Assembly: GCA_964639595.1 (NCBI GenBank) | Contig: CAZXEC010000001.1 | Location: forward strand, 187,750 to 251,749 | From: an uncultured Gammaproteobacteria bacterium | GTDB taxonomy: Bacteria > Patescibacteriota > Microgenomatia > CAZXEC01 | Direction of reading: 5' to 3' | Length of the DNA: 64,000 bases | Translations under genes and position numbers: made by a program | Part shown: one piece after another, positions 1 through 64,000 of the stretch | Numbering within the stretch: the stretch's first letter is position 1 | Layout of the letters: every line of letters begins with the position of its first letter | The notes under the pieces: generated by a model | Databases searched by the model: none | The model's input: the letters and a program-made list of their open reading frames with translations, nothing else | What the model was told of the DNA's origin: nothing

Positions 1-20
1 GATATAAATGGGGCATCAGT

Positions 21-971
21 ATGAAGTTTAAGAAAATTCTAATGATCGGATACTCCAGAGGTGATTTGGGGGAAGATCAAGAAAATCGCCTCGATAGGCT
101 GGGACAAGAGGTTATTAGATTACCAAAAGACAGCCAGAATCTTGCTAAACACCTTCCCGACACAGATTGCCTGCTGGTTAGGCTAGGAGCAAGTGTTGAT
201 CAAACAATGATGAATAGTGCCCCAGAGTTGAAATATATCGGTATGCTGGGGACAGGATATGGCAGGATTGATGCCAAATATGCATCCCAGAAAGGTATTG
301 TAGTTTGCAATATCGCCGGCTATAGTACCGAAGGTGTTGCGGAGCTTGTTTTTGGAGTAATTTTAGAACACCTTAGGGAGTTGGAAAGAGCTAAATCTTA
401 AGCCAGAAGAGGAGACTATTCGGAAGCCACCTTTCAAGGGCATGAGTTAAAAGATAAAAAATTTGGAGTCATCGGTTTGGGGAGGATTGGACAGAGAGTA
501 GCCAAGATTGCCCATGCTGGTTTTGAGGCCAGAGTATCTTATTGGTCCAGGAGTAGAAAAAAGAATTTAGAAAGATCAGGAGTCAGCTTTAAAAATATAG
601 ATACTCTCCTGAAAGAATGTGATGTTGTCTCCATAAACCTTGCTTATGTCCCTCAAACCAAAGGTTTTTTAACTAGTCAAAGAATCAAGTTAATTAAACC
701 GGGAGCAGTCGTAGTAAATGTTGCCCCCATGGAATTAGTGGACATTACAGCATTAGCAGCTAGACTAAAGATGAAAGATATAACTTTTATTCTTGATCAC
801 TCGGATGAATTATCTCCTGATGAAGCGAAAATGTTGGCTTTATATAAAAACTGTATAATGTATCCTCCCATAGGGTATATCACTAAAGAAGCGACCCAGA
901 CGAAGCTTAGCATGTTTGTTGATAATATAGAAAACTATCTTAAGGGTTCGCCTACGAATAAGGTCAACTAG
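21..971 (+). pseudogene. D-isomer-specific 2-hydroxyacid dehydrogenase (catalytic + NAD-binding domains) interrupted by an in-frame TAA at 399-401
   Basis: ORFs 21..401 and 477..971 share one reading frame. Translating through the TAA gives ...ELERAKS*ARRGDYSEATFQGHELKDKKFGVIGLGRIGQRVA, i.e. the catalytic-domain/NAD-domain junction with the GxGxxG Rossmann motif immediately downstream. Confidence 0.55.
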
Positions 972-1018
972 GTTAGATACAAACCTGTTACGTATAAGCT
1001 TTTGCTAAGTAGCCGCCA

Positions 1019-1489
1019 ATGGACATCAAGAATTTACGGCAGTTTTTAATTGACTCCAATCAAGCCGGGTATGCCAGCGGCCAGGAAAAGAAATGGATAA
1101 AAGAAGCTGATGGATCAACTACCATTCCCTTTGAAAAGGGTGATTGGAAATCTCATGATAATTTTTTTGGCGGCGAGCCGTATGGCGGGAGAACGATAGT
1201 ATTTTATAAAGAGAAACCGGTGTGGATTATGGTCTATTATGGTTGGGCGACAGAAGAGGTGGAAACAAATCCCATCTATCAGGTTTTGAGAAATGCCCTA
1301 ATGAAAATGCCCCAAGATCATCCTTTTAGAGGGCCTGGCAAGTATCAAGATGGAGAATATATTTATACTAATTTGTGGTCAGGAGAGTTGGAAAGGTTTT
1401 TTGGTGAAGAAAAGATTATTCAAAACGATAAGTTAGTTTACAAGGCAAATTATCTGGGCGGTTTGGTTGATCAAAGAAGGGGGATTTGA
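1019..1489 (+). CDS. hypothetical protein (conserved small soluble protein, unknown function)
   Basis: 156-aa ORF in a coding context; no motif I can assign. Confidence 0.4.
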   Translation: MDIKNLRQFLIDSNQAGYASGQEKKWIKEADGSTTIPFEKGDWKSHDNFFGGEPYGGRTIVFYKEKPVWIMVYYGWATEEVETNPIYQVLRNALMKMPQDHPFRGPGKYQDGEYIYTNLWSGELERFFGEEKIIQNDKLVYKANYLGGLVDQRRGI

Positions 1490-1683
1490 TAATGAAAGAA
1501 CCTGATCAAAACAATGAAATAATATCAAAGCACAACCGCCAGCAAAGAGAAGAGGCCCAAAAAGCAGCTCAAGTGTTTCATCCGCCGTTATTGTACAGAG
1601 ACAGACCTCGTTCCAGAAAAGAGAGAGATAAAGCATTAAACCTGCTGATCAAGAAAGTCAGAAAAAGCAGACGAAAAATATGA
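1486..1683 (+). CDS. small highly basic hypothetical protein
   Basis: 65-aa Lys/Arg-rich ORF; the ATGA overlap with the upstream gene and 4-nt overlap with the downstream gene suggest translational coupling. Confidence 0.3.
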   Translation: MIMKEPDQNNEIISKHNRQQREEAQKAAQVFHPPLLYRDRPRSRKERDKALNLLIKKVRKSRRKI

Positions 1684-2018
1684 GTGATCTGGCCAGTAAA
1701 AAATGTCTACCATGCCGAGCCGGAACGCCACCCATGACCAGAGATGAGGCAGAGAAGTTTTTGCCGCAGGTGTCTGGCTGGGAATTGGTGGAAAAAGAAA
1801 ATGGCCAGTTGAGGATCAAGAGAGTGTTCCAATTACCTGATTTTAAGCAGGCTATGGAGCTAGCTAACAAAATTGCCGATATTGCAGAGCAGCAAGATCA
1901 CCATCCGGTTTTGAATGTTTCCTACGGCAGGTTAAGGGTGGAGATAGTCAGCCATATCATCAAAGGTCTTTCAGAAAGTGATTTTATTCTGGCAGCCAAA
2001 ATTAACAAGATTGAATAA
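1680..2018 (+). CDS. phhB: pterin-4a-carbinolamine dehydratase (PCD/DCoH)
   Basis: Carries the E-x-HHP signature (AEQQDHHPVLNVSYGRLRVEI); 112 aa is the typical size. Confidence 0.7.
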   Translation: MSDLASKKCLPCRAGTPPMTRDEAEKFLPQVSGWELVEKENGQLRIKRVFQLPDFKQAMELANKIADIAEQQDHHPVLNVSYGRLRVEIVSHIIKGLSESDFILAAKINKIE

Positions 2019-2039
2019 CTTTTTTACCTTTGAGTAAAA

Positions 2040-2792
2040 TTAGTATCCACTAAACAATTCAAACCTGATTTGTTCGGCTGGTATCTGCATTGATAAAAGT
2101 AATTCTTTGAAGGCTGCGACCATTTTGGCTGGCCCACAGATATAAAATATGGTTTGGTTGAGGTTGGTAGCGTATTGTTTTATCAAATTTTCATCAATTC
2201 TGCCGACCCGGCCGCTCCAGGTCTGTTTTGACTCTTCCGGATGGGTAATGGTATGCACTACCTGCAAGCTTAAGGCAGATTCATATTCATCCAACTCTTG
2301 GGCAAAAATAATTTCTTCCGGTACAGTATTGGAATAAAGCAGAGTAATGGGCAAGTTCAGGCCAGCATCCAGGCTGTATTTGATCATGGATCTAAACGGA
2401 GTAATGCCAATGCCTCCGGCAATCATCAGGTGCTGGCCAAATTTACCGCTTTGATCCAGGGTAAACTTGCCCTGCGGCCCGGCGGCGCTCAAGATTGCCC
2501 CAGGTTCAGTTTGCAGCAGTTGCTTTTTAAACGGACTACCGGAGATTTTTGTGGTAATGGCCACTGTCTTTTCAGAAGGAGAGGTAGCAATGGTAAAAGG
2601 CCGCTTGTTGCCTCGAGGATCAACTTCTGTCAGGGCCTGTTCCCATACTAAATATTGGCCGGCATTCCAGGAGAAATCACTTTGTTCAGGATCAAAGAAA
2701 AAAGAATAAGCATTTGAAGATTCCTGTTTTTTTTGGATAAACCTAAATTGCATTCTGCAAGTATTGTATGAGATACGGCCATCAAGGTACAA
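2040..2792 (-). CDS. FAD/NAD(P)-binding oxidoreductase (ferredoxin-NADP reductase-like)
   Basis: RPFTIATSP FAD-binding motif (RxYS-type) and GGIGITPFRSM NAD-binding glycine motif; the true start may be the internal Met (MQFRF). Confidence 0.6.
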   Translation of the reverse strand: MYLDGRISYNTCRMQFRFIQKKQESSNAYSFFFDPEQSDFSWNAGQYLVWEQALTEVDPRGNKRPFTIATSPSEKTVAITTKISGSPFKKQLLQTEPGAILSAAGPQGKFTLDQSGKFGQHLMIAGGIGITPFRSMIKYSLDAGLNLPITLLYSNTVPEEIIFAQELDEYESALSLQVVHTITHPEESKQTWSGRVGRIDENLIKQYATNLNQTIFYICGPAKMVAAFKELLLSMQIPAEQIRFELFSGY

Positions 2793-2804
2793 TGGGGCAA
2801 GTTT

Positions 2805-3524
2805 ATGGTGCCTGAATTGACCGTCTATTTAGTTGATGAATTAATTTGGGAGACGCCGACTGTTTTTCGCCTCAAACTTACTTCAGAAAACGGTCGGATT
2901 TTTGACTTTTTGCCTGGCCAGTTCGCCATGCTGGGGCTGCCCTATCAAGGGCAAGTAGTCAAAAGAGCCTATTCTATTTCCAATTGGCCTGCAGCTAAAG
3001 ATTATCTGGAGTTTACAATCAGAGTAACTGGCCAGTTCAGTCAAGCATTAAGTCAGAAAAAACCAGGAGATCAAGTTTTGGTCCAAGGACCGTATGGGTT
3101 GTTTATTTTTGACAAAAATATTGTCAAAAAGGCGGTATTTTTGGCAGGCGGTGTGGGCATTGCTCCGGAAAAATCTATGATCGAATATATCAAAGACCAA
3201 AAGCTGCAAATTCCTGTTTGGCTTTTTTATGCCAATAGGTCACCGGATGAGGTTGCTTATTTTGAGGAATTAAGTCAAATGACAAAAAACTATCCTTGGT
3301 TTAAGACCATCTTGGCAGTTGATAATCCCGATGATAACTGGCAGCAAGCAGTTGGCTTCGTCAATCAAGATTTAATGGAAGAACATTTTAATAACTGGCT
3401 AGATAGTACCTTTTTTGTGTGTGGCCCACCTGCCTTCGTGGAGGCTACAACGCAGATTATTAAACAAAAGGGTGTTGATCCTAAAAATATCAAAACTGAA
3501 AGATTCGTTGGCCTTGATAAATAG
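2805..3524 (+). CDS. FAD/NAD(P)-binding oxidoreductase, paralog of the divergent neighbour
   Basis: RAYSISN and LAGGVGIAPEKSM motifs; same architecture and length as 2040..2792. Confidence 0.6.
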   Translation: MVPELTVYLVDELIWETPTVFRLKLTSENGRIFDFLPGQFAMLGLPYQGQVVKRAYSISNWPAAKDYLEFTIRVTGQFSQALSQKKPGDQVLVQGPYGLFIFDKNIVKKAVFLAGGVGIAPEKSMIEYIKDQKLQIPVWLFYANRSPDEVAYFEELSQMTKNYPWFKTILAVDNPDDNWQQAVGFVNQDLMEEHFNNWLDSTFFVCGPPAFVEATTQIIKQKGVDPKNIKTERFVGLDK

Positions 3525-3576
3525 TTGACACGAAGGTCTTGATTTTTGTTATGATTAAAGTAAGGTCATATATCCA

Positions 3577-3978
3577 ATGCAGCCCAAAATACTTTTAGTT
3601 GAAGATGATACCTCTTTATCTCAATTATATAAGGTTGAACTGGAGCTTAAAGGCTACCAAGTAATCATTGCTGCAGATGGGCAAGAGGGCCTGGATCTGG
3701 CGGCAAAAGAAAAACCTGACCTGGTCCTTTTGGATGTGATGATGCCAAAACTTAATGGGCTGGAAGCCTTAAAAAGACTTAAGGATAATCCGGAAACCGA
3801 AAGCATTCCGGTGGTGGTAATTACTAATTTCGGCCAAGAAGATATCATCAAGGGGGCGTTTGATGCCGGCGCTAGTGACTTGGTACTAAAATATCAAATA
3901 ACCCCGGCGGAATTGGCCGATAAAATTAAAACGATTATGGCACCTGTACATTATGATATACCGGAAGGAGCAGACTAG
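3577..3978 (+). CDS. single-domain response regulator (receiver only, CheY-like)
   Basis: LLVEDD...DLVLLDVMMPKLNGLEAL receiver motifs with the conserved phospho-Asp context; there is no output domain. Confidence 0.75.
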   Translation: MQPKILLVEDDTSLSQLYKVELELKGYQVIIAADGQEGLDLAAKEKPDLVLLDVMMPKLNGLEALKRLKDNPETESIPVVVITNFGQEDIIKGAFDAGASDLVLKYQITPAELADKIKTIMAPVHYDIPEGAD

Positions 3979-4385
3979 TGCCGGAAGACTTTTCAGAGTA
4001 TAAGAAGTTATTAACAGAAATTATCCAAAAACAAATCATTATCTTGGGTCCGGACGTGGCATTGGTCAAAGCTCGCAGTGTGGCCGGGCTTCAGGTTGGC
4101 AATGACGGTTCTGTCACTGGAATTTCTGGAGATCCTAAGGCAGCCCTGCAGGCGTTAATTGACGAGTACGTATCCTTGTCTGGCTTAATAGTCAAGAAAA
4201 CCATGGAGCCGTTGTTACAAAAATATCCCGGGCTAGGATCAGTCATGGTAGCAGCAGCTGGTACAACTGCAATGTCAACGCCAGAAGCGCCGGCTATTGC
4301 CGGGCAAGTACCAGCACAACCGCCAATCCAGCCAATGCCAACACCACCAAATGCCTCTGGTGCGGAAGGAGGAGACAAACAGTAA
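3978..4385 (+). CDS. hypothetical protein with Pro-rich C-terminus (signalling-operon member)
   Basis: GTG start overlapping the upstream stop; 135 aa; no recognisable domain. Confidence 0.4.
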   Translation: MPEDFSEYKKLLTEIIQKQIIILGPDVALVKARSVAGLQVGNDGSVTGISGDPKAALQALIDEYVSLSGLIVKKTMEPLLQKYPGLGSVMVAAAGTTAMSTPEAPAIAGQVPAQPPIQPMPTPPNASGAEGGDKQ

Positions 4386-4696
4386 TGGAATTAATTGTAC
4401 AAAAAATTATCGAAGTTGCGGCATTTTTGTCCGCCTTTGCCGGAATTGTGGCAGCACTGGTCATGTTTCAAGTAACCAAAAAATTCGGCACTGGGTTGGT
4501 TGCTTCCGGCTATAGGTATATTGCCTTTGGGGTACTTTTTATTGGTGTGGCTATGGTAATTGATGCAATCAGTTTAGTATTAGGTTTGCAGGGGGACTAT
4601 ATATCTTTATTTAAGGCCATACTTTTGGCAATTGGCACTTATATTATTGTTATTGGCACCAAAAACACTGCTGATCGCTTAGAAAAATTGCGTTAG
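4385..4696 (+). CDS. small integral membrane protein
   Basis: 103 aa with 2-3 hydrophobic helices; start overlaps the upstream stop (TAATG). Confidence 0.45.
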   Translation: MELIVQKIIEVAAFLSAFAGIVAALVMFQVTKKFGTGLVASGYRYIAFGVLFIGVAMVIDAISLVLGLQGDYISLFKAILLAIGTYIIVIGTKNTADRLEKLR

Positions 4697-4711
4697 TTAG
4701 TTGATATTAAC

Positions 4712-6379
4712 ATGTTCCCTGCCACGATCCTGCCTATTTTATTTGGTGTGCTGGCTCTGATTATTTTTTTCTTGATACTGATTATTTTCAAGCAAGCACA
4801 AGATAGAAAAAGATTTACTGCTGATATCTCCAGACAAATTTATCAGTTGACCATTCTCAAGGAGTTGGGTGAAAGGATAGGATATTCATTAAATGTTGAA
4901 AAAATAGTGGATATTATTATCAATTCCTTAGAAAACCTGCTTAGTTATTCTGCAGTCTCTTATTTGCTGTTTAATCCGCATTATAAACCAGGTGAATCAT
5001 TTCGGCCGGTCATTGTTAAGTTTGCCATTAAGGAATCTGTTAACCGATCTTTTGTCGATGATGTAAAAAGTCGCATGCTCAAATCAATATCTGCCTTAAC
5101 TTCCCAAGAATGGGAGCAAAATCAAGCAGAAGAACTAATATCCGGGCAAGCCATTGATGAGAAAAAAACTGACCAGGTCAGGTCTTATTTTAACATTCCG
5201 CTGGTTATCAATGAGAGATTAGTCGGACTGTTGACAGTGGCTTCAACCAAGCCGGGCCTTTACGGGCAGGAGGAAACGAATATTTTATATGCCATTATTG
5301 GTCAAGCCTCAACTGCCGTTTCTAAGTTGGAGCAAATTTTGGAGGTGGAAAAGGGTAAACTGGCCTCGACCATTGCTTCCATGTCAGATGGTGTGTTGAT
5401 GATTGATGTTTCCGGGCAGTTGGTACTTGCCAATCCTAAAGCGGCACAATTATTAAACGTTGCCGACGCTAGCACTCTGACCATTTTTGAAGTCATAAAA
5501 TCTTTTCCTCAACAAGTGAACCTGGCTCAACTAATGGGACAAATCCAAAAAAACCCTGTGCCGGTGGTAGTCAATGAAACTCAAATGGGGCAAAGGCTAG
5601 TCAGGATATATGCCAATCCGGTGAAAGATAACCAAAATAATAATATTGGGGTAGTGATTATTCTGCATGATATCACCAAAGAGAAGGAACTGGAAAAATT
5701 ACGGCAGAATTTTACTGCCATGATTGTTCATGAGTTGAGATCTCCTCTGACTGTGGTTAGGGGCACTGCTGATACAATTATGAAACATGCACAGCAACTT
5801 GACGAACCAACCAGGACTAAGTTGCTTGCAGGTATGTATGAATCAGCCTCATCAATGCTGCAGATGGTAAATGACCTGTTAGATGCTGCTAAAATTCAGG
5901 CTGGGCGCTTTGAGATCAAACTCAAGAAAGAATCTCTGATGCCCATTATTGAAGATCGAGTGGGATATTATCAAATTTTGGCAAAAGATCGCGGTTTGAC
6001 CCTGTCTGGACAAATGCCCAAAAATTTGCCCGAGTTGCCTATGGATGCAGATAGAATAAAACAAGTCTTGAATAACCTGTTGTCTAATGCTATTAAATTT
6101 ACTTCCCCCCAAGGACAGATCTTGATCTCTGCCTGGTCAGATGATAGAGCTGTTACAGTGGCTGTCAAGGATACTGGCATAGGCATAAGTAAAGAAGCCC
6201 AAAGGAAATTATTCAGCCCATTTGAGCAAGTGTCGGAAATAAAAGATGCCGCAGAGCGAGGAACAGGGCTAGGATTAACAGTCGCCAAAGGCATTATTGA
6301 AGCGCATAAAGGTAAAATTTGGGTAGAATCCCAAGAAGGTCAAGGTAGCACTTTTTATTTCAGCTTACCTTTGGCATAA
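4712..6379 (+). CDS. sensor histidine kinase (N-terminal TM, PAS-like region, HisKA H-box HELRSPLT, HATPase_c with GTGLGL)
   Basis: H-box HELRSPLT plus N, G1 (DTGIGI) and G2 (GTGLGL) boxes. Confidence 0.85.
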   Translation: MFPATILPILFGVLALIIFFLILIIFKQAQDRKRFTADISRQIYQLTILKELGERIGYSLNVEKIVDIIINSLENLLSYSAVSYLLFNPHYKPGESFRPVIVKFAIKESVNRSFVDDVKSRMLKSISALTSQEWEQNQAEELISGQAIDEKKTDQVRSYFNIPLVINERLVGLLTVASTKPGLYGQEETNILYAIIGQASTAVSKLEQILEVEKGKLASTIASMSDGVLMIDVSGQLVLANPKAAQLLNVADASTLTIFEVIKSFPQQVNLAQLMGQIQKNPVPVVVNETQMGQRLVRIYANPVKDNQNNNIGVVIILHDITKEKELEKLRQNFTAMIVHELRSPLTVVRGTADTIMKHAQQLDEPTRTKLLAGMYESASSMLQMVNDLLDAAKIQAGRFEIKLKKESLMPIIEDRVGYYQILAKDRGLTLSGQMPKNLPELPMDADRIKQVLNNLLSNAIKFTSPQGQILISAWSDDRAVTVAVKDTGIGISKEAQRKLFSPFEQVSEIKDAAERGTGLGLTVAKGIIEAHKGKIWVESQEGQGSTFYFSLPLA

Positions 6380-6388
6380 TACAAGAAT

Positions 6389-6763
6389 ATGGCAGGTCAA
6401 ACAAGCATTCTTTTAATAGAAGACGAGAAAACCATGGCAGAGTTGTATAAAACCACTTTGGAGCTGGCAGGTTTTAAGGTAACTCTGGCGATCGATGGTA
6501 AGGTAGCCTTGGCCAGAGCTCTTCATGAACCGTATGATATGATCATCTTGGATCTGATGTTGCCGCTAGTTAATGGTATGGATGTCTTGAAAGTACTAGG
6601 AGAGAAAGGCATTTTGCCAAAAACACCGGTAGTTGTTTTCACTAACCTGCCGGATGAATTAGAAGAAGCCAAAAAACTGGGAGCCAGAGAGTATTTTATC
6701 AAAGCGGAAATGACTCCTGATCAACTAGTAGAGCAAGTCAAAAAAATCCTTGCAAAACCATAA
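6389..6763 (+). CDS. single-domain response regulator (receiver only)
   Basis: ILLIEDE...DMIILDLMLPLVNGMDVL receiver motifs; no output domain. Confidence 0.75.
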   Translation: MAGQTSILLIEDEKTMAELYKTTLELAGFKVTLAIDGKVALARALHEPYDMIILDLMLPLVNGMDVLKVLGEKGILPKTPVVVFTNLPDELEEAKKLGAREYFIKAEMTPDQLVEQVKKILAKP

Positions 6764-6807
6764 GCTTTACACCCCAACCTGCTCCCGACTTAAAAATAAT
6801 TTGGGAC

Positions 6808-6848
6808 TTGACAAGTACAAGATATTGTGTGAATACTAGATGTAGTAT
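6808..6848. promoter_or_regulatory. candidate promoter (TTGACA at 6808-6813) overlapping two NrdR-box-like palindromes (ACAAGATATTGTGT 6817-6830; ATACTAGATGTAGTAT 6833-6848)
   Basis: Near-palindromes resembling the NrdR box consensus acaCwAtATaTwGtgt, sitting directly upstream of nrdR-nrdJ. Box spacing and length are atypical. Confidence 0.3.
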
Positions 6849-6853
6849 ACGAT

Positions 6854-7306
6854 ATGTTGTGTCCCTTTTGCGGCAATCAAGAAACACGGGTAGTTGATAA
6901 AAGGGAGCAAGACAACAAAACTACTAGACGCAGAAGAGAGTGTTTTGGCTGCAGCAGGCGATTCACGACTTTCGAGAGGGCAGAGACACTGGATACTTTA
7001 GTGATAAAAAAGGACAACCATAGAGAGGCGTTTGATCGGTTAAAAATAAGAAACGGTATTGTAAAGGCTTGTGAGAAGCGCCCGGTGAGCGCAGATCAGA
7101 TCGAAGCAATGGTTGATACGGTTGAGAGAGAGGTCAGGGCCCTGTCGGCCAGAGAGATATCTTCCAAGAAAATTGGGGAATTGGTAATGAGGGTCTTGCG
7201 CAAGGTTGATAAAGTGGCGTATATTCGGTTTGCGTCAGTTTACCGGGAATTTACAGACCTGGCTGATTTCCAAAAAGAAGTTGCCAAACTGATCAACAAA
7301 AAGTAG
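6854..7306 (+). CDS. nrdR: transcriptional repressor NrdR (zinc ribbon + ATP-cone)
   Basis: N-terminal CPFCG...CFGCSRRF zinc ribbon followed by an ATP-cone; 150 aa. Confidence 0.9.
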   Translation: MLCPFCGNQETRVVDKREQDNKTTRRRRECFGCSRRFTTFERAETLDTLVIKKDNHREAFDRLKIRNGIVKACEKRPVSADQIEAMVDTVEREVRALSAREISSKKIGELVMRVLRKVDKVAYIRFASVYREFTDLADFQKEVAKLINKK

Positions 7307-7375
7307 AATCGTCGAGGCGTTTTCTTTTAATAATTAAACAGATCATCCAACCAAAATTATTAAATTTAAAAATTT

Positions 7376-10300
7376 ATGGCTACAAAAAATAAACCACACA
7401 GTAAAAAAGATAAAACTAAGTATCAATCCCGATTTAATCCCCGATTCAATCGGGGTAATCAAGATCAACAAGTAGCCTCTGCCAAAAAGACTGCTAGAAA
7501 AAAGAAGTACACCCAAGAGGAAGTCTGGGCACTTGGCAAAAATATTCCGCCGGTCCCGGCAGATTTGTCTGAACCTCAACTTTCTGAAACTGCATTCTAC
7601 ATAGCCAAAACACGATATGCTCTGCGTAATGATAAGAGTGAGCCGATAGAGTCGGCGCGTGAGATGTTTTGGCGGGTGGCATATAACATCGCTTGCGCAG
7701 ATCTTCTGTATCATGGCGACAGGAATAAAATGATTGAACAGGCCCAAAAGTTTTATAATTTAATGGCTTCTCAAAAATTTATTCCCAATACTCCCACCAT
7801 GCTCAACGCCGGCAAACCGATGCAGCAATTATCAGCTTGTTTCGTTTTGCCGATTGAAGATGATATGAAGTCAATCGCCAAAACCCTGGTTGATATGGTG
7901 ATGATTCACAAGTCTGGTGGCGGCACCGGCTTTTCTTTCTCCAGACTAAGGCCTTATGGTGATGTGATTAAGTCTTCCGGCGGCACCACCGTGGGTCCGA
8001 CTTCTTTTTTACAAGCTTACAATGATGTGACTTCCCAAATTAAACAAGGCGGAGTCAGGCGCGGTGCCAATATGGGCATTATGCACATCACCCATCCGGA
8101 TATTTTGAGATTTGCGGTGATGAAAGTTGATGAGTTTAATTTGACTAATTTTAATATTTCAGTAACTGTCACCGAAGAGTGGATGGATCAGGTTGGCAAG
8201 GATCAGCGGTTTGTTAATAGTGAGCCTGATTGGGAAGAAGTTATTGGAGAAATTAAATCTGCCCAGACTATTCGTGATGTTGATTTAAAACTTAAAAAGA
8301 CTGAAGACGGCGTCAGGAAATTATACGATTTGGTCAAAGCTACTCAACCGGATGAGGGTTACGATTTAATAAATCCCAGAAGCCAGCAGACAGTCGGCAA
8401 ACTGAATGCCTATAAAGTTTTCTTACTTATTACCCAACTGGCTTGGCATTATGGTGATCCGGGAATGATTATGATTGATAGGATCAATAAATCAGGTGCT
8501 AATCCCACTCCACATCTGGGACAGATTGAGGCTACTAACCCTTGTGTTACAGGTGACACTATAATTTCTACAGGAGAAGGGCTTATTCCCATGAAAGAAG
8601 TGGTGGAAAGCCATTTTGCCGGAGGAAAAAGATTCGGTGGTAATATGTCTTTGATCATTGATACCAGGACGCTTAATCATAAAACTGGCGGAACTTTACC
8701 AGGACGTGCTGTTAAGTTCTTTGATAATGGGATTAAGGAAGTTTGGAGACTGACTACTAAATCCGGTTTTACTTTGACAGCTACGCCAGATCATCAATTG
8801 CTCACACCAAAAGGTTGGGTGAAACTTCGAGATCTCAATACAGGAGACATAGTTTTGATCCAAAGCGGTAGAGGAGAATTCGGCAAAAACCGCCAGCTAC
8901 CGATTATCTCGAAGATTCCAACCATGCCTAATGACTGGAGCAAGGAATTGGGCATGGTTCTGGGATGGTTGATAGGAGATGGATGGGTAAGAACTGGAGA
9001 TAAAAACTGTCGAGTTGGTTTCACATTTGGTAAGGATGACCTAGATAGCCTCAATTATATACAGAATCTGATGAATAATTGGTATGGCAAAGACGTGAAG
9101 GCAGTAAAGAGAGAAAGAAATAATACCCATTTATCTTATCATAGTAGGGGGCTAGTAGATTTCTTTGTAAAACTAGGAGTAAAACCAGTTAAAGCTGCCG
9201 ACAAATTAGTTCCAGAGTCAATTTATACTGCGCCTGTTGAGGCAGTGGTAGGATTTTTACAAGGACTTTTTACTGCTGATGGTACGGTTAATTTCAAAAA
9301 AGGTCGTAATGCTTATGTAAGATTGACTTCTAAATCAAAATTATTACTGCAAGGCGTACAACTCTTGCTGCTTAATTTAGGCATATACTCCAAAATCTAT
9401 GACAGGAGTCGGGATTCAAGAATGGGGATGTTTCCTTACAAAAATAAGAGCGGTCAGCTGAAGACTTATACTCTGGATGGTGTTCTATTCGAGTTGTCGA
9501 TTTCAAAACAATCAGTAATGAAGTTTCTATCTGAAGTAGGTTTCCTTTCGGATCGCCACCAAGATAAGATTTCTAAATTTTCCACCCAAGATTTCTACGC
9601 TGATAAATTTGTAGATACTGTTTCCGAAATTAAACCATTTGGGAGGCAGCGAGTTTACGATTTAACCGAAGAGAAAAGTTTGACTTTTATTACTAACGGA
9701 ATAGTTAGCCTTGATTGTGGCGAGCAGCCGCTTCTGCCTTATGATGCCTGCACCTTGGGTTCAATTAACCTAGGGAAATTCGTCAAAGATGGTCAGATTG
9801 ATTACCAGGCCCTGGGTGAGGTTTCCCAAGAATGTGTGCACTTTTTAGATAACGTGCTTGATATGAATGCTTATCCTATTGCCGAAATTGCCGAAATGAC
9901 AAGAAAGGTAAGAAGAATTGGCTTGGGTGTAATGGGTTTGGCAGATCTTTTAGTCCAGGTGGAAATAGGATATAACACTGATGATGGTTTATCGTTGGCA
10001 GAAGATGTCATGGCCCATATTCAAGAATCTGCCAAAGAGGGCAGTATTAAATTGGCGCAAGTTCGCGGGGTATTCCCTGCCTGGAAAGGTTCAATTTTTG
10101 ATGATAAAAGTCCGCATTTCTTGGGGAAAAAGTTAATGATACGAAATGCGGCGGTTACTACTATTGCCCCAACTGGGACTATTGCCATGTTGGCTGATGC
10201 TTCGTCTGGAATTGAACCATATTTTGCCTTGTCTTATGCTAAAAATACTATTGAGGGCAAAAGACTATTTAATATCAACCCTTTCTTTTTGGAAATTGCC

Positions 10301-11299
10301 AAGAGGGAAGGTTTTTACTCGGAAGAATTATTGGAGAAAGTAGAACAAAACAGCGGATCAGTTGCTGGTTTGGCAGAAGTGCCGGAAAGATGGCAAAAAG
10401 TTTTTGTGGTTACCCGTGATATTACTCCGGAGTGGCATGTTAAAATGCAGGCCGCTTTCCAAAAACACGTTGACAATGCCATTTCCAAAACCATCAATTT
10501 TTCCAACAGCGCTACAGTGGAAGACGTCAGACACGCATACATGATGGTATATGAAACCGGTTGTAAGGGGATTACTATTTATCGCGATGGCTCGAGACAA
10601 AAACAGATCCTTGAGGTTAAAAAAGAAGGCTCCTATTATGACCAGTTGGCTGGTAAGCCAACTGGCGATGGAGTATCAAAAAACGGCCATGATAAAACCA
10701 TTGCTGTGGGGGACGATATGACCCCATACTTGCCCACTGCCAAGCCGCTTAAGGCTAAGGCTCCCGGAGAAGCTTGGGGAGTGAGATTGAAAAAGAAAAG
10801 CGATGTTGGCAATGTCTACACAGCAGTATACAGGGATGCTGACGGTAAACCGGTGGAGGTGTTTATTAATGTGGGTAAGTCCGGAGGATATGTGGCAGGG
10901 GCAGCAGAAGTGACCGGTAGGCTAGCTTCTCTGGCTTTAAAGCATGGAGCGGCCCTGGAAGAGGTAGCGGCGGAACTGGTGGGGATTGCCTGTGGAATTC
11001 CTTATGGTGTTGGCCCCAATGCTATTCTGTCAATGTTTGATGCTGCCGGTAAATCTGTTCTGGAGGCAGCTAAAACTAAACAGTTGCCATTGGCCATTGA
11101 TAATGGCGAATTTGAAGTTAGTCAACACGATGGTCATACCAAAGATAATCAACAAGAATCATTACTGCAAGCTCCAGAACAAGTCGGCATAGCGTACAAA
11201 ACTTTATTTGCTTCGTGCCCTGATTGCGGTTCTCAATTAGTGCTGGCTGAAGGTTGTCAAAAATGCTTAAATCCGGGATGCGGTTATAGTAAGTGCTAA
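7376..11299 (+). CDS. nrdJ: class II (adenosylcobalamin-dependent) ribonucleotide reductase NrdJ, containing a 391-aa intein and a C-terminal CxxC...CxxC tail
   Basis: The catalytic NP|CGEQPL motif is split by an intein. The C-terminus ends CPDCGSQLVLAEGCQKCLNPGCGYSKC. The N-terminal extension contains a palindromic-repeat insertion. Confidence 0.85.
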   Translation: MATKNKPHSKKDKTKYQSRFNPRFNRGNQDQQVASAKKTARKKKYTQEEVWALGKNIPPVPADLSEPQLSETAFYIAKTRYALRNDKSEPIESAREMFWRVAYNIACADLLYHGDRNKMIEQAQKFYNLMASQKFIPNTPTMLNAGKPMQQLSACFVLPIEDDMKSIAKTLVDMVMIHKSGGGTGFSFSRLRPYGDVIKSSGGTTVGPTSFLQAYNDVTSQIKQGGVRRGANMGIMHITHPDILRFAVMKVDEFNLTNFNISVTVTEEWMDQVGKDQRFVNSEPDWEEVIGEIKSAQTIRDVDLKLKKTEDGVRKLYDLVKATQPDEGYDLINPRSQQTVGKLNAYKVFLLITQLAWHYGDPGMIMIDRINKSGANPTPHLGQIEATNPCVTGDTIISTGEGLIPMKEVVESHFAGGKRFGGNMSLIIDTRTLNHKTGGTLPGRAVKFFDNGIKEVWRLTTKSGFTLTATPDHQLLTPKGWVKLRDLNTGDIVLIQSGRGEFGKNRQLPIISKIPTMPNDWSKELGMVLGWLIGDGWVRTGDKNCRVGFTFGKDDLDSLNYIQNLMNNWYGKDVKAVKRERNNTHLSYHSRGLVDFFVKLGVKPVKAADKLVPESIYTAPVEAVVGFLQGLFTADGTVNFKKGRNAYVRLTSKSKLLLQGVQLLLLNLGIYSKIYDRSRDSRMGMFPYKNKSGQLKTYTLDGVLFELSISKQSVMKFLSEVGFLSDRHQDKISKFSTQDFYADKFVDTVSEIKPFGRQRVYDLTEEKSLTFITNGIVSLDCGEQPLLPYDACTLGSINLGKFVKDGQIDYQALGEVSQECVHFLDNVLDMNAYPIAEIAEMTRKVRRIGLGVMGLADLLVQVEIGYNTDDGLSLAEDVMAHIQESAKEGSIKLAQVRGVFPAWKGSIFDDKSPHFLGKKLMIRNAAVTTIAPTGTIAMLADASSGIEPYFALSYAKNTIEGKRLFNINPFFLEIAKREGFYSEELLEKVEQNSGSVAGLAEVPERWQKVFVVTRDITPEWHVKMQAAFQKHVDNAISKTINFSNSATVEDVRHAYMMVYETGCKGITIYRDGSRQKQILEVKKEGSYYDQLAGKPTGDGVSKNGHDKTIAVGDDMTPYLPTAKPLKAKAPGEAWGVRLKKKSDVGNVYTAVYRDADGKPVEVFINVGKSGGYVAGAAEVTGRLASLALKHGAALEEVAAELVGIACGIPYGVGPNAILSMFDAAGKSVLEAAKTKQLPLAIDNGEFEVSQHDGHTKDNQQESLLQAPEQVGIAYKTLFASCPDCGSQLVLAEGCQKCLNPGCGYSKC
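7425..7460. repeat. palindromic element copy inside the nrdJ 5' coding region (TCCCGATTTAATC-CCCGATTCAATCGGGG-TAATC)
   Basis: Perfect palindrome CCCCGATTCAATCGGGG at 7437-7453 flanked by partial half-sites; translated as SRFNPRFNRGNQ. Confidence 0.7.
8543..9715 (+). mobile_element. intein with LAGLIDADG homing-endonuclease domain, inserted between P and C of the NrdJ NPCGE active-site motif
   Basis: Block A CVTGDTII, block B TATPDHQLLT, LAGLIDADG motifs LGWLIGDGWV and VVGFLQGLFTADGTV, block F/G VYDLTEEKSLTFITNGIVSLD followed by +1 Cys. The terminal residues are Leu-Asp rather than the canonical His-Asn. Confidence 0.8.
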
Positions 11300-11435
11300 G
11301 TTAATAATTACCAATACTACCAATTTCAAATGCCAAACGACCGATAATTTTGAATTGGTATTTACGTTTTTGTGAAACCAAAAGGCGAGCTTCGCTTAAT
11401 TGACATTGGGATTTATTGGTAGTATTAAGTAACTT

Positions 11436-12023
11436 GTGACTAAGTCTCGGCTTTACACCAGGACAGGCGATGGTGGTACTACTGGATTATTGGGTGGAAA
11501 AAGAATTGATAAAGATGATCAACTGCTTGAGGCTTATGGAACAATTGACGAGCTGTCATCTTGGATAGGACTTGCCAGATCTGTTGCCAAATTCAGGCAA
11601 TATAAGACAATTCTTCAGGATATCCAACATGATTTATTTATCATGGGAGCTGATCTGGCTAGTCTTTTTGCTAGAAAAAAAGCACGTCAACCCCGATTTA
11701 ATCGGGGTAATCGGGGTCAAAATATCCCCCAACTGACAGCAGATGATTGGCAGAAATTAGAGCGATTGATTGACACGTTTGATGAAAAATCGCCTCCTTT
11801 GAGATCGTTTATTCTACCCGGCGGGACAGAACTGGCGTCCAGATTACATATTTGTAGGACTATTACCAGGCGGGCAGAAAGACAACTGGTGAAATTGTCA
11901 AAAAAAACTAAAGTGCGAGCTGTTGATTTAATTTATCTGAACCGCCTGTCTGATCTATTTTTTGCTATGGCCAGGGCGGGCAATCGGCAAGCCAAAGTTG
12001 CAGACTTACTGGCAGCCAGATGA
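11436..12023 (+). CDS. PduO-type ATP:cob(I)alamin adenosyltransferase
   Basis: YTRTGDGGTT and ILPGG motifs; sits directly downstream of the B12-dependent nrdJ. A palindromic-repeat insertion encodes RQPRFNRGNRGQ. Confidence 0.75.
   Translation: MTKSRLYTRTGDGGTTGLLGGKRIDKDDQLLEAYGTIDELSSWIGLARSVAKFRQYKTILQDIQHDLFIMGADLASLFARKKARQPRFNRGNRGQNIPQLTADDWQKLERLIDTFDEKSPPLRSFILPGGTELASRLHICRTITRRAERQLVKLSKKTKVRAVDLIYLNRLSDLFFAMARAGNRQAKVADLLAAR
11691..11716. repeat. palindromic element copy inside the pduO-type gene (CCCCGATTTAATCGGGG-TAATCGGGG)
   Basis: Perfect 17-bp palindrome 11691-11707 plus an extra half-site; translated as QPRFNRGNRGQ. Confidence 0.7.
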
Positions 12024-12032
12024 CGTAGTGTA

Positions 12033-12326
12033 TCAAAATACGAAAATTATTTTTGCCAGGATATTGTTTTTGGTGATTGGCCCAAAATGTCGACTGTCTG
12101 ATGATGATCTGGGGTTATCTCCCAAAACCCAGTAGGTATTGTGATCAACTCGGGTGATCCTTTTGATGATAACGCGATTTTCTTGGGGATGTTTAACAAC
12201 CACGACATCTCCTTTCCTGGGTGAGGTGAACCAATATGGGGTGGAGCTGGCAATGATTTGTTGATTCTCTCTCAATTCTGGCTCCATGCTGTGGCCATAA
12301 ATTTTGAAGCGACCAAGAAGAAGCAT
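12033..12326 (-). CDS. sodX: NiSOD maturation peptidase SodX (S26 signal-peptidase-like)
   Basis: GHSMEP (Ser), KRIT (Lys) and GDNPRSSSDSRHFGPI boxes; overlaps the sodN stop (ATGA). Confidence 0.75.
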   Translation of the reverse strand: MLLLGRFKIYGHSMEPELRENQQIIASSTPYWFTSPRKGDVVVVKHPQENRVIIKRITRVDHNTYWVLGDNPRSSSDSRHFGPITKNNILAKIIFVF

Positions 12327-12793
12327 TATTTTTTGGCAGCAGCCGCTTCGGCACCGCCTGCTGCTGCTTTCGCTTTGGCAAACATGTCGGCAATTTCATC
12401 AACCGCAGTTTTTAATTCTTGAGCCGCTGCCATATTTACTTCCTGCTTGTTTTTAGAGCAGAGTTTGGCAGCTTTCCAGAACACCTCATGAAGCCCGGGA
12501 AACATTGATAAATGTTCTGGTTTGAAAAAGTCAGTCCAGAGAATCAACAGCTCTTCTTTACATTTTTGGGCATGTTCTTCTTTGGTTTTTACCATCCTGA
12601 CAAAGGAATTACGGTCAGCAATCGTAGGATTGTCTTTGGGCAAAGCCTCAATTTTTTCCACCATTTTCGCTACAGTATCAGCGGCAATTTGGGCAGGACA
12701 AGGATCATAAATTCCGCAAGGCACATCACAATGAGCCCAGGCTGTTTGTTGGGGAATGATATTAAGTAGTATTCTTAAAAATTGCTTGACCAT
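12326..12793 (-). CDS. sodN: nickel superoxide dismutase precursor (Ni-hook HCDVPCGIYDP after a cleavable leader)
   Basis: Leader ...QQTAWA followed by HCDVPCGIYDP, which matches the NiSOD nickel-hook HCDLPCGVYDP. Confidence 0.85.
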   Translation of the reverse strand: MVKQFLRILLNIIPQQTAWAHCDVPCGIYDPCPAQIAADTVAKMVEKIEALPKDNPTIADRNSFVRMVKTKEEHAQKCKEELLILWTDFFKPEHLSMFPGLHEVFWKAAKLCSKNKQEVNMAAAQELKTAVDEIADMFAKAKAAAGGAEAAAAKK

Positions 12794-12962
12794 GTTATTA
12801 CCTTATCAAACAACTAGCTAAGTTGCAAGAGATATTAGTTTCTAGGTAATTATAGGTTTTGACACGAAGATTGGGATCATCTTAAAATATTACTACATAA
12901 TCAATGACTCCTAATTTGAATTTTGCTCTTGACACATTCGACCATCAGAGCTACATTCGCGC

Positions 12963-12999
12963 TTGACAAGTTTTAGCACTCCTGATATTATAGTGCTAA
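12963..12999 (+). promoter_or_regulatory. sigma70-like promoter (TTGACA-17-TATTAT) overlapping a CIRCE/HrcA operator (TTAGCACTC-N9-TAGTGCTAA, 12973-12999) upstream of lon
   Basis: One mismatch to the CIRCE consensus TTAGCACTC-N9-GAGTGCTAA; located 17 bp upstream of the lon start. Confidence 0.7.
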
Positions 13000-13015
13000 T
13001 TTACTACTTGATGTT

Positions 13016-15439
13016 ATGGCAGAATTATATTTAGATGGCAAATCAGTTAGCCTGAAAAACAAAGTTCCTCTGGTTCCTTTGAAGGAAACTGTAGTCTTCC
13101 CGGGCACTGCTCTGCCTATTTCAGTGGGCCGTCAGCGTTCCAAAACCGCAGTTGATGCTGCTGCAGGTGAAGATGGTTTGGCTATTTTTGTCTGCCAGAA
13201 AAACGCCAGGATTGAAGTCCCGGGAGTCAAAGACCTATATGAAGTGGGCACAATTGCTAAAATCCGCCGGATCTGGAAAATGAATGGTGATTATAATTTA
13301 GTAATTGAAGGTCTATCCAGAGTAAGAATAGTCGAATTTATTCAAACTGAACCGTACATCGCAGTTAAAGTGGAAGAGATCCCTGAAGTTACTCAAAAGA
13401 GTGATGAGGAAGAAGCTTTGGTCAGGACTATTACTAACCAGATTCGCCGATACGGCGAAGTGGGTGGTTTATTAACACTGGAAGCATCCATCGCTATTTT
13501 TTCGTCAGAAGATCCCAATAGGCTGGTTGATTCAATTGCCGGCGGTATTGATTTTGAGGCAACTCGTAAGCAATATATCTTAGAAACCGTAGATTTAACT
13601 GATCGTTTGAGTAAAATTTCCGAGATGTTGGCGCATGAGATTAAAGTTTTGGAAATTGGTCAACAAATATCGTCTGAAACCCAAAAACGAGTTAATAAAA
13701 TGGCGGAAGAGGCGATATTAAGAGAACAAATGAGGTCTATTGAAAAGCGACTGGGTGAAGATGAAGAAGAAAGAGAATTTGATGAGCTGGCCAAAAAAAT
13801 CAAGGCGTCAAAGATGCCTGCTGATATTCAAGTTAAAGCCGAAAAAGAACTCAAAAGACTATCTCGCATGTCATCTGCCAATCCAGAGGCCTCCTATATT
13901 AGAACATACTTGGAATGGCTGATTGAACTGCCCTGGGTCATATCGACTGCCGGCAAGAGAATTGATTTGAAAAAAGCTTCCAAGATTCTGGACGAGGATC
14001 ACTACGGTCTTAAAAAAGTCAAAGAGAGAATTTTGGAGTATTTGGCGGTTCATAAGCTGGCCGGCAAAGTCAAAGGCCCAATTCTGTGTTTTGCTGGTCC
14101 GCCGGGGACAGGTAAAACTTCCATCGGCAAATCAATTGCCCGGGCCTTGGACCGTAAATTTGTCAAGGTGTCTTTAGGCGGCATTCATGATGAGGCAGAA
14201 ATCAGGGGTCACAGAAGAACCTATGTTGGTTCTATGCCAGGCAGGATTATTCAGGGGATTAAAAATGCCGGCTCTAGAGATCCCATCTTTATGTTGGATG
14301 AAATTGACAAAATAGGCATAGATTTCAGAGGTGATCCTTCGGCTGCCTTGCTGGAGGCGCTGGATCCTGAACAAAATAACGCTTTCTCTGACCACTATTT
14401 GGAGGTCTCCTTTGACTTGTCTCATGTGATGTTTATTACCACGGCAAATATCCTGGATACTATCCCGCCGGCTCTGCGCGACAGGTTGGAAGTTATCGAA
14501 TTTCCTGGCTATACCGAGGAAGAAAAATTCCATATCGTTCAAGAATTTATCCTACACAAACAAATCGAATCCCATGGTTTGAAAAAGAGCCAAATTTCTA
14601 TTTCCGAAAAGGCCCTCAAAACTATTATCAATAGGTATACCAGAGAAGCCGGAGTCAGGAATCTGGAAAGACAAATTGCGGCAATTTGCCGCAAAGTTGC
14701 CCGCCGGCTGGCAGAAAATAAGATTAAAAAGGCAACCATTACCGAGAAGAACCTGCAACAATTTTTAGGGCCAGCTAAATTTACTTCAATGCTGGCAGAA
14801 CAAAAAGACGAAATTGGCATCGCCACAGGACTGGCCTGGACTCCGGCTGGCGGAGACATTTTGTTTATTGAAGTGGCGCTAATGCCGGGCAAAGGCGGAC
14901 TCTTGTTGACCGGACAATTGGGTGATGTGATGAAAGAATCGGCACAAGCGGCTGTTTCCTACATTCGCTCCAGGGCGGAAAAGTTTGGTTTATTGGAGCG
15001 GTTTGCCCAGAAATTAGATATCCACGTTCACGTGCCGGAAGGGGCTGTGCCTAAAGATGGGCCATCGGCCGGAGTTTCCATAACTTGCGCCCTGGTGTCA
15101 GCGCTCACCAGAATTCCTTCCAGAAAAGATGTGGCCATGACCGGTGAAGTAACATTAAGGGGGAGGGTTTTGGAAATTGGTGGAGTTAAAGAGAAAGTGC
15201 TGGCAGCTCACAGAGCTGGTGTTAAAACAGTCATCTTACCATTTGAAAATAAGAAAGATTTAGAGGATATTCCCAAAAATATCCAAAAAGCTTTGAAATT
15301 TGTCTTTGTCAAACACGTGGATGAGGTGTTAGATATGGCCCTATCCAGAAAACTGGGCGGAAAATCAGGTCAACCAGTCACTAAAAAAATATCCAGAACC
15401 CATCGTGATTTTACTCCGGTTTTCCCGAGCGTTGGTTGA
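13016..15439 (+). CDS. lon: ATP-dependent protease Lon
   Basis: N-terminal LON domain, Walker [10 protein letters not shown], protease Ser-Lys dyad region (PKDGPSAGV...); 807 aa. Confidence 0.95.
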
Positions 15440-15797
15440 CTTTTCCGCCTAAAACCAGGGCTATAAAAATAAATCCCCACCCAAAAACAAAACTGGCCAC
15501 CGGAATCAGTTCATAAATTAACAGATCCAAAAGTTTTCTCACCCGGAAGTGTTCTTTGACGGTAATCAATGATTGCAGGGTTTGATTATAAAAAGGTTCG
15601 GCAATGTGCTTGTTATATTCAAAGGCAAAAACCAACAGGCAAAATCCAAAAAATAAAAATAAATGATAGCGGGTTGGTTTGGTAAGAGATAAAATTGCTG
15701 AAAGAAGCGCACCTGATACATAGGCGATAACCAGATAATTATGGATAAAAATAGCATAAATTGTGTTGATAACATTTTGTTCCAGGTCAGCCGACAT
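15411..15797 (-). CDS. small integral membrane protein (hypothetical)
   Basis: 128 aa with 4 hydrophobic segments; convergent with lon. Confidence 0.4.
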
Positions 15798-15860
15798 ACT
15801 TTTAGTATAGCAGATTAAACTACTTTAAAGTTGCATCATCTTGACAGGTAGTTTAGAATA

Positions 15861-17930
15861 TTGGAAAGATACATTATGGACTTATCTGGTGTTTTGGCAG
15901 GCTATCCGGCGGAGCAATTTGCTCCGTATGTTATTTTTGCAGCTCCCCTGTTGGCCATTTTATATGGGGCTCTTTTGACCCAATGGATTGTCACTTTACC
16001 GGCCGGTAATTCCAAGATGCAGGAGATTGCCCAGGCTATCCAAGAAGGAGCAGGAGCATATCTAAACAGGCAATATACAGTGGTGGCGACAATTGCGGCA
16101 GTACTTTTTGCCACGTTGTGGTATTTCTTAGGCGCCCAATACGCTGTTGGTTTTGCCATTGGGGCGATTCTTTCGGCCTTGGCCGGATATATTGGGATGA
16201 ATGTATCAGTCAGAGCCAATGTCAGGACTGCAGAAGCGGCCCGCGACGGACTGGCAAAAGCGCTGGATGTGGCTTTCAAAGGTGGAGCTATCACTGGTTT
16301 GGTAGTGGTAGCTTTGGGGCTATTGTCGGTGGCTATTTTCTATTTTGGACTGGTTAGTTTAGGATTTGCCAAAGCAGAGGCAGTCAAGGCTTTGGTTGGT
16401 CTGGGTTTTGGCGGGAGTTTAATCTCGGTTTTTGCCCGCTTGGGCGGAGGGATTTTTACCAAAGGGGCGGATGTTGGTACAGATATGGTGGGCAAAATTG
16501 AAGCCGGTATTCCCGAAGATGATCCCAGAAACCCGGGGGTGATTGCCGATAATGTGGGAGATAATGTGGGAGATTGTGCCGGCATGGCGGCTGATTTATT
16601 TGAGACGTATGCGGTGACCTGTGTGGCTGCTATGATGTTAGGTTTTTTGGTATTCCCCAAATATGATTTGGCTATTTTGTATCCTTTGGTCATTGGGGCA
16701 TTGTCTATTGTCTGCTCTATTGTTGGCGTCATGGTAGTGCGCTTGCCGAAGAATAATTCCATTATGGGGGCTTTATATGAGGGGCTGATCATCTCCACTT
16801 TGCTGCCTGCTATTATTTTTTATCCGGTGACCATTTGGGTGATGGGAGCAAACGAGCTCTATCATGTTTCAAATATTTACTGGTCAGCACTTTTGGGTCT
16901 GGTAGTAACTGGCGGCATGGTGGTGATAACCGAATACTTTACCTCAACCAAATATGGCCCGGTGCGCTTTATTGCCAAATCTTCGGTCACCGGTCATGGT
17001 ACTAATGTGATTGCCGGCTTAACCATCTCCTTAAAATCTACTTTTTTGCCGATCTTATTGATTTCAGCAGCTATTTTGATTGCTTACAATATTGCCGGCA
17101 TCTATGGTGTGGCTGTGGCTGCCATGTCTATGTTATCGATGACCGGTATTATTGTGGCCATTGATGCTTTTGGGCCAATTACTGATAATGCCGGAGGTAT
17201 TGCCGAAATGGCCGAGTTGCCGGATAAGGTGAGGGAAGTAACCGATCCTCTGGATGCTGTTGGAAATACCACTAAGGCTGTTACCAAAGGTTATGCGATT
17301 GCTTCTGCAGCTCTGGCGGCCCTGGTGCTTTTTTCTGCTTATACCCAGGAACTGGCAGCCTTAGGCAAGAATGTGGTATTTACCTTGTCTGACCCGCAAG
17401 TTTTGGTAGGTTTGTTTATCGGTGGCTCCTTGCCATTTTTATTTGCCGCTTATGCTATGGAGGCAGTTGGCAAATCTGCCATGGCAGTGGTGGAAGAAGT
17501 CAGGCGGCAGTTTAGGGAAATCAAAGGCATCATGCAGGGTCGCGCCAAACCTGATTATGCCGCTTGCGTGTCAATCGTCACTGAAGCTGCCCAAAAACAG
17601 ATGATTTTGCCGGCTTTAATCCCGGTGGTGGCGCCGGTGGCAGTAGGCCTGCTGTTGGGCGCTCAAGCCCTGGGCGGCATGTTGGTAGGCTCAATTGTCA
17701 CGGGTATTTTTGTGGCCATTTCCATGACCACCGGCGGAGCGGCTTGGGATAATGCCAAAAAATATATTGAGGCGGGCAACTTGGGCGGCAAAGGCTCCGA
17801 TGCTCACCGGGCCGCAGTCACCGGTGACACGGTGGGTGATCCGTATAAGGATACAGCCGGACCAGCCCTCAACCCCATGATTAAAATTATCAATATCATT
17901 GCACTTTTGCTGGTGGGATTTTTGAAGTAG
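15861..17930 (+). CDS. hppA: membrane-bound proton/sodium-translocating pyrophosphatase
   Basis: [14 protein letters not shown] and [21 protein letters not shown] signature motifs; 689-aa polytopic protein. Confidence 0.95.
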
Positions 17931-18088
17931 TTATATGGACTGGGGAGCTATTTATATACTGTTTCTCTTTTGGCCACTGTTAGCTTTTTTATTAACTTGT
18001 AACTTGCACTCCTGGTCTGTCAACTTAATTTCACTCCAGGAGTGCAGGTTCAGGTTTATGCAGGCTGACTACGATTAGTAAAATTAAG

Positions 18089-19075
18089 CTAAAACAAACT
18101 TCTGGCGAAATTCCAAATCTCCGGGTGGCCTTTTTCTTTGAGATAATACCACCATTCTGCCCCCCAGAGATAAACTTGCGAGAAATTGGTTTGTTTGGCA
18201 AAATTGGTGATTTCCTGGATTCTCTTGGGGTTCATTGATTGATATTGTTCAGCAATAGTCATCTCCGGCAGAGGTTTTGACCCCCATGGTTCAACCTGCA
18301 ATTCAGAAACAATCACCGGAATATTGTGGTTAATTAGCTTGGCCTTCAAGCGATAAAACTGGGGAGACAGGGGATAATAAAAATATCCCCACAACGGATT
18401 CCAGGTTACCCGATACATGGTAGTGCCGATAATATCTGCCAATTCTGCCGGTTTCAACCAGGTAGACAATTCACCGGAGTCGGTAATGAGTATGGGTCTT
18501 GCATCAATAGACCTCAACAAAGCCGCTTCCTTTTCCAGAAACGCATCATCAGCTGCAGGACAATTCCCGAATGGGAAAAAGGGCTCATTTTCCAACTGCC
18601 AGACGGTAATTGTGGGGTTGCCCTTGTAGCGCTTAACAGTTGCCTCCAGCATTCCCAAAACTCTATTTTGAATTTCTGGTTCAGTGAGGTTTGATATCCA
18701 CTTAGGATCGTGACATTCCGGCCAGTGGGGCAGTTTCCTGCCTACAGCCAAAATAACCTTGGCTCCTCTTTTGCCAGCTTCTTTTATCTGCCAATCAATA
18801 TCGGCAAAATTAAATCGTCCTTGTTTTGGTTCTATCTGGTTCCAATTGGCTTGCAGGCGCAGGAGTCTGACCTTTAAATCATCAAGATATGCCAGGTAAG
18901 TTTTTTTCCAATCAAGCCCCAGGTATTGGGCGTGAGCTTGGGCAAAAGAGGCGCCAAAGACAGAGGCACTTTTAATATTTTTAGCGCTTTGGTCTTCTAA
19001 ATAAAGAGACAACCAAACCAAAACAGCGATAGTAAGAAATGCCGCTATCCAGTAAATTTTTTTCAAATGGATCAT
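18089..19075 (-). CDS. membrane-anchored glycoside hydrolase, clan GH-A (NEP acid/base motif)
   Basis: N-terminal TM anchor; WNQIEP and QLENEP motifs typical of (beta/alpha)8 clan A glycosidases. Confidence 0.5.
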   Translation of the reverse strand: MIHLKKIYWIAAFLTIAVLVWLSLYLEDQSAKNIKSASVFGASFAQAHAQYLGLDWKKTYLAYLDDLKVRLLRLQANWNQIEPKQGRFNFADIDWQIKEAGKRGAKVILAVGRKLPHWPECHDPKWISNLTEPEIQNRVLGMLEATVKRYKGNPTITVWQLENEPFFPFGNCPAADDAFLEKEAALLRSIDARPILITDSGELSTWLKPAELADIIGTTMYRVTWNPLWGYFYYPLSPQFYRLKAKLINHNIPVIVSELQVEPWGSKPLPEMTIAEQYQSMNPKRIQEITNFAKQTNFSQVYLWGAEWWYYLKEKGHPEIWNFARSLF

Positions 19076-19977
19076 GGATTTGCACCGATCATTGCCAGTC
19101 CGCCAATAATTAGAACAATTGCTAAAATCTTTTGCAGAAATAAGCCAGTGGTTAACTTCTCTTCTAAAACCTGGGGGAATTTTTGGGAAAAAATGATCAC
19201 TAACATAAATAGGAAAGCATACTGGATACCTTGCATGGCCTGGACTATGGTGGGCGATGCCAGTGAAATGGCAAAATTAAGCAGGATAGCTCCCAGCGCT
19301 CCCAACCCCTGTCCAGTTAAAAATAGCAGGCCGGTCCCTTTATTGGTTTTGTCGGTGCTAGCAAAAATTTGCTGCCTGGCTGTGGGGAAAAGTAAAAAAG
19401 TTAATACTAACAGGGCTGCTCCCCATCTGGACCAAAAAAACCCATTAATAAAACCAATGTTGTTGTAGACATATTTAGATAAGGTAAAGGTGGCCGCAAA
19501 AAATAATGATGCCAATATGGCAAACATGAAACCCTTGCTAGAAAAACTCAAGAAAGTTTTTAAGTTGGCGGAAATGATTATAGTTCCTAAAATGAGCAAC
19601 AACAGGGCGGTGATTTGTAATTGAGATAATTTTTCCGACAAAAAAAGCCATGAGAGGGCAAAAATTACCACCGGTTGGGTGCCACCGACAAACGGGATCA
19701 CCCTGGAGGTTTCTTCCCGCCGCAGGGCGGCGAAGAAAAAAAGCAAAGCAACAGCAAACAGGGCGCCAGCAGCAAGGCTTGTTAAAATTTGGCCAACAGC
19801 CGGAATAGTCACTCCGAAAGGAATAAAGACGACCACCAGTAATCCCAACAAAGAGATAAAAAAAGTATAAGCAATCGGATTGGGGATGCTTTTGGTTAAA
19901 AGAATCTTATCAATAACAAAAGCCAGGGCGTTGGCCAGGTGTCCGACAAGTACAATGGTGATCCAGCTTGTAATCAT
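19072..19977 (-). CDS. EamA/DMT-superfamily transporter
   Basis: About 10 TM helices arranged as two EamA-like repeats; overlaps the upstream gene by 4 nt. Confidence 0.5.
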   Translation of the reverse strand: MITSWITIVLVGHLANALAFVIDKILLTKSIPNPIAYTFFISLLGLLVVVFIPFGVTIPAVGQILTSLAAGALFAVALLFFFAALRREETSRVIPFVGGTQPVVIFALSWLFLSEKLSQLQITALLLLILGTIIISANLKTFLSFSSKGFMFAILASLFFAATFTLSKYVYNNIGFINGFFWSRWGAALLVLTFLLFPTARQQIFASTDKTNKGTGLLFLTGQGLGALGAILLNFAISLASPTIVQAMQGIQYAFLFMLVIIFSQKFPQVLEEKLTTGLFLQKILAIVLIIGGLAMIGANP

Positions 19978-21374
19978 ACAATTAATGGCAATGATGCCAA
20001 TTTTGGTTTTTCTCCGCTAAGAATTTCTTCAATTCTCCAAGTACCATGGGTGGGGGCATTAAAAAATCCATTCCAGGCCATTTCTGCCAAGCCTCCGGAC
20101 AAAATCCAGTCGAACAGCCACTGATGAGTATATTTAGGGTCAAGTTGGGCAATGCCTCCCCCTACCGAGAGTAGCCATTGATAATTATATAACTCCTGCG
20201 ATCCAATTGGTGGGGCCATGATAATTGGCAGCCCCAGCCCGGTATAAAATGACAGCTCGGAAGGTTTGGTCCATAGCACATCTGTTTCGTGTAAAATATG
20301 GTTAAACTGAGCAAAATATTGATGGCGTTTTGGGGTGTAAAGAATATTAATACCCCTGCCCTGCTCGTCTTTTAGCCCTAGTTGCGTGATGGTGTCCTCA
20401 AAATAAGTGTTAACATCAGCTTTAGTGCCGGCGATCAACCAGAGTCTAACCTGTTCTTGCTTGATTAACGTAGATAGACTTTGAGCAATTTGGGCACCCA
20501 GTTCCCTTTGGGCGCCGGCTCCGCCCACGGCAAAGGTAATGGTTAGGGGTCTTTCCACACTGGTCTTCTGCCAATTTTCCCCCAAGGCCCTGTCAATAGT
20601 ATCTCGATATTTTTCAGTAAATACCCCCAAAGGGTCGAGTTTTTTCAGTCTCCTCGGCAAATCCTGTTTAATGTCACGAACATCAACCCCTCCCACCAGC
20701 TCTTTTGGCAATGGGAAACCGGTCAGGTAAATATTATCCTGGTCAACACCATACAGTTTTAATCTTTCCGCCACCCGGCCATTAGGGACAAAATATTTAA
20801 TTTTACTTAGGTGGGGATCAAGTGGGGCCCAAGCCCGTGATACATCAGCATCCAGGATAGTGATGTAAATATCACCCGGATAATCAAAGTATTCAGCCGC
20901 ATAAGCAATGGTAAAAAAGGTGGCTACTAAAGGCAAAGGCTGTTTTTTGAGCCGGTCTATTAAATCTTGAAACAATCCCTTTTGGAAAGCGGCATAATTT
21001 TGCTGGAGTTGCCAGCTGGGTTTTGACAAATCTCTTTTAGGATAAAAAGGAATAATTCTCTGAAAATAATCAAAGATGACAAAGACCACCTCGCCTATTA
21101 TGGGGACAGTTTTGAATCTGGAGATGCCTTCATAAAAATGGCGGATATTATTCCAATAATTCTTGTCACTTGGGGGAATTCCCGGATAATCATTGGCAAT
21201 AATGACGCCATCATAAGCCAGATGCGATAAGTTAAAAGCGGCCCTTTCGTGTCCATAGCCCATATCCAGAGTAACTACCCAGGCCAGAGATACATTATTA
21301 TTTGGCAAGTTGGTCTTTTCCACTCTAGATAGTATAACAAGGCTCAAAGAGCATGAGAAGGGTAAATTGTTCAA
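19974..21374 (-). CDS. GT28-family glycosyltransferase (diacylglycerol glucosyl/galactosyltransferase, MGDG-synthase/UgtP-like)
   Basis: The N-terminal DMGYGHERAAF motif is the hallmark of MGD/UgtP-type glycolipid synthases. Confidence 0.6.
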   Translation of the reverse strand: MNNLPFSCSLSLVILSRVEKTNLPNNNVSLAWVVTLDMGYGHERAAFNLSHLAYDGVIIANDYPGIPPSDKNYWNNIRHFYEGISRFKTVPIIGEVVFVIFDYFQRIIPFYPKRDLSKPSWQLQQNYAAFQKGLFQDLIDRLKKQPLPLVATFFTIAYAAEYFDYPGDIYITILDADVSRAWAPLDPHLSKIKYFVPNGRVAERLKLYGVDQDNIYLTGFPLPKELVGGVDVRDIKQDLPRRLKKLDPLGVFTEKYRDTIDRALGENWQKTSVERPLTITFAVGGAGAQRELGAQIAQSLSTLIKQEQVRLWLIAGTKADVNTYFEDTITQLGLKDEQGRGINILYTPKRHQYFAQFNHILHETDVLWTKPSELSFYTGLGLPIIMAPPIGSQELYNYQWLLSVGGGIAQLDPKYTHQWLFDWILSGGLAEMAWNGFFNAPTHGTWRIEEILSGEKPKLASLPLIV

Positions 21375-21380
21375 CAGGTT

Positions 21381-21395
21381 GTTTTATGGTAAAAT
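21381..21395 (+). promoter_or_regulatory. extended -10 promoter (TGgTAAAAT) for tRNA-Glu; a second copy of TTTATGGTAAAAT lies at 21558-21570 upstream of greA
   Basis: A TGn-TAAAAT element sits 15 nt upstream of the mature tRNA 5' end; the identical 13-mer recurs upstream of greA. Confidence 0.35.
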
Positions 21396-21409
21396 TTCCT
21401 GGCTAGTAA

Positions 21410-21482
21410 GCCGCTATCGTCTAGAGGCCCAGGACGCATGGTTCTCAACCATGCAACACCGGTTCGAATCCGGTTAGCGGCA
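21410..21482 (+). tRNA. tRNA-Glu (anticodon CUC), CCA not encoded
   Basis: Cloverleaf: acceptor GCCGCTA/TAGCGGC, D-arm GTCT-AGAGGCCCA-GGAC, anticodon stem CATGG/CCATG with loop TTCTCAA, T-arm ACCGG-TTCGAAT-CCGGT, discriminator A. Confidence 0.85.
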
Positions 21483-21678
21483 CTTTTGGCAAAAAGGGGG
21501 CTTTCACAAGAGCCACTTTCGCCTCTCCATTGATCACTTGGCATTGACATGACTCTTTATGGTAAAATAACCCAATAAATTCAATCCTGCCCGGGACTGT
21601 TAAGAATATTTTTTACATAGTAATTATCCATGATGTAGGTGTAGGTAGGAGTCTTTTTAGTCCCTAAAAGAGCCTGAT

Positions 21679-22146
21679 ATGAAGAAAAGTGATAAAATAT
21701 ACCTAACTGCCCAGGGCCTAGATAAGCTCAAAGCAGAACATGACGAGCTGGTCAATATCAAACGACCGGAGGTAGCCCAACGGATTGCCCGGGCCCGGGA
21801 CTTTGGTGATCTGTCGGAAAACGCCGAATACGATGAGGCTAAAAATGAGCAGGCCTTTATTGAAGGCCGGCTAGAAGAACTGGAAACTATTCTGCGTAAT
21901 GCCCAGGTTATTGGTGATAGGCCTAAGTCTGACTTTGTGGTGATTGGGTCAACAGTAGTTGTTGAATGTGAGGGCCAGATTGATGAGTTTACTATTGTGG
22001 GTTCAGTAGAAGCCAATCCGGCCAAGAAAAGAATTTCTAATGAATCGCCGGTAGGGAAAGTACTTTTGGGTACCAAGGAAGGAGAGGAAATTTGGGTGAC
22101 AACTCCAGTGGTAAAAGTTAAATATCGTGTGTTGGAGATTAAGTAA
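21679..22146 (+). CDS. greA: transcription elongation factor GreA
   Basis: N-terminal coiled-coil with conserved acidic residues (DLSENAEYD) plus a C-terminal FKBP-like domain; 155 aa. Confidence 0.9.
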   Translation: MKKSDKIYLTAQGLDKLKAEHDELVNIKRPEVAQRIARARDFGDLSENAEYDEAKNEQAFIEGRLEELETILRNAQVIGDRPKSDFVVIGSTVVVECEGQIDEFTIVGSVEANPAKKRISNESPVGKVLLGTKEGEEIWVTTPVVKVKYRVLEIK

Positions 22147-22148
22147 AT

Positions 22149-23510
22149 ATGAAAAATGATAAATATCTGCGTGAATTCAAAGTAAATTTGACATCGCTGT
22201 CTGCTGCTGACAAAAAGCTGATGGTTAAACTGGTAGAGGTTGTCAGGTTAGTTGCTCCCTTGTATGCCCAGCAGGTCAATAGCAAGTATCCTGGCGCCAA
22301 TTTTTATCCGCATGATGCCTCCCGTGAAGAGATAGAAAAAGCAGCGCACAACAACCCGGATATTTTGAGCCCCTATACTGTGGTAGAGCGTCAAAATGGC
22401 CAGCTGGTAGCTATTCCCTATCATGTTAAATACCAAAAAGCTCTCCTGCCAATTTCCCGGGCTTTGCATGAAGCAGCAGCTCTGTCCGATGGTCAGATGA
22501 GCCGCTATTTAAAAGCCACAGCCGAGGCCCTGCTGGCTGGTGATTATGACGAGATAGATAAATATTGGTTATCTCTCAAAAACTATAATATCGATATTCT
22601 GATTGGGCCGTTTGAGAGATATGTGGATAAACTATTTTTTATTAAGCGCGCCTACCAGGGGTATCTGGGACTTGTTAATAGACAATTAACTAAATTGGCA
22701 CAAGATATCCGTGATGTTTTATATAACACTATTGAAAATAATCCTGATATCAAACACCGGATAATTCCTCTGGAAAGGACACAAGTTAGCGCAATAGACA
22801 ACATTGCCTTTTCGGGATTTTTGGCAGAATCATTGTTTTCCCAGGAACATTTTCCTTGTAATGAGGCCAATATGGAAAAATATGGAGCCAGGATCATCAT
22901 CTATGCCAGCTCCTTAAAGTACAAATTTGATAATTTATTGTATCCTATTTTCCAATCGGTTTTTGAAAAACGCTTCCAGTCAGGCTACTCGCGGGAGTTG
23001 TTGGAAAAAGCCAATTCCCTGTATGTATTAGTCAGAGGTATTGCCCAACAAATGCATCGGTATCAAGGTGCCAGAGAACGCTTGAAAGAATTATTCCCGA
23101 TCATTGATGAAGCCAACAGCCCGGTATCCGGTATACAACATTGCAAGCATTTAATTATGAAAGGGGTTATTTCTCAAAAAGAGCTGGAAGCAATTATTAT
23201 CACCCATATCTGTTGGATGTTTTCCGAATGGGTATTGATTAAAAAGACTCAAACCCGCTCTGATTACCTGCACGGGGATGCTTTGGTGTTAGGATTCTAC
23301 TTAACAGAAGGGGCCTTAAGGCTACAAGATGGCATTTCTTGGCCAAATTTTTCTAAAATATTTTTTGAAATAGAAAGATTATCTTTGATATTTGTTAGAT
23401 TAATAACCATAGGTGATTATCAGGAAGCCAAGGACTTTTTTGATAAGTATTTAAAGTTATCTGTTTTTGATCAGCTGGCAGTCAGATTAACAAAAATTAA
23501 ACCGATTTAA
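22149..23510 (+). CDS. conserved hypothetical protein, paralog A (HExxH-less member of a putative metallopeptidase-like family)
   Basis: Shares the ANFYPHDA...PY.VV...G.L...PYH motif block with the downstream paralog; the position equivalent to HExxH reads AQQMH. Confidence 0.45.
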   Translation: MKNDKYLREFKVNLTSLSAADKKLMVKLVEVVRLVAPLYAQQVNSKYPGANFYPHDASREEIEKAAHNNPDILSPYTVVERQNGQLVAIPYHVKYQKALLPISRALHEAAALSDGQMSRYLKATAEALLAGDYDEIDKYWLSLKNYNIDILIGPFERYVDKLFFIKRAYQGYLGLVNRQLTKLAQDIRDVLYNTIENNPDIKHRIIPLERTQVSAIDNIAFSGFLAESLFSQEHFPCNEANMEKYGARIIIYASSLKYKFDNLLYPIFQSVFEKRFQSGYSRELLEKANSLYVLVRGIAQQMHRYQGARERLKELFPIIDEANSPVSGIQHCKHLIMKGVISQKELEAIIITHICWMFSEWVLIKKTQTRSDYLHGDALVLGFYLTEGALRLQDGISWPNFSKIFFEIERLSLIFVRLITIGDYQEAKDFFDKYLKLSVFDQLAVRLTKIKPI

Positions 23511-23515
23511 ATTTT

Positions 23516-24934
23516 ATGGTTGAGCAACCACGATCAGAAGGCCAATCTAGACTGTCCATGCAAAAATTTATAGTACCGGAAAGGGACTTGCTACCTCGGC
23601 CGGAGGCACAGCTGTTGGCGGCTCTGGAGCAGGCAGCTGAAGCAGGTGCCCAAATTTTTGCCAGACAACAGGATACCAGATTCGCCGGGGCTAATTTTTA
23701 TCCCCATGGTGCTACCAAAGATCAAATAGCGGCAGCTGCCCAAACAAATCCTTTGATTTATGACCCCTATCATGTGGTAGTGGCAGGTAATCAAGGGGAG
23801 CTAGCTACGGTGCCTTACCATGAATATTATCGTGAACAGATCAAACCGATCTTGGCAGCTTTGAATAAGGCGGTTGGTTTTGCTGCTCGCTATGATCAGA
23901 AAATGCATTTGGCCGCCATCGGTGCAGCTTTGCAAAAAGGCAACCACGAAGGAGCGGTTGAGGCTTGGTTATCTATGGATCCCGAACCCAAGGTTTGTGC
24001 CGTCATTGGGTTTTATGATCGCTATACGGACGGACTGTTTAATAGAAAATATGCCTTTGAAGCCTGGGTGGGAATTTTGGACGAAGATACTACTCAAACC
24101 TGCCAGTCAAGGGTAGATGAAATTATTGATGTTTGGCGAAAAAGAGGCTTAAAGCCTGCTGATATGGCAGTACCCAAAATCAGGGTGAGGGTAGATAGGA
24201 CCACTATTTTCTCCGGTCAAGCTGCCCTTTACGATTGGGGAGCCAATAATTTACCGTGCCAGAGACAGTGGAGAGAAAGATATGGTTCAAAATTTGTCAT
24301 TTTTGAGTCTAACTTTGTGGACAAAATGGTTTTTGGCCGTATTCCATTACTTGGGCAGACAGTAGATAAGGATTTTACTGATGCTGATATAGAGCAAATT
24401 TTTGAAGCAGCCCTGCTGAATTATCTGGGACACGAACCCAGCCATGCTTTTATTCGTCGGCCTCAAGATGAGGAAAGACTGGGTGGGGAATACGCTATGT
24501 TTAGTGAACTTTACTGCACTGCCCTGGGAATGTGGCTAGCCTTAGATCTAGATATAGATGATCAACTCAAAGATTCTGTTTTGGCCATGCATTTTGCTGC
24601 TACCGCTGATGACAAAATCAGTTTTGAAACTAAGGGTACCAGAAGAGAATATGCTGAAGCCGATCTGGTTATTTTTAATTTTTTGAGAGAAAAAAAATTA
24701 ATTACTATACACGATGGCAGGATTAGTTGGAAGAATTGGCGTGAGTTGCAGCAGGCCTTAGGCGAATTAGTCCATATTTTAGAGCAAATCGCCAGTGCTG
24801 GTGACCAAGATGATGTTTTAAAATTACAGGATCAGTATGGCAGCAAAACTATCCTAGATCGACTTAGTGTTTTTAAATCCAGCCACAAGGGGCCAAAAAC
24901 ATCCAAACCGCTTAATCCTTTACTGGTGTCATAA
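23516..24934 (+). CDS. conserved hypothetical protein, paralog B with HExxH (GHEPSHAF) motif - putative zinc metallopeptidase
   Basis: ANFYPHGA...PYHVV...PYHEYY block and a HEPSH zinc-binding motif with a downstream Glu (EYAMFSE). Confidence 0.45.
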   Translation: MVEQPRSEGQSRLSMQKFIVPERDLLPRPEAQLLAALEQAAEAGAQIFARQQDTRFAGANFYPHGATKDQIAAAAQTNPLIYDPYHVVVAGNQGELATVPYHEYYREQIKPILAALNKAVGFAARYDQKMHLAAIGAALQKGNHEGAVEAWLSMDPEPKVCAVIGFYDRYTDGLFNRKYAFEAWVGILDEDTTQTCQSRVDEIIDVWRKRGLKPADMAVPKIRVRVDRTTIFSGQAALYDWGANNLPCQRQWRERYGSKFVIFESNFVDKMVFGRIPLLGQTVDKDFTDADIEQIFEAALLNYLGHEPSHAFIRRPQDEERLGGEYAMFSELYCTALGMWLALDLDIDDQLKDSVLAMHFAATADDKISFETKGTRREYAEADLVIFNFLREKKLITIHDGRISWKNWRELQQALGELVHILEQIASAGDQDDVLKLQDQYGSKTILDRLSVFKSSHKGPKTSKPLNPLLVS

Positions 24935-24985
24935 TTCCTATTGAGCCAGATTGTAAACAAATGAACGATTTCGTATACTAGCCTC

Positions 24986-26458
24986 ATGGAACCACTAGAA
25001 GGGCTAAGGCAAGTCCGCCTGCAAAAATTAGCCGATTTAAAAAAAGCCGGTATCAGTCCTTATCCGGCCAAATTCGATAAACGACATACTATTGCCCAGG
25101 CACTGGCATCGCTTGATAAAAAGGTGACCACTGCCGGTCGGATTATGTCGCTGCGGCCGCATGGCAAAATTACTTTTGCCGATTTGCGCGATGCCTCCGG
25201 CCAAATTCAACTATTTTTCTCTCAAGAAAACCTGACGGCTGATAGCCATCAACTGTTAACTCTCTTGGACATTGGTGATTTTTTGGGAGTATCCGGTAAA
25301 GTTTTCAAAACTAAAGCCGGTGAGATCACTATTGAGATTGACAATTTCAGCGTGCTGGCCAAGTCTTTAAGGCCCCTGCCTTCTTCTTGGTATGGCTTGA
25401 AAGATATTGAAGAGAAGTACCGGCGCCGTTATTTGGATTTGATTATTAATGATGATGCTAAAAAAACTTTTCTTTTACGCACTAAAATAGTTTCTGCAAT
25501 TCGCCGTTTTTTGGATGGTCAAGATTTTATTGAAGTAGAAACTCCCACCTTGCAATCAATTTATGGTGGTGCTAATGCCCGGCCATTTACCACCCACCAC
25601 CAGACCTTGGAGGCTGATTTTTATCTTAAAATCTCCGATGAGTTGTATCTGAAGCGTTTGATTGTGGGCGGGTGGGAAAAAGTTTATGAGATTGATCATA
25701 ATTTCCGCAATGAAGGGGTGGATCGAACTCATAATCCGGAATTTACCATGATGGAATGTTATCAAGCTTATGCTGATTACCGTGACATGATGGAGTTAAC
25801 GGAATCGCTTTATGAAACAGTTGCCAAAGATGTTCTGGGATCAACTAAAATTGACTATCAAAACCAGACAATTGACTTGAAAAAACCCTGGAAGAGACAA
25901 ACCATGGCCGAGGCAATTGGTGAGTATTTGGGGTATGACGTTAATAAAATGTCCGATGATGATTTGAAAAAGGCCATTGCAAAAGAAAAAGTGGCTTATG
26001 AAGGCGAGCCGACTTTAACCGGCGTGGCAGCCGGCTTTGTCCGCGGGATTGCCATTGCCACCCTGTTTGAGGCGGCGGAGAAAAAATTAGTTCAGCCCAC
26101 CTTTATTATTGATTTCCCCAAAGAGACAGCAGTGCTGGCCAAGCCCCACCGTGATAATCCCAGCTTGATTGAACGGTTTGAAGTCTATATTAATGGGTGG
26201 GAGATGGGTAATGCTTATTCAGAGCTGAATGATCCAATTTTGCAAAAAGCAGGTTTTGAAGAACAGGTCAAAGCCAAAAAATCCGGAGATGAAGAGGCTC
26301 ATCCGATGGATTTGGATTATGTGGAGGCTTTGGAATATGGTATGCCCCCCACCGGCGGTTTGGGTATTGGTATTGACCGGACGGTGATGTTATTGAGCAA
26401 TGCTCAAAATATCCGCGATGTGATATTATTCCCCACGCTAAAGCCGGAGAAGAAGTAA
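24986..26458 (+). CDS. lysS: lysyl-tRNA synthetase (class II)
   Basis: OB anticodon-binding domain followed by the class II core (FRNEG..., GGLGIGIDR). Confidence 0.95.
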   Translation: MEPLEGLRQVRLQKLADLKKAGISPYPAKFDKRHTIAQALASLDKKVTTAGRIMSLRPHGKITFADLRDASGQIQLFFSQENLTADSHQLLTLLDIGDFLGVSGKVFKTKAGEITIEIDNFSVLAKSLRPLPSSWYGLKDIEEKYRRRYLDLIINDDAKKTFLLRTKIVSAIRRFLDGQDFIEVETPTLQSIYGGANARPFTTHHQTLEADFYLKISDELYLKRLIVGGWEKVYEIDHNFRNEGVDRTHNPEFTMMECYQAYADYRDMMELTESLYETVAKDVLGSTKIDYQNQTIDLKKPWKRQTMAEAIGEYLGYDVNKMSDDDLKKAIAKEKVAYEGEPTLTGVAAGFVRGIAIATLFEAAEKKLVQPTFIIDFPKETAVLAKPHRDNPSLIERFEVYINGWEMGNAYSELNDPILQKAGFEEQVKAKKSGDEEAHPMDLDYVEALEYGMPPTGGLGIGIDRTVMLLSNAQNIRDVILFPTLKPEKK

Positions 26459-26487
26459 GAAGAGAAAATTAATAAGAAGGAAAGAAT

Positions 26488-27072
26488 ATGACAAGAGACG
26501 ATGCTTACAGTTTGATGACCGAGATGCTTGAGAGCAAAAATTTGCAGAAGCATGGTTTGGCGGTGGAAGCCATTATGCGCACACTATGTAAAGAATTAAG
26601 AATTAAGAATGAAGAATTAAGCGATGAGGAATTTAATGAAGAGGAATGGGCTATTGTCGGCTTGTTGCATGATGCTGATTATGAGCAGGTGGAAAAAGAT
26701 CCGCAAAAGCATACTCTGGTAATGGAAGAAAAACTTAAGCCATTGGGGGTATCGGAAAGAATTATAAATGGCATCAAGGCTCACCATCCAGGAGTCAAGT
26801 CAACCCGCGATAACTTGATGGAAAAGGCGGTTTATGCGGCAGATGAATTGTCAGGACTTATTATTGCTGTTGCTTTGGTTCATCCCGATAAAAAGTTATC
26901 GTCAATTACAGTTGAATCGGTGATGAAAAAATTTCCCCAAAAGAGCTTTGCTGCTGGCGCCAACAGGGAGCAGATTAAAACTTGTGAGGAGGAACTGGGT
27001 ATTCCTTTGGAAGAATTTGTGGGAATTGCACTTTATGCTATGCAAAGGATATCAAGCGAGCTAGGATTATAA
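26488..27072 (+). CDS. HD/HDIG-domain phosphohydrolase
   Basis: H...HD (LLHDADY)...D pattern; 194 aa. Confidence 0.6.
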   Translation: MTRDDAYSLMTEMLESKNLQKHGLAVEAIMRTLCKELRIKNEELSDEEFNEEEWAIVGLLHDADYEQVEKDPQKHTLVMEEKLKPLGVSERIINGIKAHHPGVKSTRDNLMEKAVYAADELSGLIIAVALVHPDKKLSSITVESVMKKFPQKSFAAGANREQIKTCEEELGIPLEEFVGIALYAMQRISSELGL

Positions 27073-27265
27073 CTTATGGTGGAAGAAGGTAGAAAAGGCG
27101 GAAATCTTGGCCAATATAAATGGCAGTGTGAACTGTTGAGGGCACAAGAGATGGATTTACCAATAGCATCTCAATTCAAGAATTAATTGATTTTATAGAT
27201 ATGGCCGTGAGAGGCCTAACGGGGTTATTAAATAAGGGTCAGCCTGATGATCAATAAAGATAACT

Positions 27266-27865
27266 ATGAAAATTGTAGATCTTAAAAAAATTCTCAAAGT
27301 TTTTTTAACCTTGCAGTGGACCAAGGAACTGCCCCGGCAGGGTTTTATTGCCATGGGTTTTAAGCGGAACGAAGCAGATTCAGTGGCTGCTCATTCATTT
27401 GCTACTGCCCTGCTGGCTTATTTTTTAGCTAAAGAACTGCAAAAAGAAGGATCAAAAATTAATCCGGATAAAGTTTTGAAAATGGGCCTGGTGCATGATA
27501 TCGGGGAAACTATTGTGGGAGATGTGGGCACTTTTGTCAAAGGCATGGCTGGTGGAGTGTTTAAAAATATTGAAGAAGAAGGTGTCAGAGCTCTGGTGGC
27601 CGAGCTTGATTCCAGGGATGAGATTATGGCTCTGGTTGCAGAATATAACGGGCGAAAAACAGTGGAAGCGCGGTTAGTTAAAGCAGCTGATAACCTGGAT
27701 GCGCTGGCTCAAGCCAAAGGTGTACCGGGGGCGGCTGGTGCGTTAAAATATTTTAAGGAAGTTTATCATATTACCAAGTTTGACTGGCACAAAAAAGCTG
27801 TTGATTTAATCATGAGCGACAAAGTGGAGGCGGCCCGGGAGTGGCAGAAAAAAAGTGGTCATTAA
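27266..27865 (+). CDS. HD-domain phosphohydrolase (YfbR-like 5'-nucleotidase family)
   Basis: HSFATALLAYFLA ... LVHDIGE motifs. Confidence 0.6.
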   Translation: MKIVDLKKILKVFLTLQWTKELPRQGFIAMGFKRNEADSVAAHSFATALLAYFLAKELQKEGSKINPDKVLKMGLVHDIGETIVGDVGTFVKGMAGGVFKNIEEEGVRALVAELDSRDEIMALVAEYNGRKTVEARLVKAADNLDALAQAKGVPGAAGALKYFKEVYHITKFDWHKKAVDLIMSDKVEAAREWQKKSGH

Positions 27866-27871
27866 TAGTTT

Positions 27872-29128
27872 ATGTTGGATATTAATTTTATTCGCGAAAA
27901 TATAGATCAAGTCAAAGCCGGATTGAAGAAAAAAGACCAGGATATTTTTTTAGTAGATCAGTTGCTGAAGATTGATCAAAATAGGCGTGAGCTGATCAAA
28001 ACTATTGAAGATCTTAAAGCCCAAAGAAATAAAGCTGCGCAATCAAAAAATATAAGTCTTGGTAAAAAAATTAAAGACGATTTACGGCAAAAAGAACCTG
28101 ATTTGGAAAAAGCAGAAGTTGAATTTAAAAATATCCTGCTTCAACTGCCCAACTTACCTTTGAAAAATGTTCCCGCAGGCGGAGAAGATAAAAATCAGGT
28201 TTTAAGACAAGGGGGACAACCATCCGAATTTAGTTTTACCCCGAAAGACCATGTGGAATTAGGAGAGATATTGGATATTATCGATATTGAGAGGGCCGCC
28301 AAAGTTTCCGGAACCAGATTTGCTTATTTGAAAGGTAGGGGGGTTTTGCTGGAGTTGGCGCTGGTGCAATATGCTTATGAAGTTTTAGAAAAAGCAGATT
28401 TTACTCCGATTATCCCACCGGTTTTGATAAGACAAGAAATTACTCGAGCTCTAGGTTATTGGCAAGCGGGCGGTAATGAGAATTACTATCTGGTTTCCGA
28501 TTACCAGCAAGAAGAAGAACTATCCAATCCCTTATATCTGGTGGGAACCGGAGAGCACGCGGTGGTGCCAATGCATAAGGATGAGATGTTAGATGTAAGC
28601 CAGTTACCCAAAAAATATGCCGCTTTCTCTCCCTGTTTTAGGCGTGAGGCAGGCTCTTATGGCAAAGATACCCGCGGCATCTTAAGAGTACACCAGTTTG
28701 ACAAAGTGGAGATGGTAGAATTTGTCAAAGTTGAAGATGACGAAAAAGAACGCAGAAAAATGCTCTCTATCGCGGAAAAATTAGTCCAAGGTTTACAGCT
28801 GCCGTATCAAGTGGTGCTGTTGGCAGCAGGTGATCTAGGTTTTCCCTCTGCAGAAACTATTGATATTGAAACTTGGATTCCGTCACAAAATAAATACCGG
28901 GAAACCCATTCGATATCTACCACTACTGATTTTCAAGCCAGACGATTAAATATTAAATATAAAAGTGATGGAAAATTAACGCATGTTCATATCCTAAACG
29001 GCACGGCCTTGGCGATTGGTAGGACTATCATTGCTATTTTGGAAAATTATCAGCAGGCAGACGGTTCGGTTAAAATCCCCAAAGTGCTGCAGCGATACAC
29101 CGGATTTTCCGAGATTAAACCTCAATGA
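27872..29128 (+). CDS. serS: seryl-tRNA synthetase
   Basis: N-terminal coiled-coil arm and class II motifs (FRREAGSYGKDTRGILRVHQF); 418 aa. Confidence 0.95.
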   Translation: MLDINFIRENIDQVKAGLKKKDQDIFLVDQLLKIDQNRRELIKTIEDLKAQRNKAAQSKNISLGKKIKDDLRQKEPDLEKAEVEFKNILLQLPNLPLKNVPAGGEDKNQVLRQGGQPSEFSFTPKDHVELGEILDIIDIERAAKVSGTRFAYLKGRGVLLELALVQYAYEVLEKADFTPIIPPVLIRQEITRALGYWQAGGNENYYLVSDYQQEEELSNPLYLVGTGEHAVVPMHKDEMLDVSQLPKKYAAFSPCFRREAGSYGKDTRGILRVHQFDKVEMVEFVKVEDDEKERRKMLSIAEKLVQGLQLPYQVVLLAAGDLGFPSAETIDIETWIPSQNKYRETHSISTTTDFQARRLNIKYKSDGKLTHVHILNGTALAIGRTIIAILENYQQADGSVKIPKVLQRYTGFSEIKPQ

Positions 29129-30375
29129 ATAAGAAAAATGTTTTTCTGTGGTCGCTTTACGATTTTGCCAATTCCATTGTTTCGGTAGTCTTTGCTCTTT
29201 ATTTTTCTCAATGGTTAGTGATAGACAATAAACTGCCAGATATCTGGTACAATCTCATCTTTGTAGGTACAACTGTTCTTTTACTTCTCACAGCTCCAAT
29301 AGCTGGATCTATTGCTGATAAAATTGGTCTGAAAATGCCATTTTTGACTGCCCTAACTTTAGGACAGTTTATTGCCTTGCTATTAATTGGACTCTTAACT
29401 AATTTCATTTCTATTAATTTGGGAATCTTGATACTGATTATTATTCTTTATATGTTTGCAAATTATTTTTATCAATTTCAATTTGTGTTTTATGATGCAC
29501 TTTTGTATGACATTGCGCCACTGAAAGTTCGAGGTTTTGTATCAGGCCTTGGTCAAACAGCTAATTTATTAGGGCAAATTGCCGGACTTTTAATAACATT
29601 ACCATTAATAAGCGGTGCAGTCTTTTTGATTGGTAATCCAGGACGCGCACAAACTTTTTTACCGGCAACCTTAATATTTTTCCTGTTAGCATTACCAATG
29701 TTGTTATTTTTTAAAGAACTCACAAAACCTAAGAAAATATCAATAAACTTGCTTTTTGAGTATAGAAATTCAATAAAAAATTTTCTTGCTTTATGCAGGG
29801 TTCCTGGAGTGGGAAGATATTTATTAGGTTTCTTTTTCTTTAGTGATGCCATACTTACAGCTGGTATTAATTTACCTATTTATTTGGAACAGGTATTTCA
29901 TATATCTGATCGAATCAAGGCAGTTTTGGTGGTAAGTTTCTTTTTGACTGCTGCTATTGGAGCAGCAGTTTCCGGTAAAATTGCTGATAAAATTGGGTTA
30001 AAGCGTTCACTTTTAATAATTCTTGTCTGCTGGGTATTTGCTTTTCCTGCCTTGTCAATTTTGACTAATTTTTTGCATTTTGCAGTTTTAATTCAATTTT
30101 TTGGTTTTTTATATGGGGGAACAATTATGGCAACCAGAGCAGTAATGTCTTATCTTGCTCCACCTGACAAACTTACTCAAACCTTTGGTTACTTTACCCT
30201 TTTTGAGCGTTTTTCCAGTTTCATAGGACCAGTTACATGGGGATTAATTACTTTGCTTTTGGTAAATACTGGAAGTTTGAGATATCAAATAGCGCTGGCT
30301 TCAATGACTCTTTTTGTCCTGATAGGATTTATTCTTGTAAGAAGTACCCTGTCAGATAATAAAGGTATTCAATAA
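29125..30375 (+). CDS. MFS transporter (copy 1 of tandem MFS + spermidine-synthase-like cassette)
   Basis: 12 TM helices; about 55-60% protein identity to 30858..32105; AT-rich codon usage. Confidence 0.7.
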
Positions 30376-30382
30376 AAATTTT

Positions 30383-30841
30383 ATGTTCCTGTTTGCCAAA
30401 ACTATCTATGAGGTGATGTCGCCATTCTCCGGCCGAATCCGGGTTATTGAACAAGGACATGAAAGAAGAGTCATAATCGGCGGATATGTCCAATCCAGGT
30501 GGAATTTTGCCAAAGGAGCCAAAGCCCTGCATGGCACTGTCTGGGACGGATTTTTACGCTTTCCGTTTGCTATAAAACCTGTCCCCAGAACCCTAATTTT
30601 GGGTTTGGGCGGCGGGACTGCTGTTTGCTTACTCCAAGATAAATTCGGCTCCACCTTACCGATTGTTGGAGTTGATATTGATCCGGAAATGATCACCATT
30701 GCCCACAGATTGACCACACTCAAAAATAGTGACAGAATTTTGGTTTTTGATAAGGGCAAAATAGTTCAAGAAGGGACATTTGACGAATTATCCGGCAAAA
30801 AAGGCTTATTTCAGGATTTTTTAAGACAAAGGACTCAGTAG
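30383..30841 (+). pseudogene. chimeric remnant: N-terminal 110 aa of a spermidine-synthase-like (PABS) protein fused in frame to the C-terminal ~40 aa of an ABC-transporter ATPase
   Basis: The first ~330 nt are ~97% identical to 32110..32440. After ...[11 protein letters not shown] the sequence switches to [40 protein letters not shown], a canonical ABC exporter C-terminal tail. Confidence 0.65.
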
Positions 30842-30857
30842 GCATTAAATTAGTTGT

Positions 30858-32105
30858 ATGAATAGAAAAAATATTTTTCTTTGGAGTCTTTATGATTTTG
30901 CAAATTCCATTGCAGTTATAGTTTTCTTTTTATATTTTTCTCAATGGTTAGTTATAGACAATAAAGTGCCAGATATCTGGTATAACCTGATTTTCGTAGG
31001 ATCAACAATTCTTTTACTTTTAACAGCACCTGTTGTAGGCTCAATAGCTGATAAAATTGGTGTCAGACTACCCTTTTTGAACGTTGCAACGGTTCTGATG
31101 TTTGTTTTTCTTTTAGGATCAAGTCTGTTTGCGACTTTTGCACCTGGTACAACGTTCTTTGTAGCTCTGGCAGCGATACTTTTCCTTTTTTCAAACTATT
31201 TTTACCAATTTTGTTTTACATTTTATAATGCCTTTTTACATGATCTTGCCCCTGCAAAACTGACAGGTTTTGTTTCAGGTTTAGGTCAATCTTCTAATTG
31301 GTTGGGTCAAATTACCGGTCTTTTAATTACCTTACCTTTGGCAACTGGCGCTATTTATTTAGCTGGGCATGCTGGAAGAGCCCAAACTTTTTTACCAGCC
31401 ATACTGGCCTTCTTCTTACTTGCCCTACCTATGATGTTATTTTTTAAAGAGAAACGTAAACCCGAAAAGGTTTCTATAGATCTTGGGGGAGAATATAAAA
31501 ATTCTTTACGTGATTTTATTTCTCTATGTAAACTTCCCGGAATGGGTAGATACCTTTTAGGTTATTTTTTCTTTAATGATGCACTTTTAACAGCTAGTAA
31601 CAACTTCCCTATTTTTATGGAGCAAGTATTTAAGGTCAGTGACAGTGTTAAATCCACACTTTTGCTTGGGATTTTAGCAACTTCTGCAATTGGTGCATTA
31701 ATAACTGGATGGATTTCGGATAAGGTAGGTCTTAAAAAGTCTCTGATAATTATTTTAGCTACCTGGTTAGTAATACTACCAGCCCTAAGTGTAATTACTA
31801 ATTTTACGTACTTTGTTATAGTAGCAGTAATTATGGGATTTTTCTATGGAGCAACCTGGACAGTTACAAGAGCAGTAATGAGCTACCTTACACCAAAGAA
31901 TAGACTTAATAATGCTTTTAGTTATTACACAATGGCAGAACGCTTCTCTACTTTTTTGGGCCCAGTGGTATGGGGATTAGTTACATTGCTTTTGGTAAAC
32001 GCTGGAGCTTTTCGTTATAGAATAGCAGCTCTTTCGATGACTATATTTATTTTAATTGGGTTGATAATTATAAGAAAGATTCCGTCACATACAAAAAATA
32101 TATAA
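30858..32105 (+). CDS. MFS transporter (copy 2)
   Basis: 12-TM paralog of 29125..30375. Confidence 0.7.
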   Translation: MNRKNIFLWSLYDFANSIAVIVFFLYFSQWLVIDNKVPDIWYNLIFVGSTILLLLTAPVVGSIADKIGVRLPFLNVATVLMFVFLLGSSLFATFAPGTTFFVALAAILFLFSNYFYQFCFTFYNAFLHDLAPAKLTGFVSGLGQSSNWLGQITGLLITLPLATGAIYLAGHAGRAQTFLPAILAFFLLALPMMLFFKEKRKPEKVSIDLGGEYKNSLRDFISLCKLPGMGRYLLGYFFFNDALLTASNNFPIFMEQVFKVSDSVKSTLLLGILATSAIGALITGWISDKVGLKKSLIIILATWLVILPALSVITNFTYFVIVAVIMGFFYGATWTVTRAVMSYLTPKNRLNNAFSYYTMAERFSTFLGPVVWGLVTLLLVNAGAFRYRIAALSMTIFILIGLIIIRKIPSHTKNI

Positions 32106-32109
32106 AGCT

Positions 32110-32775
32110 ATGTTTCTGTTTGCTAAAACTATCTATGAGGTGATGTCGCCATTCTCCGGCCGAATCCGGGTTATTGAACAAGGACATGAAAGAAGAGTCA
32201 TAATCGGCGGATATGTCCAGTCTAAATGGAATTTTGCCAAAGGAGCCAAAGCCCTGCATGGCACGGTCTGGGACGGATTTTTACGCTTTCCGTTTGCCAT
32301 AAAACCTGTCCCCAGAACCCTAATTTTGGGTTTGGGCGGCGGGACTGCGGCTGGCCTGCTCCAAGATAAATTTGGCTCCACCTTACCGATTATTGGAGTT
32401 GATATAGATCCGGAAATGCTCACCATTGCCCGGAATTTTTTTGGAATAAAAAATATCGAAATGATTTGCCAGGATGCTATCCTTTATGTTAAGGAGGCAA
32501 GACAACTTGGCAACGAATTTGATTTTATCATTGTTGATTTGGACAAAGGAGACTCATACCCTAAACAAGCAGAAACAGAAGAATTTATTGCCAATTGCAA
32601 AGGTTTACTCAATCCGGGCGGTGTAGTTGTTTTTAATAGAATTTATACCAGAAACAAACAAGAGCTAGTTGCCCCGTTTTTAAAAATATTAAAAAGTGTT
32701 TTTGCCAGGATTGGGTCAGTGATTATTCCCGGGCTAACCGGTTCTGATAATATTTTAATTTTTGCCCAGGTCTAG
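32110..32775 (+). CDS. spermidine-synthase-like (PABS-fold) aminopropyl/methyl-transferase; with the upstream MFS gene it forms a split version of the 'fused MFS/spermidine synthase' architecture
   Basis: [10 protein letters not shown] glycine loop, VDIDPEM (D-x-D) motif and VDLDKGD acidic motif; 4-nt gap to the MFS gene. Confidence 0.6.
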   Translation: MFLFAKTIYEVMSPFSGRIRVIEQGHERRVIIGGYVQSKWNFAKGAKALHGTVWDGFLRFPFAIKPVPRTLILGLGGGTAAGLLQDKFGSTLPIIGVDIDPEMLTIARNFFGIKNIEMICQDAILYVKEARQLGNEFDFIIVDLDKGDSYPKQAETEEFIANCKGLLNPGGVVVFNRIYTRNKQELVAPFLKILKSVFARIGSVIIPGLTGSDNILIFAQV

Positions 32776-32859
32776 ATAATGATTAAGGATGAAAGATTAA
32801 AGATAAAGGATGAAATAGTGAGGTTACTAACGACTGATAAGTGTCAACTGATTACTGAA

Positions 32860-33801
32860 TTACTGGCCGATGGCGCTGGGTGTGGCGCTTTGTGTGCCAG
32901 TTTCCCCCTCCAGAGGTTCCACATTAAAACCGCTTTGGGTTCGGCGCGGCGTTGGAGTAGGGGTTGATATCGGTCCGGTGATAGGTGCGGGTGTTGTTAT
33001 TTGTTTTCCAGTTGTTGGCGATGATTGAGATCCACCAAATAATTGTGAGCCAAAAGCCAGTCCTGCTCCAATCAAGCCACCAACCAGCACGATAATTATT
33101 ATTAATAAAGGTAATTTGATGGGCAGTTTCCTGCCGTCTTCCGGTTCCATTGGCGGACTTGCTGGTTGCATGGAAACCGGTATTTCTCCTGGTGGGATAG
33201 GACCAGGTGTTGCTTGGACAAATTGGTCTTGGGTGGTTGCCATGACTGGCAAAGGAGGTGCTTGAGGCGGTGAAGCTTCAGAAGACATTGGGGCAAAAGG
33301 AATGTAGCTATCTGCAGAAGTAGTCCCTTCCGGTAAAAATGTCTCGCCTTGATTTGGCTGAGTCGGAACAGGCTCGTTTTGTTCAAAACTTGGCGAAACA
33401 AGTCCTTTTTGTACCTGTTCCAGGTCAGCAGCAGGAGATGGTGGTGCTGGCTGTATTGAATCAGTGGGCGGCATAGGAGCTGAAAATGCAGGAGGTTGTA
33501 TACCTGGAGTATTACCGATGTTGTCTGCCAGTTGTTCCAGGTCTTTAGTGATAGTTTGTTCTTCTGCTGGCGTTACAGGAGCAGTCGGGGGGTTTGTTGC
33601 TGGAGCAGTTGGATTGGCCGGGTTAATCAAATCATCAGCCACAGGTTTGATAACCGATGATAAATCAGGAGGGATGGTTGGCTCTGCATTTATATCAGGT
33701 TGTGAGATAGGCGGATTATTCGGCGGCGTGGATGAGGAAACAGGGTTGCTTGGTGCACCTTGACCTGTTGGGTTGTTATCATCCATATGTAGATTTAGCA
33801 T
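32860..33801 (-). CDS. proline/threonine-rich single-pass membrane protein (hypothetical)
   Basis: Low-complexity Pro-rich N-terminal region, one TM (LPLLIIIIVLVGGLIGAGLAF), short Thr/Pro tail. Confidence 0.45.
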   Translation of the reverse strand: MLNLHMDDNNPTGQGAPSNPVSSSTPPNNPPISQPDINAEPTIPPDLSSVIKPVADDLINPANPTAPATNPPTAPVTPAEEQTITKDLEQLADNIGNTPGIQPPAFSAPMPPTDSIQPAPPSPAADLEQVQKGLVSPSFEQNEPVPTQPNQGETFLPEGTTSADSYIPFAPMSSEASPPQAPPLPVMATTQDQFVQATPGPIPPGEIPVSMQPASPPMEPEDGRKLPIKLPLLIIIIVLVGGLIGAGLAFGSQLFGGSQSSPTTGKQITTPAPITGPISTPTPTPRRTQSGFNVEPLEGETGTQSATPSAIGQ

Positions 33802-33819
33802 AGCTTGGTGTTATAAGGC

Positions 33820-36594
33820 TTGTCAACCACGCTGTTTCTAGGTAGTATTCCTGGCTCGTTTTATGAAGCTAATTTTGATACAATGGATGTGATTATGCTA
33901 GGAATTTTATCAAAGTTTTTAAATACCAATCAAAGGGAGCTAGATAACATTTGGCCAATTGTTGCCAAGATTGGCCAGCAGGAGGAGTCCATCTCGCAGT
34001 TATCAGACAGACAGCTTTCTGACAAAACCACTGACTTCAAAAAGAAATTACAGGATGGCCAAAGCCTAGAGAGTATTTTGCCAGAAGCTTTTGCTTGCGT
34101 CAGAGAAGCTTCCAAGCGCACCACCGGCATGAGACATTATGACGTGCAGCTTCTGGCAGGTGCGGCACTTTTTCGGGGAAAAATTGCTGAACAAAAAACC
34201 GGCGAAGGTAAAACTTTATCAGCCACCACCGCTCTATATCTGCGGGCACTTGTCGGCCAGGGCGCTCACCTGGTTACTGTCAATGATTATCTGGCCAAAC
34301 GCGACGCCGAGTGGATGGGTCCAATTTTCCATGCGTTGGGAATGTCTGTGGGGGTGATTAATCACGAACAGTCTTATTTATATGACCCCAATCCTCAAAC
34401 TAAGGAAGTAGAGACTGCGGAAGTTCACTTGTCTGAAGAAGAAGCTCTATCCCCGGAAACTGGCGGTTTGGGGACAGGCAAATATTTAAGGGAAGTCACA
34501 AGAAAAGAAGCATATCAGGCAGATATTACCTATGGAACCAATAATGAATTTGGCTTTGATTACCTGCGGGATAATATGGTCAGAGCACTTTCTGATATGG
34601 CCCAACGCGGACACTACTTTGCCATTGTGGACGAGGTAGACTCGGTTTTAATTGACGAAGCCAGAACGCCTTTGATTATTTCTGCTCCCGATACAGAACC
34701 AACAGATAAATATTATGAATTTTCCAAAATTGTCAGCCGACTCAACCCTCAAGCTGATTATGTGGTTGATGAAAAGTTGAAGTCAGTCCATTTAACCGAT
34801 GGGGGCATTGTCAAAATTGAACAATGGCTGCAAGTTGATAACCTATATGAGAAAGATTTTGACACTCTCCACCATATTGAGCAAGCCTTAAAAGCCAGGA
34901 CCCTTTTCCAAAAAGATAGAGATTATATTGTCCGTGACGGGGCAGTTGTCATAGTGGATGAATTTACCGGCAGGCTGATGTTTGGCCGGAGATTTTCTGA
35001 AGGGTTGCATCAGGCCATAGAAGCCAGAGAAGGTGTCAAAATACAACAGGAGTCAAAAACATTGGCTACTATTTCTTTCCAAAATTATTTCCGGATGTAT
35101 CAATATTTAGGAGGTATGACTGGAACTGCTGCCACTGCTGCAGAAGAATTCCATAAAATTTATAAATTAGATGTGCTTGTAGTGCCGACTAACAAAACCA
35201 TGATCAGACAAGATCTGTCAGATGCTATTTATAAAACTGCCAAAATTAAGTTTCAAGCAGTAGCTGCTGAAATTGAAAAAAGGCACCAAGCCGGCCAGCC
35301 GGTGTTAATTGGCACCACTTCCATTGATAAAAATGAGCTGGTATCCCAGCTTTTGACCAGAAAAAGGATCAAACACCAAATCCTCAATGCTAAAAACCAC
35401 CAGAAAGAAGCCCAAATTATCTCTCAAGCCGGACAAAAAGGAGCAGTAACCGTGGCCACCAATATTGCCGGGCGAGGAGTCGACATTAAATTGGGAGATG
35501 GCGTAGTTTCTCTAGGGGGCCTACATATTATTGGCACAGAAAGACATGAGGCCAGAAGAATTGATGACCAACTAAGAGGCAGGGCCGGACGACAAGGTGA
35601 CCCCGGTTCTTCACAATTTTTTGTGTCCTTGGAAGATGACATTATGAGGCTATTCGGAGGATCACAAGTGGCGGGACTGATGACCGCTTTGAAAATTCCT
35701 GATGATATGCCTATTTCCCATGGCATGATTTCTCGGGCCATTGAGAGCGCCCAAAATCGCGTGGAAGGCCACAATTTTGATATTAGAAAACATGTAGTTG
35801 AGTATGATGATGTGATCAACAAACAAAGGCAAATAGTTTACGGCCAAAGAAAAAAGATCATCGAGCAAAGTGAAACTCAAGAAGACTATCTGCGCCAGAT
35901 AGTTTTGGGAAAATTAAGACAAGAGATATCTGGCATGGCAATTTTATACGGACAAGAGGGTTACACTCCGGCAGAAGTTGCCGAGTTAATCAGAGAATTT
36001 TGTGAAATTATCCCTTTTGATCAGGCTTCACGTGACCAAATTACCAGCCAGATTGGCACCGGTAAATCAAGCGAGGAAGTATCGCAGTTATTATGGTCTG
36101 TTGTAGAGCATGTTTACAACCAACGTCTTGATGAGTTGGGCAATCAAGTGATGATAGAGGTGGAAAAGTTTGTACTTTTGGAAGTGGTTGACCGTTTGTG
36201 GATTGAGCACCTGGATGCTGTAGATGATTTGCGGGAGGGGATTGGCTTAAGAGGTTATGCGCAAAGAGACCCCTTGGTGGAATACAAAGCCGAAGCTTTT
36301 GGTATGTTTGAGAAACTGATGAAAAATATCGACTATGAAGTAGCCAGAAGAATTTTTAAAGTGCAGGTAGCTGGGAGACAAACTACTCACAACTCACCGC
36401 TTACAGCAAACAGCAGATTACAGCCTATTGAAAATAGCAGTGCTCAGATAGCAGATCAGCAAGCAGTCAGCCCCGATCAATCCCGATCAAATCGGGATCA
36501 AATCGGGGTCAGCCATAAGCAAAAATTAGGCCGTAATGATCTGTGCTGGTGCGGTAGCGGGAAAAAGTATAAAAGATGTCACTATCCTAATTAG
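33820..36594 (+). CDS. secA: preprotein translocase ATPase SecA, with C-terminal zinc-binding CWCGSGKKYKRCH
   Basis: DEAD motor motifs, preprotein cross-linking domain, C-terminal zinc finger. A palindromic-repeat insertion encodes SPDQSRSNRDQIGVS in the C-terminal linker. Confidence 0.95.
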   Translation: MSTTLFLGSIPGSFYEANFDTMDVIMLGILSKFLNTNQRELDNIWPIVAKIGQQEESISQLSDRQLSDKTTDFKKKLQDGQSLESILPEAFACVREASKRTTGMRHYDVQLLAGAALFRGKIAEQKTGEGKTLSATTALYLRALVGQGAHLVTVNDYLAKRDAEWMGPIFHALGMSVGVINHEQSYLYDPNPQTKEVETAEVHLSEEEALSPETGGLGTGKYLREVTRKEAYQADITYGTNNEFGFDYLRDNMVRALSDMAQRGHYFAIVDEVDSVLIDEARTPLIISAPDTEPTDKYYEFSKIVSRLNPQADYVVDEKLKSVHLTDGGIVKIEQWLQVDNLYEKDFDTLHHIEQALKARTLFQKDRDYIVRDGAVVIVDEFTGRLMFGRRFSEGLHQAIEAREGVKIQQESKTLATISFQNYFRMYQYLGGMTGTAATAAEEFHKIYKLDVLVVPTNKTMIRQDLSDAIYKTAKIKFQAVAAEIEKRHQAGQPVLIGTTSIDKNELVSQLLTRKRIKHQILNAKNHQKEAQIISQAGQKGAVTVATNIAGRGVDIKLGDGVVSLGGLHIIGTERHEARRIDDQLRGRAGRQGDPGSSQFFVSLEDDIMRLFGGSQVAGLMTALKIPDDMPISHGMISRAIESAQNRVEGHNFDIRKHVVEYDDVINKQRQIVYGQRKKIIEQSETQEDYLRQIVLGKLRQEISGMAILYGQEGYTPAEVAELIREFCEIIPFDQASRDQITSQIGTGKSSEEVSQLLWSVVEHVYNQRLDELGNQVMIEVEKFVLLEVVDRLWIEHLDAVDDLREGIGLRGYAQRDPLVEYKAEAFGMFEKLMKNIDYEVARRIFKVQVAGRQTTHNSPLTANSRLQPIENSSAQIADQQAVSPDQSRSNRDQIGVSHKQKLGRNDLCWCGSGKKYKRCHYPN
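36471..36510. repeat. palindromic element copy (nested variant) inside the secA 3' coding region
   Basis: CCCCGATCAA-TCCCGATCAAATCGGGA-TCAAATCGGGG, with nested dyad symmetry. Confidence 0.65.
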
Positions 36595-36606
36595 TGACAT
36601 CTTTTG
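36578..36606 (+). terminator. weak intrinsic terminator hairpin spanning the secA stop (GTCACTA-TCCTAAT-TAGTGAC followed by ATCTTTTG)
   Basis: 7-bp stem, 7-nt loop and a 3' T-tract. Confidence 0.3.
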
Positions 36607-36725
36607 CGAGATTTACACTACTATTGAGATAGTCTTCTCAATAGTATTCCAATCTCTAAAACATTGTCATTACCCCAATTAAAATATGAAAACTAATGGT
36701 TTGATGTCTTAAATTAGCAAAAATT

Positions 36726-38183
36726 ATGCTAAATCCTCAAAATAAACTCTTTCGCTGGGGCCCAATTTCCGCTTGTCCTTTGTTTATGTACTTTACCATC
36801 TATCCGTCTTTTGCTCCCATGAAAAAACTATTTGGGATTGGCTATCCAGAGTCGGTTGTGATATTCCAGGAAAATAAAGTAACCTGGCTGCTGGATGATC
36901 AAGAATTTTATAGTCAAAGCAAAAAATTTGTCGATCAGGTCATCCTAAATAGCAAAAAAAGAACAGATTTTCTTAACCTTTGGGACAAGAAAACAGAGCA
37001 GCTAAAAGAGATCTTTGATAGATTGGATTCGCTAAAATTAACTAGCCCCACTAACTCCCAGTTAACCGAATTATTCGGTGAGTTTAATAGAATTTATTTC
37101 AACTGGTGGGCAGTTACCATGACAGTGGAGTTAGTTACCACCAGTATAGAACCGCTGTTGGGGAAAAAACTAAAAAGCTATTATCGGGATGATTCTATCA
37201 TTGAGTATAATAAGGATTTTGCCACTTTAACTTCGCCGCTGATGCTGACATTTTATCGTCAGGAACAGCTGGATTTAGCCAATGTGCTGCTGCTGCCTAA
37301 AAATAAGCAGGCAGATGCCCTAAAAAAACATCAGGAGAAGTTTTATTGGATGTATAATAGTTATCAAAAAGCTCAAATTTTAGGTTTGGATTATTTTTCA
37401 GATGAACTGTCAAAACTAGAAAAAATAGATTATCAAAATATTTTGCAGGAGATAAAAAATTATGCTGCCCATATTAAGCAGCAAAAGCAGGCTATTTTTG
37501 CTAAAATTAAACCGGATGGGCGACTGTTGACTTTAGTGGAGCTGGCAGAAACATTTTCTGCTTTGCAGGATGACCGTAAGAAATATAATTTTATAGCCGA
37601 CCATTATTTAGAACTTTTTGTTGCTGAATTTGCCTTAAGAACTCAAAAAAATATAGATGATTTAAAATTTCTCTTGCCTGATGAACTGGCTCTCTCGCTT
37701 AAGAGGGTTAATATGAAATTAATACAAGCAAGACAAAAATGTTTTGTGATGACTTGCCAGGGAGATAAGATTAGTAATGTAGTTGGCGACCAAGGGCAGG
37801 CTATAGCTGGCGTGTTTGCCAATATTGATGATGTTGAAGAGAGTGTTATTCATGGAATTTTAGCATCCGCCGGCGATAGTTATTATTTCCGGTCAACAGC
37901 CAAAATTATATTAACAATAGACCAGATATCTAAATTACTTGACGGAGAAATTTTAGTGACTACCATGACCAGTCCTGATTTTGTTATTGGGATGAAGAGA
38001 GCCGGTGCGATCATTACAGATATAGGCGGTATTTTGTCACATGCGGCAATTATATCCAGGGAATTAGGCAAACCATGCATTGTGGGCACTAAAATTGCCA
38101 CCAAAGTAATCCATGATGGCGACGTGGTAGAACTTCATTGCGCCAAGGGTACTGTCAAAATAATCAAGCAGGCAAAAAATTAA
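36726..38183 (+). CDS. orphan PEP-utilizing-enzyme mobile (phosphohistidine swivel) domain protein with a novel ~370-aa helical N-terminal region
   Basis: C-terminal GEILVTTMTSPDFVIGMKRAGAIITDIGGILSHAAIISRELGKPCIVGT matches the PpsA/PPDK/RPH swivel domain. No ATP-grasp or PEP-binding TIM barrel is recognisable. Confidence 0.55.
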   Translation: MLNPQNKLFRWGPISACPLFMYFTIYPSFAPMKKLFGIGYPESVVIFQENKVTWLLDDQEFYSQSKKFVDQVILNSKKRTDFLNLWDKKTEQLKEIFDRLDSLKLTSPTNSQLTELFGEFNRIYFNWWAVTMTVELVTTSIEPLLGKKLKSYYRDDSIIEYNKDFATLTSPLMLTFYRQEQLDLANVLLLPKNKQADALKKHQEKFYWMYNSYQKAQILGLDYFSDELSKLEKIDYQNILQEIKNYAAHIKQQKQAIFAKIKPDGRLLTLVELAETFSALQDDRKKYNFIADHYLELFVAEFALRTQKNIDDLKFLLPDELALSLKRVNMKLIQARQKCFVMTCQGDKISNVVGDQGQAIAGVFANIDDVEESVIHGILASAGDSYYFRSTAKIILTIDQISKLLDGEILVTTMTSPDFVIGMKRAGAIITDIGGILSHAAIISRELGKPCIVGTKIATKVIHDGDVVELHCAKGTVKIIKQAKN

Positions 38184-39154
38184 AGCGCTCTTACCTCTAA
38201 ACCGTTTAAGTCTATTGAGAAATCAACCTGCCGGCACCCGTTTTTCTCAAGAGTAGTAATAACTTGATGCTTCTTAGGTGGATGGCACATAAAAAGCATG
38301 TGTCCACCCCCACCTGCTCCCATGACTTTACCTCCGATGGCTCCATTGGCAAGAGCTGTTTTATATATGTCATCAATAAATGAATTAGTGGATATTGGAT
38401 TAGCGGCTATTCTAAGTTTCCATGACTCGTCAAGCAGTTCACCGATGACCACAGGTTTGTTAAGGGAATGATAAGCTTTGTCAGCTAGTTGTTTGATGAG
38501 CGTGAGAGAGTCAATAGTTTTTTGACTGTTCATAGTTTTGACTAGCTGTTGCTGTATTTTATCAGAAGGTGAACGGTGGCCCAGTGAGAAAAGAACAAAA
38601 TAATCAACAAGATTCTCCCAGCCATTTCTTAAAGTAGTAACTTGAGTTGGGAAGCCGTGTGATTGGTAATAGTTAATACCTCCCATGACGCTGGCTATTT
38701 GGTCTTGGTGACCGGTGACCCAGCCTAAATGTAATTCCATGGTTTGGGCCTTTTGGGCAATATCAAGACGGCTCTGTACAATATCCAAATATCTATTAAT
38801 GGCACCAATGGTTGCCACTGTAAAGGCGGCAGAACCACCCAAACCAGAGTGATAGCCAACATCAGATGTAGTCTCTAAGTCAAAACCACGAGGGAAATTA
38901 TAAGACCTAAAAATCTGGAGAAATAAATCATACCTGCCATCATTGTTGGGTATTTGATCTTTGATGAAAGACACCATCTTACCTGGTGTTATAATTTGGA
39001 TTTTATTATCATGACGCGGCGTTAATATAACGGTCTGTCTTAGGTTAATAGCCATATTCAAAACAGTAGTCCCATATCTTGAAGAAAATGGTTCCACGTC
39101 AGTACCACCGCAAAACAGGACTATTCTACAAGGTGCCTTGGAGATAATTCTCAT
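38180..39154 (-). CDS. GHMP-family sugar kinase (HddA/heptose-7-phosphate-kinase-like)
   Basis: N-terminal KAPCRIVLFCGGTDVEPF and GLGGSAAFTVATIGAINRYL (motif II) typical of GHMP kinases. Confidence 0.6.
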   Translation of the reverse strand: MRIISKAPCRIVLFCGGTDVEPFSSRYGTTVLNMAINLRQTVILTPRHDNKIQIITPGKMVSFIKDQIPNNDGRYDLFLQIFRSYNFPRGFDLETTSDVGYHSGLGGSAAFTVATIGAINRYLDIVQSRLDIAQKAQTMELHLGWVTGHQDQIASVMGGINYYQSHGFPTQVTTLRNGWENLVDYFVLFSLGHRSPSDKIQQQLVKTMNSQKTIDSLTLIKQLADKAYHSLNKPVVIGELLDESWKLRIAANPISTNSFIDDIYKTALANGAIGGKVMGAGGGGHMLFMCHPPKKHQVITTLEKNGCRQVDFSIDLNGLEVRAL

Positions 39155-39367
39155 GCCTGAAAAATCAGCAGATATATTACTTTTCTCCCACTTGTTGTTT
39201 TAACAGATCCAAAGTATTTTTCTTGGCTTCTTCGACTGTCTGGCTACTGGCCGTAGCCGCTTTTTCAAAAGTTTTTTCCGTGATGTTGTCATCTGATCCC
39301 ATGTTATCATTAGGCAGGCCGCATCCGCAGTTATAACACATTAAAAATCACCTCCTCCGCCCCGTGA

Positions 39368-39408
39368 ACCCCGATCCGATAATATCAGATCCCGATTCAA
39401 TCGGTGGG
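39368..39408. repeat. degenerate copy of the CCCCGAT...ATCGGGG palindromic element family (intergenic)
   Basis: CCCCGATCCGATAATATCAGATCCCGATTCAATCGGTGGGG. Confidence 0.5.
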
Positions 39409-39474
39409 GCTTTATCGTTAAAATCATATCACATTGATTGGACTTGACCAAGCTGTTAAGATGTTTAGTAATTA

Positions 39475-40566
39475 ATGAAGCCTATGAAGGGATTTTCCAA
39501 TCTACCAATAATTGTTGCCGCCGCTTTAGCGATATTAGGAGCAGGCTGGTATTTTGCCTATCAGCAGTACAAACCAAATACAGCTCCCCCTGTAACTCAA
39601 GAAGATCCCCAAGCCAGAGAACTATCTAGCCAATCAGCCAGCCTAAAGGCCAAGATTGCTTCAGCTGCGGCTATTGGCGTGGATGTGTCCCAACTGACCG
39701 GAGTTGTTGCCGAAATTGACGAGTTGGTTATCAAAAGACTTTATGATGATGCCAGGGGAAATATTGCTACAATTTCTGCAGAAGTCGATTTGCTAATCTC
39801 CCAGAAAGCCGAAGAAGCGGCCAAAGCCCAAAGCACTGTCCCTCAACAAGCAGCAGCTATGACGTCCGGCGCCTATTCCCGACAATCAGTCCAAACCCAG
39901 GATGGCACCTTTACCGTGGATATGATAGCCGCAGACCTGGCAGCTGGCGCTAGAGTGATTACCGATGTGGGCAGTGACGGCAATTGTGCTGATGGTTGCC
40001 CGGCCTTTTCTTTGGCAGAATATGTGGCCCGCCATGGCGGTTATGCCGGAATTAACGGCACATATTTTTGTCCGCCTGATTATGCCCAGTGCGCCGGACA
40101 AACTAACTCCTTTACCTTAATGGTTTACAATAGCAGAACCAGTACTCTGATCAACGAAGATAAAAAAGACTGGACCAATGCCGGAGCTTTTTTCTTGATT
40201 GATGCAGGCAACGGTATTCATTTTTATAACCCAGCTAGCGGTTATGATGGAGCCAGCAAAAAAGCCGGTATTGCCATGCGGCCGGCTCTGGTGCAAAACA
40301 GGGGCTATGCTGTCAATGAAGGAGCCATGGAACCAAAAGAAAACACCAAGGCCAACCGGCCATTCATCGGCAACAAAGGCAGCACAGTTTATATTGGTAT
40401 TGTTAGGTCAGCCACTGTTCCGGAAGAAGCCAGGGCTCTGGCCTCTTTGGGTTTTGATAATGCCATTCACTTGGATAGCGGCGGATCAACTGCCCTTTAT
40501 CACAACGGATCATATCTTTATGGTCCGGGAAGAAAACTTCCCTCTGCTGTTATCTTTGCCAGATAA
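39475..40566 (+). CDS. phosphodiester glycosidase family protein (DUF2233/NAGPA-like), N-terminal membrane anchor
   Basis: AGINGTYFCPPDYAQCAGQ ... NAIHLDSGGSTALY ... PSAVIFA, characteristic of DUF2233. Confidence 0.55.
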   Translation: MKPMKGFSNLPIIVAAALAILGAGWYFAYQQYKPNTAPPVTQEDPQARELSSQSASLKAKIASAAAIGVDVSQLTGVVAEIDELVIKRLYDDARGNIATISAEVDLLISQKAEEAAKAQSTVPQQAAAMTSGAYSRQSVQTQDGTFTVDMIAADLAAGARVITDVGSDGNCADGCPAFSLAEYVARHGGYAGINGTYFCPPDYAQCAGQTNSFTLMVYNSRTSTLINEDKKDWTNAGAFFLIDAGNGIHFYNPASGYDGASKKAGIAMRPALVQNRGYAVNEGAMEPKENTKANRPFIGNKGSTVYIGIVRSATVPEEARALASLGFDNAIHLDSGGSTALYHNGSYLYGPGRKLPSAVIFAR

Positions 40567-40787
40567 GTTGATTGTGTTACAATACTACCCAACTTTAGGA
40601 TTATATGGTGGAAACAGCGCCTCGCAATCAGCATTTTGATCGTCTTTATGGAGAGATAGATATTGGTCCGGAAGTTAGAGCGCTTTTGTCAACGCCGGAG
40701 TTTGTCAGACTGCACAGAGTAGCTTTAGATGCGGTACCTCATTGACTTTGCGCAACCGGAGTTACCGCCTCCAAAGCAGAGCATTCC

Positions 40788-41789
40788 GTGGGTGTTAGCC
40801 ATTTAGCAGAGTTGTTAAGTCGGAAAAAAGAATTTGCCGCCCACAGAGCCAATTTAATTTTTGCCGCCGCCCTGCATGATATTGCTACCCCGCCATTTTC
40901 TCATACTTCAGAGCATTTTTTATATGATTTCTTTAAAAATAATCACGAGGCTTTTGCCAAGGATATTATTTTAGATTCCCCAGAGCTAGTTCGTGTGATT
41001 ACCCAATTTGGTGGTGAGGTGGAAACTGTCGCTAACCTGATTAGCGGAGAGGCCAGACCATTGTCTGATCTGATTAACGGAACAATTGATCTGGATAATT
41101 CCCTAAGATATGGTATGAGCAAAGGGATATTATTATATCCGCCGTATAATCCGGAGCAGCTTGTCGGGGGTTTTGGGTTGACAGCTGGGCAGTTACAGCT
41201 TGCAGTCAGCCAAGCAGATCTTAGGTCTTGGGAGAACTGCCGGAAAGAGATCTATGATCATGTTTATAGCCAAGCTAACCTGGCTCCTGCTACCATGCTT
41301 TATCGGGCAATTGAGTTGGTGTACACAGATGGCGAATTGCCGAGTAGTTTCTTTTTTATGACTGATGATCAGGCCTTTGATTTTTTACTTCATGATAGAA
41401 GAGCCAGATATGTCAGCCAACTGATGGAGAATTTGGCTAGCTGGTTATTCTATCCCACGTTTTTTAGTTGGGAAAGTCACCATCCTAATTTTTCTCAACA
41501 GAAATTAACTTCTTCATGGCGGGCTCGCCGGCTACTGGCTAGTTTTATCTGCCACGAGTTTGGTTTTGAACCGCAGGAAGTAGGCGTTTATTGCGATCGC
41601 GATAAGGGTTATCGTCAGATTCACCTGCCTTTGGTGGGAGATGATGGTCAAATAAGAGACCATCAAACAGCAATACCACAAAAGCATATGATAAAAGTTT
41701 TTATCCATCCCAAATATGAACAGGATGGTGACAAAATTGCCAGTTTTTGTAGTAAGATTTTGAATGAAAGTGTAAGGGTGGGATTTTAA
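40788..41789 (+). CDS. HD-domain phosphohydrolase. The ORF as drawn starts at an internal GTG; the same frame continues upstream to an ATG at 40605 but is interrupted by TGA at 40743-40745
   Basis: EHSVGV...AALHDIATPPFSH HD motif. The upstream in-frame segment encodes FDRLYGEIDIGPEVRALLSTPEFVRLHRVALDAVPH*LCATGVTASKAEHS, which matches the usual HD-protein N-terminus. Confidence 0.6.
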   Translation: MGVSHLAELLSRKKEFAAHRANLIFAAALHDIATPPFSHTSEHFLYDFFKNNHEAFAKDIILDSPELVRVITQFGGEVETVANLISGEARPLSDLINGTIDLDNSLRYGMSKGILLYPPYNPEQLVGGFGLTAGQLQLAVSQADLRSWENCRKEIYDHVYSQANLAPATMLYRAIELVYTDGELPSSFFFMTDDQAFDFLLHDRRARYVSQLMENLASWLFYPTFFSWESHHPNFSQQKLTSSWRARRLLASFICHEFGFEPQEVGVYCDRDKGYRQIHLPLVGDDGQIRDHQTAIPQKHMIKVFIHPKYEQDGDKIASFCSKILNESVRVGF

Positions 41790-41830
41790 TCAGTTGCCTT
41801 CCTGGTCTGGTAGTTGTAATATTAAATCAG

Positions 41831-42022
41831 ATGATTAAAAAAAGAGGCAAAATTTGGGTGTTATTATCCAAAACCACCGGCCGGGTTCTGGGGCATCATC
41901 AATCCAAAGCCTCGGCCCAAAAACAGGAAAGAGCCATCCAAATTTCCAAAGCCCGGGCAGCCGGACACCGGATCCCTCGCTTGCCTCGCCGAGTTAAGGC
42001 GGGCCGTCCCCGGTATAAATAA
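41831..42022 (+). CDS. small basic hypothetical protein
   Basis: 63 aa, Arg/Lys-rich C-terminus. Confidence 0.3.
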   Translation: MIKKRGKIWVLLSKTTGRVLGHHQSKASAQKQERAIQISKARAAGHRIPRLPRRVKAGRPRYK

Positions 42023-42028
42023 TCACAT

Positions 42029-42736
42029 ATGAGAGTATTGTTGTTTGGTAAAAACTCTCAAGATCTTTCCGGACATTTAGCCAAATTAAACCTGGTGCCA
42101 GTTTCCCAAAATCCGGAAGTTGTTATTACTTATGGCGGCGATGGCACCTTGCTGGAGGCGGAAAGAAAATTTCCCCAAGTACCAAAATTACCCATTCGCC
42201 ACAGCCAGAATTGCCACTATTGCGCCAGTCACACCCAGCAAATGTTATTGGAAAAATTAAAAAACCAGCAACTTAACAGCCAAAAGTTTTTTAAATTGGC
42301 AGCAGTGGCAGGGCAGAGACGGGCCTTAGCGTTAAATGAGATCGGAGTTTTACATCAGCTTTTATATCAGGGCATCAGATTCCAAGTCAAAATCAACAGG
42401 CAGGATGTAGCCGGAACAATTATCGGTGATGGAGTAGTTGTAGCCACACCTTTTGGTTCTTCTGGATATTTTCAGAGTATCACAGGTAAGACCTTTACCT
42501 CCGGTATTGGGGTGGCTTTTTCCAATACTGTCAGCCATCTTAAATACAGAGTTGTTGATGAAAAAAGTTCAATTGAGGTATTGATCGTTCGCGGCCCGGC
42601 TCAAGTTACTAATGATAACAATCCTGATCTGATCCAACTGGTAGAAGGAGATAAGATATCAATCACCAGATCACCGCAGACGGCTGTAATCCTGTCAGAC
42701 TCCTTATCCTGCTTAGATTGTGCAAAGACTCATTAA
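42029..42736 (+). CDS. nadK: NAD(+) kinase (short form)
   Basis: GGDGTLLEA and NEIGV motifs. Confidence 0.7.
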   Translation: MRVLLFGKNSQDLSGHLAKLNLVPVSQNPEVVITYGGDGTLLEAERKFPQVPKLPIRHSQNCHYCASHTQQMLLEKLKNQQLNSQKFFKLAAVAGQRRALALNEIGVLHQLLYQGIRFQVKINRQDVAGTIIGDGVVVATPFGSSGYFQSITGKTFTSGIGVAFSNTVSHLKYRVVDEKSSIEVLIVRGPAQVTNDNNPDLIQLVEGDKISITRSPQTAVILSDSLSCLDCAKTH

Positions 42737-42754
42737 TATATTAAAATTGGCCCG

Positions 42755-43852
42755 ATGGATTCTTTAAAAAAGCAAATAGCAGATCTGATCTTGAGGTTTA
42801 ATTCCTTAAAACACGCCCTGGCTCTGGATAAAAAGCAGATCAAAATAAGAGAACTGGAGGCTGATTCTGCCAAAGCTGATTTCTGGCAGGACTCCACACA
42901 AGCCGGCCAGCTGATGAAAGAACTGGCCTTACTGCAAGAAGAAAAAGCCACGGTAGAAAAATTAGATAAAAAAATTAATGACTGCCTGTCGATGTTGGAT
43001 CTAGCTAAGGATGAGTTGGCAACAGCCGATGAAACTATTAAAGCTGAATTAGAAAAAGCCATTAAAGAAATTGATAAACTCTTAACCCAGCAGGAGTTCA
43101 AGATTTTTTTGTCAGGAGAATATGATAAATCCGATGCTATTTTATCAATTCATGCCGGACAAGGCGGCACTGAAGCTATGGATTGGGTGACAATGCTGTT
43201 GAGGATGTATACCAGATATATTGAAAATAAGGGTTGGAGGTATGAAATCATTGATCAAACACCCGGAGAAGAAGCGGGCTTAAAAAGTGTAACTTTGTCA
43301 GTCGCTGGTCATTATTCTTATGGTTTTCTGAAAGGCGAGGCCGGGGCCCATAGGCTGGTGCGCCAGTCACCTTTTAACGCCAATAACTTACGGCAAACTT
43401 CCTTTGCCTTGGTAGAAGTAATGCCGCAAGTAGAAGATGACAGCCAGATCATAGTTAAAGAGGAAGATATTGAGTTTGAGGCTTTTCGTTCCGGTGGTCA
43501 TGGCGGCCAGAATGTTAACAAAGTTTCAACAGCTGTTAGGATTAAACATCTGCCGACAGGTCTTGTGGTAGCGTCACAATCTCAAAGGTATCAGGCCCAA
43601 AACAGGGCCAATGCTATGAAACTGCTCAAGGCCAAACTGTGGATTCTTAAAGAAGAGCAGTTACAAAAAGAGAAAAAACAGCTCAAAGGCGAATATAAAA
43701 TTGCCGGCTGGGGTAATCAAATCAGGTCGTATGTGCTGCACCCGTATCACCTGGTTAAAGACTTGCGCACCAGCTATGAGACTTCCCAAGCCCAAGCAGT
43801 GCTTGATGGAGAACTGGAGGATTTTATCCAAACTGAAATCCGTCAACTTTAG
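42755..43852 (+). CDS. prfB: peptide chain release factor 2, encoded in a single frame (no programmed +1 frameshift)
   Basis: SPF tripeptide (QSPFNANN) and GGQ (SGGHGGQNVNK); 365 aa, uninterrupted. Confidence 0.9.
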   Translation: MDSLKKQIADLILRFNSLKHALALDKKQIKIRELEADSAKADFWQDSTQAGQLMKELALLQEEKATVEKLDKKINDCLSMLDLAKDELATADETIKAELEKAIKEIDKLLTQQEFKIFLSGEYDKSDAILSIHAGQGGTEAMDWVTMLLRMYTRYIENKGWRYEIIDQTPGEEAGLKSVTLSVAGHYSYGFLKGEAGAHRLVRQSPFNANNLRQTSFALVEVMPQVEDDSQIIVKEEDIEFEAFRSGGHGGQNVNKVSTAVRIKHLPTGLVVASQSQRYQAQNRANAMKLLKAKLWILKEEQLQKEKKQLKGEYKIAGWGNQIRSYVLHPYHLVKDLRTSYETSQAQAVLDGELEDFIQTEIRQL

Positions 43853-43941
43853 CGCTTTTGTTAGCCCGATTTACCAATGCTAAACATCCTGCATAAATAT
43901 CTAACATTTGAAAATTAAATGGTCGGTATGTTAATATTTGA

Positions 43942-44883
43942 ATGATGGACGCAGAGCAACCAGAGGAAGTCTCCAGAGTAAATCTCCAAGAAACCACAAG
44001 GGGGAGGGTGGACGTAGAACCTGTTGTTGTGGGGCATAGACGAAGAGGGGCACGAGAAGAAAATTTAGGACTTCTGGTACGCGGACTTCGTAAGAAAGGT
44101 CATTTAACGCAGGTTGAGTTTGCTGAGAAAGTTGCCGCTATGTTAGGAAAGCCAGTGGAACAGCCGCTTATTGCTCGCCTGGAAGCAGGAATTCACCGTC
44201 CCAAACTAGAAGAAATTAGAGCTATTCTAGATGTTGCTCGGATAGACCCAATCGAAGAAAGTAGGGTTTTATACACAGCCGGCTATCTTCCAACTAAAGA
44301 GGATTTGGAGAAAAACAAAAGCTCCTTTGATGTACTATTGAAAGACTGGTCAGAGAGAGGATTGCCCTGCGCAGTTATAGACGCGATGGGATGGAGATAT
44401 GTAGCTTGGAATGAAGAGGCGGATAAGCTGTTTCATCTAAGTCAAGCCCAAAAAAGGAAGGAGCAAAAAGGCATAACCGGAAATGAAGAGGACGAACTGT
44501 ACGGTTATCCCCAACTTCTAGAGTTGATTTTAGATCCATCATCAGACTTTCATAAACTGGTCTTTAGTGCAGGGAAAGAGGCAGGGATGAATTTCGCTGC
44601 ACAGCAGCTGAATAACTTTTTTTATCAAACCGAACCATGGCGCCGTCTGCCTTGGTTGAATCGGATGAAAGAAGATATCCGCAAGACTCCTTATTATTCA
44701 GAAATTGCATTGCTGCGAAGGCAACACCTGCTTACTTCTGTGTGGATTTCCTACGGCTTTACCGAGATACCAATAATCCACGAAAGCGAGAAGAGAATTC
44801 TTGCAGAGTTTTCCACTGAACTAAATACCGATTTTCGTTTTGAAACTTTGAGATACCTCTTTTTCCTCCCAAGAGGCCAGTGA
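43942..44883 (+). CDS. XRE-family HTH regulator with a large C-terminal domain of unknown function
   Basis: HTH segment LTQVEFAEKVAAMLGKPVEQPLIARLEAG; local GC is higher than the surroundings. Confidence 0.5.
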   Translation: MMDAEQPEEVSRVNLQETTRGRVDVEPVVVGHRRRGAREENLGLLVRGLRKKGHLTQVEFAEKVAAMLGKPVEQPLIARLEAGIHRPKLEEIRAILDVARIDPIEESRVLYTAGYLPTKEDLEKNKSSFDVLLKDWSERGLPCAVIDAMGWRYVAWNEEADKLFHLSQAQKRKEQKGITGNEEDELYGYPQLLELILDPSSDFHKLVFSAGKEAGMNFAAQQLNNFFYQTEPWRRLPWLNRMKEDIRKTPYYSEIALLRRQHLLTSVWISYGFTEIPIIHESEKRILAEFSTELNTDFRFETLRYLFFLPRGQ

Positions 44884-45059
44884 ATTTCTCTAAGGTTTAC
44901 CCCAGTTCGGCACTTTCTCTAGAAACAACTATAAATAATAACGATACCGAATCAGCCCGAAAAAGTTCAGATTCGTTTAGATCTATTACATGTATTCTTC
45001 TCATGGCACCTCCTTCCCAACGCACATTTTAGAAGAATGTGTTCTACATGTGTTTACAC

Positions 45060-45087
45060 AATCCGTAGCCTTGCAAGGCTACGGATT
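45060..45087. repeat. perfect 28-bp palindrome AATCCGTAGCCTTGCAAGGCTACGGATT (candidate operator / hairpin)
   Basis: Perfect dyad symmetry read directly from the sequence; intergenic, between the XRE regulator and the ftsEX operon. Confidence 0.6.
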
Positions 45088-45320
45088 GATGTTTGCCTTG
45101 TCAGGTGATTTCACCTCGTGCTAGAATAATGATGTGCAAGAGACTGTCCCATCAATGCCGACAACATTTTCGCTACCTCCTGCTCCCATGGTATATTCTC
45201 CTGAAGAGCATGGAAGTTTTTTTAGTGTCATTTTTCTCGTAACTGTTTTTTTAGTTGGTCTTATTTCAGGCTATATACTGGCGCAAGCAAACTGGCAAAC
45301 ACCGCCTTTGATAATCAGTA

Positions 45321-46028
45321 GTGAATCTCAAACAGAAAAATAATATGCTGAAGTTTGATAAAGTCACAAAACATTTTGGTACCGGTTATGAGGCATTAAC
45401 TGATGTTGATTTAGAGATCGAACCATCAGAGTTTGTTTTTATAATTGGGCCTTCGGGAGCTGGTAAAACTACCTTATTAAAACTGATCACCAAGGAGCTG
45501 ACTCCCAGCAGCGGATCAATTTATTTTGGCGATTGGGATCTGGTTAATTTGCCTTCCTCATACATACCCCAACTAAGACGTAGAGTGGCTACGGTTTTCC
45601 AAGATTTCCGTCTCTTGACAGACCGGACGGTTAGAGAAAATGTGGCTTTGACACTTGAGGTGTTAGGTCAAAAAGTGGAAGATATACAGGAGGATGTCAA
45701 TCAAATACTGGAGATGGTGGGACTGGCTGGTAAGGGTGAAACTTTCCCCAGTCAATTGTCAGGAGGAGAAGCTCAAAAAGTGGTCATTGCCAGAGCGCTG
45801 GTTGCTAAACCGGAAGTGATTTTAGCAGATGAACCGACAGGTAATCTTGATCTTGGCACAGCCAGGTCGATTATGAAGTTGCTAGAAGATATCAATAAAG
45901 CAGGTACCACGATCATGATGGCTACTCATAATGCCGATCTTGTTAATGAAATGGAAAAGCGGGTGATACGCCTAGATAAAGGTAGAGTAACTTCAGATCG
46001 CAAAAAAGGAAAATACAAAGATGATTGA
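45321..46028 (+). CDS. ftsE: cell-division ABC ATPase FtsE
   Basis: Walker A GPSGAGKTT, signature LSGGEAQ, Walker B ILADEPTGNLD; overlaps ftsX. Confidence 0.9.
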   Translation: MNLKQKNNMLKFDKVTKHFGTGYEALTDVDLEIEPSEFVFIIGPSGAGKTTLLKLITKELTPSSGSIYFGDWDLVNLPSSYIPQLRRRVATVFQDFRLLTDRTVRENVALTLEVLGQKVEDIQEDVNQILEMVGLAGKGETFPSQLSGGEAQKVVIARALVAKPEVILADEPTGNLDLGTARSIMKLLEDINKAGTTIMMATHNADLVNEMEKRVIRLDKGRVTSDRKKGKYKDD

Positions 46029-46884
46029 TAAGATTATCATGACCATGCGTCGCTCTCCCTATCAATCACTGATTGCTATATCAGTTATGTCTTTGATGTT
46101 TTTCTTTGTCAGCATGTTTTTAGTATTGACTGTTTCGTCGCAAATTATTCTGCAGTATTTTGAAACCAGGCCCAAAGTCATAGTTTATCTAAAAGATGAT
46201 ATTGCCACATCACAGTTGGCAGAAATTAAATTCGTCTTGGAAGAATCAGATAAGGTATCACAAATCAAACATTTGACCAAAGAGGATGCATTAATAGAAT
46301 ACAAAAAAACTTTTGCTAATGATCCGCAACTCTTGGATTTGGTAACAGCCAAAATCCTGCCAGCTTCTATTGAATTTTCTACTGCCAAATTAGAAGATTT
46401 AAAAGATGTGGCCAACTTGGTAAAAGGCAAACCGGGAGTTGATAAAGTTGAGTTCTTGGAAGATGTGGTTAATAACTTAATATTTTGGACTTCCAGGATC
46501 AGGATGGCTGGAATTATTTTAGTTTCTCTGTTGTCTGCCGCTTCTATTCTGATTATGCTGATGGTTATTGGCATGAAGATTGCGATGCGCCGGCAAGAAA
46601 TTGAAATTTTCCAACTTGTAGGCGCCTCCCCCTGGTACATTAGAATTCCTTATATTTTAGAAGGTGCAGCATACAGTGTGATCGGTGCTCTAGTTTCAAT
46701 TGTGGTAGTAGGAGCGGCCTTTTTCAGTCTATCCCCTCAAGTTTATGCGTATTTTAGTGAGGTTCCCAGTTTGCCACTATCGCCGCTTTATCTGGCAGCA
46801 ATGGCAGGTGGAGAGCTGGCGGCTGCGTTTCTTCTGGGGGCAATTGGTGCCTTTTTAGCTGTTTGGCGCTATCTTAAAGTCTAA
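46021..46884 (+). CDS. ftsX: cell-division permease FtsX
   Basis: One TM, extracellular domain, then 3 TM; operon position directly after ftsE. Confidence 0.85.
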   Translation: MIDKIIMTMRRSPYQSLIAISVMSLMFFFVSMFLVLTVSSQIILQYFETRPKVIVYLKDDIATSQLAEIKFVLEESDKVSQIKHLTKEDALIEYKKTFANDPQLLDLVTAKILPASIEFSTAKLEDLKDVANLVKGKPGVDKVEFLEDVVNNLIFWTSRIRMAGIILVSLLSAASILIMLMVIGMKIAMRRQEIEIFQLVGASPWYIRIPYILEGAAYSVIGALVSIVVVGAAFFSLSPQVYAYFSEVPSLPLSPLYLAAMAGGELAAAFLLGAIGAFLAVWRYLKV

Positions 46885-46889
46885 ATGGC

Positions 46890-48071
46890 ATGCGGAAAAA
46901 AGTATTGGTGTTTGTATCTGCTTTAATATTTCTTTATCCTGTGCCAGCCTTGGCTCAAAGCACAGCAGATACGCTATCTGGTTTGAATGACAAAATTCGG
47001 CAGCTACAGGAACAAATTGCCCAGTCAAAAAATACCCAGCAAACTTTATCATCACAAATTGCTGCCATGGATAGGCAGATACAACTGACTACCTTAAAAA
47101 TTAGCCAAGCTAAGCAAAAAGTTATCCAGCTGGAGGCAGATATTGGAGATTTATCCAAGAAGATAGTCAACTTGGAAGCTAGCTTGGATAAAATTACTAA
47201 TTTATTACTGGAAAGGATTGTAGCTACCTATGAGGAATCCAAAAACAATGATGATATACAATTGCTTTTCTCATCTGCATCTTTCGGAGATTTAATTTCC
47301 CGCTATCGTTACCTGCAACTTATTCAATCGAATGATAAAAAATTGCTGTTACAGATGCAGGCAACCAAAAATAATTACCAAGACCAAAAAACATTACTGC
47401 AAGATAAACAAACCCAAATTGAAGCGGCTAAAAAAGAACTGGAACGACAGGAGATTGCCTTAAACCAACAGAGGAAAGATAAAGAAAATCTACTGCAGGT
47501 CACTAAAAATGATGAAAAAAGATATCAAAAACTCTTACAAGAGGCGCAAGCGCAAGTGCAGGCCTTTAAGTCATTCGCTTCTTCAAAAGGTGGAGTTGCC
47601 ATCTTGCCTGCTCAAGCGAGTCCTGATGGCTGGTACTATAACCAAAGGGATGAGCGGTGGGGAAGAAGCTTTATTGGCTCATCACCTGAACAAATATGGG
47701 ATGTGGGCTGTTTAGTGACGTCGGTAGCAATGGTGCTGAAACAATCCGGCAATAATGTCACTCCGCTAGATATTGCCGCCAACTCCTCTTATTATTTTGC
47801 CAGTACGGCCTATATGTTAATTCCCTGGGGCGGAGGGAAATTTTCTTCTGTCTGGGGATATAATAAATCGTCAGTAGACGGCATGTTATCTAGCGGTAAA
47901 CCAGTAGTTGTGGGACTTCGGGCCGGAGTGTATGGAATGCATTTTGTGGTGTTAAAAAGCGGAGCAGGCGGCAATTATATCATGAATGATCCTTGGAATG
48001 GAGCGAACTTAAAATTCACCGACTACTATTCAACAGGACAGATTTTTGAATACGGGTTTTATAATGGATGA
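46890..48071 (+). CDS. secreted coiled-coil protein with C-terminal papain-like (Peptidase_C39_2/CHAP-like) domain - PcsB/EnvC-type FtsEX-coupled cell-wall hydrolase candidate
   Basis: Signal peptide, ~230 aa of Gln/Leu-rich coiled coil, then a ...W.VGCLVTSVAMVL... (Cys) ... GMHFVVL (His) papain-like catalytic arrangement. Confidence 0.6.
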   Translation: MRKKVLVFVSALIFLYPVPALAQSTADTLSGLNDKIRQLQEQIAQSKNTQQTLSSQIAAMDRQIQLTTLKISQAKQKVIQLEADIGDLSKKIVNLEASLDKITNLLLERIVATYEESKNNDDIQLLFSSASFGDLISRYRYLQLIQSNDKKLLLQMQATKNNYQDQKTLLQDKQTQIEAAKKELERQEIALNQQRKDKENLLQVTKNDEKRYQKLLQEAQAQVQAFKSFASSKGGVAILPAQASPDGWYYNQRDERWGRSFIGSSPEQIWDVGCLVTSVAMVLKQSGNNVTPLDIAANSSYYFASTAYMLIPWGGGKFSSVWGYNKSSVDGMLSSGKPVVVGLRAGVYGMHFVVLKSGAGGNYIMNDPWNGANLKFTDYYSTGQIFEYGFYNG

Positions 48072-48083
48072 AAAACAGTTCTT

Positions 48084-49172
48084 TTGTTAGTGTATCGCAT
48101 GAGAGCTCCTGTCATTTTACTGGTGATATTGTTTTTTGGTTGTACTGTCAAGGTGGCGTGGGCTGCTGCTTCTTTGGATGTGGTATTAAGTGAGGTTATG
48201 TGGATGGGCACTACTGCCTCTGCTGCTGATGAGTGGATAGAACTTTATAATAATACTAACTCGGATGTTGATATAACTGGTTGGGGTATTTATGAGGCTG
48301 GTGGTAGTACTCTGGTGGAAGACTTGAGCGGCATGATTGGCGCCAAGTCTTATTATTTAATTGAAAGAACTGATGATAATACAATAAGTAATGTTACAGC
48401 TTCTCAACCACCGACCAGTTGGGGTGGAAGCGGTCTTAATAATTCTGGCGAGCATCTGGTTTTAAAAGATCAGAATGGAATTATTGTAGATGAAGTTAAT
48501 GCCTTAACTGGTTGGTTTGCTGGCAGCAATAGCAGTACCAGTGAAAGAGCCAGTATGGAGAGGATTAATTTTAACGCTGCTGGTAGCGATGCTGGTAACT
48601 GGGCCACCAACAACAAACAAACAGCCAATGCTAGAGATGCTGCTGGTAATGTTATCTGGGGAACCCCGAAAGCAGCCAACAGTCAAACCAACCAGCCAAC
48701 CTCCACTCCACCTACAGACACTCCTACTCCCACGCCAACCCCGATTCAATCGGGGCCAACACCTACGCCAACTCCAACCCTGACCCCCACGCCAACACCC
48801 CAGACAACTGCCACGCCCAAACCAACTACTACTCCTAAGGCTACTGCCACTCCCACCCCAATACCCAAGGCCACCATCTCATCTACAGCAACTCCTAACC
48901 CTACTCAAATTTTGGCTGCCCAAGCCACCAATCCTGCCAAAAAAGCAACTGCTACACTTACTGCAGGAAAAGAAGCCAGCATCTCTTATGAAATCATTGA
49001 TATGGCAACGTCAGAGGCTCACAGCACTTCCTCGTCATCAACTGCTCAAACAGGTCAAGATACCAATCAAACCATTGGGGGGATATTGCTGATGGCGGGC
49101 GCTCTGCTGTCTGTTGCATCAGTGGGCTTTCATCTGTTTCAAAAGAGGAAAATTCCTCCACTTACCCCATGA
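48084..49172 (+). CDS. lamin-tail-domain (LTD) surface protein with Thr/Pro linker and C-terminal TM anchor
   Basis: LSEVMWMG...DEWIELYN...ITGWGI LTD motifs, TPTPTP linker carrying a palindromic-repeat insertion (PIQSGP), C-terminal hydrophobic anchor. Confidence 0.6.
   Translation: MLVYRMRAPVILLVILFFGCTVKVAWAAASLDVVLSEVMWMGTTASAADEWIELYNNTNSDVDITGWGIYEAGGSTLVEDLSGMIGAKSYYLIERTDDNTISNVTASQPPTSWGGSGLNNSGEHLVLKDQNGIIVDEVNALTGWFAGSNSSTSERASMERINFNAAGSDAGNWATNNKQTANARDAAGNVIWGTPKAANSQTNQPTSTPPTDTPTPTPTPIQSGPTPTPTPTLTPTPTPQTTATPKPTTTPKATATPTPIPKATISSTATPNPTQILAAQATNPAKKATATLTAGKEASISYEIIDMATSEAHSTSSSSTAQTGQDTNQTIGGILLMAGALLSVASVGFHLFQKRKIPPLTP
48739..48755. repeat. palindromic element copy inside the Thr/Pro linker of the LTD protein
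   Basis: CCCCGATTCAATCGGGG, a perfect palindrome; translated as PIQSG. Confidence 0.7.
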
Positions 49173-49197
49173 GTAGATTCTTTGGTAAAATATTATC

Positions 49198-49572
49198 ATG
49201 CAAAAGATTAATCGGTGGTGGCCGGTTTTTTTATGGGCGGGCTTAATTTTTGTTGGATCATCTCTGCCGGTTGTTAAAACCAGTACTAGCTATTGGGAAG
49301 ATTTTATCTTAAAAAAACTGGTACACTTACTGGAGTATGCAGCGCTTTATTTATTCTTATATAGGGCTACTTACCGAAATTGGCAGCAGGCTTTGGCGAT
49401 ATCCATAGTCTATGCTATAACAGATGAGATTCATCAAAGTTTTACGCCCGGCAGAGAGCCAGCTATCCGCGATGTTATTATTGACAGCACAGGCGCTTCT
49501 GTGGCGGGGATAATTTTATGGAAGTATCAACCAATTCTGCCCAAAAAACTCAAGAATTGGCTTTTAAAATAG
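49198..49572 (+). CDS. VanZ-family membrane protein
   Basis: Four TM helices with ITDEIHQSFTPGREPAIRDVIIDSTG. Confidence 0.6.
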   Translation: MQKINRWWPVFLWAGLIFVGSSLPVVKTSTSYWEDFILKKLVHLLEYAALYLFLYRATYRNWQQALAISIVYAITDEIHQSFTPGREPAIRDVIIDSTGASVAGIILWKYQPILPKKLKNWLLK

Positions 49573-49952
49573 CCGGAGACCTTAAAGTGGGCGATATAAT
49601 TGCCTTGCAGGGTGATCTGGGCAGTGGCAAAACCACTTTTGTCCAAGGATTGGCTCGCGCCCTCGGGGTTACCAGAAGAGTAACTTCCCCCACTTTTGTA
49701 TTTGTTAAATCCTATCCTGCTCAAATTAACCAACAGCCTACGGTCTTGTACCATATCGATTTATACAGGTCGCAGTCCGCGCATGATGTTGCCAGTTTAG
49801 GCCTGGAAGACATCGTAGCTGATCCCAACGTTGTTATTTGTGTTGAATGGCCGGAAAAAGCCCCTGAACTTTTCCAGAGAGCTACCATCAAGATTAGTTT
49901 CTATAATATCAGTGATAACATAAGAAGAATAGTAGTTGATAGAAATATATGA
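49518..49952 (+). CDS. tsaE: tRNA t6A biosynthesis ATPase TsaE
   Basis: P-loop GDLGSGKTT and the SPTF motif. Confidence 0.8.
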   Translation: MEVSTNSAQKTQELAFKIAGDLKVGDIIALQGDLGSGKTTFVQGLARALGVTRRVTSPTFVFVKSYPAQINQQPTVLYHIDLYRSQSAHDVASLGLEDIVADPNVVICVEWPEKAPELFQRATIKISFYNISDNIRRIVVDRNI

Positions 49953-50533
49953 ATAATTGGGGCAAGGCAAGAGGTTTAGTTAAAAATGGCGGAGTAATAG
50001 TATTCCCGACCGATACGGTTTGGGGGATAGGTTGTCTTTTTGATAATGAGCAAGCGGTGGAGAGAATTTTTACCATCAAAAAAAGACCCAAAGATCTGCC
50101 GCTGCAGGTTTTGATTGCCGACAAGCAGCAACTTGATTTATTGGTTGATCAACTGCCGGATCATATCAGGCAAATGATGGAAAAATTTTGGCCGGGGGCA
50201 TTGACTATTATCATGGATGCCAAAGACGGTTTAGACTTGCCTTTAGTCATTGTAGATCGTAGTATTGGTATCAGGCTTCCCAACCACCAGGACTTGAGAA
50301 ATTTTATCAATGACTTAGGCAAACCATTGGCCGCCACCTCTGCCAACTTTCATGGTGAGATAGCTCCGGTTGCCAAAGCTGATTTGTCAACAGATTTTAT
50401 CAGACAGGTGGATTTGGTATTGGATGGCAAGACAGGTTTTGGAGTAGAATCAACTGTAGTTGATGCCAGAACGCGCCAGTTGAAAATAATCAGACAAGGA
50501 GCGGTTCATTTAGGGGAAAGCGTCAAGGGGTAA
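49949..50533 (+). CDS. tsaC: L-threonylcarbamoyladenylate synthase (TsaC/YrdC family)
   Basis: VFPTDTVWGIGC and ATSANFHGE motifs. Confidence 0.8.
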   Translation: MNNWGKARGLVKNGGVIVFPTDTVWGIGCLFDNEQAVERIFTIKKRPKDLPLQVLIADKQQLDLLVDQLPDHIRQMMEKFWPGALTIIMDAKDGLDLPLVIVDRSIGIRLPNHQDLRNFINDLGKPLAATSANFHGEIAPVAKADLSTDFIRQVDLVLDGKTGFGVESTVVDARTRQLKIIRQGAVHLGESVKG

Positions 50534-50542
50534 GGGGAAAGA

Positions 50543-50866
50543 ATGATATTGAAGATTGACACCACAGACAGGCAGAAAATTCAAGTTGAGCTGACAGATG
50601 CCAAATCAGGTAAAATTGATAGTATAGAAAAACACAATCAAGTCGGCTCGCAGGTGCTGCTTGTCGCCATAGAAGAGTTGTTATCAAAAAATGGCGTGTT
50701 ATTATCTGATTTAAAAGAAGTTCAGGTCAATCGAGGGCCAGGTTCTTACACCGGCACCCGCGTTGGGGTAGCTGTGGCCAATGCCCTATCGTGGGGACTG
50801 GGATTAAAAAAAGTAAGCGAGCTGGAGATGCCAATTTATGAGCCAGATAAGTATGGGCAAAAATAA
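50543..50866 (+). CDS. tsaB: TsaB-like protein, N-terminal ASKHA half only (107 aa)
   Basis: GPGSYTGTRVGVAVANAL motif; about half the usual TsaB length. Confidence 0.55.
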   Translation: MILKIDTTDRQKIQVELTDAKSGKIDSIEKHNQVGSQVLLVAIEELLSKNGVLLSDLKEVQVNRGPGSYTGTRVGVAVANALSWGLGLKKVSELEMPIYEPDKYGQK

Positions 50867-50958
50867 ACTACCAATTTCCAATTGTTACCAATAAATACCA
50901 ATTAACAAAGCAGTCTAATTAGACATTTGATATTTGACATTGGTAATTATTCAATCTT

Positions 50959-51879
50959 ATGAAAGTTTTAGTCACCGGCGGAGCCGGATTCATCGGTTCG
51001 CATGTTTGCCGGGTCCTTCTTGAGAAAGGACACCGGGTGAGTGTGGTAGATAATTTATCCCATGGGCAAAAAACAGCCATCCCGCAAGGAGTTGATTTTT
51101 TCCAGGTTGATGTTGCCAACAAGGAGGAAATGACCAGAGTTCTTACTGGCCATGAAGCAGTAATTCATATGGCTTCTTTGATTGAAGTGGGAGAATCAGT
51201 CAAAAAACCGCAAGAATTTGCTCAAAATAACATTGTGGGGACTGTGGCTTTGCTGGAAGCGATGGAAAAGTCTAATGTTAAAAAAATTATTTTTTCTTCC
51301 AGTGCTTGCGTATACGGCCGGCCCCACCAGTTGCCGATCACCGAAGATGATCCATTGGGGGAACAGGAAAATCCTTATGGTGCCACTAAAGTCTGCATGG
51401 AACAGTTTTGCGCCCTGTACCACCGGCTATTTGGGTTTGATGTGGTGATTCTGCGGTATTTTAATCCCTATGGGCCGGGTGAGGAGCATCAGCCGGAAAC
51501 TCATGCCATTCCTAACTTTATCAAAGCAGCCCTCAACAAACAGCCCTTGCCGGTTTTTTGGCAAGGAGAACAGGTGAGGGATTTTATTTATATAGAAGAC
51601 TTAGCCCGAGCGCATGTGGCGCCCTTGGAGTGTTTGGGCCTACATTATTATAATATTGGTACAGAAACCGGGGTAAAAGTTAAAGATGTCATTAGCGCCA
51701 TTTCTGATATTTTGGGGTATCGGTTGGAAATAGCGGATAAGGGCAACAGATCAGGGGATGTGCCGGAACTGGTGGCCTCATCTGCCAAAATAAAAAAAGA
51801 ACTGGGCTGGAGCGCCCAAGTTGACTTAAAAGAAGGTCTGCGCCGCACCATTGAGTACTATAAAAAATTATCTGTTTAG
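50959..51879 (+). CDS. galE: UDP-glucose 4-epimerase / NAD-dependent sugar epimerase
   Basis: VLVTGGAGFIGSH Rossmann motif and the YGATK catalytic YxxxK. Confidence 0.7.
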   Translation: MKVLVTGGAGFIGSHVCRVLLEKGHRVSVVDNLSHGQKTAIPQGVDFFQVDVANKEEMTRVLTGHEAVIHMASLIEVGESVKKPQEFAQNNIVGTVALLEAMEKSNVKKIIFSSSACVYGRPHQLPITEDDPLGEQENPYGATKVCMEQFCALYHRLFGFDVVILRYFNPYGPGEEHQPETHAIPNFIKAALNKQPLPVFWQGEQVRDFIYIEDLARAHVAPLECLGLHYYNIGTETGVKVKDVISAISDILGYRLEIADKGNRSGDVPELVASSAKIKKELGWSAQVDLKEGLRRTIEYYKKLSV

Positions 51880-52060
51880 TCCTTCAGTATTTTGATTTTT
51901 TGGTTCGTCTGATTTGATCTTTAAGCCCTCTTTCTGTTATTATTGGCCGCAATAATGGGAATGTTTGCGGCAACAGCTGCCGCAGGATGGTTTTCCATTA
52001 GCTCTTTAACAAATTTAGTTGTGAAGTCGCGTAAGACGGGATGAAAAAAGGAGGCTTGAG

Positions 52061-52555
52061 GTGAACAGAGCAGTAAGCTGGATGCCGGCAATTTGGATTC
52101 CAGGAGTTTGGGCGGCGCTCTATTATTGGTTTATTGTAGGTAACTCACAGAGCCATCCGCTTCTCCTTTGGGGAGTGGGGGCTTTGATCGTCTGGCAAAT
52201 TACGTTTTTTATAACAGACTGCCCCGGACCAATTCCTCCCAAGGGACGTGATTACATACCACCTTATCCCTATTTTGTGGCAATAATGGGGGTTATCATA
52301 CTTTTTCTGGGTATGATAGCGGGCTGGTTGGCCACCACTCCTGGTTTGACCAGAGTCATTGCCGCTGTCCTGATCGGGCTGGAAAACCTGCTGGTTTACC
52401 ATAGCGTTTCTCATAGCAGCTGGGACGATCCATATTATGGAAGTTCCCTTGTTCCTCGGTTAGTCAAATGGTCCTTTGTTCCAATAGGATTGCTGGGGCT
52501 AGCCGGTTTGACGGAATTGATCGGCCACATCACCAAGCTAGCAGAATGCCTGTAA
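52061..52555 (+). CDS. integral membrane protein (hypothetical)
   Basis: 164 aa with 4-5 hydrophobic helices. Confidence 0.4.
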   Translation: MNRAVSWMPAIWIPGVWAALYYWFIVGNSQSHPLLLWGVGALIVWQITFFITDCPGPIPPKGRDYIPPYPYFVAIMGVIILFLGMIAGWLATTPGLTRVIAAVLIGLENLLVYHSVSHSSWDDPYYGSSLVPRLVKWSFVPIGLLGLAGLTELIGHITKLAECL

Positions 52556-52566
52556 AGGAGGGGGAA

Positions 52567-52761
52567 ATGTCATCAATTTGGATGTTGACTGTTGCTCTTT
52601 TGGCGAGCACCGGAGGAGTCTTCGCAACCATGGGTCTTGCAACGCAAGAGAACTCCTTTATAGCCACTGGAGCAGGACTGCTCTTAATGTCCATGATAGG
52701 ATCATTCATCGGTCTGCTGGGAGCATTAGTTACAATATGCAGCAGATCGAGGACCAGTTAA
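52567..52761 (+). CDS. small membrane protein (2 TM); start reassigned to the internal ATG preceded by AAGGAGGGGG
   Basis: Strong Shine-Dalgarno 6 nt upstream of the ATG at 52567; 64 aa with two hydrophobic helices. The ORF-track start at 52468 lacks an RBS. Confidence 0.45.
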   Translation: MSSIWMLTVALLASTGGVFATMGLATQENSFIATGAGLLLMSMIGSFIGLLGALVTICSRSRTS

Positions 52762-52850
52762 TCTCACAACTAAATATCGTACGAATACCCGCCTTCATTC
52801 TGCTAAAAAACAGAATTAAGGCGGGTTATACTTTCATCCCCGTTACCCCT

Positions 52851-52884
52851 ATTTAATCCCCGATTTAATCGGGGCAATCGGGGT
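52851..52884. repeat. palindromic element copy: TATTTAATC-CCCGATTTAATCGGGG-CAATCGGGG (intergenic)
   Basis: Perfect 17-bp palindrome plus an extra half-site. Confidence 0.7.
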
Positions 52885-52923
52885 GAGATTTGTTTACTAT
52901 CCCTATTTTGATATAATATCCTC

Positions 52924-53946
52924 ATGAATCTTAGGCACTGGTTTTTGCCCCATCCTAAAAATGGCCATCGGGCTCATTTAGTTAAAATTCCCTCACTGGC
53001 GGTCTATCTTATATTACTGATTGTGGTTCAAGCTGGGCTCATTACCGCTGCCCAGATCAGGCCCGATATCTTGGGGATCAAATCAACCGTAACTTCGCAA
53101 CAGATTATCGAGCTGACTAACCAGGAACGTGCTAAAGTTGGCGCACCAGCAGTGTCTGATAATCCTCTGCTAACTACTGCTGCTATTGCCAAAGCCAAAG
53201 ATATGATCAGCCAAAATTATTGGTCACACACTGCGCCTGATGGCAGACAGCCATGGGATTTTATTGTCACAGAGGGCTATAAATATCTGTTTGCCGGCGA
53301 GAATTTAGCCAGAAATTTTACTGATTCGGATTCGGTAGTAAAAGCTTGGATTGCTTCCCCGTCGCACAAGGCTAATTTGCTGGATTCCCATTATCGGGAA
53401 ATTGGCGTGGCAGTGGTGGAAGGATTTTACGGAGGAGGAGATAGTGTTTTGGTGGTGCAGATGTTCGGCACCCGGCCTTCACAACTTGCTAGCCTGCCGC
53501 AGACAACTGCAGCTACCCCAACGCCAACTACCATACCAACTGTCACATCAGCACAAGAAATTATTGGTGGGCCACAACCGGCAATTGCGCATTTACCGAA
53601 AGAGGTAGAACTTGAGCCAGCCATTACCATCCCACGGCCACAAATTGCCTCGGCTCCCACCTTGCAAGAGACCTTATCTGTGCCGATCAAATCAACCATC
53701 AAGTCGTCAGTTGAACCGGTTGTTGATCCTTTTGTGATCACCAGGATCACAGCTCTTGTGATGATGTTTTTTGTAGCAGGCCTGTTGGCGATTGATTGGC
53801 TGGTGATATCGCGCCAAAGAGTGGTGAGGCAAGTTGGCCATCAAGGAGCCCATGCGCTTTTCTTGATTTTATTACTGGCCTTAATTTTCTCAATTCAAGC
53901 AGGCGAGATTACCCGGGAGGCGGTCAGACATGTGGCAATCTTTTAG
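52924..53946 (+). CDS. CAP/SCP (PR-1-like) domain protein with N-terminal and C-terminal membrane segments
   Basis: IIELTNQERAK...YWSHT...GENLA... CAP-domain motifs; YkwD-like. Confidence 0.55.
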   Translation: MNLRHWFLPHPKNGHRAHLVKIPSLAVYLILLIVVQAGLITAAQIRPDILGIKSTVTSQQIIELTNQERAKVGAPAVSDNPLLTTAAIAKAKDMISQNYWSHTAPDGRQPWDFIVTEGYKYLFAGENLARNFTDSDSVVKAWIASPSHKANLLDSHYREIGVAVVEGFYGGGDSVLVVQMFGTRPSQLASLPQTTAATPTPTTIPTVTSAQEIIGGPQPAIAHLPKEVELEPAITIPRPQIASAPTLQETLSVPIKSTIKSSVEPVVDPFVITRITALVMMFFVAGLLAIDWLVISRQRVVRQVGHQGAHALFLILLLALIFSIQAGEITREAVRHVAIF

Positions 53947-54201
53947 CAGGCACACTTTTGAATATTTAATTTTAGTATTGCTGGGCGCAGTTTTTATCCT
54001 GGCGTTTATTCTGGTGGGCCATAATACACCAGCCAGGATTGGCCTGTCTTTATCAGTTTCATCCATCTATGTGATTTGGGCAATTATCCACCATTGGCTT
54101 GACCATGATTTGACAGTAAAAATTATTTTAGAGTATGCTTGCTTTGCAGCGCTGGCAGCGCTGATTTTGATTGGTTTGGCCATTCAGTCGTAGACAATAT
54201 T

Positions 54202-54942
54202 ATGAAAGGTGTCATTTTAGCAGGCGGCAAAGGCACAAGGCTTTATCCTTTGACTTATGCTACCAATAAGCATTTATTGCCGGTTTATAACCAGCCGATG
54301 ATTTATTATCCAATCCAGACTTTGGTTAAAGCCGGAATTCGTGACATTATGGTGGTTTGCGGTGGCCCTCACGCCGGCCATTTTATAGGAGTTTTGAAAA
54401 ACGGGGAGGATTTTGGGATTGACCACTTGGAGTATGCTTATCAGGAAAATGAAGGCGGGATTGCCCAGGCCCTGTCCATCTGTGAGGATTTTGCCGATGG
54501 AGAACCTGTAGCAGTAATTTTGGGCGACAATACCACTGATGCTGATATCAGTCAAGCCACAAGCAGTTTTGTTAATGGGGCATTAATATTTTTGAAACAA
54601 GTTCCAGACCCGCAGCGTTTTGGTGTGCCCTATTTTGATGATAAAGACCAGACTAAAATTGTCAAAATTGAAGAAAAACCCCCAAATCCTCCCAATAATT
54701 GGGCAGTAACCGGGCTGTATGTTTATGATAATCAGGTGTTTGATTTTATCAGAAAAATGGAACCGTCAGCCAGGGGAGAATTAGAAATTACTGATGTTAA
54801 CAATCAGTACATAAAAACCGGTAGTCTTCGTTGGGCAGAGCTTAAAGGTTATTGGAGGGATGCCGGCACTTTTGATACCTTACTGGAAGCCAATAAATAC
54901 TGGGCTAAAAAATACCAGCAGGAAAATGGTAAGAGTAAGTGA
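54202..54942 (+). CDS. rmlA: glucose-1-phosphate thymidylyl/nucleotidyl-transferase (RmlA-like short form); start moved to MKGVILAGG
   Basis: GVILAGGKGTRLYPLT nucleotidyltransferase signature. Confidence 0.7.
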   Translation: MKGVILAGGKGTRLYPLTYATNKHLLPVYNQPMIYYPIQTLVKAGIRDIMVVCGGPHAGHFIGVLKNGEDFGIDHLEYAYQENEGGIAQALSICEDFADGEPVAVILGDNTTDADISQATSSFVNGALIFLKQVPDPQRFGVPYFDDKDQTKIVKIEEKPPNPPNNWAVTGLYVYDNQVFDFIRKMEPSARGELEITDVNNQYIKTGSLRWAELKGYWRDAGTFDTLLEANKYWAKKYQQENGKSK

Positions 54943-55430
54943 GTCTCTCTATGATTATTCCTGTGGATCAAAAATTGATTTCCCAAGTGATTAATACTGC
55001 CAAGCGATCTGCCCGCCGGCGCTCAAATTATAACTTTCACCAGCCCTCCGAAGCAGTGCAAAGGCTGATTAATGTTTTTTGCCAGGGTACTTATGCCCCG
55101 CCGCACCAGCATAGCAACCCGGATAAAGTGGAACTATTTATCGCCCTTGACGGTCGGGGAGTAGTGGTAGAATTTGATGACCGGGGGAAAGTTACCCGCC
55201 ATTGTGTAATTGACTCCAGGGGACCGGTTAAGGCTTGCGAGATACAACCCGGTACTTGGCATACGGTAATCGGCTTGTCTGCTGTTGACGTATTTTACGA
55301 AATAATAGAAGGACCTTACAATCCGTCAACCCATAAAAAATTTGCTCCTTGGGCGCCCAAGGAAGAGGATCAAGAGCAGGCGCAGGAATATATAGCAAAA
55401 ATATTGAAAGAGTTTAAAAAAAACTTATGA
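54939..55430 (+). CDS. WbuC-family cupin protein
   Basis: Cupin metal-site pattern HQH...E...H; operon position inside an O-antigen-like cluster. Confidence 0.45.
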   Translation: MSLSMIIPVDQKLISQVINTAKRSARRRSNYNFHQPSEAVQRLINVFCQGTYAPPHQHSNPDKVELFIALDGRGVVVEFDDRGKVTRHCVIDSRGPVKACEIQPGTWHTVIGLSAVDVFYEIIEGPYNPSTHKKFAPWAPKEEDQEQAQEYIAKILKEFKKNL

Positions 55431-56434
55431 AATTATTAGTTACCGGCGGAGCCGGATTTATCGGATCTAACTTTATTCACTACTGGTTGAAAAATCATTC
55501 AGGTGACCAAGTTGTCAACTTTGATAAATTAACTTATGCAGGTCACTTGGAGAGTTTAAAAGATATTAAAGACGATCCCAATTACGTTTTTGTTCAGGGA
55601 GATATAGCAAACGAAGAAGATGTTAAAAAGGTTATGCAAGGAGTTGATATGGTGGTACATTTTGCCGCCGAGTCTCATGTGGATAGATCGATTATGGATC
55701 CGCTGGTATTTGTAAAAACTAATACTTGGGGAACTGCAGTTTTGTTAAAAGCTGCGTTGGATAATAAAGTAAAAAGATTTCATCATGTATCTACGGATGA
55801 AGTATATGGAAGTTTGGGACCTAATGATTCACCCTTCACTCCGGAAACTCCTTTACAACCCAGAACTCCTTATGCTGCTTCAAAAGCAGGAGCAGACCAT
55901 CTCGTAAAAGCTTTTTTTGAAACCTACGGGCTACCGACAACTGTTACAAATTGCGCAAATAATTATGGTCCTTATCATGACCCAGAAAAATTAATCCCAC
56001 GATTTATTACGAATCTAATTGAAAGACAGAAGGTTCCATTAATGGGGAAAGGAGAAAATATTAGAGAGTGGCTTTATGTTATAGATCATGCAAGAGCCAT
56101 AGATTTAGTTATCCAAAAAGGAAAGCTTGGGGAAACATATTTAGTTCAAGGAGAAGAAAAGACTAATCTAGAGGTTACACGGAAGATTTTAGAAGTTTTG
56201 GGATTAGATGAGTCCTATATTGAGTATGTGGAACATAGATTGGGACATGATTTTCGTTATGCAAATGATGGCACTAAGTTAAGAGAGTTAGGGTGGAAGT
56301 CAGAATATACCTTTGATGAATCACTTAAAAAAACTGTGCAATGGTTTAGGGAAAATGAATGGTGGTGGAAGCCCTTGAAAAAAGATAGACCCAACGTTGA
56401 TAGATCTGCACAGAGCACCTATGATAGATTATGA
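55427..56434 (+). CDS. rmlB: dTDP-glucose 4,6-dehydratase
   Basis: LVTGGAGFIGSNF and YAASKAGADHLV (YxxxK) motifs. Confidence 0.85.
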   Translation: MKLLVTGGAGFIGSNFIHYWLKNHSGDQVVNFDKLTYAGHLESLKDIKDDPNYVFVQGDIANEEDVKKVMQGVDMVVHFAAESHVDRSIMDPLVFVKTNTWGTAVLLKAALDNKVKRFHHVSTDEVYGSLGPNDSPFTPETPLQPRTPYAASKAGADHLVKAFFETYGLPTTVTNCANNYGPYHDPEKLIPRFITNLIERQKVPLMGKGENIREWLYVIDHARAIDLVIQKGKLGETYLVQGEEKTNLEVTRKILEVLGLDESYIEYVEHRLGHDFRYANDGTKLRELGWKSEYTFDESLKKTVQWFRENEWWWKPLKKDRPNVDRSAQSTYDRL

Positions 56435-57006
56435 ATTACATCACATTAAAAAATATCGCTAATCAAAAAATAATTGACGGGGTCAAGGTAAAGCCGGTGG
56501 ATAGGCCAGCTGGAGAACGGGGCTGGAATCAGGAGTTTATGAGCAGTTCTGACAAATGGACTGATTTTTTCAACCAAGAATACCTTCCAGTCCATGGATA
56601 TGTGTCGGAAACCAAATCTTGGGTGGCCCGCGATGAAAATTTATGGCATGTTCATCCTAACCCCGCCCATCCGCAAGGGCTGGCTCAAGTTGACCGCTGG
56701 GTGATGCTCAAAAACGAGATAATAGCTGCTGTGGCTGATACACGGCCGAATTCGCCAACCATTGGCCTGTTAAACCTTTTCCATATGGGGGAGGCAGATG
56801 ATTTAAGGTATATGTTATGGATTCCGCCACAAGTCTTGCATGGTTTTATGGCTTTATCACAAGAGGCGCTTTTTTTGAATGTGACCAATCAAGCTTATGA
56901 TCCGGAAAAAATTGAAGGCAGAATCCCGTTTGAGCAAGCAGCGATTAAACTGGTAGACGGCAGATTATTTAGTTGGGAACTTATCAGACAAGATCTGAAG
57001 AAATAG
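56431..57006 (+). CDS. rmlC: dTDP-4-dehydrorhamnose 3,5-epimerase-like cupin
   Basis: Size and operon position between rmlB and rmlD; cupin His residues present. Confidence 0.5.
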   Translation: MNYITLKNIANQKIIDGVKVKPVDRPAGERGWNQEFMSSSDKWTDFFNQEYLPVHGYVSETKSWVARDENLWHVHPNPAHPQGLAQVDRWVMLKNEIIAAVADTRPNSPTIGLLNLFHMGEADDLRYMLWIPPQVLHGFMALSQEALFLNVTNQAYDPEKIEGRIPFEQAAIKLVDGRLFSWELIRQDLKK

Positions 57007-57009
57007 ACC

Positions 57010-57990
57010 ATGAAGGAATTGGCAGGGAGTGAGGAGAAAATTAACCAAACCTTGATACAAATTACCGGCGCTACTGGACTGGTCGGCTCACGATTGGTAG
57101 AGCTTTTGGCAAACAAATGGAATTTTGTGGCGCTTGATAGGCAGGAAGCTGAAAATTCGGCGCGGCAGTTACCTATCATTAAATACCAAATGCTGGATTT
57201 GTTATCATCACCCGTTGAGCAAATTATTGCCGATTCAGCCTCGCCATATTTTTTGCACCTGGCGGCATTCACTGATGTAGACGCTGCTGAAAAACAAAGA
57301 GGGCAAAAACAAGACAGCCTGGCTTGGAAATTAAATGTTGATGCCACAGACCGGATTGCCCGGGCCTGCCGACAATCAGGTAAATTATTGATCTATATTT
57401 CTACGGATTTTATCTTTGATGGTAAAAAAGGGCCGTATAAGGAAGATGACCAGTTAGTTGACAGTCCGGATGAAATTTCCTGGTATGGCTGGACTAAGTT
57501 GGCGGGAGAGCAAAAGATCCAACAATCAGGGGTGGAGGCGGCAGTTGTCCGTATTGCCTATCCCTTCAGGGCAAATTATCCACAGAAATTAGATTTTGCC
57601 AGTAGGATCATTGATTTATATAAAAAAGATCAGCTTTATCCTATGTTTGATGACCAGGAACTGACCCCAACTTGGGTGGACGACTTGTCTTTGGCCCTGG
57701 ATAAAATTTTATCAGATCGGCTGACTGGAATTTTCCATGTGGCTGCCGCTAATGGAGATAAGATAACTATTTCTCCTTACGATTTTGCCGTGATGCTGCT
57801 TGATCGTTTTTTCCAAGCCGGCCATAAAGTGAAAAGGGGATCACTGGCTGAATCTCTAAGATCAGGAAAAACAACTCCTCGGCCTGTACAAGGTGGCCTA
57901 CTGACTGGTAAAATTGAAAATTGCGGGGTCAAATTATCAAGCGTCGAGCAAGCTATTGATCAGCTGTATGATCAGCAGCAGGCAAATTAA
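57010..57990 (+). CDS. rmlD: dTDP-4-dehydrorhamnose reductase-like SDR
   Basis: ITGATGLVGSRL Rossmann motif, SDR fold; operon context. Confidence 0.6.
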   Translation: MKELAGSEEKINQTLIQITGATGLVGSRLVELLANKWNFVALDRQEAENSARQLPIIKYQMLDLLSSPVEQIIADSASPYFLHLAAFTDVDAAEKQRGQKQDSLAWKLNVDATDRIARACRQSGKLLIYISTDFIFDGKKGPYKEDDQLVDSPDEISWYGWTKLAGEQKIQQSGVEAAVVRIAYPFRANYPQKLDFASRIIDLYKKDQLYPMFDDQELTPTWVDDLSLALDKILSDRLTGIFHVAAANGDKITISPYDFAVMLLDRFFQAGHKVKRGSLAESLRSGKTTPRPVQGGLLTGKIENCGVKLSSVEQAIDQLYDQQQAN

Positions 57991-58037
57991 TTATCTGATT
58001 TTGTGATGGGATTTTAATACCTTATAAATAATATTTT

Positions 58038-59330
58038 ATGACGATATCAATTATTGGTACTGGCTATGTCGGCTTAGTTACAGGTGCGGTGTTTGCCGAT
58101 TTTGGGCATAAAGTCTATTGCGTGGACATAGATGAGGAGAAGATTAAAATGCTCAAAAACGGCATGATCCCATTTTATGAACCAGGTTTGGAAGAGTTAG
58201 TTAAAAGAAATATTAACCAGCACCGGCTTTTTTTTACCACCAAGTATAGTCAAGCGGTACCACTATCCAAAATAGTGTTTATCTGTGTTGGGACGCCTCC
58301 GGCTGCCAATGGGGAAGCTGATTTGACGTATCTATTTAATTCAGTTTCTGAAACAGCCAAACACTTAAAAGGCTATACTTTGATTGCCATCAAGAGCACT
58401 GTCCCCATTGGGGTGGAAGACGAATTGCAGAGTTTAATCGGGAAAAATACCAAAGCCAGGTATGAATTTGCTTCTTGCCCGGAATTTTTAAGAGAAGGAT
58501 CGGCAGTGGAAGATGCCATGAAGCCGGATCGGATTGTTTTTGGCACTAAGGGTAACAAAGCGGCAGATATTTTACTTGATTTATACAAGCATTTTAACGG
58601 CCAAAGGTTGGTATGTGATCTTCGTTCTGCTCAAATGATCAAGTATGCTGCCAATGCTCTACTGGCAACAAAGGTATCGTTTGCCAATGCTGTGGCGATT
58701 TTGTGCGAAAAAACCGGGGCTGATGTTGAAGTGGTCTTGGATGGGGTAGGATTGGATCGTCGGATCGGCCGCAACTTTTTACATCCAGGCGTTGGTTATG
58801 GCGGTTCCTGTTTTCCCAAAGATGTGATAGCCTTCATAAAAATTGCCGATAAGGCAGGCTATGATTTTGATCTATTAAAATCTGTTGATCAGATCAACCG
58901 AGACCAGGTGGACTATTTTGTGCAAAAAACCCAAAAGCTATTAGATGGCTTAAATGATAAAACAATTGCAGTACTAGGCTTGTCTTTCAAACCCAATACT
59001 GACGATATGAGAGAAGCACCGTCTGTTAGTATCATAAATAAATTAATTGCCGGCGGCGCTTATGTTAAAGCCTATGATCCTGTGGCCAATGACAACGCCA
59101 AAAGAATTTTACAAAATGTCGATGTCTACTTTGCCCAAGATCCGTATGATGCTGCCCGTGGCGCGGATGCTATCATGATTGTGACAGAATGGAATGAATT
59201 TAAGGAGTTAGATTTATCAGAGTTGAAGAAATTAATGAATAAACCAGTTATAATTGATGGCAGGAATATTTATGACCCCAATCAAGTTAGATCTTTAGGA
59301 TTTATATATCAAGGGATCGGTAGGAATTAG
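58038..59330 (+). CDS. ugd: UDP-glucose 6-dehydrogenase
   Basis: IGTGYVGLVTGAVFADFGH and the catalytic GGSCFPKD. Confidence 0.9.
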   Translation: MTISIIGTGYVGLVTGAVFADFGHKVYCVDIDEEKIKMLKNGMIPFYEPGLEELVKRNINQHRLFFTTKYSQAVPLSKIVFICVGTPPAANGEADLTYLFNSVSETAKHLKGYTLIAIKSTVPIGVEDELQSLIGKNTKARYEFASCPEFLREGSAVEDAMKPDRIVFGTKGNKAADILLDLYKHFNGQRLVCDLRSAQMIKYAANALLATKVSFANAVAILCEKTGADVEVVLDGVGLDRRIGRNFLHPGVGYGGSCFPKDVIAFIKIADKAGYDFDLLKSVDQINRDQVDYFVQKTQKLLDGLNDKTIAVLGLSFKPNTDDMREAPSVSIINKLIAGGAYVKAYDPVANDNAKRILQNVDVYFAQDPYDAARGADAIMIVTEWNEFKELDLSELKKLMNKPVIIDGRNIYDPNQVRSLGFIYQGIGRN

Positions 59331-59331
59331 A

Positions 59332-60291
59332 ATGAAAAAAGTTCGCTCACTCATTACTGGAATTACCGGATTTGCTGGCTCTCACATGGCCGAATTTTTA
59401 TTGAACGAAGACCACGAAGTTTATGGTATTGCCAGGTGGCGGTCACGCCGGGAACACATGGATAAAATTGAGGGTAAGGTAAAGATTTTAGAAGCAGATT
59501 TGCTCGATTCTCATTCTTTAGATAATATTATGCTTTCTGTCAGGCCGGATTATGTTTTCCATTTGGCAGCGCAAAGTTATGTGCCGGCATCTTGGACTTC
59601 TCCTGAAGCCACGTTAGAAATAAATGTAATTGGCTCTGTTAACTTGTTTGAGTCAGTCAGAAAAGCCCAAATCAATCCAGCTGTACAAATTGCCTGTTCT
59701 TCCGAAGAATATGGTTTAGTTCATCCCAATGAGGTTCCCATTACAGAAGAAAACCCTTTGAGACCGCTTTCCCCTTACGCTGTTTCTAAAGTAGCGATGG
59801 ACTATCTGGGATATCAATATTGCCAAAGTTATGGCATGAGGATTATCAGAACTAGGGGATTTAACCATACTGGTCCCAGAAGAGGTGAAGTTTTTGCCGA
59901 ATCCACTTTTGCCAAACAGATTGCTGAAATTGAGAAAGGCAAACAAGATCCGGTTATTTTGGTTGGGAACCTTGATGCAAAAAGGGATTACACCGATGTT
60001 CGGGATATGGTGCGGGGATATTTTGCAGCAGCCCAAAAAGGAGAAGCAGGCGAAGTTTACAATATTTGCAGTGGTAAAACTTGGCAGATCAAAGAAGTGT
60101 TGGATCACCTGCTATCCCTCACTAAGGTTAAAGTGGCAATCAAAGAAGATTCTACCAGAATGCGCCCCTCCGACGTGCCAATACTTTTGGGTGATAATAC
60201 TAAGTTTGTCAAAAAAACCGGATGGAAACTAACCATATCTTTTGAAAAAACATTGGAAGATCTTCTTAACTATTGGCGGGAGAAAGTGTAA
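59332..60291 (+). CDS. GDP-mannose 4,6-dehydratase family SDR (Gmd/Rmd-like)
   Basis: LITGITGFAGSHMAEFLL N-terminus typical of Gmd. Confidence 0.6.
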   Translation: MKKVRSLITGITGFAGSHMAEFLLNEDHEVYGIARWRSRREHMDKIEGKVKILEADLLDSHSLDNIMLSVRPDYVFHLAAQSYVPASWTSPEATLEINVIGSVNLFESVRKAQINPAVQIACSSEEYGLVHPNEVPITEENPLRPLSPYAVSKVAMDYLGYQYCQSYGMRIIRTRGFNHTGPRRGEVFAESTFAKQIAEIEKGKQDPVILVGNLDAKRDYTDVRDMVRGYFAAAQKGEAGEVYNICSGKTWQIKEVLDHLLSLTKVKVAIKEDSTRMRPSDVPILLGDNTKFVKKTGWKLTISFEKTLEDLLNYWREKV

Positions 60292-60359
60292 TTAGTAAAT
60301 AGCTTATGGCTCACAAGCAGATCGGTATTTAATGCTGTAAGCTGTAAGCTGTAAGCCAT

Positions 60360-61295
60360 ATGCATATTTTAGTAACCGGCGGTGCTGGTTTCATCGGATC
60401 AAATCTTTGCGACCATCTGATAGGTGCCAAACACCAAGTAGTTTGTGTCGACAATCTTATCACCGGTTCAGAAAAAAATATTGGCCATCTCTTATCCAAT
60501 CCCAGCTTCTCATTTATAAAAGCAGATATCGCAGATAAAATAAATTTTAAGGAAAAGTTTGATGCGATTTTCCATCTGGCATCACCGGCATCCCCCATTG
60601 ATTATCAAAACCATCCAGTGGAAACCATGATTGCCAATAGCCAAGGCACTCACAAGATGCTCAACTTAGCCAAAAATCTCAATGCCAAGTTTTTGCTGGC
60701 TTCCACCTCCGAGGTTTACGGCGATCCCCAAGAGCATCCGCAAAAAGAGACTTATTGGGGCAATGTTAACCCCATTGGCGAAAGGTCTTGTTACGATGAA
60801 TCAAAACGCTATGCCGAAAGTTTAACCATGGTTTATGTTCGTAAATTTAATTTAGACGCCAGAATTGTCAGGATTTTTAATACTTATGGACCACGGCTGC
60901 AGAGAGATGACGGCCGGGTGATTTCCAATTTTATCAATCAAGCTTTGCATGGGCAAAGCTTGACTATCTACGGCGACGGTAACCAAACCAGATCATTTTG
61001 CTATGTGTCAGACATGGTAAAAGGTCTGGTGATGGCCATGAACAAAGAGCAAACCAAAGGTGAAGTCTTTAATTTAGGAAATCCGGAGGAGTTTACTATT
61101 TTACAAATTGCTCAAATGGTTAAAGAACTGATCAATCCCGTAGTAGAGTTTATTAATAAACCCTTGCCGCAAGATGATCCCAGATGCCGCCAACCTGATA
61201 TTAGCAAAGCCAGACAAGTGTTGGGTTGGCAACCACAAGTGCCATTCAAAGATGGCATCATCGCAACTATCGAATATTTCAAATCAAACGCCTAA
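60360..61295 (+). CDS. uxs: UDP-glucuronate decarboxylase (UDP-xylose synthase)
   Basis: ILVTGGAGFIGSNLCD, SEVYGDP and the YDESKRYAE catalytic YxxxK; follows ugd. Confidence 0.8.
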   Translation: MHILVTGGAGFIGSNLCDHLIGAKHQVVCVDNLITGSEKNIGHLLSNPSFSFIKADIADKINFKEKFDAIFHLASPASPIDYQNHPVETMIANSQGTHKMLNLAKNLNAKFLLASTSEVYGDPQEHPQKETYWGNVNPIGERSCYDESKRYAESLTMVYVRKFNLDARIVRIFNTYGPRLQRDDGRVISNFINQALHGQSLTIYGDGNQTRSFCYVSDMVKGLVMAMNKEQTKGEVFNLGNPEEFTILQIAQMVKELINPVVEFINKPLPQDDPRCRQPDISKARQVLGWQPQVPFKDGIIATIEYFKSNA

Positions 61296-61310
61296 GAAAG
61301 CTTTTTCCAG

Positions 61311-62501
61311 TTGCCCTTTCTTGATATTTACCCTATCATGGGTGATATGAAAAAAGTGGTGGTGGTACTTCCAACTTATAATGAAAAGGGCATCATTTCA
61401 ACGATTATCCAACAAGTGCTTAAACAACAAGATAATCTTGACGGATATAGTTTAGAAGTATTGGTTTCTGATTCTCACTCTCCGGATGGCACAGGCCAGA
61501 TAGTCAAAGACATGGCAGCAAGCAACCCCCAGGTACACCTCTTGGATGTAATGGAAAGGGGTTTGGGTACAGGCTACTGGAGAGGTTTTCTATATGCTAA
61601 AGATAGTCTGGCTGCCGATATTCTTGTGGGAATGGATGCAGATGGCCAGCACAATCCTGAAGATATTCCCCGATTAATTAAAAAATTGGAACAAGGTTAC
61701 GATTTTGTTACTGGTTCCCGCTACATCTCCGAAGGCGGAATCAACGAATGGCCATTTTTTCGCCGAGTTCTGTCTTATGGCGCTAATTTTATTGTCCAAC
61801 TCTTAACAGGCATCTGGAAAATACATGAATTTACCACCTCGTACAGGTGTTTTAGAGCTGGCTTAGTTGACCAGCTTAAAAACTCACAAGTTGCTCGTGA
61901 GTCAAGTTGGGTTTTTGCCCCCATCTTGATAACAGAAGTTATCAGCAGGGGGGCAAAAGTAGCAGAGGTTCCAATTGTATTTTCCAAGCGAGCGGCAGGG
62001 GAATCAAAAATGGCTACTTGGGAATATATCTATGACTTGTTGGCTTATGCTGCGGAATTTAGATTAAAAATGTGGAATATCAAAGTGCCAGTTTTGAAAA
62101 GCGCCAGGAAATTTAAGACCCTTGTTAAATTTGGTCTAGTTGGTGTTAGCGGTACTGTGGTGGACTTTATCTGTTATGTGGCAATTGTAGAATTTTTCGG
62201 CACTGCTCCTGCTACTGCTAAAATATTCTCAACAGAAGTAGCCATAGTCAATAACTTTACCTGGAATAATGTTTGGACATTTGGCCAGAGAAAAGTCAAG
62301 GCTCCTCTTTGGAAAAAATTTGTTAGTTTCAATACCATCAGCATTGGCGGTTTGGTGATTAGCGTTTTGATAATTAAATCTCTGACCATTCAGTTTGGCA
62401 ATGAGCACTACCGTTTATACTTTTTTGTGACTATTCCAGCGGTGATGATGTGGAATTTTATTATGAACCATTTCTTTACTTGGAAAAGACCCAAACCTTA
62501 A
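61311..62501 (+). CDS. polyprenol-phosphate glycosyltransferase (GT2, DPM1-like) fused to a C-terminal GtrA-like membrane domain
   Basis: VVLPTYNE, DADGQH and C-terminal 4-TM GtrA motifs. Confidence 0.7.
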   Translation: MPFLDIYPIMGDMKKVVVVLPTYNEKGIISTIIQQVLKQQDNLDGYSLEVLVSDSHSPDGTGQIVKDMAASNPQVHLLDVMERGLGTGYWRGFLYAKDSLAADILVGMDADGQHNPEDIPRLIKKLEQGYDFVTGSRYISEGGINEWPFFRRVLSYGANFIVQLLTGIWKIHEFTTSYRCFRAGLVDQLKNSQVARESSWVFAPILITEVISRGAKVAEVPIVFSKRAAGESKMATWEYIYDLLAYAAEFRLKMWNIKVPVLKSARKFKTLVKFGLVGVSGTVVDFICYVAIVEFFGTAPATAKIFSTEVAIVNNFTWNNVWTFGQRKVKAPLWKKFVSFNTISIGGLVISVLIIKSLTIQFGNEHYRLYFFVTIPAVMMWNFIMNHFFTWKRPKP

Positions 62502-63646
62502 CGATATGGTGTTAGGTTGTAAAAAGGGAAAACGTTATAGGAAATAAAGTTTAAGGAAAAAAGATAAATGGCCAAAGCCACAAGAACTAGGCCGATTTTA
62601 AATTCTTTCCTTTGGATGATGTCCTCAAAGGCTATAATAGCAAATGGGGCAATCGGCAGACTGTACCTTGCTATGTCACGATGAGCCACCATCATCGAAG
62701 CAGCCAAAAAAACCGTCACAAAAAATGCCATAGGATAAAGTTTTTTCTTAAATAGCCTGATGGCGGCAATAATGTAAATTAAATATAACCATACTAAGTC
62801 TTCCAGCCAGATCGTACCTACCCAAAATTGCTGGGTGTTAAATACCGAAAAAGGCGGCAGTGTCAGATGTATATTATCTCCGGAGTGAAAATATGCCAGA
62901 ACATCGCCATAAGCTTTGTCATACCAGAAAAAAATTGCCAGCAGGGTTAAGGGAATAAGGAATAGGGGGAAAGCTTTCCATAAAAGTTTACGATTGACAG
63001 CAAACTCATATAAACAATACAAACCCAACGCCACAAAAAGTAAAATTCCTGGACTCCTGGTAGTTTGAGCCAGCGCCCCCGATATTCCGGTAATCCAGAA
63101 GTCTTGCTGATGGCCGGTTTGCAGGCCCCTGATAAAGAAATAAATGGCCACAATAACAAGAAAAATGAAGATTGTTTCCGGAGCAGGTACGCTCCTGGCA
63201 ATTAAAAACCTGGCTGGCAGTATTAGAAATACCAGAGATAACCATAATGGGGCATTAGATAAATTTAGTTTCTTGACCATCAGATAAAATGCCCAGGCTG
63301 ATGCTATGGCAAATGCCAAAGTTATTGCCACCATGCCATAAAGATAACCCAAGGCAGGCGAGAATAAGTTGATAAGCAAGGGATATCCCGGGAAATGCGA
63401 GGCAAAATAAATAGGCGGCAGGTTAATCTGGGGAAAACCGGCAATAATGGAGGGGTTATATAGTGATTTGGCCACAATTGTGTAATTTAGGCCGTCAAAA
63501 TTACGCAGAATAATCTCAAATCCGCCGGCAGGCAAGTTAATTCCCCAAAAATTAGGCAGATGCAGCAAAAAAGGCAACCAGAGTAAAAAAGTTGTGCCTA
63601 AGGAAAAGAGAGCTATTTTGACCAAGTCAGAATAGAGACGGCTCAT
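62498..63646 (-). CDS. GT-C-fold membrane glycosyltransferase (PMT/ArnT-like, polyprenol-P-sugar dependent)
   Basis: About 11 TM helices with a short periplasmic loop; genomic pairing with the polyprenol-P GT2. Confidence 0.45.
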   Translation of the reverse strand: MSRLYSDLVKIALFSLGTTFLLWLPFLLHLPNFWGINLPAGGFEIILRNFDGLNYTIVAKSLYNPSIIAGFPQINLPPIYFASHFPGYPLLINLFSPALGYLYGMVAITLAFAIASAWAFYLMVKKLNLSNAPLWLSLVFLILPARFLIARSVPAPETIFIFLVIVAIYFFIRGLQTGHQQDFWITGISGALAQTTRSPGILLFVALGLYCLYEFAVNRKLLWKAFPLFLIPLTLLAIFFWYDKAYGDVLAYFHSGDNIHLTLPPFSVFNTQQFWVGTIWLEDLVWLYLIYIIAAIRLFKKKLYPMAFFVTVFLAASMMVAHRDIARYSLPIAPFAIIAFEDIIQRKEFKIGLVLVALAIYLFSLNFISYNVFPFYNLTPYR

Positions 63647-63752
63647 TTAGTTAATCATAGCATATCACAAAAATATGTTAAAATAGACTCGTTTAACTCG
63701 AGTTTGCGGAAACGCCACGCAGAGCGTTATGCGGCGTGTGGCAACTCTCTTT

Positions 63753-64000
63753 ATGGATAAAATTGACGAAATTTCCGTCTTCTTTCCTGCTTATAATGAG
63801 CAGGAAAATATTGCCAAAACCCTAGATCAGGCTGTTTATGTATTGGACAGAATTGCTGCTGTTTATGAGATTATTGTAGTCAACGATGGGTCGAGCGATG
63901 AGACGGCTCAAATAGTTGATGGGTATGTTGCCCAAGATCCCCATATCAGAATGATTACTCACTTGCCCAATCAAGGCTATGGGGCAGCTCTCAAATCCGG
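63753..64000 (+). CDS. GT2-family glycosyltransferase (N-terminal fragment, continues beyond the window)
   Basis: SVFFPAYNE ... VVNDGSSDET ... GYGAALKSG GT2 motifs. Confidence 0.7.
   Translation, partial: MDKIDEISVFFPAYNEQENIAKTLDQAVYVLDRIAAVYEIIVVNDGSSDETAQIVDGYVAQDPHIRMITHLPNQGYGAALKS

Follow-up and report, generated by a model that had tools for sequence, protein, structure and literature searches.

MITEs measure 50-500 bp and are derived from identifiable IS with the same ends, and Rickettsia palindromic elements (RPEs), of ~100-150 bp, are to our knowledge confined to Rickettsia and have not been reported with a fixed 4-bp duplication. Short GC-rich palindromes inserted in AT-rich genomes, sometimes in-frame, are also known from fungal mitochondria as mobile GC clusters and double-hairpin elements, flanked by short direct repeats; we know of no enzyme for either. 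In the Nostocaceae, the hairpin-forming dispersed repeats SDR4-6, of 21-27 nt, reportedly occur inside genes and other repeats and are said to show evidence of mobility, and we know of no enzyme or nuclease cassette connected with SDRs. RPEs have been described as selfish palindromic repeats (Ogata et al., 2000, as cited in PMC3184786), and SDR5 as a short mobile element, with SDR-like repeats found in Nostocaceae only (PMC5861425). REP/REPIN sequences are short GC-rich hairpins dispersed in the genome and tied to a nuclease gene of their own that is present in single copy; REPs lie outside genes, are tagged with GTAG or CGTC, show no duplication and are associated with an HUH tyrosine enzyme, RAYT (PMC3116915; PMC3733652).

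The 17-bp palindrome CCCCGATTNAATCGGGG, found in groundwater DNA of Candidatus Daviesbacteria (Patescibacteria), is very probably a very small non-autonomous mobile DNA element, which behaves like RPEs, MITEs and cyanobacterial SDRs but belongs to none of them. The earlier note had compared its behaviour with that of RPEs, and the likeness holds for a selfish palindrome inserted in-frame into coding genes (here four ORFs in the window, that is, the whole 64-kb stretch of DNA analysed, and 39 of 124 metagenome copies), with blocks of ~21 bp between filled and empty sites backing insertion. Kinship does not follow, since the element measures 17 bp against 100-150 bp, lives in a different phylum and keeps the frame by adding 17 + 4 = 21 bp. 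Like MITEs it is non-coding, has terminal inverted repeats (perfect 8-bp arms, CCCCGATT and AATCGGGG) and a target-site duplication of fixed length (18/129 exact copies; filled and empty pairs), occurs in many dispersed copies and is presumably mobilised in trans; however, two 8-bp arms and one base fall well short of the MITE size range, and neither the window nor 1.87 Mb of flanking DNA yielded a parent IS sharing its ends. SDRs are likewise very short dispersed hairpin repeats lying inside genes and other repeats, but differ in phylum and sequence, and the fungal mitochondrial elements differ in being organellar, ~30-50 bp or more in length and of other sequences. The pairing of a hairpin with a nuclease gene recalls REP/REPIN, the associated gene here being a small GIY-YIG gene, whereas the true 4-bp duplication, the variable flanks in place of a tag and the location of a third of the copies in ORFs (31% in long open frames; 4/6 in the window) do not. 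Among neighbouring ORFs of at least 150 aa, no RAYT (HUH/Y1) gene was found near copies. The literature searches brought up no mobile element of such small size with this signature.

Exact matches to the palindrome occur four times in the window, at 7439-7455 (N = C), 11691-11707 (T), 48739-48755 (C) and 52858-52874 (T), and not once in 100 dinucleotide-preserving shuffles of it. Allowing up to 3 mismatches adds 36481-36497 and 39390-39406, giving six copies against 0.16 expected, and the half-site AATCGGGG occurs 12 times against 1.56 expected; no other family of short hairpins recurs in the window. The dispersed family reported earlier is thus real, and its six loci are all present, although only four copies are perfect, those in SecA and at 39.4 kb being variant or degenerate, and the boundaries of the composites had been placed slightly off. 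The same sequence was recovered from independent assemblies (one NCBI MAG and three Logan run assemblies) and is therefore not an artefact of read joining or assembly. The copies, with extents that include flanking repeats, and their host genes are as follows.

7376..11299, plus strand: host gene for a class II ribonucleotide reductase (NrdJ-like, 1307 aa) with a LAGLIDADG intein (Pfam, alignment)
7423..7468, plus strand: composite copy in the NrdJ N-terminal extension, codons 18-31, SRFNPRFNRGNQDQ (sequence, translation, exact match)
7427-7438 and 7460-7464, plus strand: decayed outer 17-mer of the NrdJ composite, with TCAA flanks at 7423-7426 and 7465-7468
7439-7455, plus strand: inner exact 17-mer of the NrdJ composite, in the outer copy's TAAT, duplicated at 7435-7438 and 7456-7459
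11436..12023, plus strand: host gene for a PduO-type cob(I)alamin adenosyltransferase (Pfam, homologs)
11687..11720, plus strand: copy in the PduO-type adenosyltransferase, within a variable loop, peptide QPRFNRGNRG
Order within the PduO copy, plus strand: TCAA 11687-11690, 17-mer 11691-11707, extra 9-bp TAATCGGGG 11708-11716, TCAA 11717-11720
33820..36594, plus strand: host gene for SecA (Pfam)
36467..36512, plus strand: nested pair in the SecA C-terminal linker (sequence, match with up to 3 mismatches, hairpin scan)
36471-36480 and 36502-36508, plus strand: SecA outer copy CCCCGATCAAATCGGGG, with TCAG flanks at 36467-36470 and 36509-36512
36481-36497, plus strand: SecA inner copy TCCCGATCAAATCGGGA, at the outer copy's TCAA, duplicated at 36477-36480 and 36498-36501
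39369..39409, plus strand: degenerate pile of two or more decayed copies in the intergenic DNA that separates the GHMP kinase and NAGPA genes
Contents of the 39.4-kb pile, plus strand: TCCCGATTCAATCGGTG at 39390-39406, and a fragment, CCGATAATATCAG, resembling the ATT/AAT-loop variant
48084..49172, plus strand: host gene for a secreted or membrane LTD-domain protein with a Pro/Thr linker (Pfam, translation)
48735..48759, plus strand: simple copy in the LTD protein, within its Pro/Thr linker, with CCAA 48735-48738, 17-mer 48739-48755, CCAA 48756-48759
52846..52883, plus strand: intergenic nested pair upstream of a CAP-domain gene, outer copy CCCCtATTTAAT...CGGGG
52858-52874, plus strand: inner exact 17-mer of the CAP-upstream pair, at the outer TAAT 52854-52857, duplicated as cAAT 52875-52878

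Four copies are read through in intact ORFs (NrdJ, PduO, SecA and the LTD protein), as had been claimed, and all sit in linkers or termini: in NrdJ the site is an N-terminal extension, in PduO a variable loop, in SecA the hypervariable tail and in the LTD protein a Pro/Thr linker. For PduO and the LTD protein, the label of essential gene is an assumption. Net insertions amount to 42 bp in NrdJ, 30 bp in PduO, 42 bp in SecA and 21 bp in the LTD protein, where PIQSGPT is added to a TPTPTP repeat and the copy is among those with an exact 4-bp duplication. For NrdJ, we take the N-terminal extension to be translated on the strength of the annotated start codon. The extra half-sites of the earlier note are present, but most are nested insertions, and the PduO case is a 9-bp tandem repeat. 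For the NrdJ composite, a nested-insertion model is supported by an orthologous pair, L108 and L118, in which one copy is nested in an older one with a TTGA duplication. Folded as DNA, the SecA pair gives a two-tier hairpin (-14.6 kcal/mol, z = -6.7); no close SecA ortholog was retrieved for a filled/empty comparison. The CAP-upstream pair agrees with the nested model at 36 of 38 positions, with no recognisable outer duplication around it, and the 39.4-kb pile folds no better than shuffles, which is consistent with decay. The inserted PduO peptide, flagged earlier for a check against orthologs, is present in two homologs at 84-85% identity, and the whole insertion is absent from those at 55% or less; in the relatives L125 and L126 the 17-mer has 1-2 point changes and the 9-bp unit is missing, and the insertion is lineage-specific and decaying in relatives.

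A sign of mobility lies at the edges of the palindrome. Of the 129 exact copies that the window and the genome collection provide, 18 are abutted by an exact 4-bp direct repeat, against 0.5 expected and 0-2 in shifted controls, and a 5-bp repeat was seen only once; nine of 14 secondary copies of the metagenome loci show the same 4-bp duplication. Left and right flanks covary, with CCAA, TCAG, TTAG, TAAA, TGAA, CAAA, CCCG and TAAT all represented. Only 14% of the exact 17-mers in the genome collection have a duplication, and many others resemble terminators, chance matches or another repeat family. In four orthologous comparisons of filled and empty sites the extra block measures exactly 21 bp in two and ~21-22 bp in two. 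L126 reads GATGA TCAA CCCCGATTAAATCGGAG TCAA CAAG where the window and L125 read GAT[AG]A TCAA CA[AG]G; the empty target is TCAA 11149-11152 of the NrdJ gene, which the alignment shows filled in L126. Besides the L108/L118 pair, L232 against L224 and L166 against L221 gave blocks of ~21-22 bp. Since 17 + 4 = 21 bp, every insertion keeps the reading frame. The earlier note was right that the in-frame insertions are tolerated in linkers and termini, but it had missed the 4-bp target duplication, and it is this rather than selection that keeps the frame.

The 25-mer TCAA-17mer-TCAA was found in at least 120 metagenome contigs, at no fewer than ~102 distinct sites, where by our own calculation ~0 would occur by chance, and the family is abundant in Patescibacteria (CPR) metagenomes. 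Long open frames hold 39 of 124 metagenome copies (31%) against 81% of random positions; the element is depleted from coding DNA, and the four of six copies reported in genes, a count that is true of the window, are atypically many. Coding copies use all six frames and encode peptides such as QPRFNRGQ, TPIKSGS and DPDLIGVD. The central base does track the reading frame, as first noticed, but by survivorship: all four bases occur among the 124 metagenome copies, and stop-making ones are absent from the coding copies. Solo copies decay without compensation, and one 25-bp variant with a larger loop was observed.

In the 17-bp unit a 7-bp stem (CCCCGAT/ATCGGGG) carries a variable loop of 3 nt, and we propose that the unit is mobilised in trans. 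It would enter at a staggered break, and the filling-in of the 4-nt overhangs would leave the insert flanked by a 4-bp target-site duplication. YCAR is the favoured target, chiefly TCAA, often in the context G-TCAA-C, and the net gain is always 21 bp (7 codons). Copies surviving in genes would be stop-free ones that landed in linkers, loops or termini, most others having been purged. Insertion into the loop of older copies (at TAAT, TCAA or TTGA) produces nested composites, and solo copies then decay through point mutation. Against the element reading counts that a 17-bp duplex is shorter than any two-ended transposase substrate known to us. No mobilising gene was found within the 64-kb window, and no protein family of at least 150 aa was enriched near solo copies.

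A stand-alone GIY-YIG nuclease of ~83 aa is, tentatively, the leading candidate for the mobilising enzyme. Its gene lies in mini-cassettes at tRNA genes, with the hairpin and its duplication in the D-loop of an upstream tRNA 5' fragment, and the protein matches Pfam PF01541 (E = 5e-15), its closest solved relatives being UPF0213 proteins and the structure-specific nuclease SLX1. Loci picked by GIY-YIG homology alone have the hairpin at tRNA nt 12-15 in 7/7 cases, and with the 22 cassettes among palindrome-selected loci included it holds this position in 29/29; the duplication of nt 12-15 reads TCAA, TCAG or TAAA, following the local tRNA. Tandem arrays of cassettes, together with tRNA 5' segments present in duplicate, point to homing-like events that recurred; the arrays and the duplication fixed at nt 12-15 hint indirectly that the enzyme may cut target sites free of the element. 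Counting against the link, solo sites have G before TCAA and tRNA sites C, and the gene adjoins the element in the related cassette loci but not in the window, where tblastn found no class-A GIY-YIG gene. Moreover, as far as we know, characterised GIY-YIG homing enzymes leave 2-nt 3' overhangs, and such cuts would give no 4-bp duplication. Phage T4 SegB likewise leaves 2-nt 3' ends, according to its description (PMC2330249). As described there, SegB is also a free-standing GIY-YIG gene in tRNA gene DNA and has a DNA-binding domain, whereas the CPR protein consists of an 83-aa catalytic domain alone and was accompanied by the 17-bp hairpin in all cassettes examined (PMC2330249 for SegB).

A conventional DDE transposase encoded elsewhere in the genome could instead move the 17-mer as an extreme MITE, the tRNA fragment being a neutral landing pad that bears TCAA; we consider this rather unlikely. 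IS5-, IS701- and IS1380-like families make 4-bp duplications, and such a duplication with a YNAR-type target is typical of IS5-like enzymes and fits the present sites, as do the perfect 8-bp inverted arms and the fact that solo sites share no more than TCAA with the tRNA context. Neither the window nor the neighbouring genes yielded a transposase of this kind, however, IS elements are scarce in Patescibacteria, and neutral landing would hardly give the same hairpin position in 7/7 (29/29) cassettes, even at TCAG or TAAA. The copies might also be excision footprints of a larger cut-and-paste transposon, with 8 nt of each terminal inverted repeat and a filler base left between a 4-bp duplication. 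Such footprints would account for the order duplication-8 nt-N-8 nt-duplication and for all four central bases, but seem improbable given the exact 8+1+8 structure of every copy, the copies nested in copies and those in SecA and ribonucleotide reductase, where an insert of full length would be expected to kill a haploid cell with a reduced genome; besides, in 1.87 Mb of flanking DNA no half-site pair bounded a longer segment with matching flanks.

Movement of a single-strand hairpin by an HUH enzyme (IS200/IS605 TnpA or RAYT-like), with the tetranucleotide as recognition or cleavage site as in REP/REPIN, would suit a short hairpin beside a preferred TCAA, dominant in the flanks, and the L126 empty site taken alone fits insertion 3' of TCAA with a TCAA borne by the element. 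Covariation of left and right flanks over many tetranucleotides indicates a true duplication instead, the conserved GTAG or CGTC tag is absent, one third of copies lie inside ORFs and no HUH gene family appeared among neighbours (ORFs of at least 150 aa screened), so that we regard this reading as very doubtful. Least probable is a selected functional motif (a protein-binding site, DNA-uptake sequence or RNA hairpin) that arose by mutation in place or is ancestral coding sequence. The stem is conserved, CPR bacteria are thought to be naturally competent, and a compensatory stem variant in one GIY-YIG cassette (CCCCGAC...GTCGGGG) suggests that the hairpin is functional in the cassettes. Orthologous sites nevertheless differ by ~21-bp blocks with the target duplicated, genes are poor in copies, homologs lack the inserted peptides and solo copies decay without compensation; for solo copies a functional motif is contradicted. 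For a mobile palindrome of this size, insertion inside genes can be harmless, as its 21 bases add seven codons.

The palindromic family described in the earlier note was recovered in the window, whose source is a groundwater Candidatus Daviesbacteria MAG (Microgenomates/Patescibacteria). The exact 17-bp palindrome CCCCGATTNAATCGGGG occurs four times (at 7439, 11691, 48739, and 52858) and in none of 100 dinucleotide-preserving shuffles, while allowing up to three mismatches adds two further copies (36481 and 39390), giving six in the window vs 0.16 expected. In addition, the half-site AATCGGGG, corresponding to one arm, is found 12 times in the window against an expectation of 1.56, and a scan of all perfect short hairpins in the window returned the 17-mer as the sole recurrent family. 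Read-through of the element in four ORFs, also claimed previously, was confirmed for the following genes:

7376-11299, NrdJ, a class II ribonucleotide reductase with a LAGLIDADG intein; reads through a composite element flanked by TCAA...TCAA
11436-12023, PduO-type adenosyltransferase; reads through a copy flanked by TCAA...TCAA
33820-36594, SecA; reads through a composite element flanked by TCAG...TCAG
48084-49172, LTD protein with a Pro/Thr linker; reads through a copy flanked by CCAA...CCAA

Because an NCBI assembly and three independent Logan run assemblies carry the identical PduO gene with its element, the assembly artefact considered in the earlier note can be ruled out. Three other features of the window are recorded here. 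The NrdJ intein (8588-9706; Pfam Intein_splicing, LAGLIDADG_3, and LAGLIDADG_2, the latter two a homing-endonuclease domain) is a second selfish insertion in that gene, unrelated to the 17-mer. A perfect 30-bp palindrome, CAATCCGTAGCCTTGCAAGGCTACGGATTG (45059-45088), is located in the intergenic spacer that separates an HTH-domain gene (43942-44883) from ftsE (45321-46028); it has no relation to the family and could be an operator or terminator. Besides, a lone half-site CCCCGATT at 61668-61675, within the ORF at 61311-62501, stands without a second arm; it probably matches by chance or is what is left of a copy that has decayed completely.

The element inserts with a 4-bp target-site duplication. 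Of the 129 exact 17-mers obtained in total from the window and the species-representative genome collection, 18 are directly abutted by an exact 4-bp repeat, vs 0.5 expected and 0-2 when the comparison is shifted by 1-4 bases, and the duplication is exactly 4 bp, since a 5-bp flanking repeat was seen only once in this set. The duplication was also present in 9 of 14 secondary copies at metagenome loci. The preferred target is YCAR, foremost TCAA, with a G preceding TCAA in 55% and a C following it in 35% of solo sites (those outside the GIY-YIG cassettes described below). Microhomology-templated repair using a donor with TCAA flanks was rejected as a general mechanism, given that 11 of the 18 duplications in this unbiased set are not TCAA. 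The central base, read in the TCAA orientation among the metagenome matches listed, is T in 45 cases, A in 44, C in 17, and G in 15, and is thus independent of flank orientation.

Comparison of filled and empty orthologous sites confirmed the insertion event. Two close relatives of the window, L125 and L126, share about 85% protein identity with it and were compared base by base at one site in the part of the NrdJ gene that codes for the C-terminus: L126 has GATGA-TCAA-CCCCGATTAAATCGGAG-TCAA-CAAG, whereas the sites in the window (GATAA-TCAA-CAAG) and L125 (GATGA-TCAA-CAGG) are empty, which is a precise 21-bp insertion with TCAA duplicated. Three additional orthologous pairs were found among the collected loci. 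The additional block measures approximately 21-22 bp in L232 (filled, TTGA duplication) compared with L224 and in L166 compared with L221 (TCAA duplication), and exactly 21 bp in L108, where a new 17-mer plus TTGA interrupts an older copy in its loop; L118 has that older copy without the interruption, and the pair directly demonstrates nesting. The comparison of PduO orthologs likewise showed a peptide restricted to close lineages, as the insertion is missing in every homolog of 55% identity or less and present in all three close lineages; the copy carries 1-2 uncompensated point changes in the relatives and has gained an additional 9-bp TAATCGGGG in the window. By this distribution, the PduO insertion is older. 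A C-terminal search for an empty SecA site did not reveal one, the tail being hypervariable and the matches only fragments of 50% identity or less. In the collected locus L227, two tandem copies have one TCAA in common, an arrangement noted alongside L199 (approximately 480-540).

Each event adds seven codons, since 17 + 4 = 21, and frame preservation is therefore intrinsic to the element and not a product of selection. Among the metagenome matches listed, 39 of 124 copies (31%) lie in open frames of at least 120 codons, vs 81% of random 25-nt windows from the same loci, so the family is depleted from genes, which is consistent with purifying selection. In-frame copies are tolerated in linkers, and coding copies use all six reading frames (QPR[FL]NRGQ, TPI[KQ]SGS, and DPD[LS]IGVD). 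The earlier observation that the central base tracks the reading frame was correct, as coding copies are without stop-making central bases, but its reading as a selection pattern gives way to survivorship, considering that non-coding copies carry all four bases.

The extra half-sites noted previously are indeed present, and those of the composites are reproduced if a new copy inserts into the loop of one already present, the 9-bp unit in PduO standing apart. The composite at 52846-52883 (CCCCtATT[TAAT] + 17-mer + [cAAT]CGGGG) fits the nested model at 36 of 38 positions; in that of NrdJ, the outer copy is decayed and the exact inner one sits at the outer TAAT, and in that of SecA, the inner TCCCGATCAAATCGGGA sits at the TCAA of an outer CCCCGA[TCAA]ATCGGGG. 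The folding proposed in the earlier note was borne out for DNA by the simple unit (-8.3 kcal/mol, z = -4.7) and by the SecA composite, a two-tier hairpin (-14.6 kcal/mol, z = -6.7), while shuffled sequences fold at least as well as the decayed pile at 39.4 kb. A 25-bp variant, CCCCGAT-AGCAACGACTA-ATCGGGG, with the same stem and an 11-nt loop, adjoins a normal copy at two loci (L165 4238-4290 and L198 910-960), with TCAA flanks in common, and the element is therefore able to carry a little internal sequence.

The 17-bp element is widely spread in Patescibacteria. With 16 specified bases, about 139 chance occurrences were computed for the 596-Gb genome collection, and many 17-mer matches there resemble terminators or chance, while some belong to another repeat family. 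The duplication-bearing copies lie on low-GC contigs (GC 0.34-0.48) labelled Microgenomates, Daviesbacteria, Saccharimonadales, or "Patescibacteria group", or binned under the nominal label "uncultured Gammaproteobacteria". The 25-mer TCAA-17mer-TCAA, for which the computed chance expectation is approximately zero, was found in at least 120 metagenome contigs, including Hainich-labelled groundwater assemblies, with about 102 distinct insertion sites among the matches listed.

Other contexts of the motif were also observed. In L002, L007, L029, and L110 (reversed in L006, L020, and L146), the core lies inside a longer repeat, (CT)GGATT-CCCCGATTNAATCGGGG-AATGACA, without the 4-bp duplication, on contigs labelled Nitrospiraceae, Thermodesulfovibrionales, delta-proteobacterium, Nitrospinota, and Methylomirabilis; this appears to be a different family with the same core. 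The Saccharibacteria MAG CAZHWT has 17-mer copies on at least five contigs, one of them, in L117, adjoining a (TAATCGC)n tandem repeat, and contains a 175-bp repeat starting with the 17-mer that is 89% identical between two contigs (L088 3094-3268 and L117 7556-7729). Viral contigs held 22 exact 17-mers, mostly terminator-like. Three copies are on the viral-classed IMGVR_UViG_3300025015_000021 (93.9 kb; L132, L147, and L148), one of them with TTGA duplicated exactly; this contig has genes for an integrase, a replication initiator, a helicase, and an HNH endonuclease and shares its sample with the GIY-YIG cassette locus L272. The element may also colonise mobile elements of Patescibacteria.

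A Pfam search of the 41 ORFs in the window returned no transposase. Of the 120 loci, no more than 6 had a protein family of at least 150 aa in common near the copies; type IV pilin-like proteins, a serine recombinase, and housekeeping genes were among the largest groups of this size. An autonomous element was sought as two half-sites separated by 25-8000 bp and bordered by the same 4 bp, and 1.87 Mb of collected DNA held no such pair apart from two artefacts of adjacent or nested solo copies.

Among the TCAA-flanked matches listed, there are 22 in which the copy is placed within the D-loop of a 5' tRNA fragment (nt 1 to approximately 24-30) that forms the leader of a gene for a GIY-YIG nuclease of about 83 aa (Pfam PF01541, E = 5e-15). 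Directly after the gene comes an intact tRNA (Lys, His, or Arg) that starts with the same sequence as the fragment. Mini-cassettes of this kind, from Microgenomates/Patescibacteria, were found at the following loci:

L168 3290-3652, tRNA fragment, hairpin, GIY-YIG gene, and tRNA
L181, L182, L165, L178, L197, L247, L162, L227, and L269-L285, the same arrangement

As a control for ascertainment bias, seven homologous GIY-YIG genes were picked on protein similarity alone and their loci then fetched, and the hairpin was at the same tRNA position in all seven. The cassette duplication is the local tRNA's own nt 12-15 (TCAA, TCAG, or TAAA), and the hairpins keep the 7-bp stem with a variable 3-nt loop (TTA, TAA, CAG, or ATT), one cassette having the compensatory stem variant CCCCGACTGAGTCGGGG. 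Fragment, hairpin, and GIY-YIG gene form tandem arrays of approximately 300-bp units in L182, L162, and L279, and across the loci examined the intact tRNA copy never carried an insert. Interpretation of the tRNA-like sites as interrupted tRNA genes was rejected, because ARAGORN predicted no tRNA even with the insert removed; they are 5' fragments. The protein is a bare catalytic domain, nearest to UPF0213 proteins, followed by the structure-specific nuclease SLX1 and I-TevI, and this class was not found in IMG/VR. More distant small GIY-YIG genes (L084 4800-4890, L213 ~11200-11310, L219 ~5340-5450, L221 ~1440-1550, and L034 1-46) are without the 17-mer and have other GC-rich hairpins upstream (e.g., CCGCCAGCTGGCGG and GCCTCGCCAAAGGCGGGC), often by tRNA ends; the pairing of a hairpin with a small GIY-YIG gene may be a general design that involves several families of hairpins.

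The hairpin inserts with a 4-bp duplication, its copies nest in older copies, and solo copies decay; we infer insertion at a 4-nt 5'-staggered break and mobilisation in trans. We tentatively propose the GIY-YIG nuclease as the mobilising enzyme, with tRNA nt 12-15 as its home site and solo copies arising from off-target TCAA-like sites. That hairpin and 83-aa nuclease constitute a previously unrecognised two-part mobile system of Patescibacteria is possible, though doubtful. Such a nuclease would be at home in the D-arm of tRNA genes, cut there (at nt 12-15) and at TCAA-like sites throughout the genome with a 4-nt stagger, and move the hairpin in one of two forms, with its own cassette, as the cis-acting end of that cassette, or alone, as a "micro-MITE". 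Characterised GIY-YIG homing enzymes, however, leave 2-nt 3' ends, a cut geometry that counts against this assignment, as does the context of solo sites, which is unlike that of the tRNA. SegB is likewise described as leaving 2-nt 3' ends (PMC2330249).

A DDE transposase encoded elsewhere is a serious rival, although we consider it unlikely. The element resembles MITEs in its inverted arms and duplication and is rated micro-MITE-like, but it differs in size, and no parent IS was found in the window or in the 1.87 Mb of collected DNA. Explanations by excision footprints, HUH enzymes, or a functional motif are weak. For the GIY-YIG proposal, the hairpin and nuclease partnership is analogous to that of REP-RAYT, with a different nuclease fold, whereas the extragenic location, sequence tag, and absence of duplication of REPs are not shared by the 17-mer. 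Cyanobacterial SDRs are similarly very small mobile hairpins; one account (PMC5861425) describes SDR-like repeats as found only in Nostocaceae. The likeness to Rickettsia palindromic elements suggested earlier stands for in-frame selfish behaviour, but the 17-mer is not itself such an element, given the difference in size and phylum. No published description of the element was found, searches for repeats in Patescibacteria and for the motif giving nothing relevant, nor was the cassette arrangement described in the literature searched; a 2026 study of Patescibacteria tRNA introns mentions no GIY-YIG, palindromes, or cassette.

There is a realistic chance that the element is part of a categorically new GIY-YIG/hairpin mobile system. 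That it is so closely paired with a tiny GIY-YIG nuclease at tRNA genes suggests a partnership of hairpin and nuclease, and the candidate is directly testable in vitro because the protein has 83 aa and the DNA substrate 17 bp. If true, the two-part system would be the first bacterial DNA transposition driven by GIY-YIG and would include the smallest known element that generates a target duplication and writes 7-residue insertions into proteins; confirmation would set the lower size bound of duplication-generating mobile DNA at 17 bp. The sum of 17 + 4 offers a simple reason why a selfish element is able to colonise the essential genes of a minimal genome without frameshifts. The element would also supply proteins of the CPR (Patescibacteria) with 7-residue linker insertions by its very design, causing length variation that would confound ortholog alignment and gene annotation.

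Follow-up and report, generated by a model that had tools for sequence, protein, structure and literature searches.

An Asp-ending LAGLIDADG intein predicted at the catalytic cysteine of a class II ribonucleotide reductase

The nrdJ locus and its intein

The window (the whole 64,000-nt stretch of DNA analysed) carries a gene cluster in the order nrdR–nrdJ–cobalamin adenosyltransferase, with a single intein interrupting nrdJ. The genes, and the extein segments of nrdJ, are as follows.

6854..7306, + strand: nrdR, directly upstream of nrdJ; Zn-ribbon and ATP-cone repressor of ribonucleotide reductase (RNR) genes
7376..11299, + strand: nrdJ precursor ORF, 1307 aa; class II adenosylcobalamin-dependent RNR with one intein
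7376..8542, + strand: N-extein, 389 aa, ending ...GQIEATNP
9716..11299, + strand: C-extein, 527 aa plus stop; C-terminal TSCPD domain and Cys-rich tail
9716-9718, + strand: +1 Cys (TGT); serves both as nucleophile of the C-extein and as the Cys in the NPCGE active-site motif
11436..12023, + strand: cobalamin adenosyltransferase (Pfam Cob_adeno_trans), directly downstream of nrdJ; its product is the cofactor form required by NrdJ

The host protein matches the Pfam families Ribonuc_red_lgN, Ribonuc_red_lgC and TSCPD, and the host gene is intact, with a 1307-codon ORF, the NrdJ catalytic residues present and colinearity with a solved NrdJ. The position of the +1 Cys is one that we take to be equivalent to the thiyl-radical Cys322 of Thermotoga maritima NrdJ. 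It had been predicted originally that this is the only RNR visible in the window, and a tblastn search with the NrdJ extein as query indeed found no further RNR-like ORF elsewhere in it, a search that a very distant class III enzyme would escape.

When the 391 aa of the intein are taken out, the spliced extein (916 aa) aligns with T. maritima NrdJ (1xje, E 7e-104) free of gaps across ...TNPCGE..., from which it is clear that the intein boundary has been placed correctly. The junctions read EATNP|CVTGDT at the N-terminal side and FITNGIVSLD|CGEQPLLP at the C-terminal side. With a Cys at both junctions, the boundary could formally also be drawn as NPC|V...LDC|G, but this was rejected because the N-terminal nucleophile would then be missing. 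The original prediction had placed the intein in a class II RNR, at NP|CGEQ, and had allowed for a different extein boundary upon alignment with an NrdJ orthologue; the alignment to 1xje bears out the former and leaves the boundary unchanged. The parts of the intein are listed below.

8543..9715, + strand: intein, 1173 nt, 391 aa; HINT splicing domain with an inserted LAGLIDADG homing endonuclease
8543..8560, + strand: block A, CVTGDT; Cys1 (TGT, 8543-8545) is the N-terminal nucleophile, invariant in 77/77 allelic inteins
8777..8806, + strand: block B, TATPDHQLLT; TxxH pair Thr81 and His84, invariant in 77/77
8960..8986, + strand: LAGLIDADG motif 1, LGWLIGDGW; acidic residue Asp146, Asp in 76/77
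9263..9286, + strand: LAGLIDADG motif 2, GLFTADGT; acidic residue Asp246, Asp in 76/77
9653..9688, + strand: block F, VYDLTEEKSLTF; Asp373 (F:4) retained, F:13 His replaced by Leu380
9674..9715, + strand: Asp-type C-terminal cassette, KSLTFITNGIVSLD, residues 378-391
9713-9715, + strand: Asp391 (GAT), the last intein residue

In Pfam searches the intein scores 46.8 bits against Intein_splicing (cut-off 35.8), and the excised segment also matches LAGLIDADG_3 (78.9 bits) and LAGLIDADG_2 (26.1 bits). The AF2 model of the intein (pLDDT 92.1, pTM 0.92) has an intein fold, with the Tli/Pho VMA inteins (7qsu, 7qss, 7qst) as top Foldseek matches, followed by PI-PfuI (1dq3), and with I-DmoI-like matches as well. 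Cys1, Thr81, His84, Asp373, the +1 Cys and both LAGLIDADG aspartates are all retained in the window intein, Asp373 being invariant in the allelic intein family and Cys occupying the +1 position in 77/77 members. Three class 1 residues, namely His F:13, His G:6 and Asn G:7, are absent, and Leu380, Leu390 and Asp391 are found in their places. Judged by its insertion, nucleophiles, blocks, profile and fold, the element is a class 1 LAGLIDADG intein, with predicted splicing activity; a double-motif LAGLIDADG homing endonuclease is likewise predicted, since both motifs and their acidic residues are intact. The originally proposed 391-aa intein at 8543-9715 with both LAGLIDADG motifs is thus exact to the base in its coordinates, and the Pfam matches agree with it.

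The C-terminal cassette and its allelic family

Since His-Asn (CAT AAT) and Leu-Asp (CTT GAT) differ by just two single-base changes, an error of sequencing or assembly might in principle have produced the unusual end. Such an origin has next to no probability and was rejected. The identical 1307-aa protein occurs on three public contigs, and the two contigs compared at the DNA level, from the Logan assembly of SRR4343435 and from NCBI GCA_016198195.1, equal the window at all 7924 nt, with an independence that is limited in that these two assemblies may share one source sample. An error would, moreover, have to be accompanied by a matching third change 33 nt upstream, where F:13 is TTG (Leu) as opposed to CAY (His), and the same cassette is found in dozens of divergent relatives. 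The Leu-Asp end in place of His-Asn, as first read from the window, is therefore the same DNA that two other public assemblies contain.

The cassette includes all positions that co-vary with the terminal Asp by mutual information, namely 378, 380, 384, 389, 390 and 391. Among the complete allelic inteins, F:13 is Leu in 37/37 of the Asp type and His in 40/40 of the Asn/Gln type, G:6 is Leu, Val or Arg in the Asp type versus His, Ser or Thr in the others, and G:5 is Ser in the Asp type (35/37) versus Val or Ile in the others. The original prediction had named two replacements, of the penultimate His and the terminal Asn, and both are right; the block F His (F:13), replaced by Leu380 and co-varying with the Asp, had been overlooked. 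Asn-, Gln- and Asp-ending versions of homologous inteins occupy one site, with their differences confined to about 14 residues.

As defined from the family, the cassette is x-T-[LFY]-[ST]-F-[IV]-x-N-G-x-x-S-[LVR]-D followed by CGEQ, and the window sequence, KSLTFITNGIVSLD|CGEQ, departs from it only by Ser for Thr at 379. Thr is found at this position in 76/77 family members, a count partly forced because the pattern used for the genome scan demanded Thr there. The adjoining Glu377 is Pro in 76/77 members, and Glu at 377 is also seen in a metagenome relative (L131). These two residues beside the cassette, nearly unique in the family, could weaken the window intein.

The 80 nearest genomic relatives, from species-representative genomes, are all inserted at NP|C...|C(G/A)E. 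An Asp end is present in 38 of the 80 (33 LD, 4 VD and 1 RD), a share inflated by an Asp-rich query alignment and by the retention of no more than the best 80 of 447 loci; among the same best 80 of 447, Gln-ending alleles (HQ, TQ) account for 17. The hosts of the Asp-ending inteins are spread over many phyla of bacteria and archaea and include Planctomycetes, Omnitrophota, Methanoperedens, Woese-, Nano-, Aenigmat- and Heimdall-archaeota, Gammaproteobacteria, WOR-3, Stahlbacteria and Patescibacteria. In the protein database, 5 of the 31 relatives with a visible C-junction end in Asp; the matches there are all of 685 aa or less, mostly fragments of the interrupted gene, with a best identity of 48% and no full-length precursor among them. 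A search with a DNA pattern of the cassette, in which the +1 Cys was the sole extein position specified, returned 43 metagenome contigs, with the match at CGEQPL in 41. The junction had been described as atypical, which holds against the canonical His-Asn; within its own family it is not rare, and the comparison of allelic inteins at the same RNR site that the original prediction had proposed shows the Asp end recurring in dozens of them.

The cassette pattern had zero matches in viral contigs. Seven viral relatives were found at 27-33% identity, and all five with a located C-junction end in His-Asn. On these two observations, viruses were rejected as the source or the carriers of the Asp type.

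Codon usage and substitution rates point to selection. In the Asp-type inteins all six Leu codons are used at G:6 and five at F:13, the Ser of the cassette is encoded from both codon families, and the codon of the terminal Asp is GAT in 29 cases and GAC in 8. The intein dN/dS is 0.07-0.16 across nine Asp-type pairs, and zero stop codons were found in the 77 complete inteins. The Asp-type residues thus persist while their codons turn over synonymously, and the intein is under purifying selection. On this comparative evidence we read the Leu-Asp end not as a defect but as a conserved feature that selection maintains throughout a widespread sub-family of the NrdJ NP|C intein.

A single clean Asp-type clade was considered and rejected. 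Neighbour-joining trees built without the cassette require 5-10 changes between Asp and non-Asp states (median 8, 100 bootstraps), as against 1 for monophyly and about 26 for shuffled labels; these are crude distance trees with long branches, in which recombination and repeated substitution are not separable. Around the L018/L057 switch the DNA has diverged too far for a breakpoint to be visible, and composition is uninformative on recent acquisition, since the intein GC (0.35-0.44) is near that of the host gene.

A predicted Asp-dependent release and its alternatives

Taken together, we consider it probable (roughly 0.7) that the window encodes a functional Asp-type LAGLIDADG intein at the NrdJ catalytic Cys, with canonical steps 1 and 2 and an Asp391-dependent release. 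In step 1, Cys1 would form the thioester, aided by Thr81 and His84 of block B and by Asp373 of block F, and in step 2 the N-extein would pass to the +1 Cys to give the branched intermediate. In step 3 the intein would be released through Asp391 in place of Asn, in a pocket predicted to be histidine-free, with Leu at F:13, Leu at G:6 and Ser at G:5. Most likely, the Asp391 side-chain carboxyl(ate) would attack its own backbone carbonyl to form a cyclic anhydride, thereby cutting the Asp|Cys bond, and a final S-to-N shift would restore NPCGE. We infer the splicing competence of the window copy from its sequence features, and the anhydride chemistry at Asp391 by analogy. A carboxylate requires no general base, which would account for the consistent joint loss of His F:13 and the Asn.

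The literature proposes that His F:13 and His G:6 help the Asn to cyclise; it also holds that the terminal Asn can be replaced by Asp or Gln in functional inteins, and that such variants are able to cyclise (PMC4031507, PMC2807308); about 5% of inteins are without His G:6 (PMC4031507). The statement in the original prediction that Asp- or Gln-ending inteins can splice agrees with these reviews. His F:13 has been proposed to deprotonate the Asn amide.

The alternative raised originally was that the window copy is splicing-impaired or dead, leaving NrdJ inactive or poorly active. The canonical step-3 residues His F:13, His G:6 and Asn G:7 are indeed all missing, and the unusual Glu377 and Ser379 adjoin the cassette. 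However, the same three replacements are found family-wide under purifying selection, Glu377 recurs in relative L131, the ORF is intact, and neither the intein nor the endonuclease nor NrdJ lacks any other catalytic residue. The position of nrdJ between nrdR and the cobalamin adenosyltransferase gene, and the lack of a second RNR-like ORF in the window by tblastn, also speak against a dead copy, which we regard as quite improbable. With the Asp end conserved in dozens of divergent relatives under purifying selection, the evidence favours the other of the two readings first offered, that of a variant intein that splices.

An intein that splices need not do so through cyclisation of Asp391. The Asp|Cys bond might instead be cleaved after the branched intermediate by direct hydrolysis or with the assistance of a thiol, with the Asp, Ser389 and the hydrophobic residues merely positioning the scissile bond. 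The D345A variant of the Asp-ending Chy RIR1 intein reportedly kept C-terminal cleavage and D345N failed to rescue splicing, either of which would suit such a route. So would the co-conserved Ser at G:5 (35/37), which is without a role in a simple cyclisation model, and 'other mechanisms have been proposed' for inteins that end in Asp or Gln (PMC2807308). On the other hand, the Asp is invariant in the sub-family while its G:6 neighbour varies (Leu, Val, Arg), which indicates a chemical rather than merely structural role for it, an Asp anhydride is an established route of self-cleavage (PMC7078468), and reviews regard Asp as capable of cyclisation (PMC4031507). We therefore rate release that bypasses Asp391 cyclisation as unlikely, and keep Asp391-dependent release as the preferred reading.

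More speculatively, the 14-residue cassette (Leu F:13, Ser G:5, Leu/Val/Arg G:6 and Asp G:7) might constitute a distinct histidine-free release site and an unrecognised mechanistic sub-class, interchangeable with the Asn and Gln cassettes on the same scaffold and swapped several times between related inteins, whose carboxylate chemistry could tie NrdJ maturation to conditions such as pH; we hold this broader proposal to be doubtful.

For annotation, nrdJ should be recorded here as intact with a probably functional (predicted) intein; the labels pseudogene and broken RNR should be avoided. The value rests with the whole sub-family, to which the single window copy contributes little beyond one more example. 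The Asn, Gln and Asp versions at one site are a natural experiment on the catalysis of the last splicing step, and the Asp-type sub-family may supply protein engineering with inteins that differ in their pH or redox behaviour.

Comparison with known systems

The closest precedent is the RIR1 intein of Carboxydothermus hydrogenoformans (Chy RIR1), which is likewise an RNR intein ending in Asp; its reported length is 345 aa, versus 391 aa for the window intein. According to the work of Amitai, Dassa and Pietrokovski in 2004 (JBC 279:3121), this Asp345-ending intein reportedly splices, and its D345N, D345Q, D345E and D345A variants are said to have abolished splicing. The D345A variant is also said to have retained C-terminal cleavage, an observation that is not explicable by cyclisation and that counts against an anhydride step. 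A splicing Asp-ending RNR intein is thus already known, and the window intein adds another example. The invariant Asp of the 37 complete Asp-type relatives is consistent with Asp-dependent splicing, and indicates no more than that.

Gln-ending inteins, in the CIV RNR and in Pol II of Pyrococcus abyssi and Methanoculleus marisnigri, retain splicing (PMC4031507), and resemble the Asp type in that the Asn is naturally replaced by another residue capable of cyclisation. The terminal residue is a carboxylate in the Asp type versus an amide in the Gln type. Furthermore, the Gln-type alleles at the NrdJ site keep His F:13 in 16/16 and mostly His G:6, whereas neither His is kept in the Asp type.

For the proposed step 3, a chemical analogy is provided by the FrpC self-processing module of RTX proteins, in which an Asp carboxyl attacks its own carbonyl to form a cyclic anhydride, with cleavage C-terminal to the Asp (PMC7078468). 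The analogy extends to the chemistry only, as fold and family are unrelated; unlike an intein, the FrpC module is triggered by Ca2+, cuts an Asp-Pro bond ('clip and link') and carries out no extein ligation.

The Tli/Pho VMA inteins (7qsu, 7qss, 7qst), PI-PfuI (1dq3) and PI-SceI represent the canonical class 1 architecture with LAGLIDADG. The VMA and PI-PfuI inteins share the two-domain fold with the window intein (Foldseek E 7e-25 to 3e-20), at an identity of 14-22% to the solved structures in the Foldseek alignments. Cys1, the TxxH of block B, the block F Asp, the +1 nucleophile and the two acidic LAGLIDADG motifs are common to the canonical class 1 inteins and the window intein, while in the latter Leu, Leu and Asp stand where the former have His F:13, His G:6 and Asn G:7.

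The intein of nrdJ and its gene setting

The ORF at 7376..11299 (+) encodes a 1307-aa protein in which Pfam matched Ribonuc_red_lgN, Ribonuc_red_lgC and TSCPD, with Intein_splicing, LAGLIDADG_3 and LAGLIDADG_2 nested within these ribonucleotide reductase (RNR) domains. From the DNA and its translation, it is clear that the coordinates (8543-9715), 391-aa length and junctions originally predicted for this intein in the class II RNR, NrdJ, are exact (EATNP/CVTGDT ... NGIVSLD/CGEQPLLP, slashes marking the junctions). When the 391 residues are removed, the extein aligns with the solved T. maritima NrdJ (1xje, E 7e-104) without a gap across TNPCGE, so the predicted extein boundary holds and the insertion immediately precedes the NPCGE cysteine. 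This Cys, the first residue after the intein, corresponds to the thiyl-radical Cys322 of the T. maritima enzyme.

Features in window positions, codons as read from the DNA
6854-7306 (+), nrdR, upstream of nrdJ in a compact same-strand cluster
7376-11299 (+), nrdJ with intein, between nrdR and cobalamin adenosyltransferase
8543-8545 (+), intein Cys1, TGT
9710-9715 (+), Leu390-Asp391, CTT GAT
9716-9718 (+), +1 Cys, TGT
11436-12023 (+), cobalamin adenosyltransferase, downstream of nrdJ in the same cluster

That the Leu-Asp codons reflect a sequencing error is exceedingly improbable, since the same protein, with the predicted Leu-Asp end, is present unchanged on three public contigs, the two compared at the DNA level matching the window at each of 7924 nt; these contigs may share one sample of origin. 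The flanking nrdR and cobalamin adenosyltransferase genes are the setting expected of an NrdJ in use. Searching the window by tblastn with extein and intein revealed no second RNR-like or intein-like ORF, so nrdJ is the sole RNR detected there, as originally noticed.

The first ~48 codons of nrdJ (7376-7520) are strongly basic and of low complexity (MATKNKPHSKKDKTKYQSRFNPRFNRGNQDQQ...), and the true start codon may lie further downstream. An RFNRGN-like stretch (QPRFNRGNRGQ) also occurs within the adenosyltransferase, with a weak tblastn link to the nrdJ N-terminus at 11688-11726. At 12033-12793 (-), a nickel superoxide dismutase (Sod_Ni) adjoins a small peptidase of S24/S26 type that probably matures it; the Pfam assignments were taken from the gene table of the identical contig.

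The intein has kept Cys1, the block B residues Thr81 and His84, Asp373 (F:4), the +1 Cys and both LAGLIDADG aspartates, all invariant or nearly so family-wide. Its AF2 model is confident (pLDDT 92.1), and the top structural matches are intein-endonucleases (Tli and Pho VMA inteins, PI-PfuI, PI-PkoII and PI-SceI). By sequence, the nearest solved relatives are remote, all of them ending in a residue other than Asp.

Terminal residues and the covarying cassette

A protein search returned 85 relatives, the top identity being only 48%. The C-terminal junction is visible in 31, five of which end in Asp (SLD or SRD) and the rest in SN, HN, RN, HQ or TQ. All 85 matches are ⩽685 aa, mostly fragments beginning or ending within the intein, and full-length precursors known from genomes are absent among them; it seems that genes with inteins are systematically broken up or overlooked by that search.

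Scanning one genome per species gave 447 loci encoding a relative, and the best 80 of these, analysed here, all share the insertion site. The comparison with allelic inteins proposed in the original prediction thus found the Asp end in 38 of these best 80 loci (33 LD, 4 VD, 1 RD), a share biased upward by a query rich in Asp-type sequences; the others end in SN (15), HN (10), HQ (14) or TQ (3). Homologous inteins at one site differ in their terminal residue, which is Asn (SN or HN), Gln (HQ or TQ) or Asp (LD, VD or RD). Among the same 80, Asp-type hosts include Planctomycetes, Omnitrophota, Gammaproteobacteria, WOR-3, Stahlbacteria and Patescibacteria, as well as Methanoperedens and several DPANN and Asgard archaea, all four VD-ending inteins being from Heimdallarchaeota.

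In the alignment of 77 complete inteins (37 Asp-type, 40 Asn/Gln-type), none with a stop codon, every position tracking the terminal residue falls within the last 14 residues, the cassette. The two canonical residues originally described as replaced, the penultimate His and terminal Asn, are indeed so, but a third, the block F His (F:13), had been overlooked.

Cassette positions that track the terminal residue
F:13 (380): Asp-type, Leu 37/37; Asn/Gln-type, His 40/40
G:6 (390): Asp-type, L, V or R; Asn/Gln-type, H, S or T
G:5 (389): Asp-type, Ser 35/37; Asn/Gln-type, V or I 31/40
Position 384: Asp-type, T or S; Asn/Gln-type, C or A
Position 378: Asp-type, polar; Asn/Gln-type, hydrophobic

A DNA pattern for the cassette, with no extein constraint except the +1 Cys, matched 43 metagenome contigs (41 at CGEQPL, one chance match, one frameshifted), and viral contigs scanned with it gave no match. 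F:13 is Phe (TFSF or TFTF) in five metagenome Asp-type loci (L092, L108, L121, L123, L128) and Tyr in the SRD-ending protein P0052; since Phe or Tyr can occur there, Asp-type inteins seem to require a hydrophobic or aromatic residue other than His. At 377 the window's intein has Glu, where 76/77 have Pro, and at 379 it has Ser, where 76/77 have Thr, the Thr count being partly forced by the scan pattern (nt 9671-9679, Glu377-Lys378-Ser379). Both adjoin the cassette, directly before the Leu replacing His F:13, and Glu377 is shared by one metagenome relative, L131.

A second intein, starting 12 residues past the first at the next conserved Cys of NrdJ (...CGEQPLLAWEP/CFAPDTF...), is found in a Nanoarchaeota locus (L031) and protein P0001; the window's gene has none. 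Just past the junction, CGEK replaces CGEQ in a Woesearchaeota locus (L044), and CAEQ does so in a Methanoperedens locus (L005), altering the NPCGE motif; the latter could be a true variant or an error.

Asp-type inteins use all six Leu codons at G:6, five at F:13, both codon families for the cassette Ser, and GAT and GAC for Asp, meaning that the cassette amino acids are held through synonymous turnover. Together with dN/dS of 0.07-0.16 between Asp-type pairs, this is the pattern of a working rather than a decaying element. It argues against a dead intein, as do the splicing and LAGLIDADG residues kept in the window's copy and the position of nrdJ between nrdR and the adenosyltransferase gene; we regard that reading as very unlikely.

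Distribution of cassette types among relatives

On simple neighbour-joining distance trees built without the cassette (100 bootstraps), 5-10 Asp/non-Asp changes are needed, compared with ~26 for shuffled labels. Monophyly would need one, and these trees reject a single clean Asp-type clade. Two Omnitrophota inteins, L018 (LD) and L057 (SN), share 65-72% identity in the endonuclease, the splicing region N-terminal to it and the 32 residues that lead up to the cassette, and 29% within the cassette itself; the leaf closest to L057 is an Asp-type intein in 100/100 bootstraps. Other close relatives of differing type are L022/L026 and L020/L046. With the invariant VYDLTEP on one side of the cassette and the conserved extein on the other, its exchange by recombination between them is plausible; the L018/L057 DNA around the switch is too diverged to reveal recombination.

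C-terminal cleavage and known inteins

In the scheme of Mills et al. (PMC4031507) for step 3 of splicing, His F:13 takes the proton from the side chain of Asn and, with His G:6, stabilises the tetrahedral intermediate and activates the scissile bond; by the same account, Asp or Gln in place of Asn is able to cyclise. Other mechanisms have also been proposed (Tori et al., PMC2807308). We consider the window's intein probably splicing-competent and Asp-dependent (probability about 0.7); the Asp cassette conserved among allelic inteins and the purifying selection point to the main original reading, an Asp-ending variant that still splices, as the correct one. No general base is required when the nucleophile is a carboxylate, and the observation that Asp always comes with loss of His F:13 is in line with this.

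In a rebuilt, largely hydrophobic pocket, Asp391 would attack its own carbonyl and form a cyclic anhydride, for which we see roughly even odds. Such chemistry is documented for the self-cleaving module of FrpC, where Asp attack on its own carbonyl cleaves Asp-Pro (PMC7078468), and is only proposed here by analogy. C-terminal cleavage by a non-cyclisation route seems unlikely to us. In its favour, the Ala mutant of the terminal Asp of Chy RIR1 is said to have kept C-terminal cleavage. Splicing was reportedly lost when Amitai et al. in 2004 changed this Asp to Asn, Gln, Glu or Ala, a result consistent with a pocket tailored to Asp.

Specialists may be interested in the family-level pattern, in which one site hosts three terminal chemistries, Asp strictly accompanies His loss and cassettes may have been exchanged; this pattern belongs to the public data as a whole rather than to the window. 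Gln-ending inteins that splice have been known since 1998-2004, and Chy RIR1 has reportedly been known since 2004 as an Asp-ending RNR intein that splices. Chy RIR1 and the window's intein, both Asp-ending and in RNR, are likened by description, not by sequence; the latter adds one more member to a known kind of variant intein and is unremarkable in its own family.

Follow-up and report, generated by a model that had tools for sequence, protein, structure and literature searches.

A recombination mosaic, rather than a duplicated transporter cassette, downstream of serS in an uncultured bacterium

Introduction

Directly downstream of serS, in a genome whose source is described as uncultured Daviesbacteria, two MFS transporter genes lie in succession, each followed on the same strand by an open reading frame that begins like a PABS-like gene. 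Is this array a cassette that was duplicated in place, or was it put together from different versions of the locus? A preliminary description of the stretch analysed here (64,000 nt, the window) chose the first reading. The four ORFs on which it was based are all present where it had located them, and we show that the locus is a recombination mosaic and not a duplicated cassette, the result of a rearrangement of an ordinary genomic kind.

Results

Organization of the locus

The features discussed below are as follows (window coordinates).

27872..29128, + strand: serS, coding for seryl-tRNA synthetase, conserved and anchoring the variable locus on its left
29125..30375, + strand: MFS1, a UMF1/Atg22-like MFS transporter of 416 aa (PF07690, PF11700)
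30383..30841, + strand: chimeric ORF of 152 aa, a PABS-like 5′ fragment and an ABC exporter 3′ remnant in frame
30383..30688, + strand: PABS-like 5′ fragment, codons 1–102, a repeat copy of 32110–32415
30689..30704, + strand: recombination junction, the 16-nt microhomology ATGATCACCATTGCCC, from three-way alignments
30705..30841, + strand: remaining 3′ part of a YwjA/MsbA-type ABC exporter gene, which runs from the H-loop (HRL...) up to the stop codon
30858..32105, + strand: MFS2, a UMF1/Atg22-like MFS transporter of 415 aa (PF07690, PF11700)
32110..32775, + strand: complete PABS-like gene, 221 aa, whose first ~320 nt (32110–32431) are repeat copy 2

The genes are co-directional and look like one operon containing MFS1, MFS2 and one intact PABS-like gene. 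The serS stop and the MFS1 start overlap by 4 nt (ATGA), and no terminator-like site was seen between the genes of the array. Spacers measure 7 nt between MFS1 and the chimeric ORF, 16 nt between the chimeric ORF and MFS2, and 4 nt between MFS2 and the PABS-like gene; the 4-nt gap first reported between MFS and PABS genes therefore applies to the second unit and not to the first. The identity of serS follows from the Pfam domains Seryl_tRNA_N and tRNA-synt_2b on the identical NCBI gene.

The two transporters belong to different clades

MFS1 and MFS2 are both UMF1/Atg22-like MFS proteins of a length that would fit ~12 TM helices, with PF07690 and PF11700 above cut-off in each (123 and 44 bits in MFS1, 93 and 64 bits in MFS2), and JGI labels their homologues ‘UMF1 family MFS transporter’ (TC 2.A.1.24). 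Their protein identity of 60.5% agrees with the ~55–60% given earlier. Nucleotide identity is 64%, well short of the ~80% initially estimated, and falls to 48% at third codon positions, compared with 70–82% inside each MFS clade. A neighbour-joining tree and an identity table placed the two genes in different UMF1/Atg22-type clades, and many MFS genes of other organisms are nearer to MFS2 (63–69%) than MFS1 is. Orthologues of MFS2 reach 86–87% aa identity (87% in the closest relative, L002, and 86% in L050); the orthologue of MFS1, P0094, shares 83–85% aa and lies directly after serS in L009. Genes of the MFS1 type and of the MFS2 type each occur alone directly after serS in other Daviesbacteria. 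We saw no link from either protein to polyamines, and they are probably independent putative transporters with no functional tie seen to the PABS-like gene.

The first PABS-like ORF is a gene fragment fused to an ABC exporter remnant

Upstream of the PABS start codon the two units are about 65% similar; at that codon the value jumps to about 95%. The 5′ ends of both PABS-like ORFs form a direct repeat (30382–30681 versus 32109–32408, 95%) that lies far above chance (blastn E about 1e-145) and at its full extent spans 30382 to ~30704 and 32109 to ~32431, again at 95%. The near-identical repeat recognized earlier thus stands, although it is less similar than the ~97% over ~330 nt first described and its end lies near 30704. 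As had been proposed, the halves of the units do differ strongly in age, the PABS 5′ repeat being much younger than the split between MFS1 and MFS2.

Codons 1–102 of the chimeric ORF correspond to the PABS-like 5′ end and are joined in frame to the last 48 codons of an ABC exporter. The ORF, annotated at NCBI only as a hypothetical protein, has weak methyltransferase matches at residues 73–127, and NCBIfam models of MsbA/HlyB-type ABC exporters match residues 103–151 with E values down to 5e-14. This tail is identical to residues 539–587 of the L002 ABC protein at 46 of 48 positions (10 synonymous versus 2 non-synonymous codon differences); it has no membrane domain, Walker A/B or signature motif, and is not itself an ABC exporter. 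Only positions matching the last ~48 residues of ABC exporter models were found in 30705–30841. No second ABC exporter homologue was found in the window, and among 1159 homologues no match above 82% that could represent a relocated gene came from this genome’s contigs. As far as the available sequence extends, the ABC exporter is lost from this genome.

The two parts meet at 30689–30704, where ATGATCACCATTGCCC, encoding the peptide M-I-T-I-A, is common to the PABS-like gene and the ABC H-loop region. Its counterparts are ATGCTCACCATTGCCC in PABS copy 2 and ATGATAACAATTGCCC in the L002 ABC gene, which matches the junction at about 14 of 16 nt. Unrelated sequences are thus joined within a 16-nt shared stretch, as in microhomology-mediated illegitimate recombination. 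That the first PABS-like ORF consists of a PABS 5′ fragment and an ABC remnant points to an illegitimate recombination event in which the ABC gene was destroyed, and the 152-aa fusion ORF is most likely a non-functional remnant.

Substitutions in the repeat bear on the age of this event. Copy 1 differs from copy 2 at 16 of 306 nt and from L002 at 26 of 306, the PABS 5′ tree is (L002,(copy1,copy2)), and derived changes are spread evenly over the copy-1 and copy-2 branches. The copy-1 branch carries four synonymous and two non-synonymous codon changes (binomial p about 0.02 by our own estimate from small counts), and at two further synonymous sites in the PABS fragment all three sequences differ. 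A mostly synonymous copy-1 branch speaks against a fragment without function from the start. Because substitutions are mostly synonymous in both halves of the chimera, both appear to have been parts of working genes until recently, and the counts, although small, suggest a recent event that fused two functional genes. The 5% difference, the even branches and the mostly synonymous copy-1 changes also weaken the earlier proposal of a recent conversion, or of a re-duplication of the PABS part only.

The junction recurs across assemblies

The window, contig 1 of GCA_016198195.1 (which matches the window at 99.94% along 11,966 nt) and Logan contigs of the read sets SRR12113424 and SRR12113384 share one identical junction sequence, and L001, L014 and L015 carry it; all junction-bearing assemblies represent nearly identical (99.9%) strains. 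In the Logan contigs, copy-1-specific bases are continuous with the ABC tail and MFS2. An assembly artefact, either a chimeric join of co-occurring strains or a mis-resolved repeat, has some grounds, as contig breaks in the repeat mark it as hard for assemblers: GCA_016198195.1 breaks inside repeat copy 2, with contig 1 ending at window position 32348 and contig 15 starting at 32230 (a 119-nt overlap), and the Logan contigs end exactly k−1 = 30 nt into the repeat. None of these breaks, however, falls at the junction; they lie within copy 2 and at the edges of the repeat. The join between the PABS fragment and the ABC tail involves only 16 nt of similarity, below any assembly k-mer, and is crossed by contigs of four data sets, including k=31 Logan contigs that hold copy-1 bases and MFS2. 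As far as assemblies allow, an artefact is excluded, and we regard it as hardly credible.

The PABS-like protein and the polyamine question

The intact PABS-like protein belongs to PF01564 (38 bits against a cut-off of 22.9). Its AlphaFold2 model (pLDDT 88) predicts an N-terminal β-sheet domain followed by a Rossmann domain, and the top Foldseek matches in the PDB are all spermidine or spermine synthases (probability 1.0, TM about 0.72, range 0.68–0.75). With SpeE and other PF01564 proteins (PDB 2e5w, 7xif, 3o4f and 1inl) it shares the fold and a conserved Asp after β4 (D143), but it is only 221 aa long and its Post-II motif reads VDLYxGDxxP, not D-S-x-D-P. In SpeE, the GGG(D/E)G motif has an acidic residue that favours decarboxylated SAM over SAM, and 7xif carries GGGEG at the aligned motif I position. 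Motif I of the present family is instead LGLGGGT: across 41 aligned members G76–G78 are invariant, and T79, at the acidic position of GGGDG, is Thr in nearly all and Ser in one. Scores also remain below the SpeE equivalog cut-offs (TIGR00417, 25.3 against 249.6 bits; PRK00811, 40.8 against 260; PRK04457, 53.7 against 304).

The second-best PDB sequence match (2e-08) is the C-terminal domain of METTL13 (MT13-C, PDB 5wcj), which likewise has a GLGGG(S/T) motif I without the acidic residue, an (I/V)DxDP Post-I motif and an Asp-rich Post-II. METTL13 differs in being a eukaryotic two-domain protein with low identity to the PABS-like family, and the top structural matches of the PABS-like protein are true spermidine synthases instead. 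MT13-C combines a spermidine-synthase-like fold with the activity of a SAM-dependent protein N-terminal methyltransferase (PMC6109062), so that aminopropyl transfer does not follow from the fold alone.

The preliminary description had also interpreted the gene pair as a split form of the ‘fused MFS/spermidine synthase’ (NF037959), and hence as a coupled polyamine unit. The likeness lies in gene order: a spermidine-synthase-like gene directly follows an MFS gene with the same orientation. Against NF037959, however, the PABS-like gene scores 32.4 bits (cut-off 40) and MFS1 and MFS2 give no match; the ORFs are separate, the MFS genes are of the UMF1/Atg22 type and the adjacency is not conserved outside the lineage, being absent in the other-lineage PABS loci examined (L003–L008, L028 and L030–L032) and in 11 MFS loci. 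Among the loci examined the arrangement is thus confined to this lineage, and together with GGGT in place of GGGDG this leaves the coupled polyamine unit unsupported.

A functional reading of the arrangement is very improbable in our view, whether the chimera is taken as a new gene, encoding perhaps a SAM-binding or small regulatory protein, or the MFS and PABS genes as a two-dose module for polyamine synthesis and export. In its favour, every assembly preserves the chimeric reading frame intact, the spacers around it are short (7 and 16 nt) with no terminator-like site between the genes of this operon-like array, and the complete PABS-like protein has what is predicted to be a genuine spermidine-synthase fold. 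Yet all carriers of the chimera are 99.9%-identical strains, so the intactness of the ORF has no evolutionary weight. By comparison of its length with the secondary structure of the model, the PABS fragment would stop after Rossmann strand β2, without the Post-II catalytic region, and the ABC part lacks any ATPase motif; the adjacency absent from the other lineages examined and the acidic residue replaced throughout the family count against the module.

Gene order in relatives

In the closest relative, the Logan contig L002 (about 85–90% nt identity), the order is serS–ABC(590 aa)–MFS2–PABS–SecA. Its PABS protein shares 91% aa with the window’s PABS-like gene product and its SerRS 90.9%, and the flanks are 84–89% identical on both sides. 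Where L002 has the first 538 ABC codons, the window has MFS1 and the PABS 5′ fragment (~102 codons). In locus L052, serS and ABC overlap by 1 nt, as in L002, and L009 has serS and an MFS1-type gene with the same ATGA overlap as the window; a small membrane ORF, not PABS, comes after the MFS1 orthologue there, the only one with context. In L050, serS is followed by an MFS2-type gene without ABC or PABS. The L050 and L002 MFS genes are 91% identical in nucleotide sequence whereas serS and secA of L050 share only about 61% aa with the window’s, which we count as cassette exchange.

Origin of the mosaic

We consider the chances even that one illegitimate, microhomology-mediated crossover joined two haplotypes of the variable locus downstream of serS. 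Haplotype A would have carried serS–MFS1–PABS and haplotype B serS–ABC–MFS2–PABS, with the single crossover falling at the 16-nt PABS/ABC microhomology. A possible route is homology-facilitated illegitimate recombination following DNA uptake, in which one end of the incoming DNA would be anchored by homology (at serS, or at PABS and downstream) and the other joined at the microhomology; either haplotype may have been resident. The same sequence could result from a one-step join, from a deletion within a full tandem or from integration of a circle. No donor haplotype was found among related contigs, nor any contig with serS–MFS1–complete PABS; the Logan contigs with exact MFS1 (L011 and L012) end inside the repeat.

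Deletion from a full tandem, serS–MFS1–PABS1(full)–ABC(full)–MFS2–PABS2(full), is a possible but distinctly less probable origin. One ~2-kb deletion at the microhomology would have removed two-thirds of PABS1, at its 3′ end, together with ABC codons 1–538, PABS1 and PABS2 being young paralogues or homogenized by gene conversion. Among illegitimate events in bacteria, deletions at short repeats are the most common, the junction suits a deletion as well as a crossover, and the mostly synonymous changes in both halves suit two genes that remained functional in one genome until the deletion. This origin nevertheless needs an extra earlier event, its precursor was not found in any related contig, and serS–ABC (L002 and L052) and serS–MFS1 (L009) would each require separate precise losses. 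A variant in which conversion acted between two once-complete PABS paralogues before the deletion is conceivable. A true in situ duplication of MFS and PABS, with rapid MFS divergence and later conversion or partial re-duplication of the PABS 5′ end, seems unlikely. Both units are collinear and homologous over their whole length, and if a duplicated segment began in ABC and stopped in PABS, exactly this PABS|ABC junction would result; in one variant, ABC codon 539 to PABS codon 107 were duplicated and ABC–MFS2a was later replaced by MFS1. However, MFS1 did not arise from MFS2, as it falls in another clade, has its own orthologue in another lineage and is saturated at third positions (48%). Duplication also predicts a full ABC gene upstream of the first unit, whose absence demands at least one further replacement event; high identity begins exactly at the PABS start codon; and a fragment dead from birth should gain mostly non-synonymous changes, whereas the copy-1 branch has 2 against 4–6 synonymous. 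Nor are the units mutual closest relatives of even divergence (MFS 64% nt, PABS 5′ 95%) with a complete gene set in each, the first PABS-like ORF holding codons 1–~102 only. With MFS1 and MFS2 not sisters and that ORF a fragment plus an ABC remnant, the tandem cassette duplication originally claimed does not hold.

The crossover between haplotypes has parallels in bacterial homology-facilitated and microhomology-mediated recombination: a novel joint at short microhomology, conserved anchors on both sides (serS; PABS and secA), and a new cassette beside the old with a truncated remnant of the displaced gene retained. It differs in that the structure here could also stem from an intragenomic deletion. 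Such recombination is reported for naturally competent species and for E. coli conjugation (PMC3240628), and in the T6SS arrays of Vibrio cholerae displaced cassettes are reported to leave remnants behind (PMC5361080).

Organization of the serS locus

Downstream of serS lie two UMF1/Atg22-like MFS transporter genes, MFS1 and MFS2, each leading into sequence of a PABS-like gene, that is, a gene predicted to encode a spermidine-synthase fold. Copy 1 is a PABS 5′ fragment inside a 152-aa ORF, and copy 2 is the 5′ part of the complete gene, PABS2. All of these genes are co-directional with serS and are followed by a proline-rich minus-strand ORF and secA.

Features of the serS locus (genes from the ORF list; remnant from its match to the ABC gene of the related contig L002)
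27872–29128, + strand, serS
29125–30375, + strand, MFS1, 416 aa; Pfam MFS_1 and ATG22 above cut-offs
30383–30841, + strand, 152-aa ORF; no Pfam family above cut-off
30705–30841, + strand, ABC exporter remnant
30858–32105, + strand, MFS2, 415 aa; Pfam MFS_1 and ATG22 above cut-offs
32110–32775, + strand, PABS-like gene, 221 aa; Pfam Spermine_synth, 38 bits (cut-off 22.9)

The serS stop and the MFS1 start overlap by 4 nt. When the two units were aligned globally, nucleotide identity was ~55–85% over the MFS genes and 92–98% for ~320 nt from the PABS start codon, falling off again past ~30700; a repeat finder paired 30382–30681 with 32109–32408 at 95%. Codon-aligned, MFS1 and MFS2 share 64.0% of nucleotides, 48% of third positions and 60.5% of protein residues. 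The preliminary description, which read the array as a tandem duplication of an MFS–PABS cassette, noted a real feature but described it partly wrongly: its coordinates, lengths and MFS protein identity agree with the ORF list and our alignment, but the MFS copies do not reach the ~80% nucleotide identity it gave, and the PABS repeat, put at ~97% over ~330 nt, is 95% identical over 306–322 nt. Rfam, tRNA, promoter and terminator scans of 27–34 kb yielded no relevant regulatory element. G+C is 0.35–0.37 over the two MFS genes (29001–32000) and ~0.42 in the remaining window, as would fit membrane-protein composition, a separate origin of the cassettes, or both.

A PABS fragment joined to an ABC exporter tail

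The 152-aa ORF begins with the N-terminal part of the PABS-like protein (residues 1–~102). Its C-terminal 48 residues align with the very end of ABC exporter models (NHLP bacteriocin exporter, glucan exporter, HlyB, MsbA and CydD), always at the last ~48 model positions and with E values down to 5e-14; tblastn and blastn found no ABC exporter sequence elsewhere in the window as a source of this tail. P0001, the PABS homologue nearest in sequence (91% aa), is encoded on L002, a 7-kb contig from the Logan collection with the order HD–serS–ABC exporter (590 aa)–MFS (414 aa)–PABS (221 aa)–minus-strand ORF–secA, in which the exporter (L002 1765–3537) comprises ABC_membrane and ABC_tran domains. Both flanks of L002 are ~84–89% identical to the window in nucleotides, and sliding identity along serS revealed no recombination break point between the two. 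The chimera's tail is identical to residues 539–587 of the L002 exporter at 46 of 48 positions. Relative to L002, the window has lost ABC codons 1–538, and MFS1 and PABS codons 1–~102 stand in their place. The junction is a 16-nt microhomology at 30689–30704 (ATGATCACCATTGCCC; the equivalent stretch reads ATGCTCACCATTGCCC in PABS copy 2 and ATGATAACAATTGCCC in the L002 ABC gene). Here the "MITIA" before the ABC H-loop coincides with the "M(L/I)TIA" of the PABS-like protein, resulting in an in-frame fusion. The first PABS-like ORF is a PABS/ABC chimera. It is deposited at NCBI as "hypothetical protein" MBI4039231.1 and, as a fusion remnant, should neither seed new families nor count as a methyltransferase.

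The exporter is YwjA-like, and its database homologues share 69–82% aa identity across many CPR phyla (including lineages of Daviesbacteria, Roizmanbacteria, Nomurabacteria, Kaiserbacteria, Uhrbacteria and others), an unusually high conservation. Neither the window nor the top database matches contained a replacement copy, and within the available sequence the exporter appears to have been lost in this strain.

The junction in other assemblies

The same array and junction occur in JACQJB010000001.1 (GCA_016198195.1, Candidatus Daviesbacteria), which is 99.94% identical to window 20383–32348; the window itself belongs to the same species and is taken from an NCBI contig of 458 kb. Two Logan contigs, L014 (SRR12113424) and L015 (SRR12113384), start inside copy 1, cross the junction and enter MFS2, carrying copy-1-specific bases and a sequence identical to the window. 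Because the 16-nt similarity at the join is shorter than any assembly k-mer, the join must exist in reads. GCA_016198195.1 breaks within copy 2, with the end of contig 1 (32348) and the start of contig 15 (32230) overlapping by 119 nt. In L011 and L014, the contig end or start falls exactly 30 nt (k−1) from a copy-discriminating base, showing that those samples contain both copies. As far as assemblies can show, the structure is real, and the 320-nt, 95% repeat accounts for the breaks in public assemblies of the organism here. Recognizing the PABS 5′ repeat and the scar has some value for annotation and assembly. Within copy 2, two SNPs (32139 and 32196) separate the two NCBI assemblies; neither is a copy-1 variant, and they give no sign of collapse or ongoing conversion.

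Two MFS lineages at a variable locus

MFS1 and MFS2 are not sister genes. A neighbour-joining tree built from the 45 best homologues of MFS1 places MFS1 beside P0094 (83–85% aa) and MFS2 beside P0096 and P0101 (86–87%); dozens of sequences from other organisms are nearer MFS2 (62–69%) than MFS1 is, and the L002 MFS shares 87% aa with MFS2 and 60% with MFS1. Each type is also found alone directly 3′ of serS elsewhere: L009 (GCA_964514205.1) has HD–serS–MFS1-type, with the ATGA overlap seen in the window, then a small membrane ORF, and L050 (SRR22387919) has serS–MFS2-type–small ORF–minus-strand ORF–secA, lacking both ABC and PABS. The placement of the two genes in different clades argues against tandem duplication of an MFS–PABS cassette and shows that they represent different lineages, not duplicates.

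Related loci vary further. In L052, serS and ABC overlap by 1 nt as in L002, and the following methyltransferase-like ORF (8767–9363), by BLAST neither MFS nor PABS, is another variant of the variable slot. SerRS of the window and L002 shares 43–46% aa with that of L009 and L052 (window 27872–29128 vs L009 684–1916 and L052 5769–7001), and in the same comparison the nearby genes stand at 83% (HD_3), 80% (ABC exporter) and 84% (MFS1), which suggests two serS types, produced either by xenologous replacement or by a recombination boundary lying at serS. Both types are found with MFS1 and with ABC downstream, and the presence of all four combinations among relatives indicates recombination at this locus. 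Transfer of MFS1 from a very distant lineage, considered for L009 (serS 45%, MFS1 84%), was dropped because the upstream HD_3 is at 83%; SerS is the outlier in L009, and its MFS1 may be an ordinary orthologue. The conflict between the L050 MFS gene tree and its flanking genes stands after withdrawal of the L009 case: L050 shares only ~61% aa with the window in serS and secA, with its MFS at 88–93% (91% nt and 93% aa to the L002 MFS), implying that MFS genes have been exchanged between lineages at this site.

The small membrane ORF (predicted, ~90 aa; motif MxTxxxLExExxxIKxRNxRVETEKxWETSWTRR…) lies 3′ of MFS at 3195–3341 in L009 and 2731–3003 in L050 and is absent at the window locus. In a Saccharibacteria MAG (CAYHSQ010000002.1; L018 4492–7215), a UMF1-type MFS gene follows serS after a gap of 244 nt; because this is a different CPR phylum, serS–MFS may be a commoner neighbourhood than MFS–PABS.

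The PABS-like protein and its neighbourhood

The predicted structure of the 221-aa protein (pLDDT 88) best matches spermidine and spermine synthases (TM ~0.7), including the N-terminal β domain. The protein falls far under every SpeE equivalog cut-off, and nearly all of 41 aligned members of its ~210-aa family carry LGLGGGT, not GGG(D/E)G; the family motifs are an invariant LILGLGGG (the Thr that follows is nearly invariant), GVDIDP, VDLYxGDxxP and FNR. Its second-best PDB sequence match is the C-terminal domain of METTL13, which has a spermidine-synthase-like fold, as predicted for the 221-aa protein, yet is a SAM-dependent N-terminal methyltransferase (PMC6109062). The family may comprise SAM-dependent methyltransferases rather than polyamine enzymes.

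In other Microgenomates (L003, L005, L028, L030 and L031), the gene sits within a conserved LysRS…serS…PABS…secA neighbourhood with no MFS, and a PABS-like gene lies near MFS at none of 11 MFS loci of other genomes. Given this lack of pairing elsewhere, the adjacency here is a side effect of where the cassettes inserted, between serS and the PABS-like gene. As such, it offers no evidence of a split version of the fused MFS/spermidine synthase (NF037959), and a literature search on 'fused MFS' and 'spermidine synthase' found no paper. Together with the missing GGG(D/E)G motif and the SpeE scores, it leaves no evidence at this locus for the duplicated, coupled polyamine synthesis/transport module proposed earlier, correcting a tempting functional reading.

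Origin of the scar

The simplest and most likely history is a single illegitimate crossover at the microhomology between two haplotypes. Haplotype B, serS–ABC–MFS2–PABS, is present in relatives, as in L002. Haplotype A, serS–MFS1–PABS, is postulated, with the copy-1-type PABS 5′ part (variants R39, V81 and C82) joined to the PABS 3′ part (GAAATGATCACCATTGCCCGGAAT). Where the two met, one crossover at the 16-nt microhomology would have destroyed a widely conserved ABC exporter and gained a second MFS transporter. Incoming DNA could have recombined, for example, by homology-facilitated illegitimate recombination, a mechanism described in PMC3240628; analogous cassette displacement with remnants kept is reported in PMC5361080. 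We infer that haplotype A existed, that a single step occurred and that DNA was taken up. Exact-protein look-ups for haplotype A returned only contigs that end in the repeat, and the 90% PABS cluster held the window protein, the L002 protein, one partial and nothing else. A metagenome-contig scan with PABS2 gave only relatives at ≤34% identity, and a genome-contig scan with MFS1, which missed even the source genome, only relatives at ≤55%. The array could also stem from a complete tandem precursor that underwent deletion, or from a tandem duplication with later replacement, but searches of related contigs and proteins found a precursor for neither route.

The divergence of the chimera's halves bears on its age. 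Over the first 306 nt, copies 1 and 2 differ at 16 sites, copy 1 and L002 at 26 and copy 2 and L002 at 25, giving the PABS tree (L002,(copy1,copy2)). With L002 used for polarisation, 4 synonymous and 2 non-synonymous codon changes are derived in each copy, and 10 of the 12 codons at which the ABC tail differs from L002 are synonymous. Random mutation produces about three non-synonymous changes per synonymous one. The synonymous excess therefore indicates purifying selection on both halves, in working genes, for most of the time since divergence, and the fusion event is recent. Mostly synonymous changes argue against a PABS fragment duplicated long ago as a dead piece, and the 5% separating the copies argues against a very recent gene conversion of the PABS part.

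This locally variable locus of a Daviesbacteria genome carries a recombination scar, formed at a microhomology, that includes the remnant of a chimeric gene; the event is of an ordinary kind and no new system. The locus shows inter-lineage exchange of serS-adjacent transporter genes, and the scar offers a dated, sequence-level example of gene-content turnover in reduced CPR genomes, of modest evolutionary interest. It is conceivable, if rather doubtful, that the site 3′ of serS in Daviesbacteria and related CPR is a hotspot of inter-lineage transporter swapping, of which the window would be a rare direct footprint. Whole genes from two UMF1-type MFS lineages and the YwjA-like ABC exporter may be exchanged there through DNA uptake and recombination, and the footprint may record homology-facilitated illegitimate recombination at the 16-nt microhomology in an uncultivated CPR bacterium, with the ABC exporter, elsewhere 70–80% conserved among CPR phyla, knocked out. 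Bearing on this reading are the four combinations of serS type with MFS1 or ABC and at least one MFS gene tree (L050) that conflicts with the flanks.

Neighbouring variable sequences

Between the PABS-like gene and secA, a 313-aa proline/threonine-rich ORF (32860–33801, minus strand) has a C-terminal hydrophobic segment and no Pfam match. Its positional counterparts measure 245 aa (L002) and 288 aa (L050), a variation in length that marks it as a fast-evolving surface or membrane protein. Five of seven SNPs between the window and its 12-kb NCBI sister contig cluster within 43 nt (23432–23474), inside an ORF at 22149–23510 (453 aa; no Pfam match on record), and may mark a patch of local hypervariability or recombination in this uncharacterised protein.

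Follow-up and report, generated by a model that had tools for sequence, protein, structure and literature searches.

An in-frame joint between a PABS-like gene and the tail of an ABC exporter gene at the SerRS-SecA locus of a Daviesbacteria-like genome

Between the genes for seryl-tRNA synthetase (SerRS) and SecA in the window, which is the whole stretch of 64,000 nt of DNA that was analyzed, we identified a chimeric ORF that combines the 5' part of a PABS-like gene with, in the same reading frame, the 3' end of an ABC exporter gene. The ORF is very likely the joint left by a recent, microhomology-guided illegitimate recombination of these 2 genes. One partner would have been an intact PABS-like gene behind the transporter gene MFS1, and the other an intact exporter gene of the YwjA/MsbA type, which in relatives is situated between SerRS and an MFS-PABS pair. 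The switch would have occurred within positions 30689-30704, with loss of the 3' half of the PABS-like gene and of the body of the exporter gene. This class of event is well known as the scar of microhomology-mediated illegitimate recombination, and the case described here is a new example of it, not a new kind.

The features of the region are listed below. The closest relative found, L002 (Logan SRR22387912), has flanks that are 84-89% identical to those of the window at the nucleotide level.

27872..29128, + strand: SerRS, left synteny anchor; Pfam Seryl_tRNA_N/tRNA-synt_2b; 91% amino acid identity to L002 over the full length
29125..30375, + strand: MFS1, an MFS transporter (UMF1/ATG22-like); Pfam MFS_1, 1.5e-35
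30383..30841, + strand: chimeric ORF, 152 aa; equals GenBank MBI4039231.1, "hypothetical protein"
30383..30704, + strand: PABS-like 5' fragment, codons 1-107 of the chimera; 305 of 322 nt identical to 32110-32431
30689..30704, no strand: crossover interval, microhomology ATGATCACCATTGCCC, M-I-T-I-A in both parents
30705..30841, + strand: ABC exporter remnant, from the H-loop histidine to the stop; 44 codons of ABC-only origin
30858..32105, + strand: MFS2, orthologous to the MFS gene located behind ABC in L002 (87% amino acid identity)
32110..32775, + strand: PABS2, an intact gene, spermidine-synthase-like with a class I methyltransferase fold, 221 aa; Pfam Spermine_synth
32110..32431, + strand: second copy of a 322-nt repeat, inside which the NCBI contig ended, at 32348
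32860..33801, - strand: ORF X, proline-rich, right anchor; position and strand kept in relatives
33820..36594, + strand: SecA, right anchor; the order X(-)-SecA is found in L002, L003, L011, L093, and L176

The chimeric ORF and its joint

The first-pass annotation had described a 152-aa chimera in which a PABS 5' half runs in frame into an ABC 3' tail. The ORF at 30383..30841 reads exactly as quoted there, and both the DNA alignment and the matches to ABC proteins agree with the fusion. When aligned as DNA, the chimera and PABS2 are nearly identical from the ATG up to ATGATCACCATTGCCC, with 17 differences in 322 nt (about 95% identity over 107 codons), and are unrelated beyond it. The chimera is homologous to PABS2 as far as 30704 and to the ABC gene of L002 from 30689 onward, so that the 2 sides (95% and 92% identical to PABS2 and to the L002 tail, respectively) overlap over 30689-30704, the pattern of a microhomology joint. 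This stretch, which could come from either parent, comprises codons M103-I-T-I-A107 and the first base of codon 108, which is CAC (His) in the chimera and CGG (Arg) in PABS2.

That both parents shared a sequence at the junction, as had been proposed, holds in part. The 12-mer ATCACCATTGCC is present at 30692-30703, and a short sharable stretch exists, but the present-day stand-ins for the parents differ slightly and share it imperfectly: PABS2 has ATGCTCACCATTGCCC at the crossover, which matches the chimera at 15 of 16 positions, while in L002 the counterparts in the PABS-like gene (ATGATCAATATTGCCC) and the ABC gene (ATGATAACAATTGCCC) agree with each other at 13 of 16.

The chimera lacks the first ~540 codons of the ABC gene as well as the 3' half of the PABS-like gene. 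Judged from the ORF content of 29125-32775, which is wholly covered by 4 ORFs that lie 4-16 nt apart, the joint is not accompanied by a transposase, an integrase, or terminal repeats, and the ORF list contains no mobile-element ORF or other gene between SerRS and SecA. A scan for promoters and terminators near the joint returned nothing above chance.

The tail derives from an ABC exporter

Residues 103-148 of the chimera align with the last ~45 residues of the NBD of Ste6, ABCB1, and MsbA (E 3.7e-16, PDB), and the tail matches the carboxyl-terminal ends of MsbA/HlyB-type NCBIfam models. In a search space of 5.8 billion protein clusters, the best 57 protein matches to the tail carry PF00005 (ABC_tran) and match the chimera in the tail only, with E-values down to 1.5e-18. 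These 3 lines of evidence bear out the earlier identification of the tail as an ABC terminus. Each of its residues is the family consensus or a common variant, and the tail is identical or near-identical to those of CPR orthologues.

Compared with ABCB half-transporters (MsbA, Sav1866, and B. subtilis YwjA-like proteins), the last 49 residues (...FLRQRTQ) form a typical H-loop (..IAHRL..) and carboxyl-terminal segment. Unlike these proteins, however, the chimera has neither the six TM helices nor Walker A, the Q-loop, the LSGGQ signature, or Walker B. The alignments begin at the H-loop, and no match to PF00005 was obtained. Likewise, PF00664 (ABC_membrane) is absent from the chimera in Pfam and NCBIfam searches, whereas it is present in the 590-aa orthologue of L002. 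By its domain content, the chimera is a remnant of an ABC exporter and not a member of the family.

A tblastn search of the window with the ABC protein of L002 recovered residues 537-587, which align with 30689-30841 (90% amino acid identity, E 2e-23; 92% nucleotide identity) and no other part of the protein. This test reaches close relatives only, as the distant FtsE ATPase encoded at 45321-46028 (27% identity) escaped it.

The PABS-like part is truncated

Residues 73-100 of the chimera keep motif I (LGLGGGT) and the acidic GVDID, both of which are invariant in an alignment of 18 family members. The fragment thus comprises the N-terminal domain, the GLGGGT motif, and VDID, and stops before the DA, D..D, and FNR motifs. 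The family invariants D122-A123, D138, D143, G147, P151, and F175-N176 all lie past residue 107, where they are replaced by ABC sequence, and the complete seven-stranded fold is missing. In Pfam, the chimera has no Spermine_synth match and scores 16-20 bits against methyltransferase families with cut-offs of 21-30; it reaches no Pfam threshold at all. PABS-like proteins that naturally end in such a tail, which the first-pass annotation had named as an alternative to a fusion, were not seen: PABS2, P0001, and 16 distant homologues all end otherwise.

PABS2, on the other hand, scores 38 bits against Spermine_synth (cut-off 22.9) and holds the usual position of the PABS-like family, between SerRS and SecA. 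It resembles the fused MFS/spermidine synthases (PF01564; NCBIfam NF037959) in its fold signature and in its location directly behind an MFS gene, which gives the same domain order in the form of 2 separate genes. It differs in that it stays below the NCBIfam cut-offs for polyamine aminopropyltransferase and for fused MFS/spermidine synthase, while most CPR PABS-like loci have no MFS neighbor, and the chimera retains only the first 107 residues.

In a set of 80 metagenome loci (L096-L175), the PABS-like gene appears as a deep syntenic neighbor of SerRS and SecA in CPR. SerRS is located upstream on the same strand in 49 of the 80 (within 200 nt in 30), and SecA downstream in 44. In none of the 80 does an MFS gene adjoin it, and a close orthologue of the ABC exporter of L002 is likewise absent.

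Gene order in relatives points to a lost exporter gene

In L002, the order is HD-SerRS-ABC-MFS-PABS-X(-)-SecA, in which the ABC gene (L002 1765-3537) encodes 590 aa with both ABC_membrane and ABC_tran domains. Homology between L002 and the window runs through SerRS to 29116, is interrupted, and restarts at 30689 in the H-loop codons of the ABC gene. From there, it continues through MFS2, PABS2, X, and SecA, and the MFS2 stretch is collinear with L002 3382-6003. In the window, 1,580 nt consisting of MFS1 and the PABS 5' fragment occupy the place that the initial ~1,625 nt of the ABC gene have in L002. The tail had earlier been attributed to a vanished ABC-transporter ATPase. The intact gene upstream of MFS-PABS in L002 supports the loss of such a gene, which is, however, a fused permease-ATPase half-transporter rather than an ATPase alone. 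The ABC genes also differ at their 3' ends by a 1-nt indel, with ...QRVSS* in L002 (3520-3537) and ...QRTQ* in the window (30824-30841); the L002 end looks derived, as most orthologues end like the window.

The adjacency of SerRS and ABC recurs in L093 (SerRS-ABC-X-SecA) and in L094/L095, and ABC-X-SecA is found in L003. Every ABC-bearing relative with a visible upstream flank has the ABC gene directly after SerRS. A second locus type, SerRS-MFS-small membrane ORF-X-SecA, is represented by L006, L011/L012, and L176, so that in relatives SerRS directly precedes either the ABC exporter gene or an MFS gene. The order SerRS-MFS1-type-PABS was not found among the relatives, as those with SerRS-MFS have the small membrane ORF next; remnants of this ORF (s89) were not detected in the window by a search that reaches close relatives only.

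Further searches did not add a parental arrangement. A metagenome search with 2 close PABS sequences gave no match, and a wider one gave only distant homologues (27-39%) and no parental haplotype. Among the matches listed, a genome-contig search anchored on SerRS gave only distant bacteria, with at most 52% identity. ORF X, which has no Pfam match, varies in length from 245 to 397 aa among relatives.

The exporter itself is widely conserved: its best 120 matches, some of which are named YwjA, come from many CPR phyla, and identity over ~590 aa is 69% or more in all of them. Daviesbacteria, Roizmanbacteria, Nomurabacteria, Kaiserbacteria, and Uhrbacteria are among the groups represented. None of these 120 is located on the 458-kb contig that carries the genes of the window.

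MFS genes have been exchanged at the locus

The stop codon of SerRS overlaps the start codon of MFS1 (ATGA). MFS1 and MFS2 share 60% amino acid identity, and their DNA is mostly ~55-70% identical in windows of 60 nt. At the PABS start codon, the identity between the 2 units rises from ~63% to ~95% (92-100%), a level that holds up to the joint. The designation of the units as copy 1 and copy 2 of a simple duplication is therefore misleading, and the contrast between 60% amino acid identity of the MFS parts and 95% nucleotide identity of the PABS 5' parts rules out a simple tandem duplication of MFS-PABS. On these values, MFS1 did not arise recently from MFS2 and is best described as an allele that is either foreign or old.

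MFS1 is 83% identical to the MFS protein of L006 (82% at the nucleotide level), while the SerRS proteins of the window and L006 share only 48%. An independent case is provided by L176 and L002, whose MFS proteins are 93% identical (91.6% at the nucleotide level) and whose SerRS proteins are 66% identical. Since the MFS and SerRS identities are discordant in both pairs, the MFS gene has, by this comparison, demonstrably been exchanged between lineages at SerRS..SecA in a cassette-like manner. The shared homology extends from the MFS start codon to 20-30 nt before the stop (~20 nt for L176/L002), with the cassettes at 29125-30375 in the window, 1913-3157 in L006, 1454-2698 in L176, and 3563-4807 in L002. 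No breakpoint was found inside SerRS, where identity to L002 is 80-97% and that to L006 ~40-69% until about a dozen bases before the stop. The locus thereby offers clean examples of gene-sized MFS allele exchange between distantly related Daviesbacteria-like genomes, which bears on variation in streamlined CPR genomes.

Substitution patterns suggest a young joint

Over the 107 shared codons, the chimera has 8 private changes, PABS2 has 8, and L002 has 19. The chimera and PABS2 differ by 11 synonymous changes in 77 sites (dS about 0.16) and by 6 non-synonymous changes in 244 sites (dN/dS about 0.16), and 3 of the 8 changes on the chimera branch are non-synonymous. In the ABC tail of 47 codons, there are 11 differences between the window and L002. 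Only 2 of these are non-synonymous, and 4 outgroups (L094, L004, L005, and L003) place both on the L002 side. This leaves no amino acid change on the window branch, on 113 non-synonymous sites.

Under neutral decay since the PABS split (about 0.08 substitutions per site), about 19 non-synonymous changes in the PABS part and about 9 in the tail would be expected, against 3 and 0 observed. Because these counts fall far below the neutral prediction, we infer that the joint formed not long ago (about 0.02-0.03 neutral substitutions per site at the most) and that both halves were under purifying selection, in presumably intact genes, until recently. The pattern agrees with the earlier idea that 2 intact genes were fused. 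The dating draws on small counts and assumes a clock and a chimera without selection of its own, so that it fails if the chimera is selected. Weighing against the proposed recombination as a whole are that neither parental arrangement was found among relatives, and that the jump from ~63% to 95% identity at the PABS start is left unexplained by the joint and needs an extra event, either replacement of the MFS allele or gene conversion.

Two routes to the joint

A recent recombination of the 2 genes could have come about by 2 routes, which fit the data about equally well. In bacteria, spontaneous deletions and gene fusions form between short direct repeats by RecA-independent illegitimate recombination or replication slippage, and the end-points of lacI-lacZ deletions are the classical example. 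The joint resembles these in several respects: 13-16 nt of common sequence link unrelated coding sequences, what lay between them has gone, neither a mobile element nor a site-specific recombinase takes part, and an in-frame fusion ORF arises as a by-product. By the first route, an ancestor with the order SerRS-MFS1-PABS1-ABC-MFS2-PABS2 would have lost about 2 kb by an intrachromosomal deletion between direct repeats of 13-16 nt. No mechanism is simpler, and repeats of this length are typical. However, such an ancestor requires a duplication, an MFS replacement, and the long keeping of 2 PABS paralogues in a reduced genome, and the unit with the PABS fragment is, unlike in the classical cases, a mosaic that contains a foreign MFS allele. 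We give this route a chance just short of even. The first-pass annotation had likewise argued for a deletion and had suggested looking for an intact MFS-PABS-ABC order in relatives. The chimera, the lost exporter gene, and the sharable stretch from which it argued all stand, but the required order, with PABS and then ABC on one chromosome, occurs in no relative, and in L002 PABS lies downstream of ABC.

By the second route, 2 haplotypes, SerRS-MFS1-PABS and SerRS-ABC-MFS2-PABS2, would have been joined after DNA uptake, with one end at homologous sequence and the other at the microhomology. This route is plausible, though on balance we would sooner doubt it than accept it. It takes fewer steps, each lineage would have had one PABS gene only, kept by selection, and the discordances of MFS1/L006 and L176/L002 indicate that the locus exchanges DNA between lineages. 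The donor haplotype remains hypothetical, however, as it was not found among the loci of relatives. Within the window, MFS1 is discordant with the adjoining SerRS, the right-hand joint lies at a microhomology, and the PABS 5' fragment, at 95% identity to PABS2, is not foreign.

Competence has been shown for Saccharibacteria, and com genes are reported to be widespread in CPR (PMC10633639), although the process is established in CPR only as this Saccharibacteria competence. The 64-kb window contains no genes for ComEC, DprA, or type IV pili. PMC6382021, citing de Vries and Wackernagel 2002, documents illegitimate joints at short microhomologies beside a homologous anchor in transformable bacteria (Acinetobacter, S. 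pneumoniae, and P. stutzeri). On the second route, the SerRS..SecA locus would be similar, with a foreign or divergent MFS1 beside a conserved SerRS, one homologous end and one microhomology end, and replaced resident DNA. It differs in the length of the microhomology, which is 3-10 bp in the joints reported there and up to 16 nt here.

More tentatively, homology-facilitated illegitimate recombination may have left the joint as its natural footprint, in which case SerRS..SecA would be a hotspot where transporter genes (MFS alleles and the ABC exporter) are traded between Daviesbacteria lineages; we put this reading forward as possible but doubtful. If true, it would show directly, from genome sequence, that natural transformation alters the gene repertoire of uncultivated CPR bacteria, the cost here being a near-universally conserved ABC exporter.

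An old tandem-duplication joint is a further explanation, though a highly improbable one. In an L002-like ancestor (SerRS-ABC-MFS-PABS), unequal recombination between PABS and the ABC H-loop would have doubled ABC-tail-MFS-PABS-5' and created the joint in one step, after which a foreign MFS1 would have replaced the upstream ABC-MFS. This explanation needs only the order observed in L002, with ABC upstream of PABS; such joints show exactly this downstream-to-upstream polarity, and MFS allele replacement is documented at the locus. Yet a useless ORF at dS about 0.16 is expected to carry about 28 non-synonymous changes, of which 3 are present, with none in the tail. Moreover, the intactness of the tail caps the age at about 0.027 per site, which predicts about 4 synonymous changes where 11 are seen, and MFS1 and MFS2, at 60% identity, are not recent duplicates. 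The even divergence and neutrally decaying ORF that a tandem duplication would leave were not found either (MFS ~55-70% versus PABS 95% at the nucleotide level). An old duplication junction is thus disfavored by the substitution counts.

The chimera is probably a non-functional by-product

The chimera starts 8 nt after MFS1 and ends 16 nt before MFS2, and is probably co-transcribed with its neighbors. Since the Rossmann fold keeps only motif I and the acidic loop, and the ABC domain only the H-loop and the carboxyl-terminal strands, the encoded protein is probably a non-functional by-product, without essential parts of both parent proteins. From its anatomy, it would be able to act neither as an aminopropyl- or methyltransferase nor as a transporter. 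Its persistence would be owed to its recent origin, the maintained reading frame, and its place in a densely packed operon, and an in-frame joint may have been favored through the avoidance of polar effects on MFS2-PABS2.

We also considered whether the fusion is a selected, functional small protein, for instance a regulatory or dominant-negative subunit that acts through the PABS N-terminal domain, or whether it is kept so that translation reaches the start of MFS2. The intact ORF, its scarcity of non-synonymous changes (3 of the 8 on its branch over the PABS part and none over the tail), and its operon position with short spacers are in line with this reading, in either form. However, a recent joint of 2 selected genes predicts an equally low non-synonymous count. 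Furthermore, the architecture is confined to this population, with one cluster and no diverged fusion homologues among the 5.8 billion clusters, and in the protein the one parent's Walker A/B, signature motif, and membrane domain are missing, as are the other's DA, D..D, and FNR motifs, which are invariant in the PABS-like family. We consider selection for the fusion protein very unlikely.

For annotation, a fusion remnant such as MBI4039231.1 should not seed protein families. For the organism, the event means the loss, at a conserved position, of an exporter that is strongly conserved across many CPR phyla; the organism may either do without this exporter or carry another copy of its gene.

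The joint is present in separate assemblies and runs

Over 11,966 nt, the window differs at 7 positions from GenBank JACQJB010000001.1, a contig of a Candidatus Daviesbacteria MAG that stops at window position 32348, within the 322-nt repeat. MBI4039231.1 occurs on contigs of 35,850 and 458,424 nt. In addition, the joint lies within 2 Logan contigs: L008 (SRR12113424), which corresponds to window 30592-32169 with 1 mismatch, and L009 (SRR12113384), which is 100% identical to 30635-32154. Both carry bases that are specific to copy 1. Only 13 nt separate the last such base (30692) from the first that is exclusive to ABC (30705), a distance bridged by single k-mers and reads.

That the joint is an artefact of assembly or of chimeric reads at a repeat has next to no probability, since, even though the 322-nt repeat did break the NCBI assembly in this region, the 13-16 nt of identity at the switch are too short for a k-mer graph misjoin, and 2 NCBI contigs and contigs from 2 further sequencing runs share the joint.

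Because of that same break, PABS2 is split over 2 GenBank contigs, and its halves are deposited as the partial proteins MBI4039233.1 (80 aa) and MBI4039661.1 (181 aa).

A further contig, L010 (SRR4343435), starts at window 30713 with 100% identity, one base past position 30712, where the window has G and L002 has A. Either low coverage or a co-occurring haplotype whose left side differs (it might have the ABC gene intact) could account for the break. Of the 7 differences between the window and JACQJB010000001.1, 5 fall within 43 nt (23432-23474), near the 3' end of a 453-aa ORF (22149..23510) without a Pfam match; this cluster may mark a recombination tract or a short variable stretch.

Elsewhere in the window, a ribonucleotide reductase large subunit of 1,307 aa (7376-11299) harbors an intein that includes a LAGLIDADG homing-endonuclease domain. 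In the segment that precedes the HD genes and SerRS, the window encodes a class II lysyl-tRNA synthetase (tRNA-synt_2) at 24986-26458, as does L011, while L094 has a class I lysyl-tRNA synthetase (PF01921) in the same syntenic position (4031-5596).
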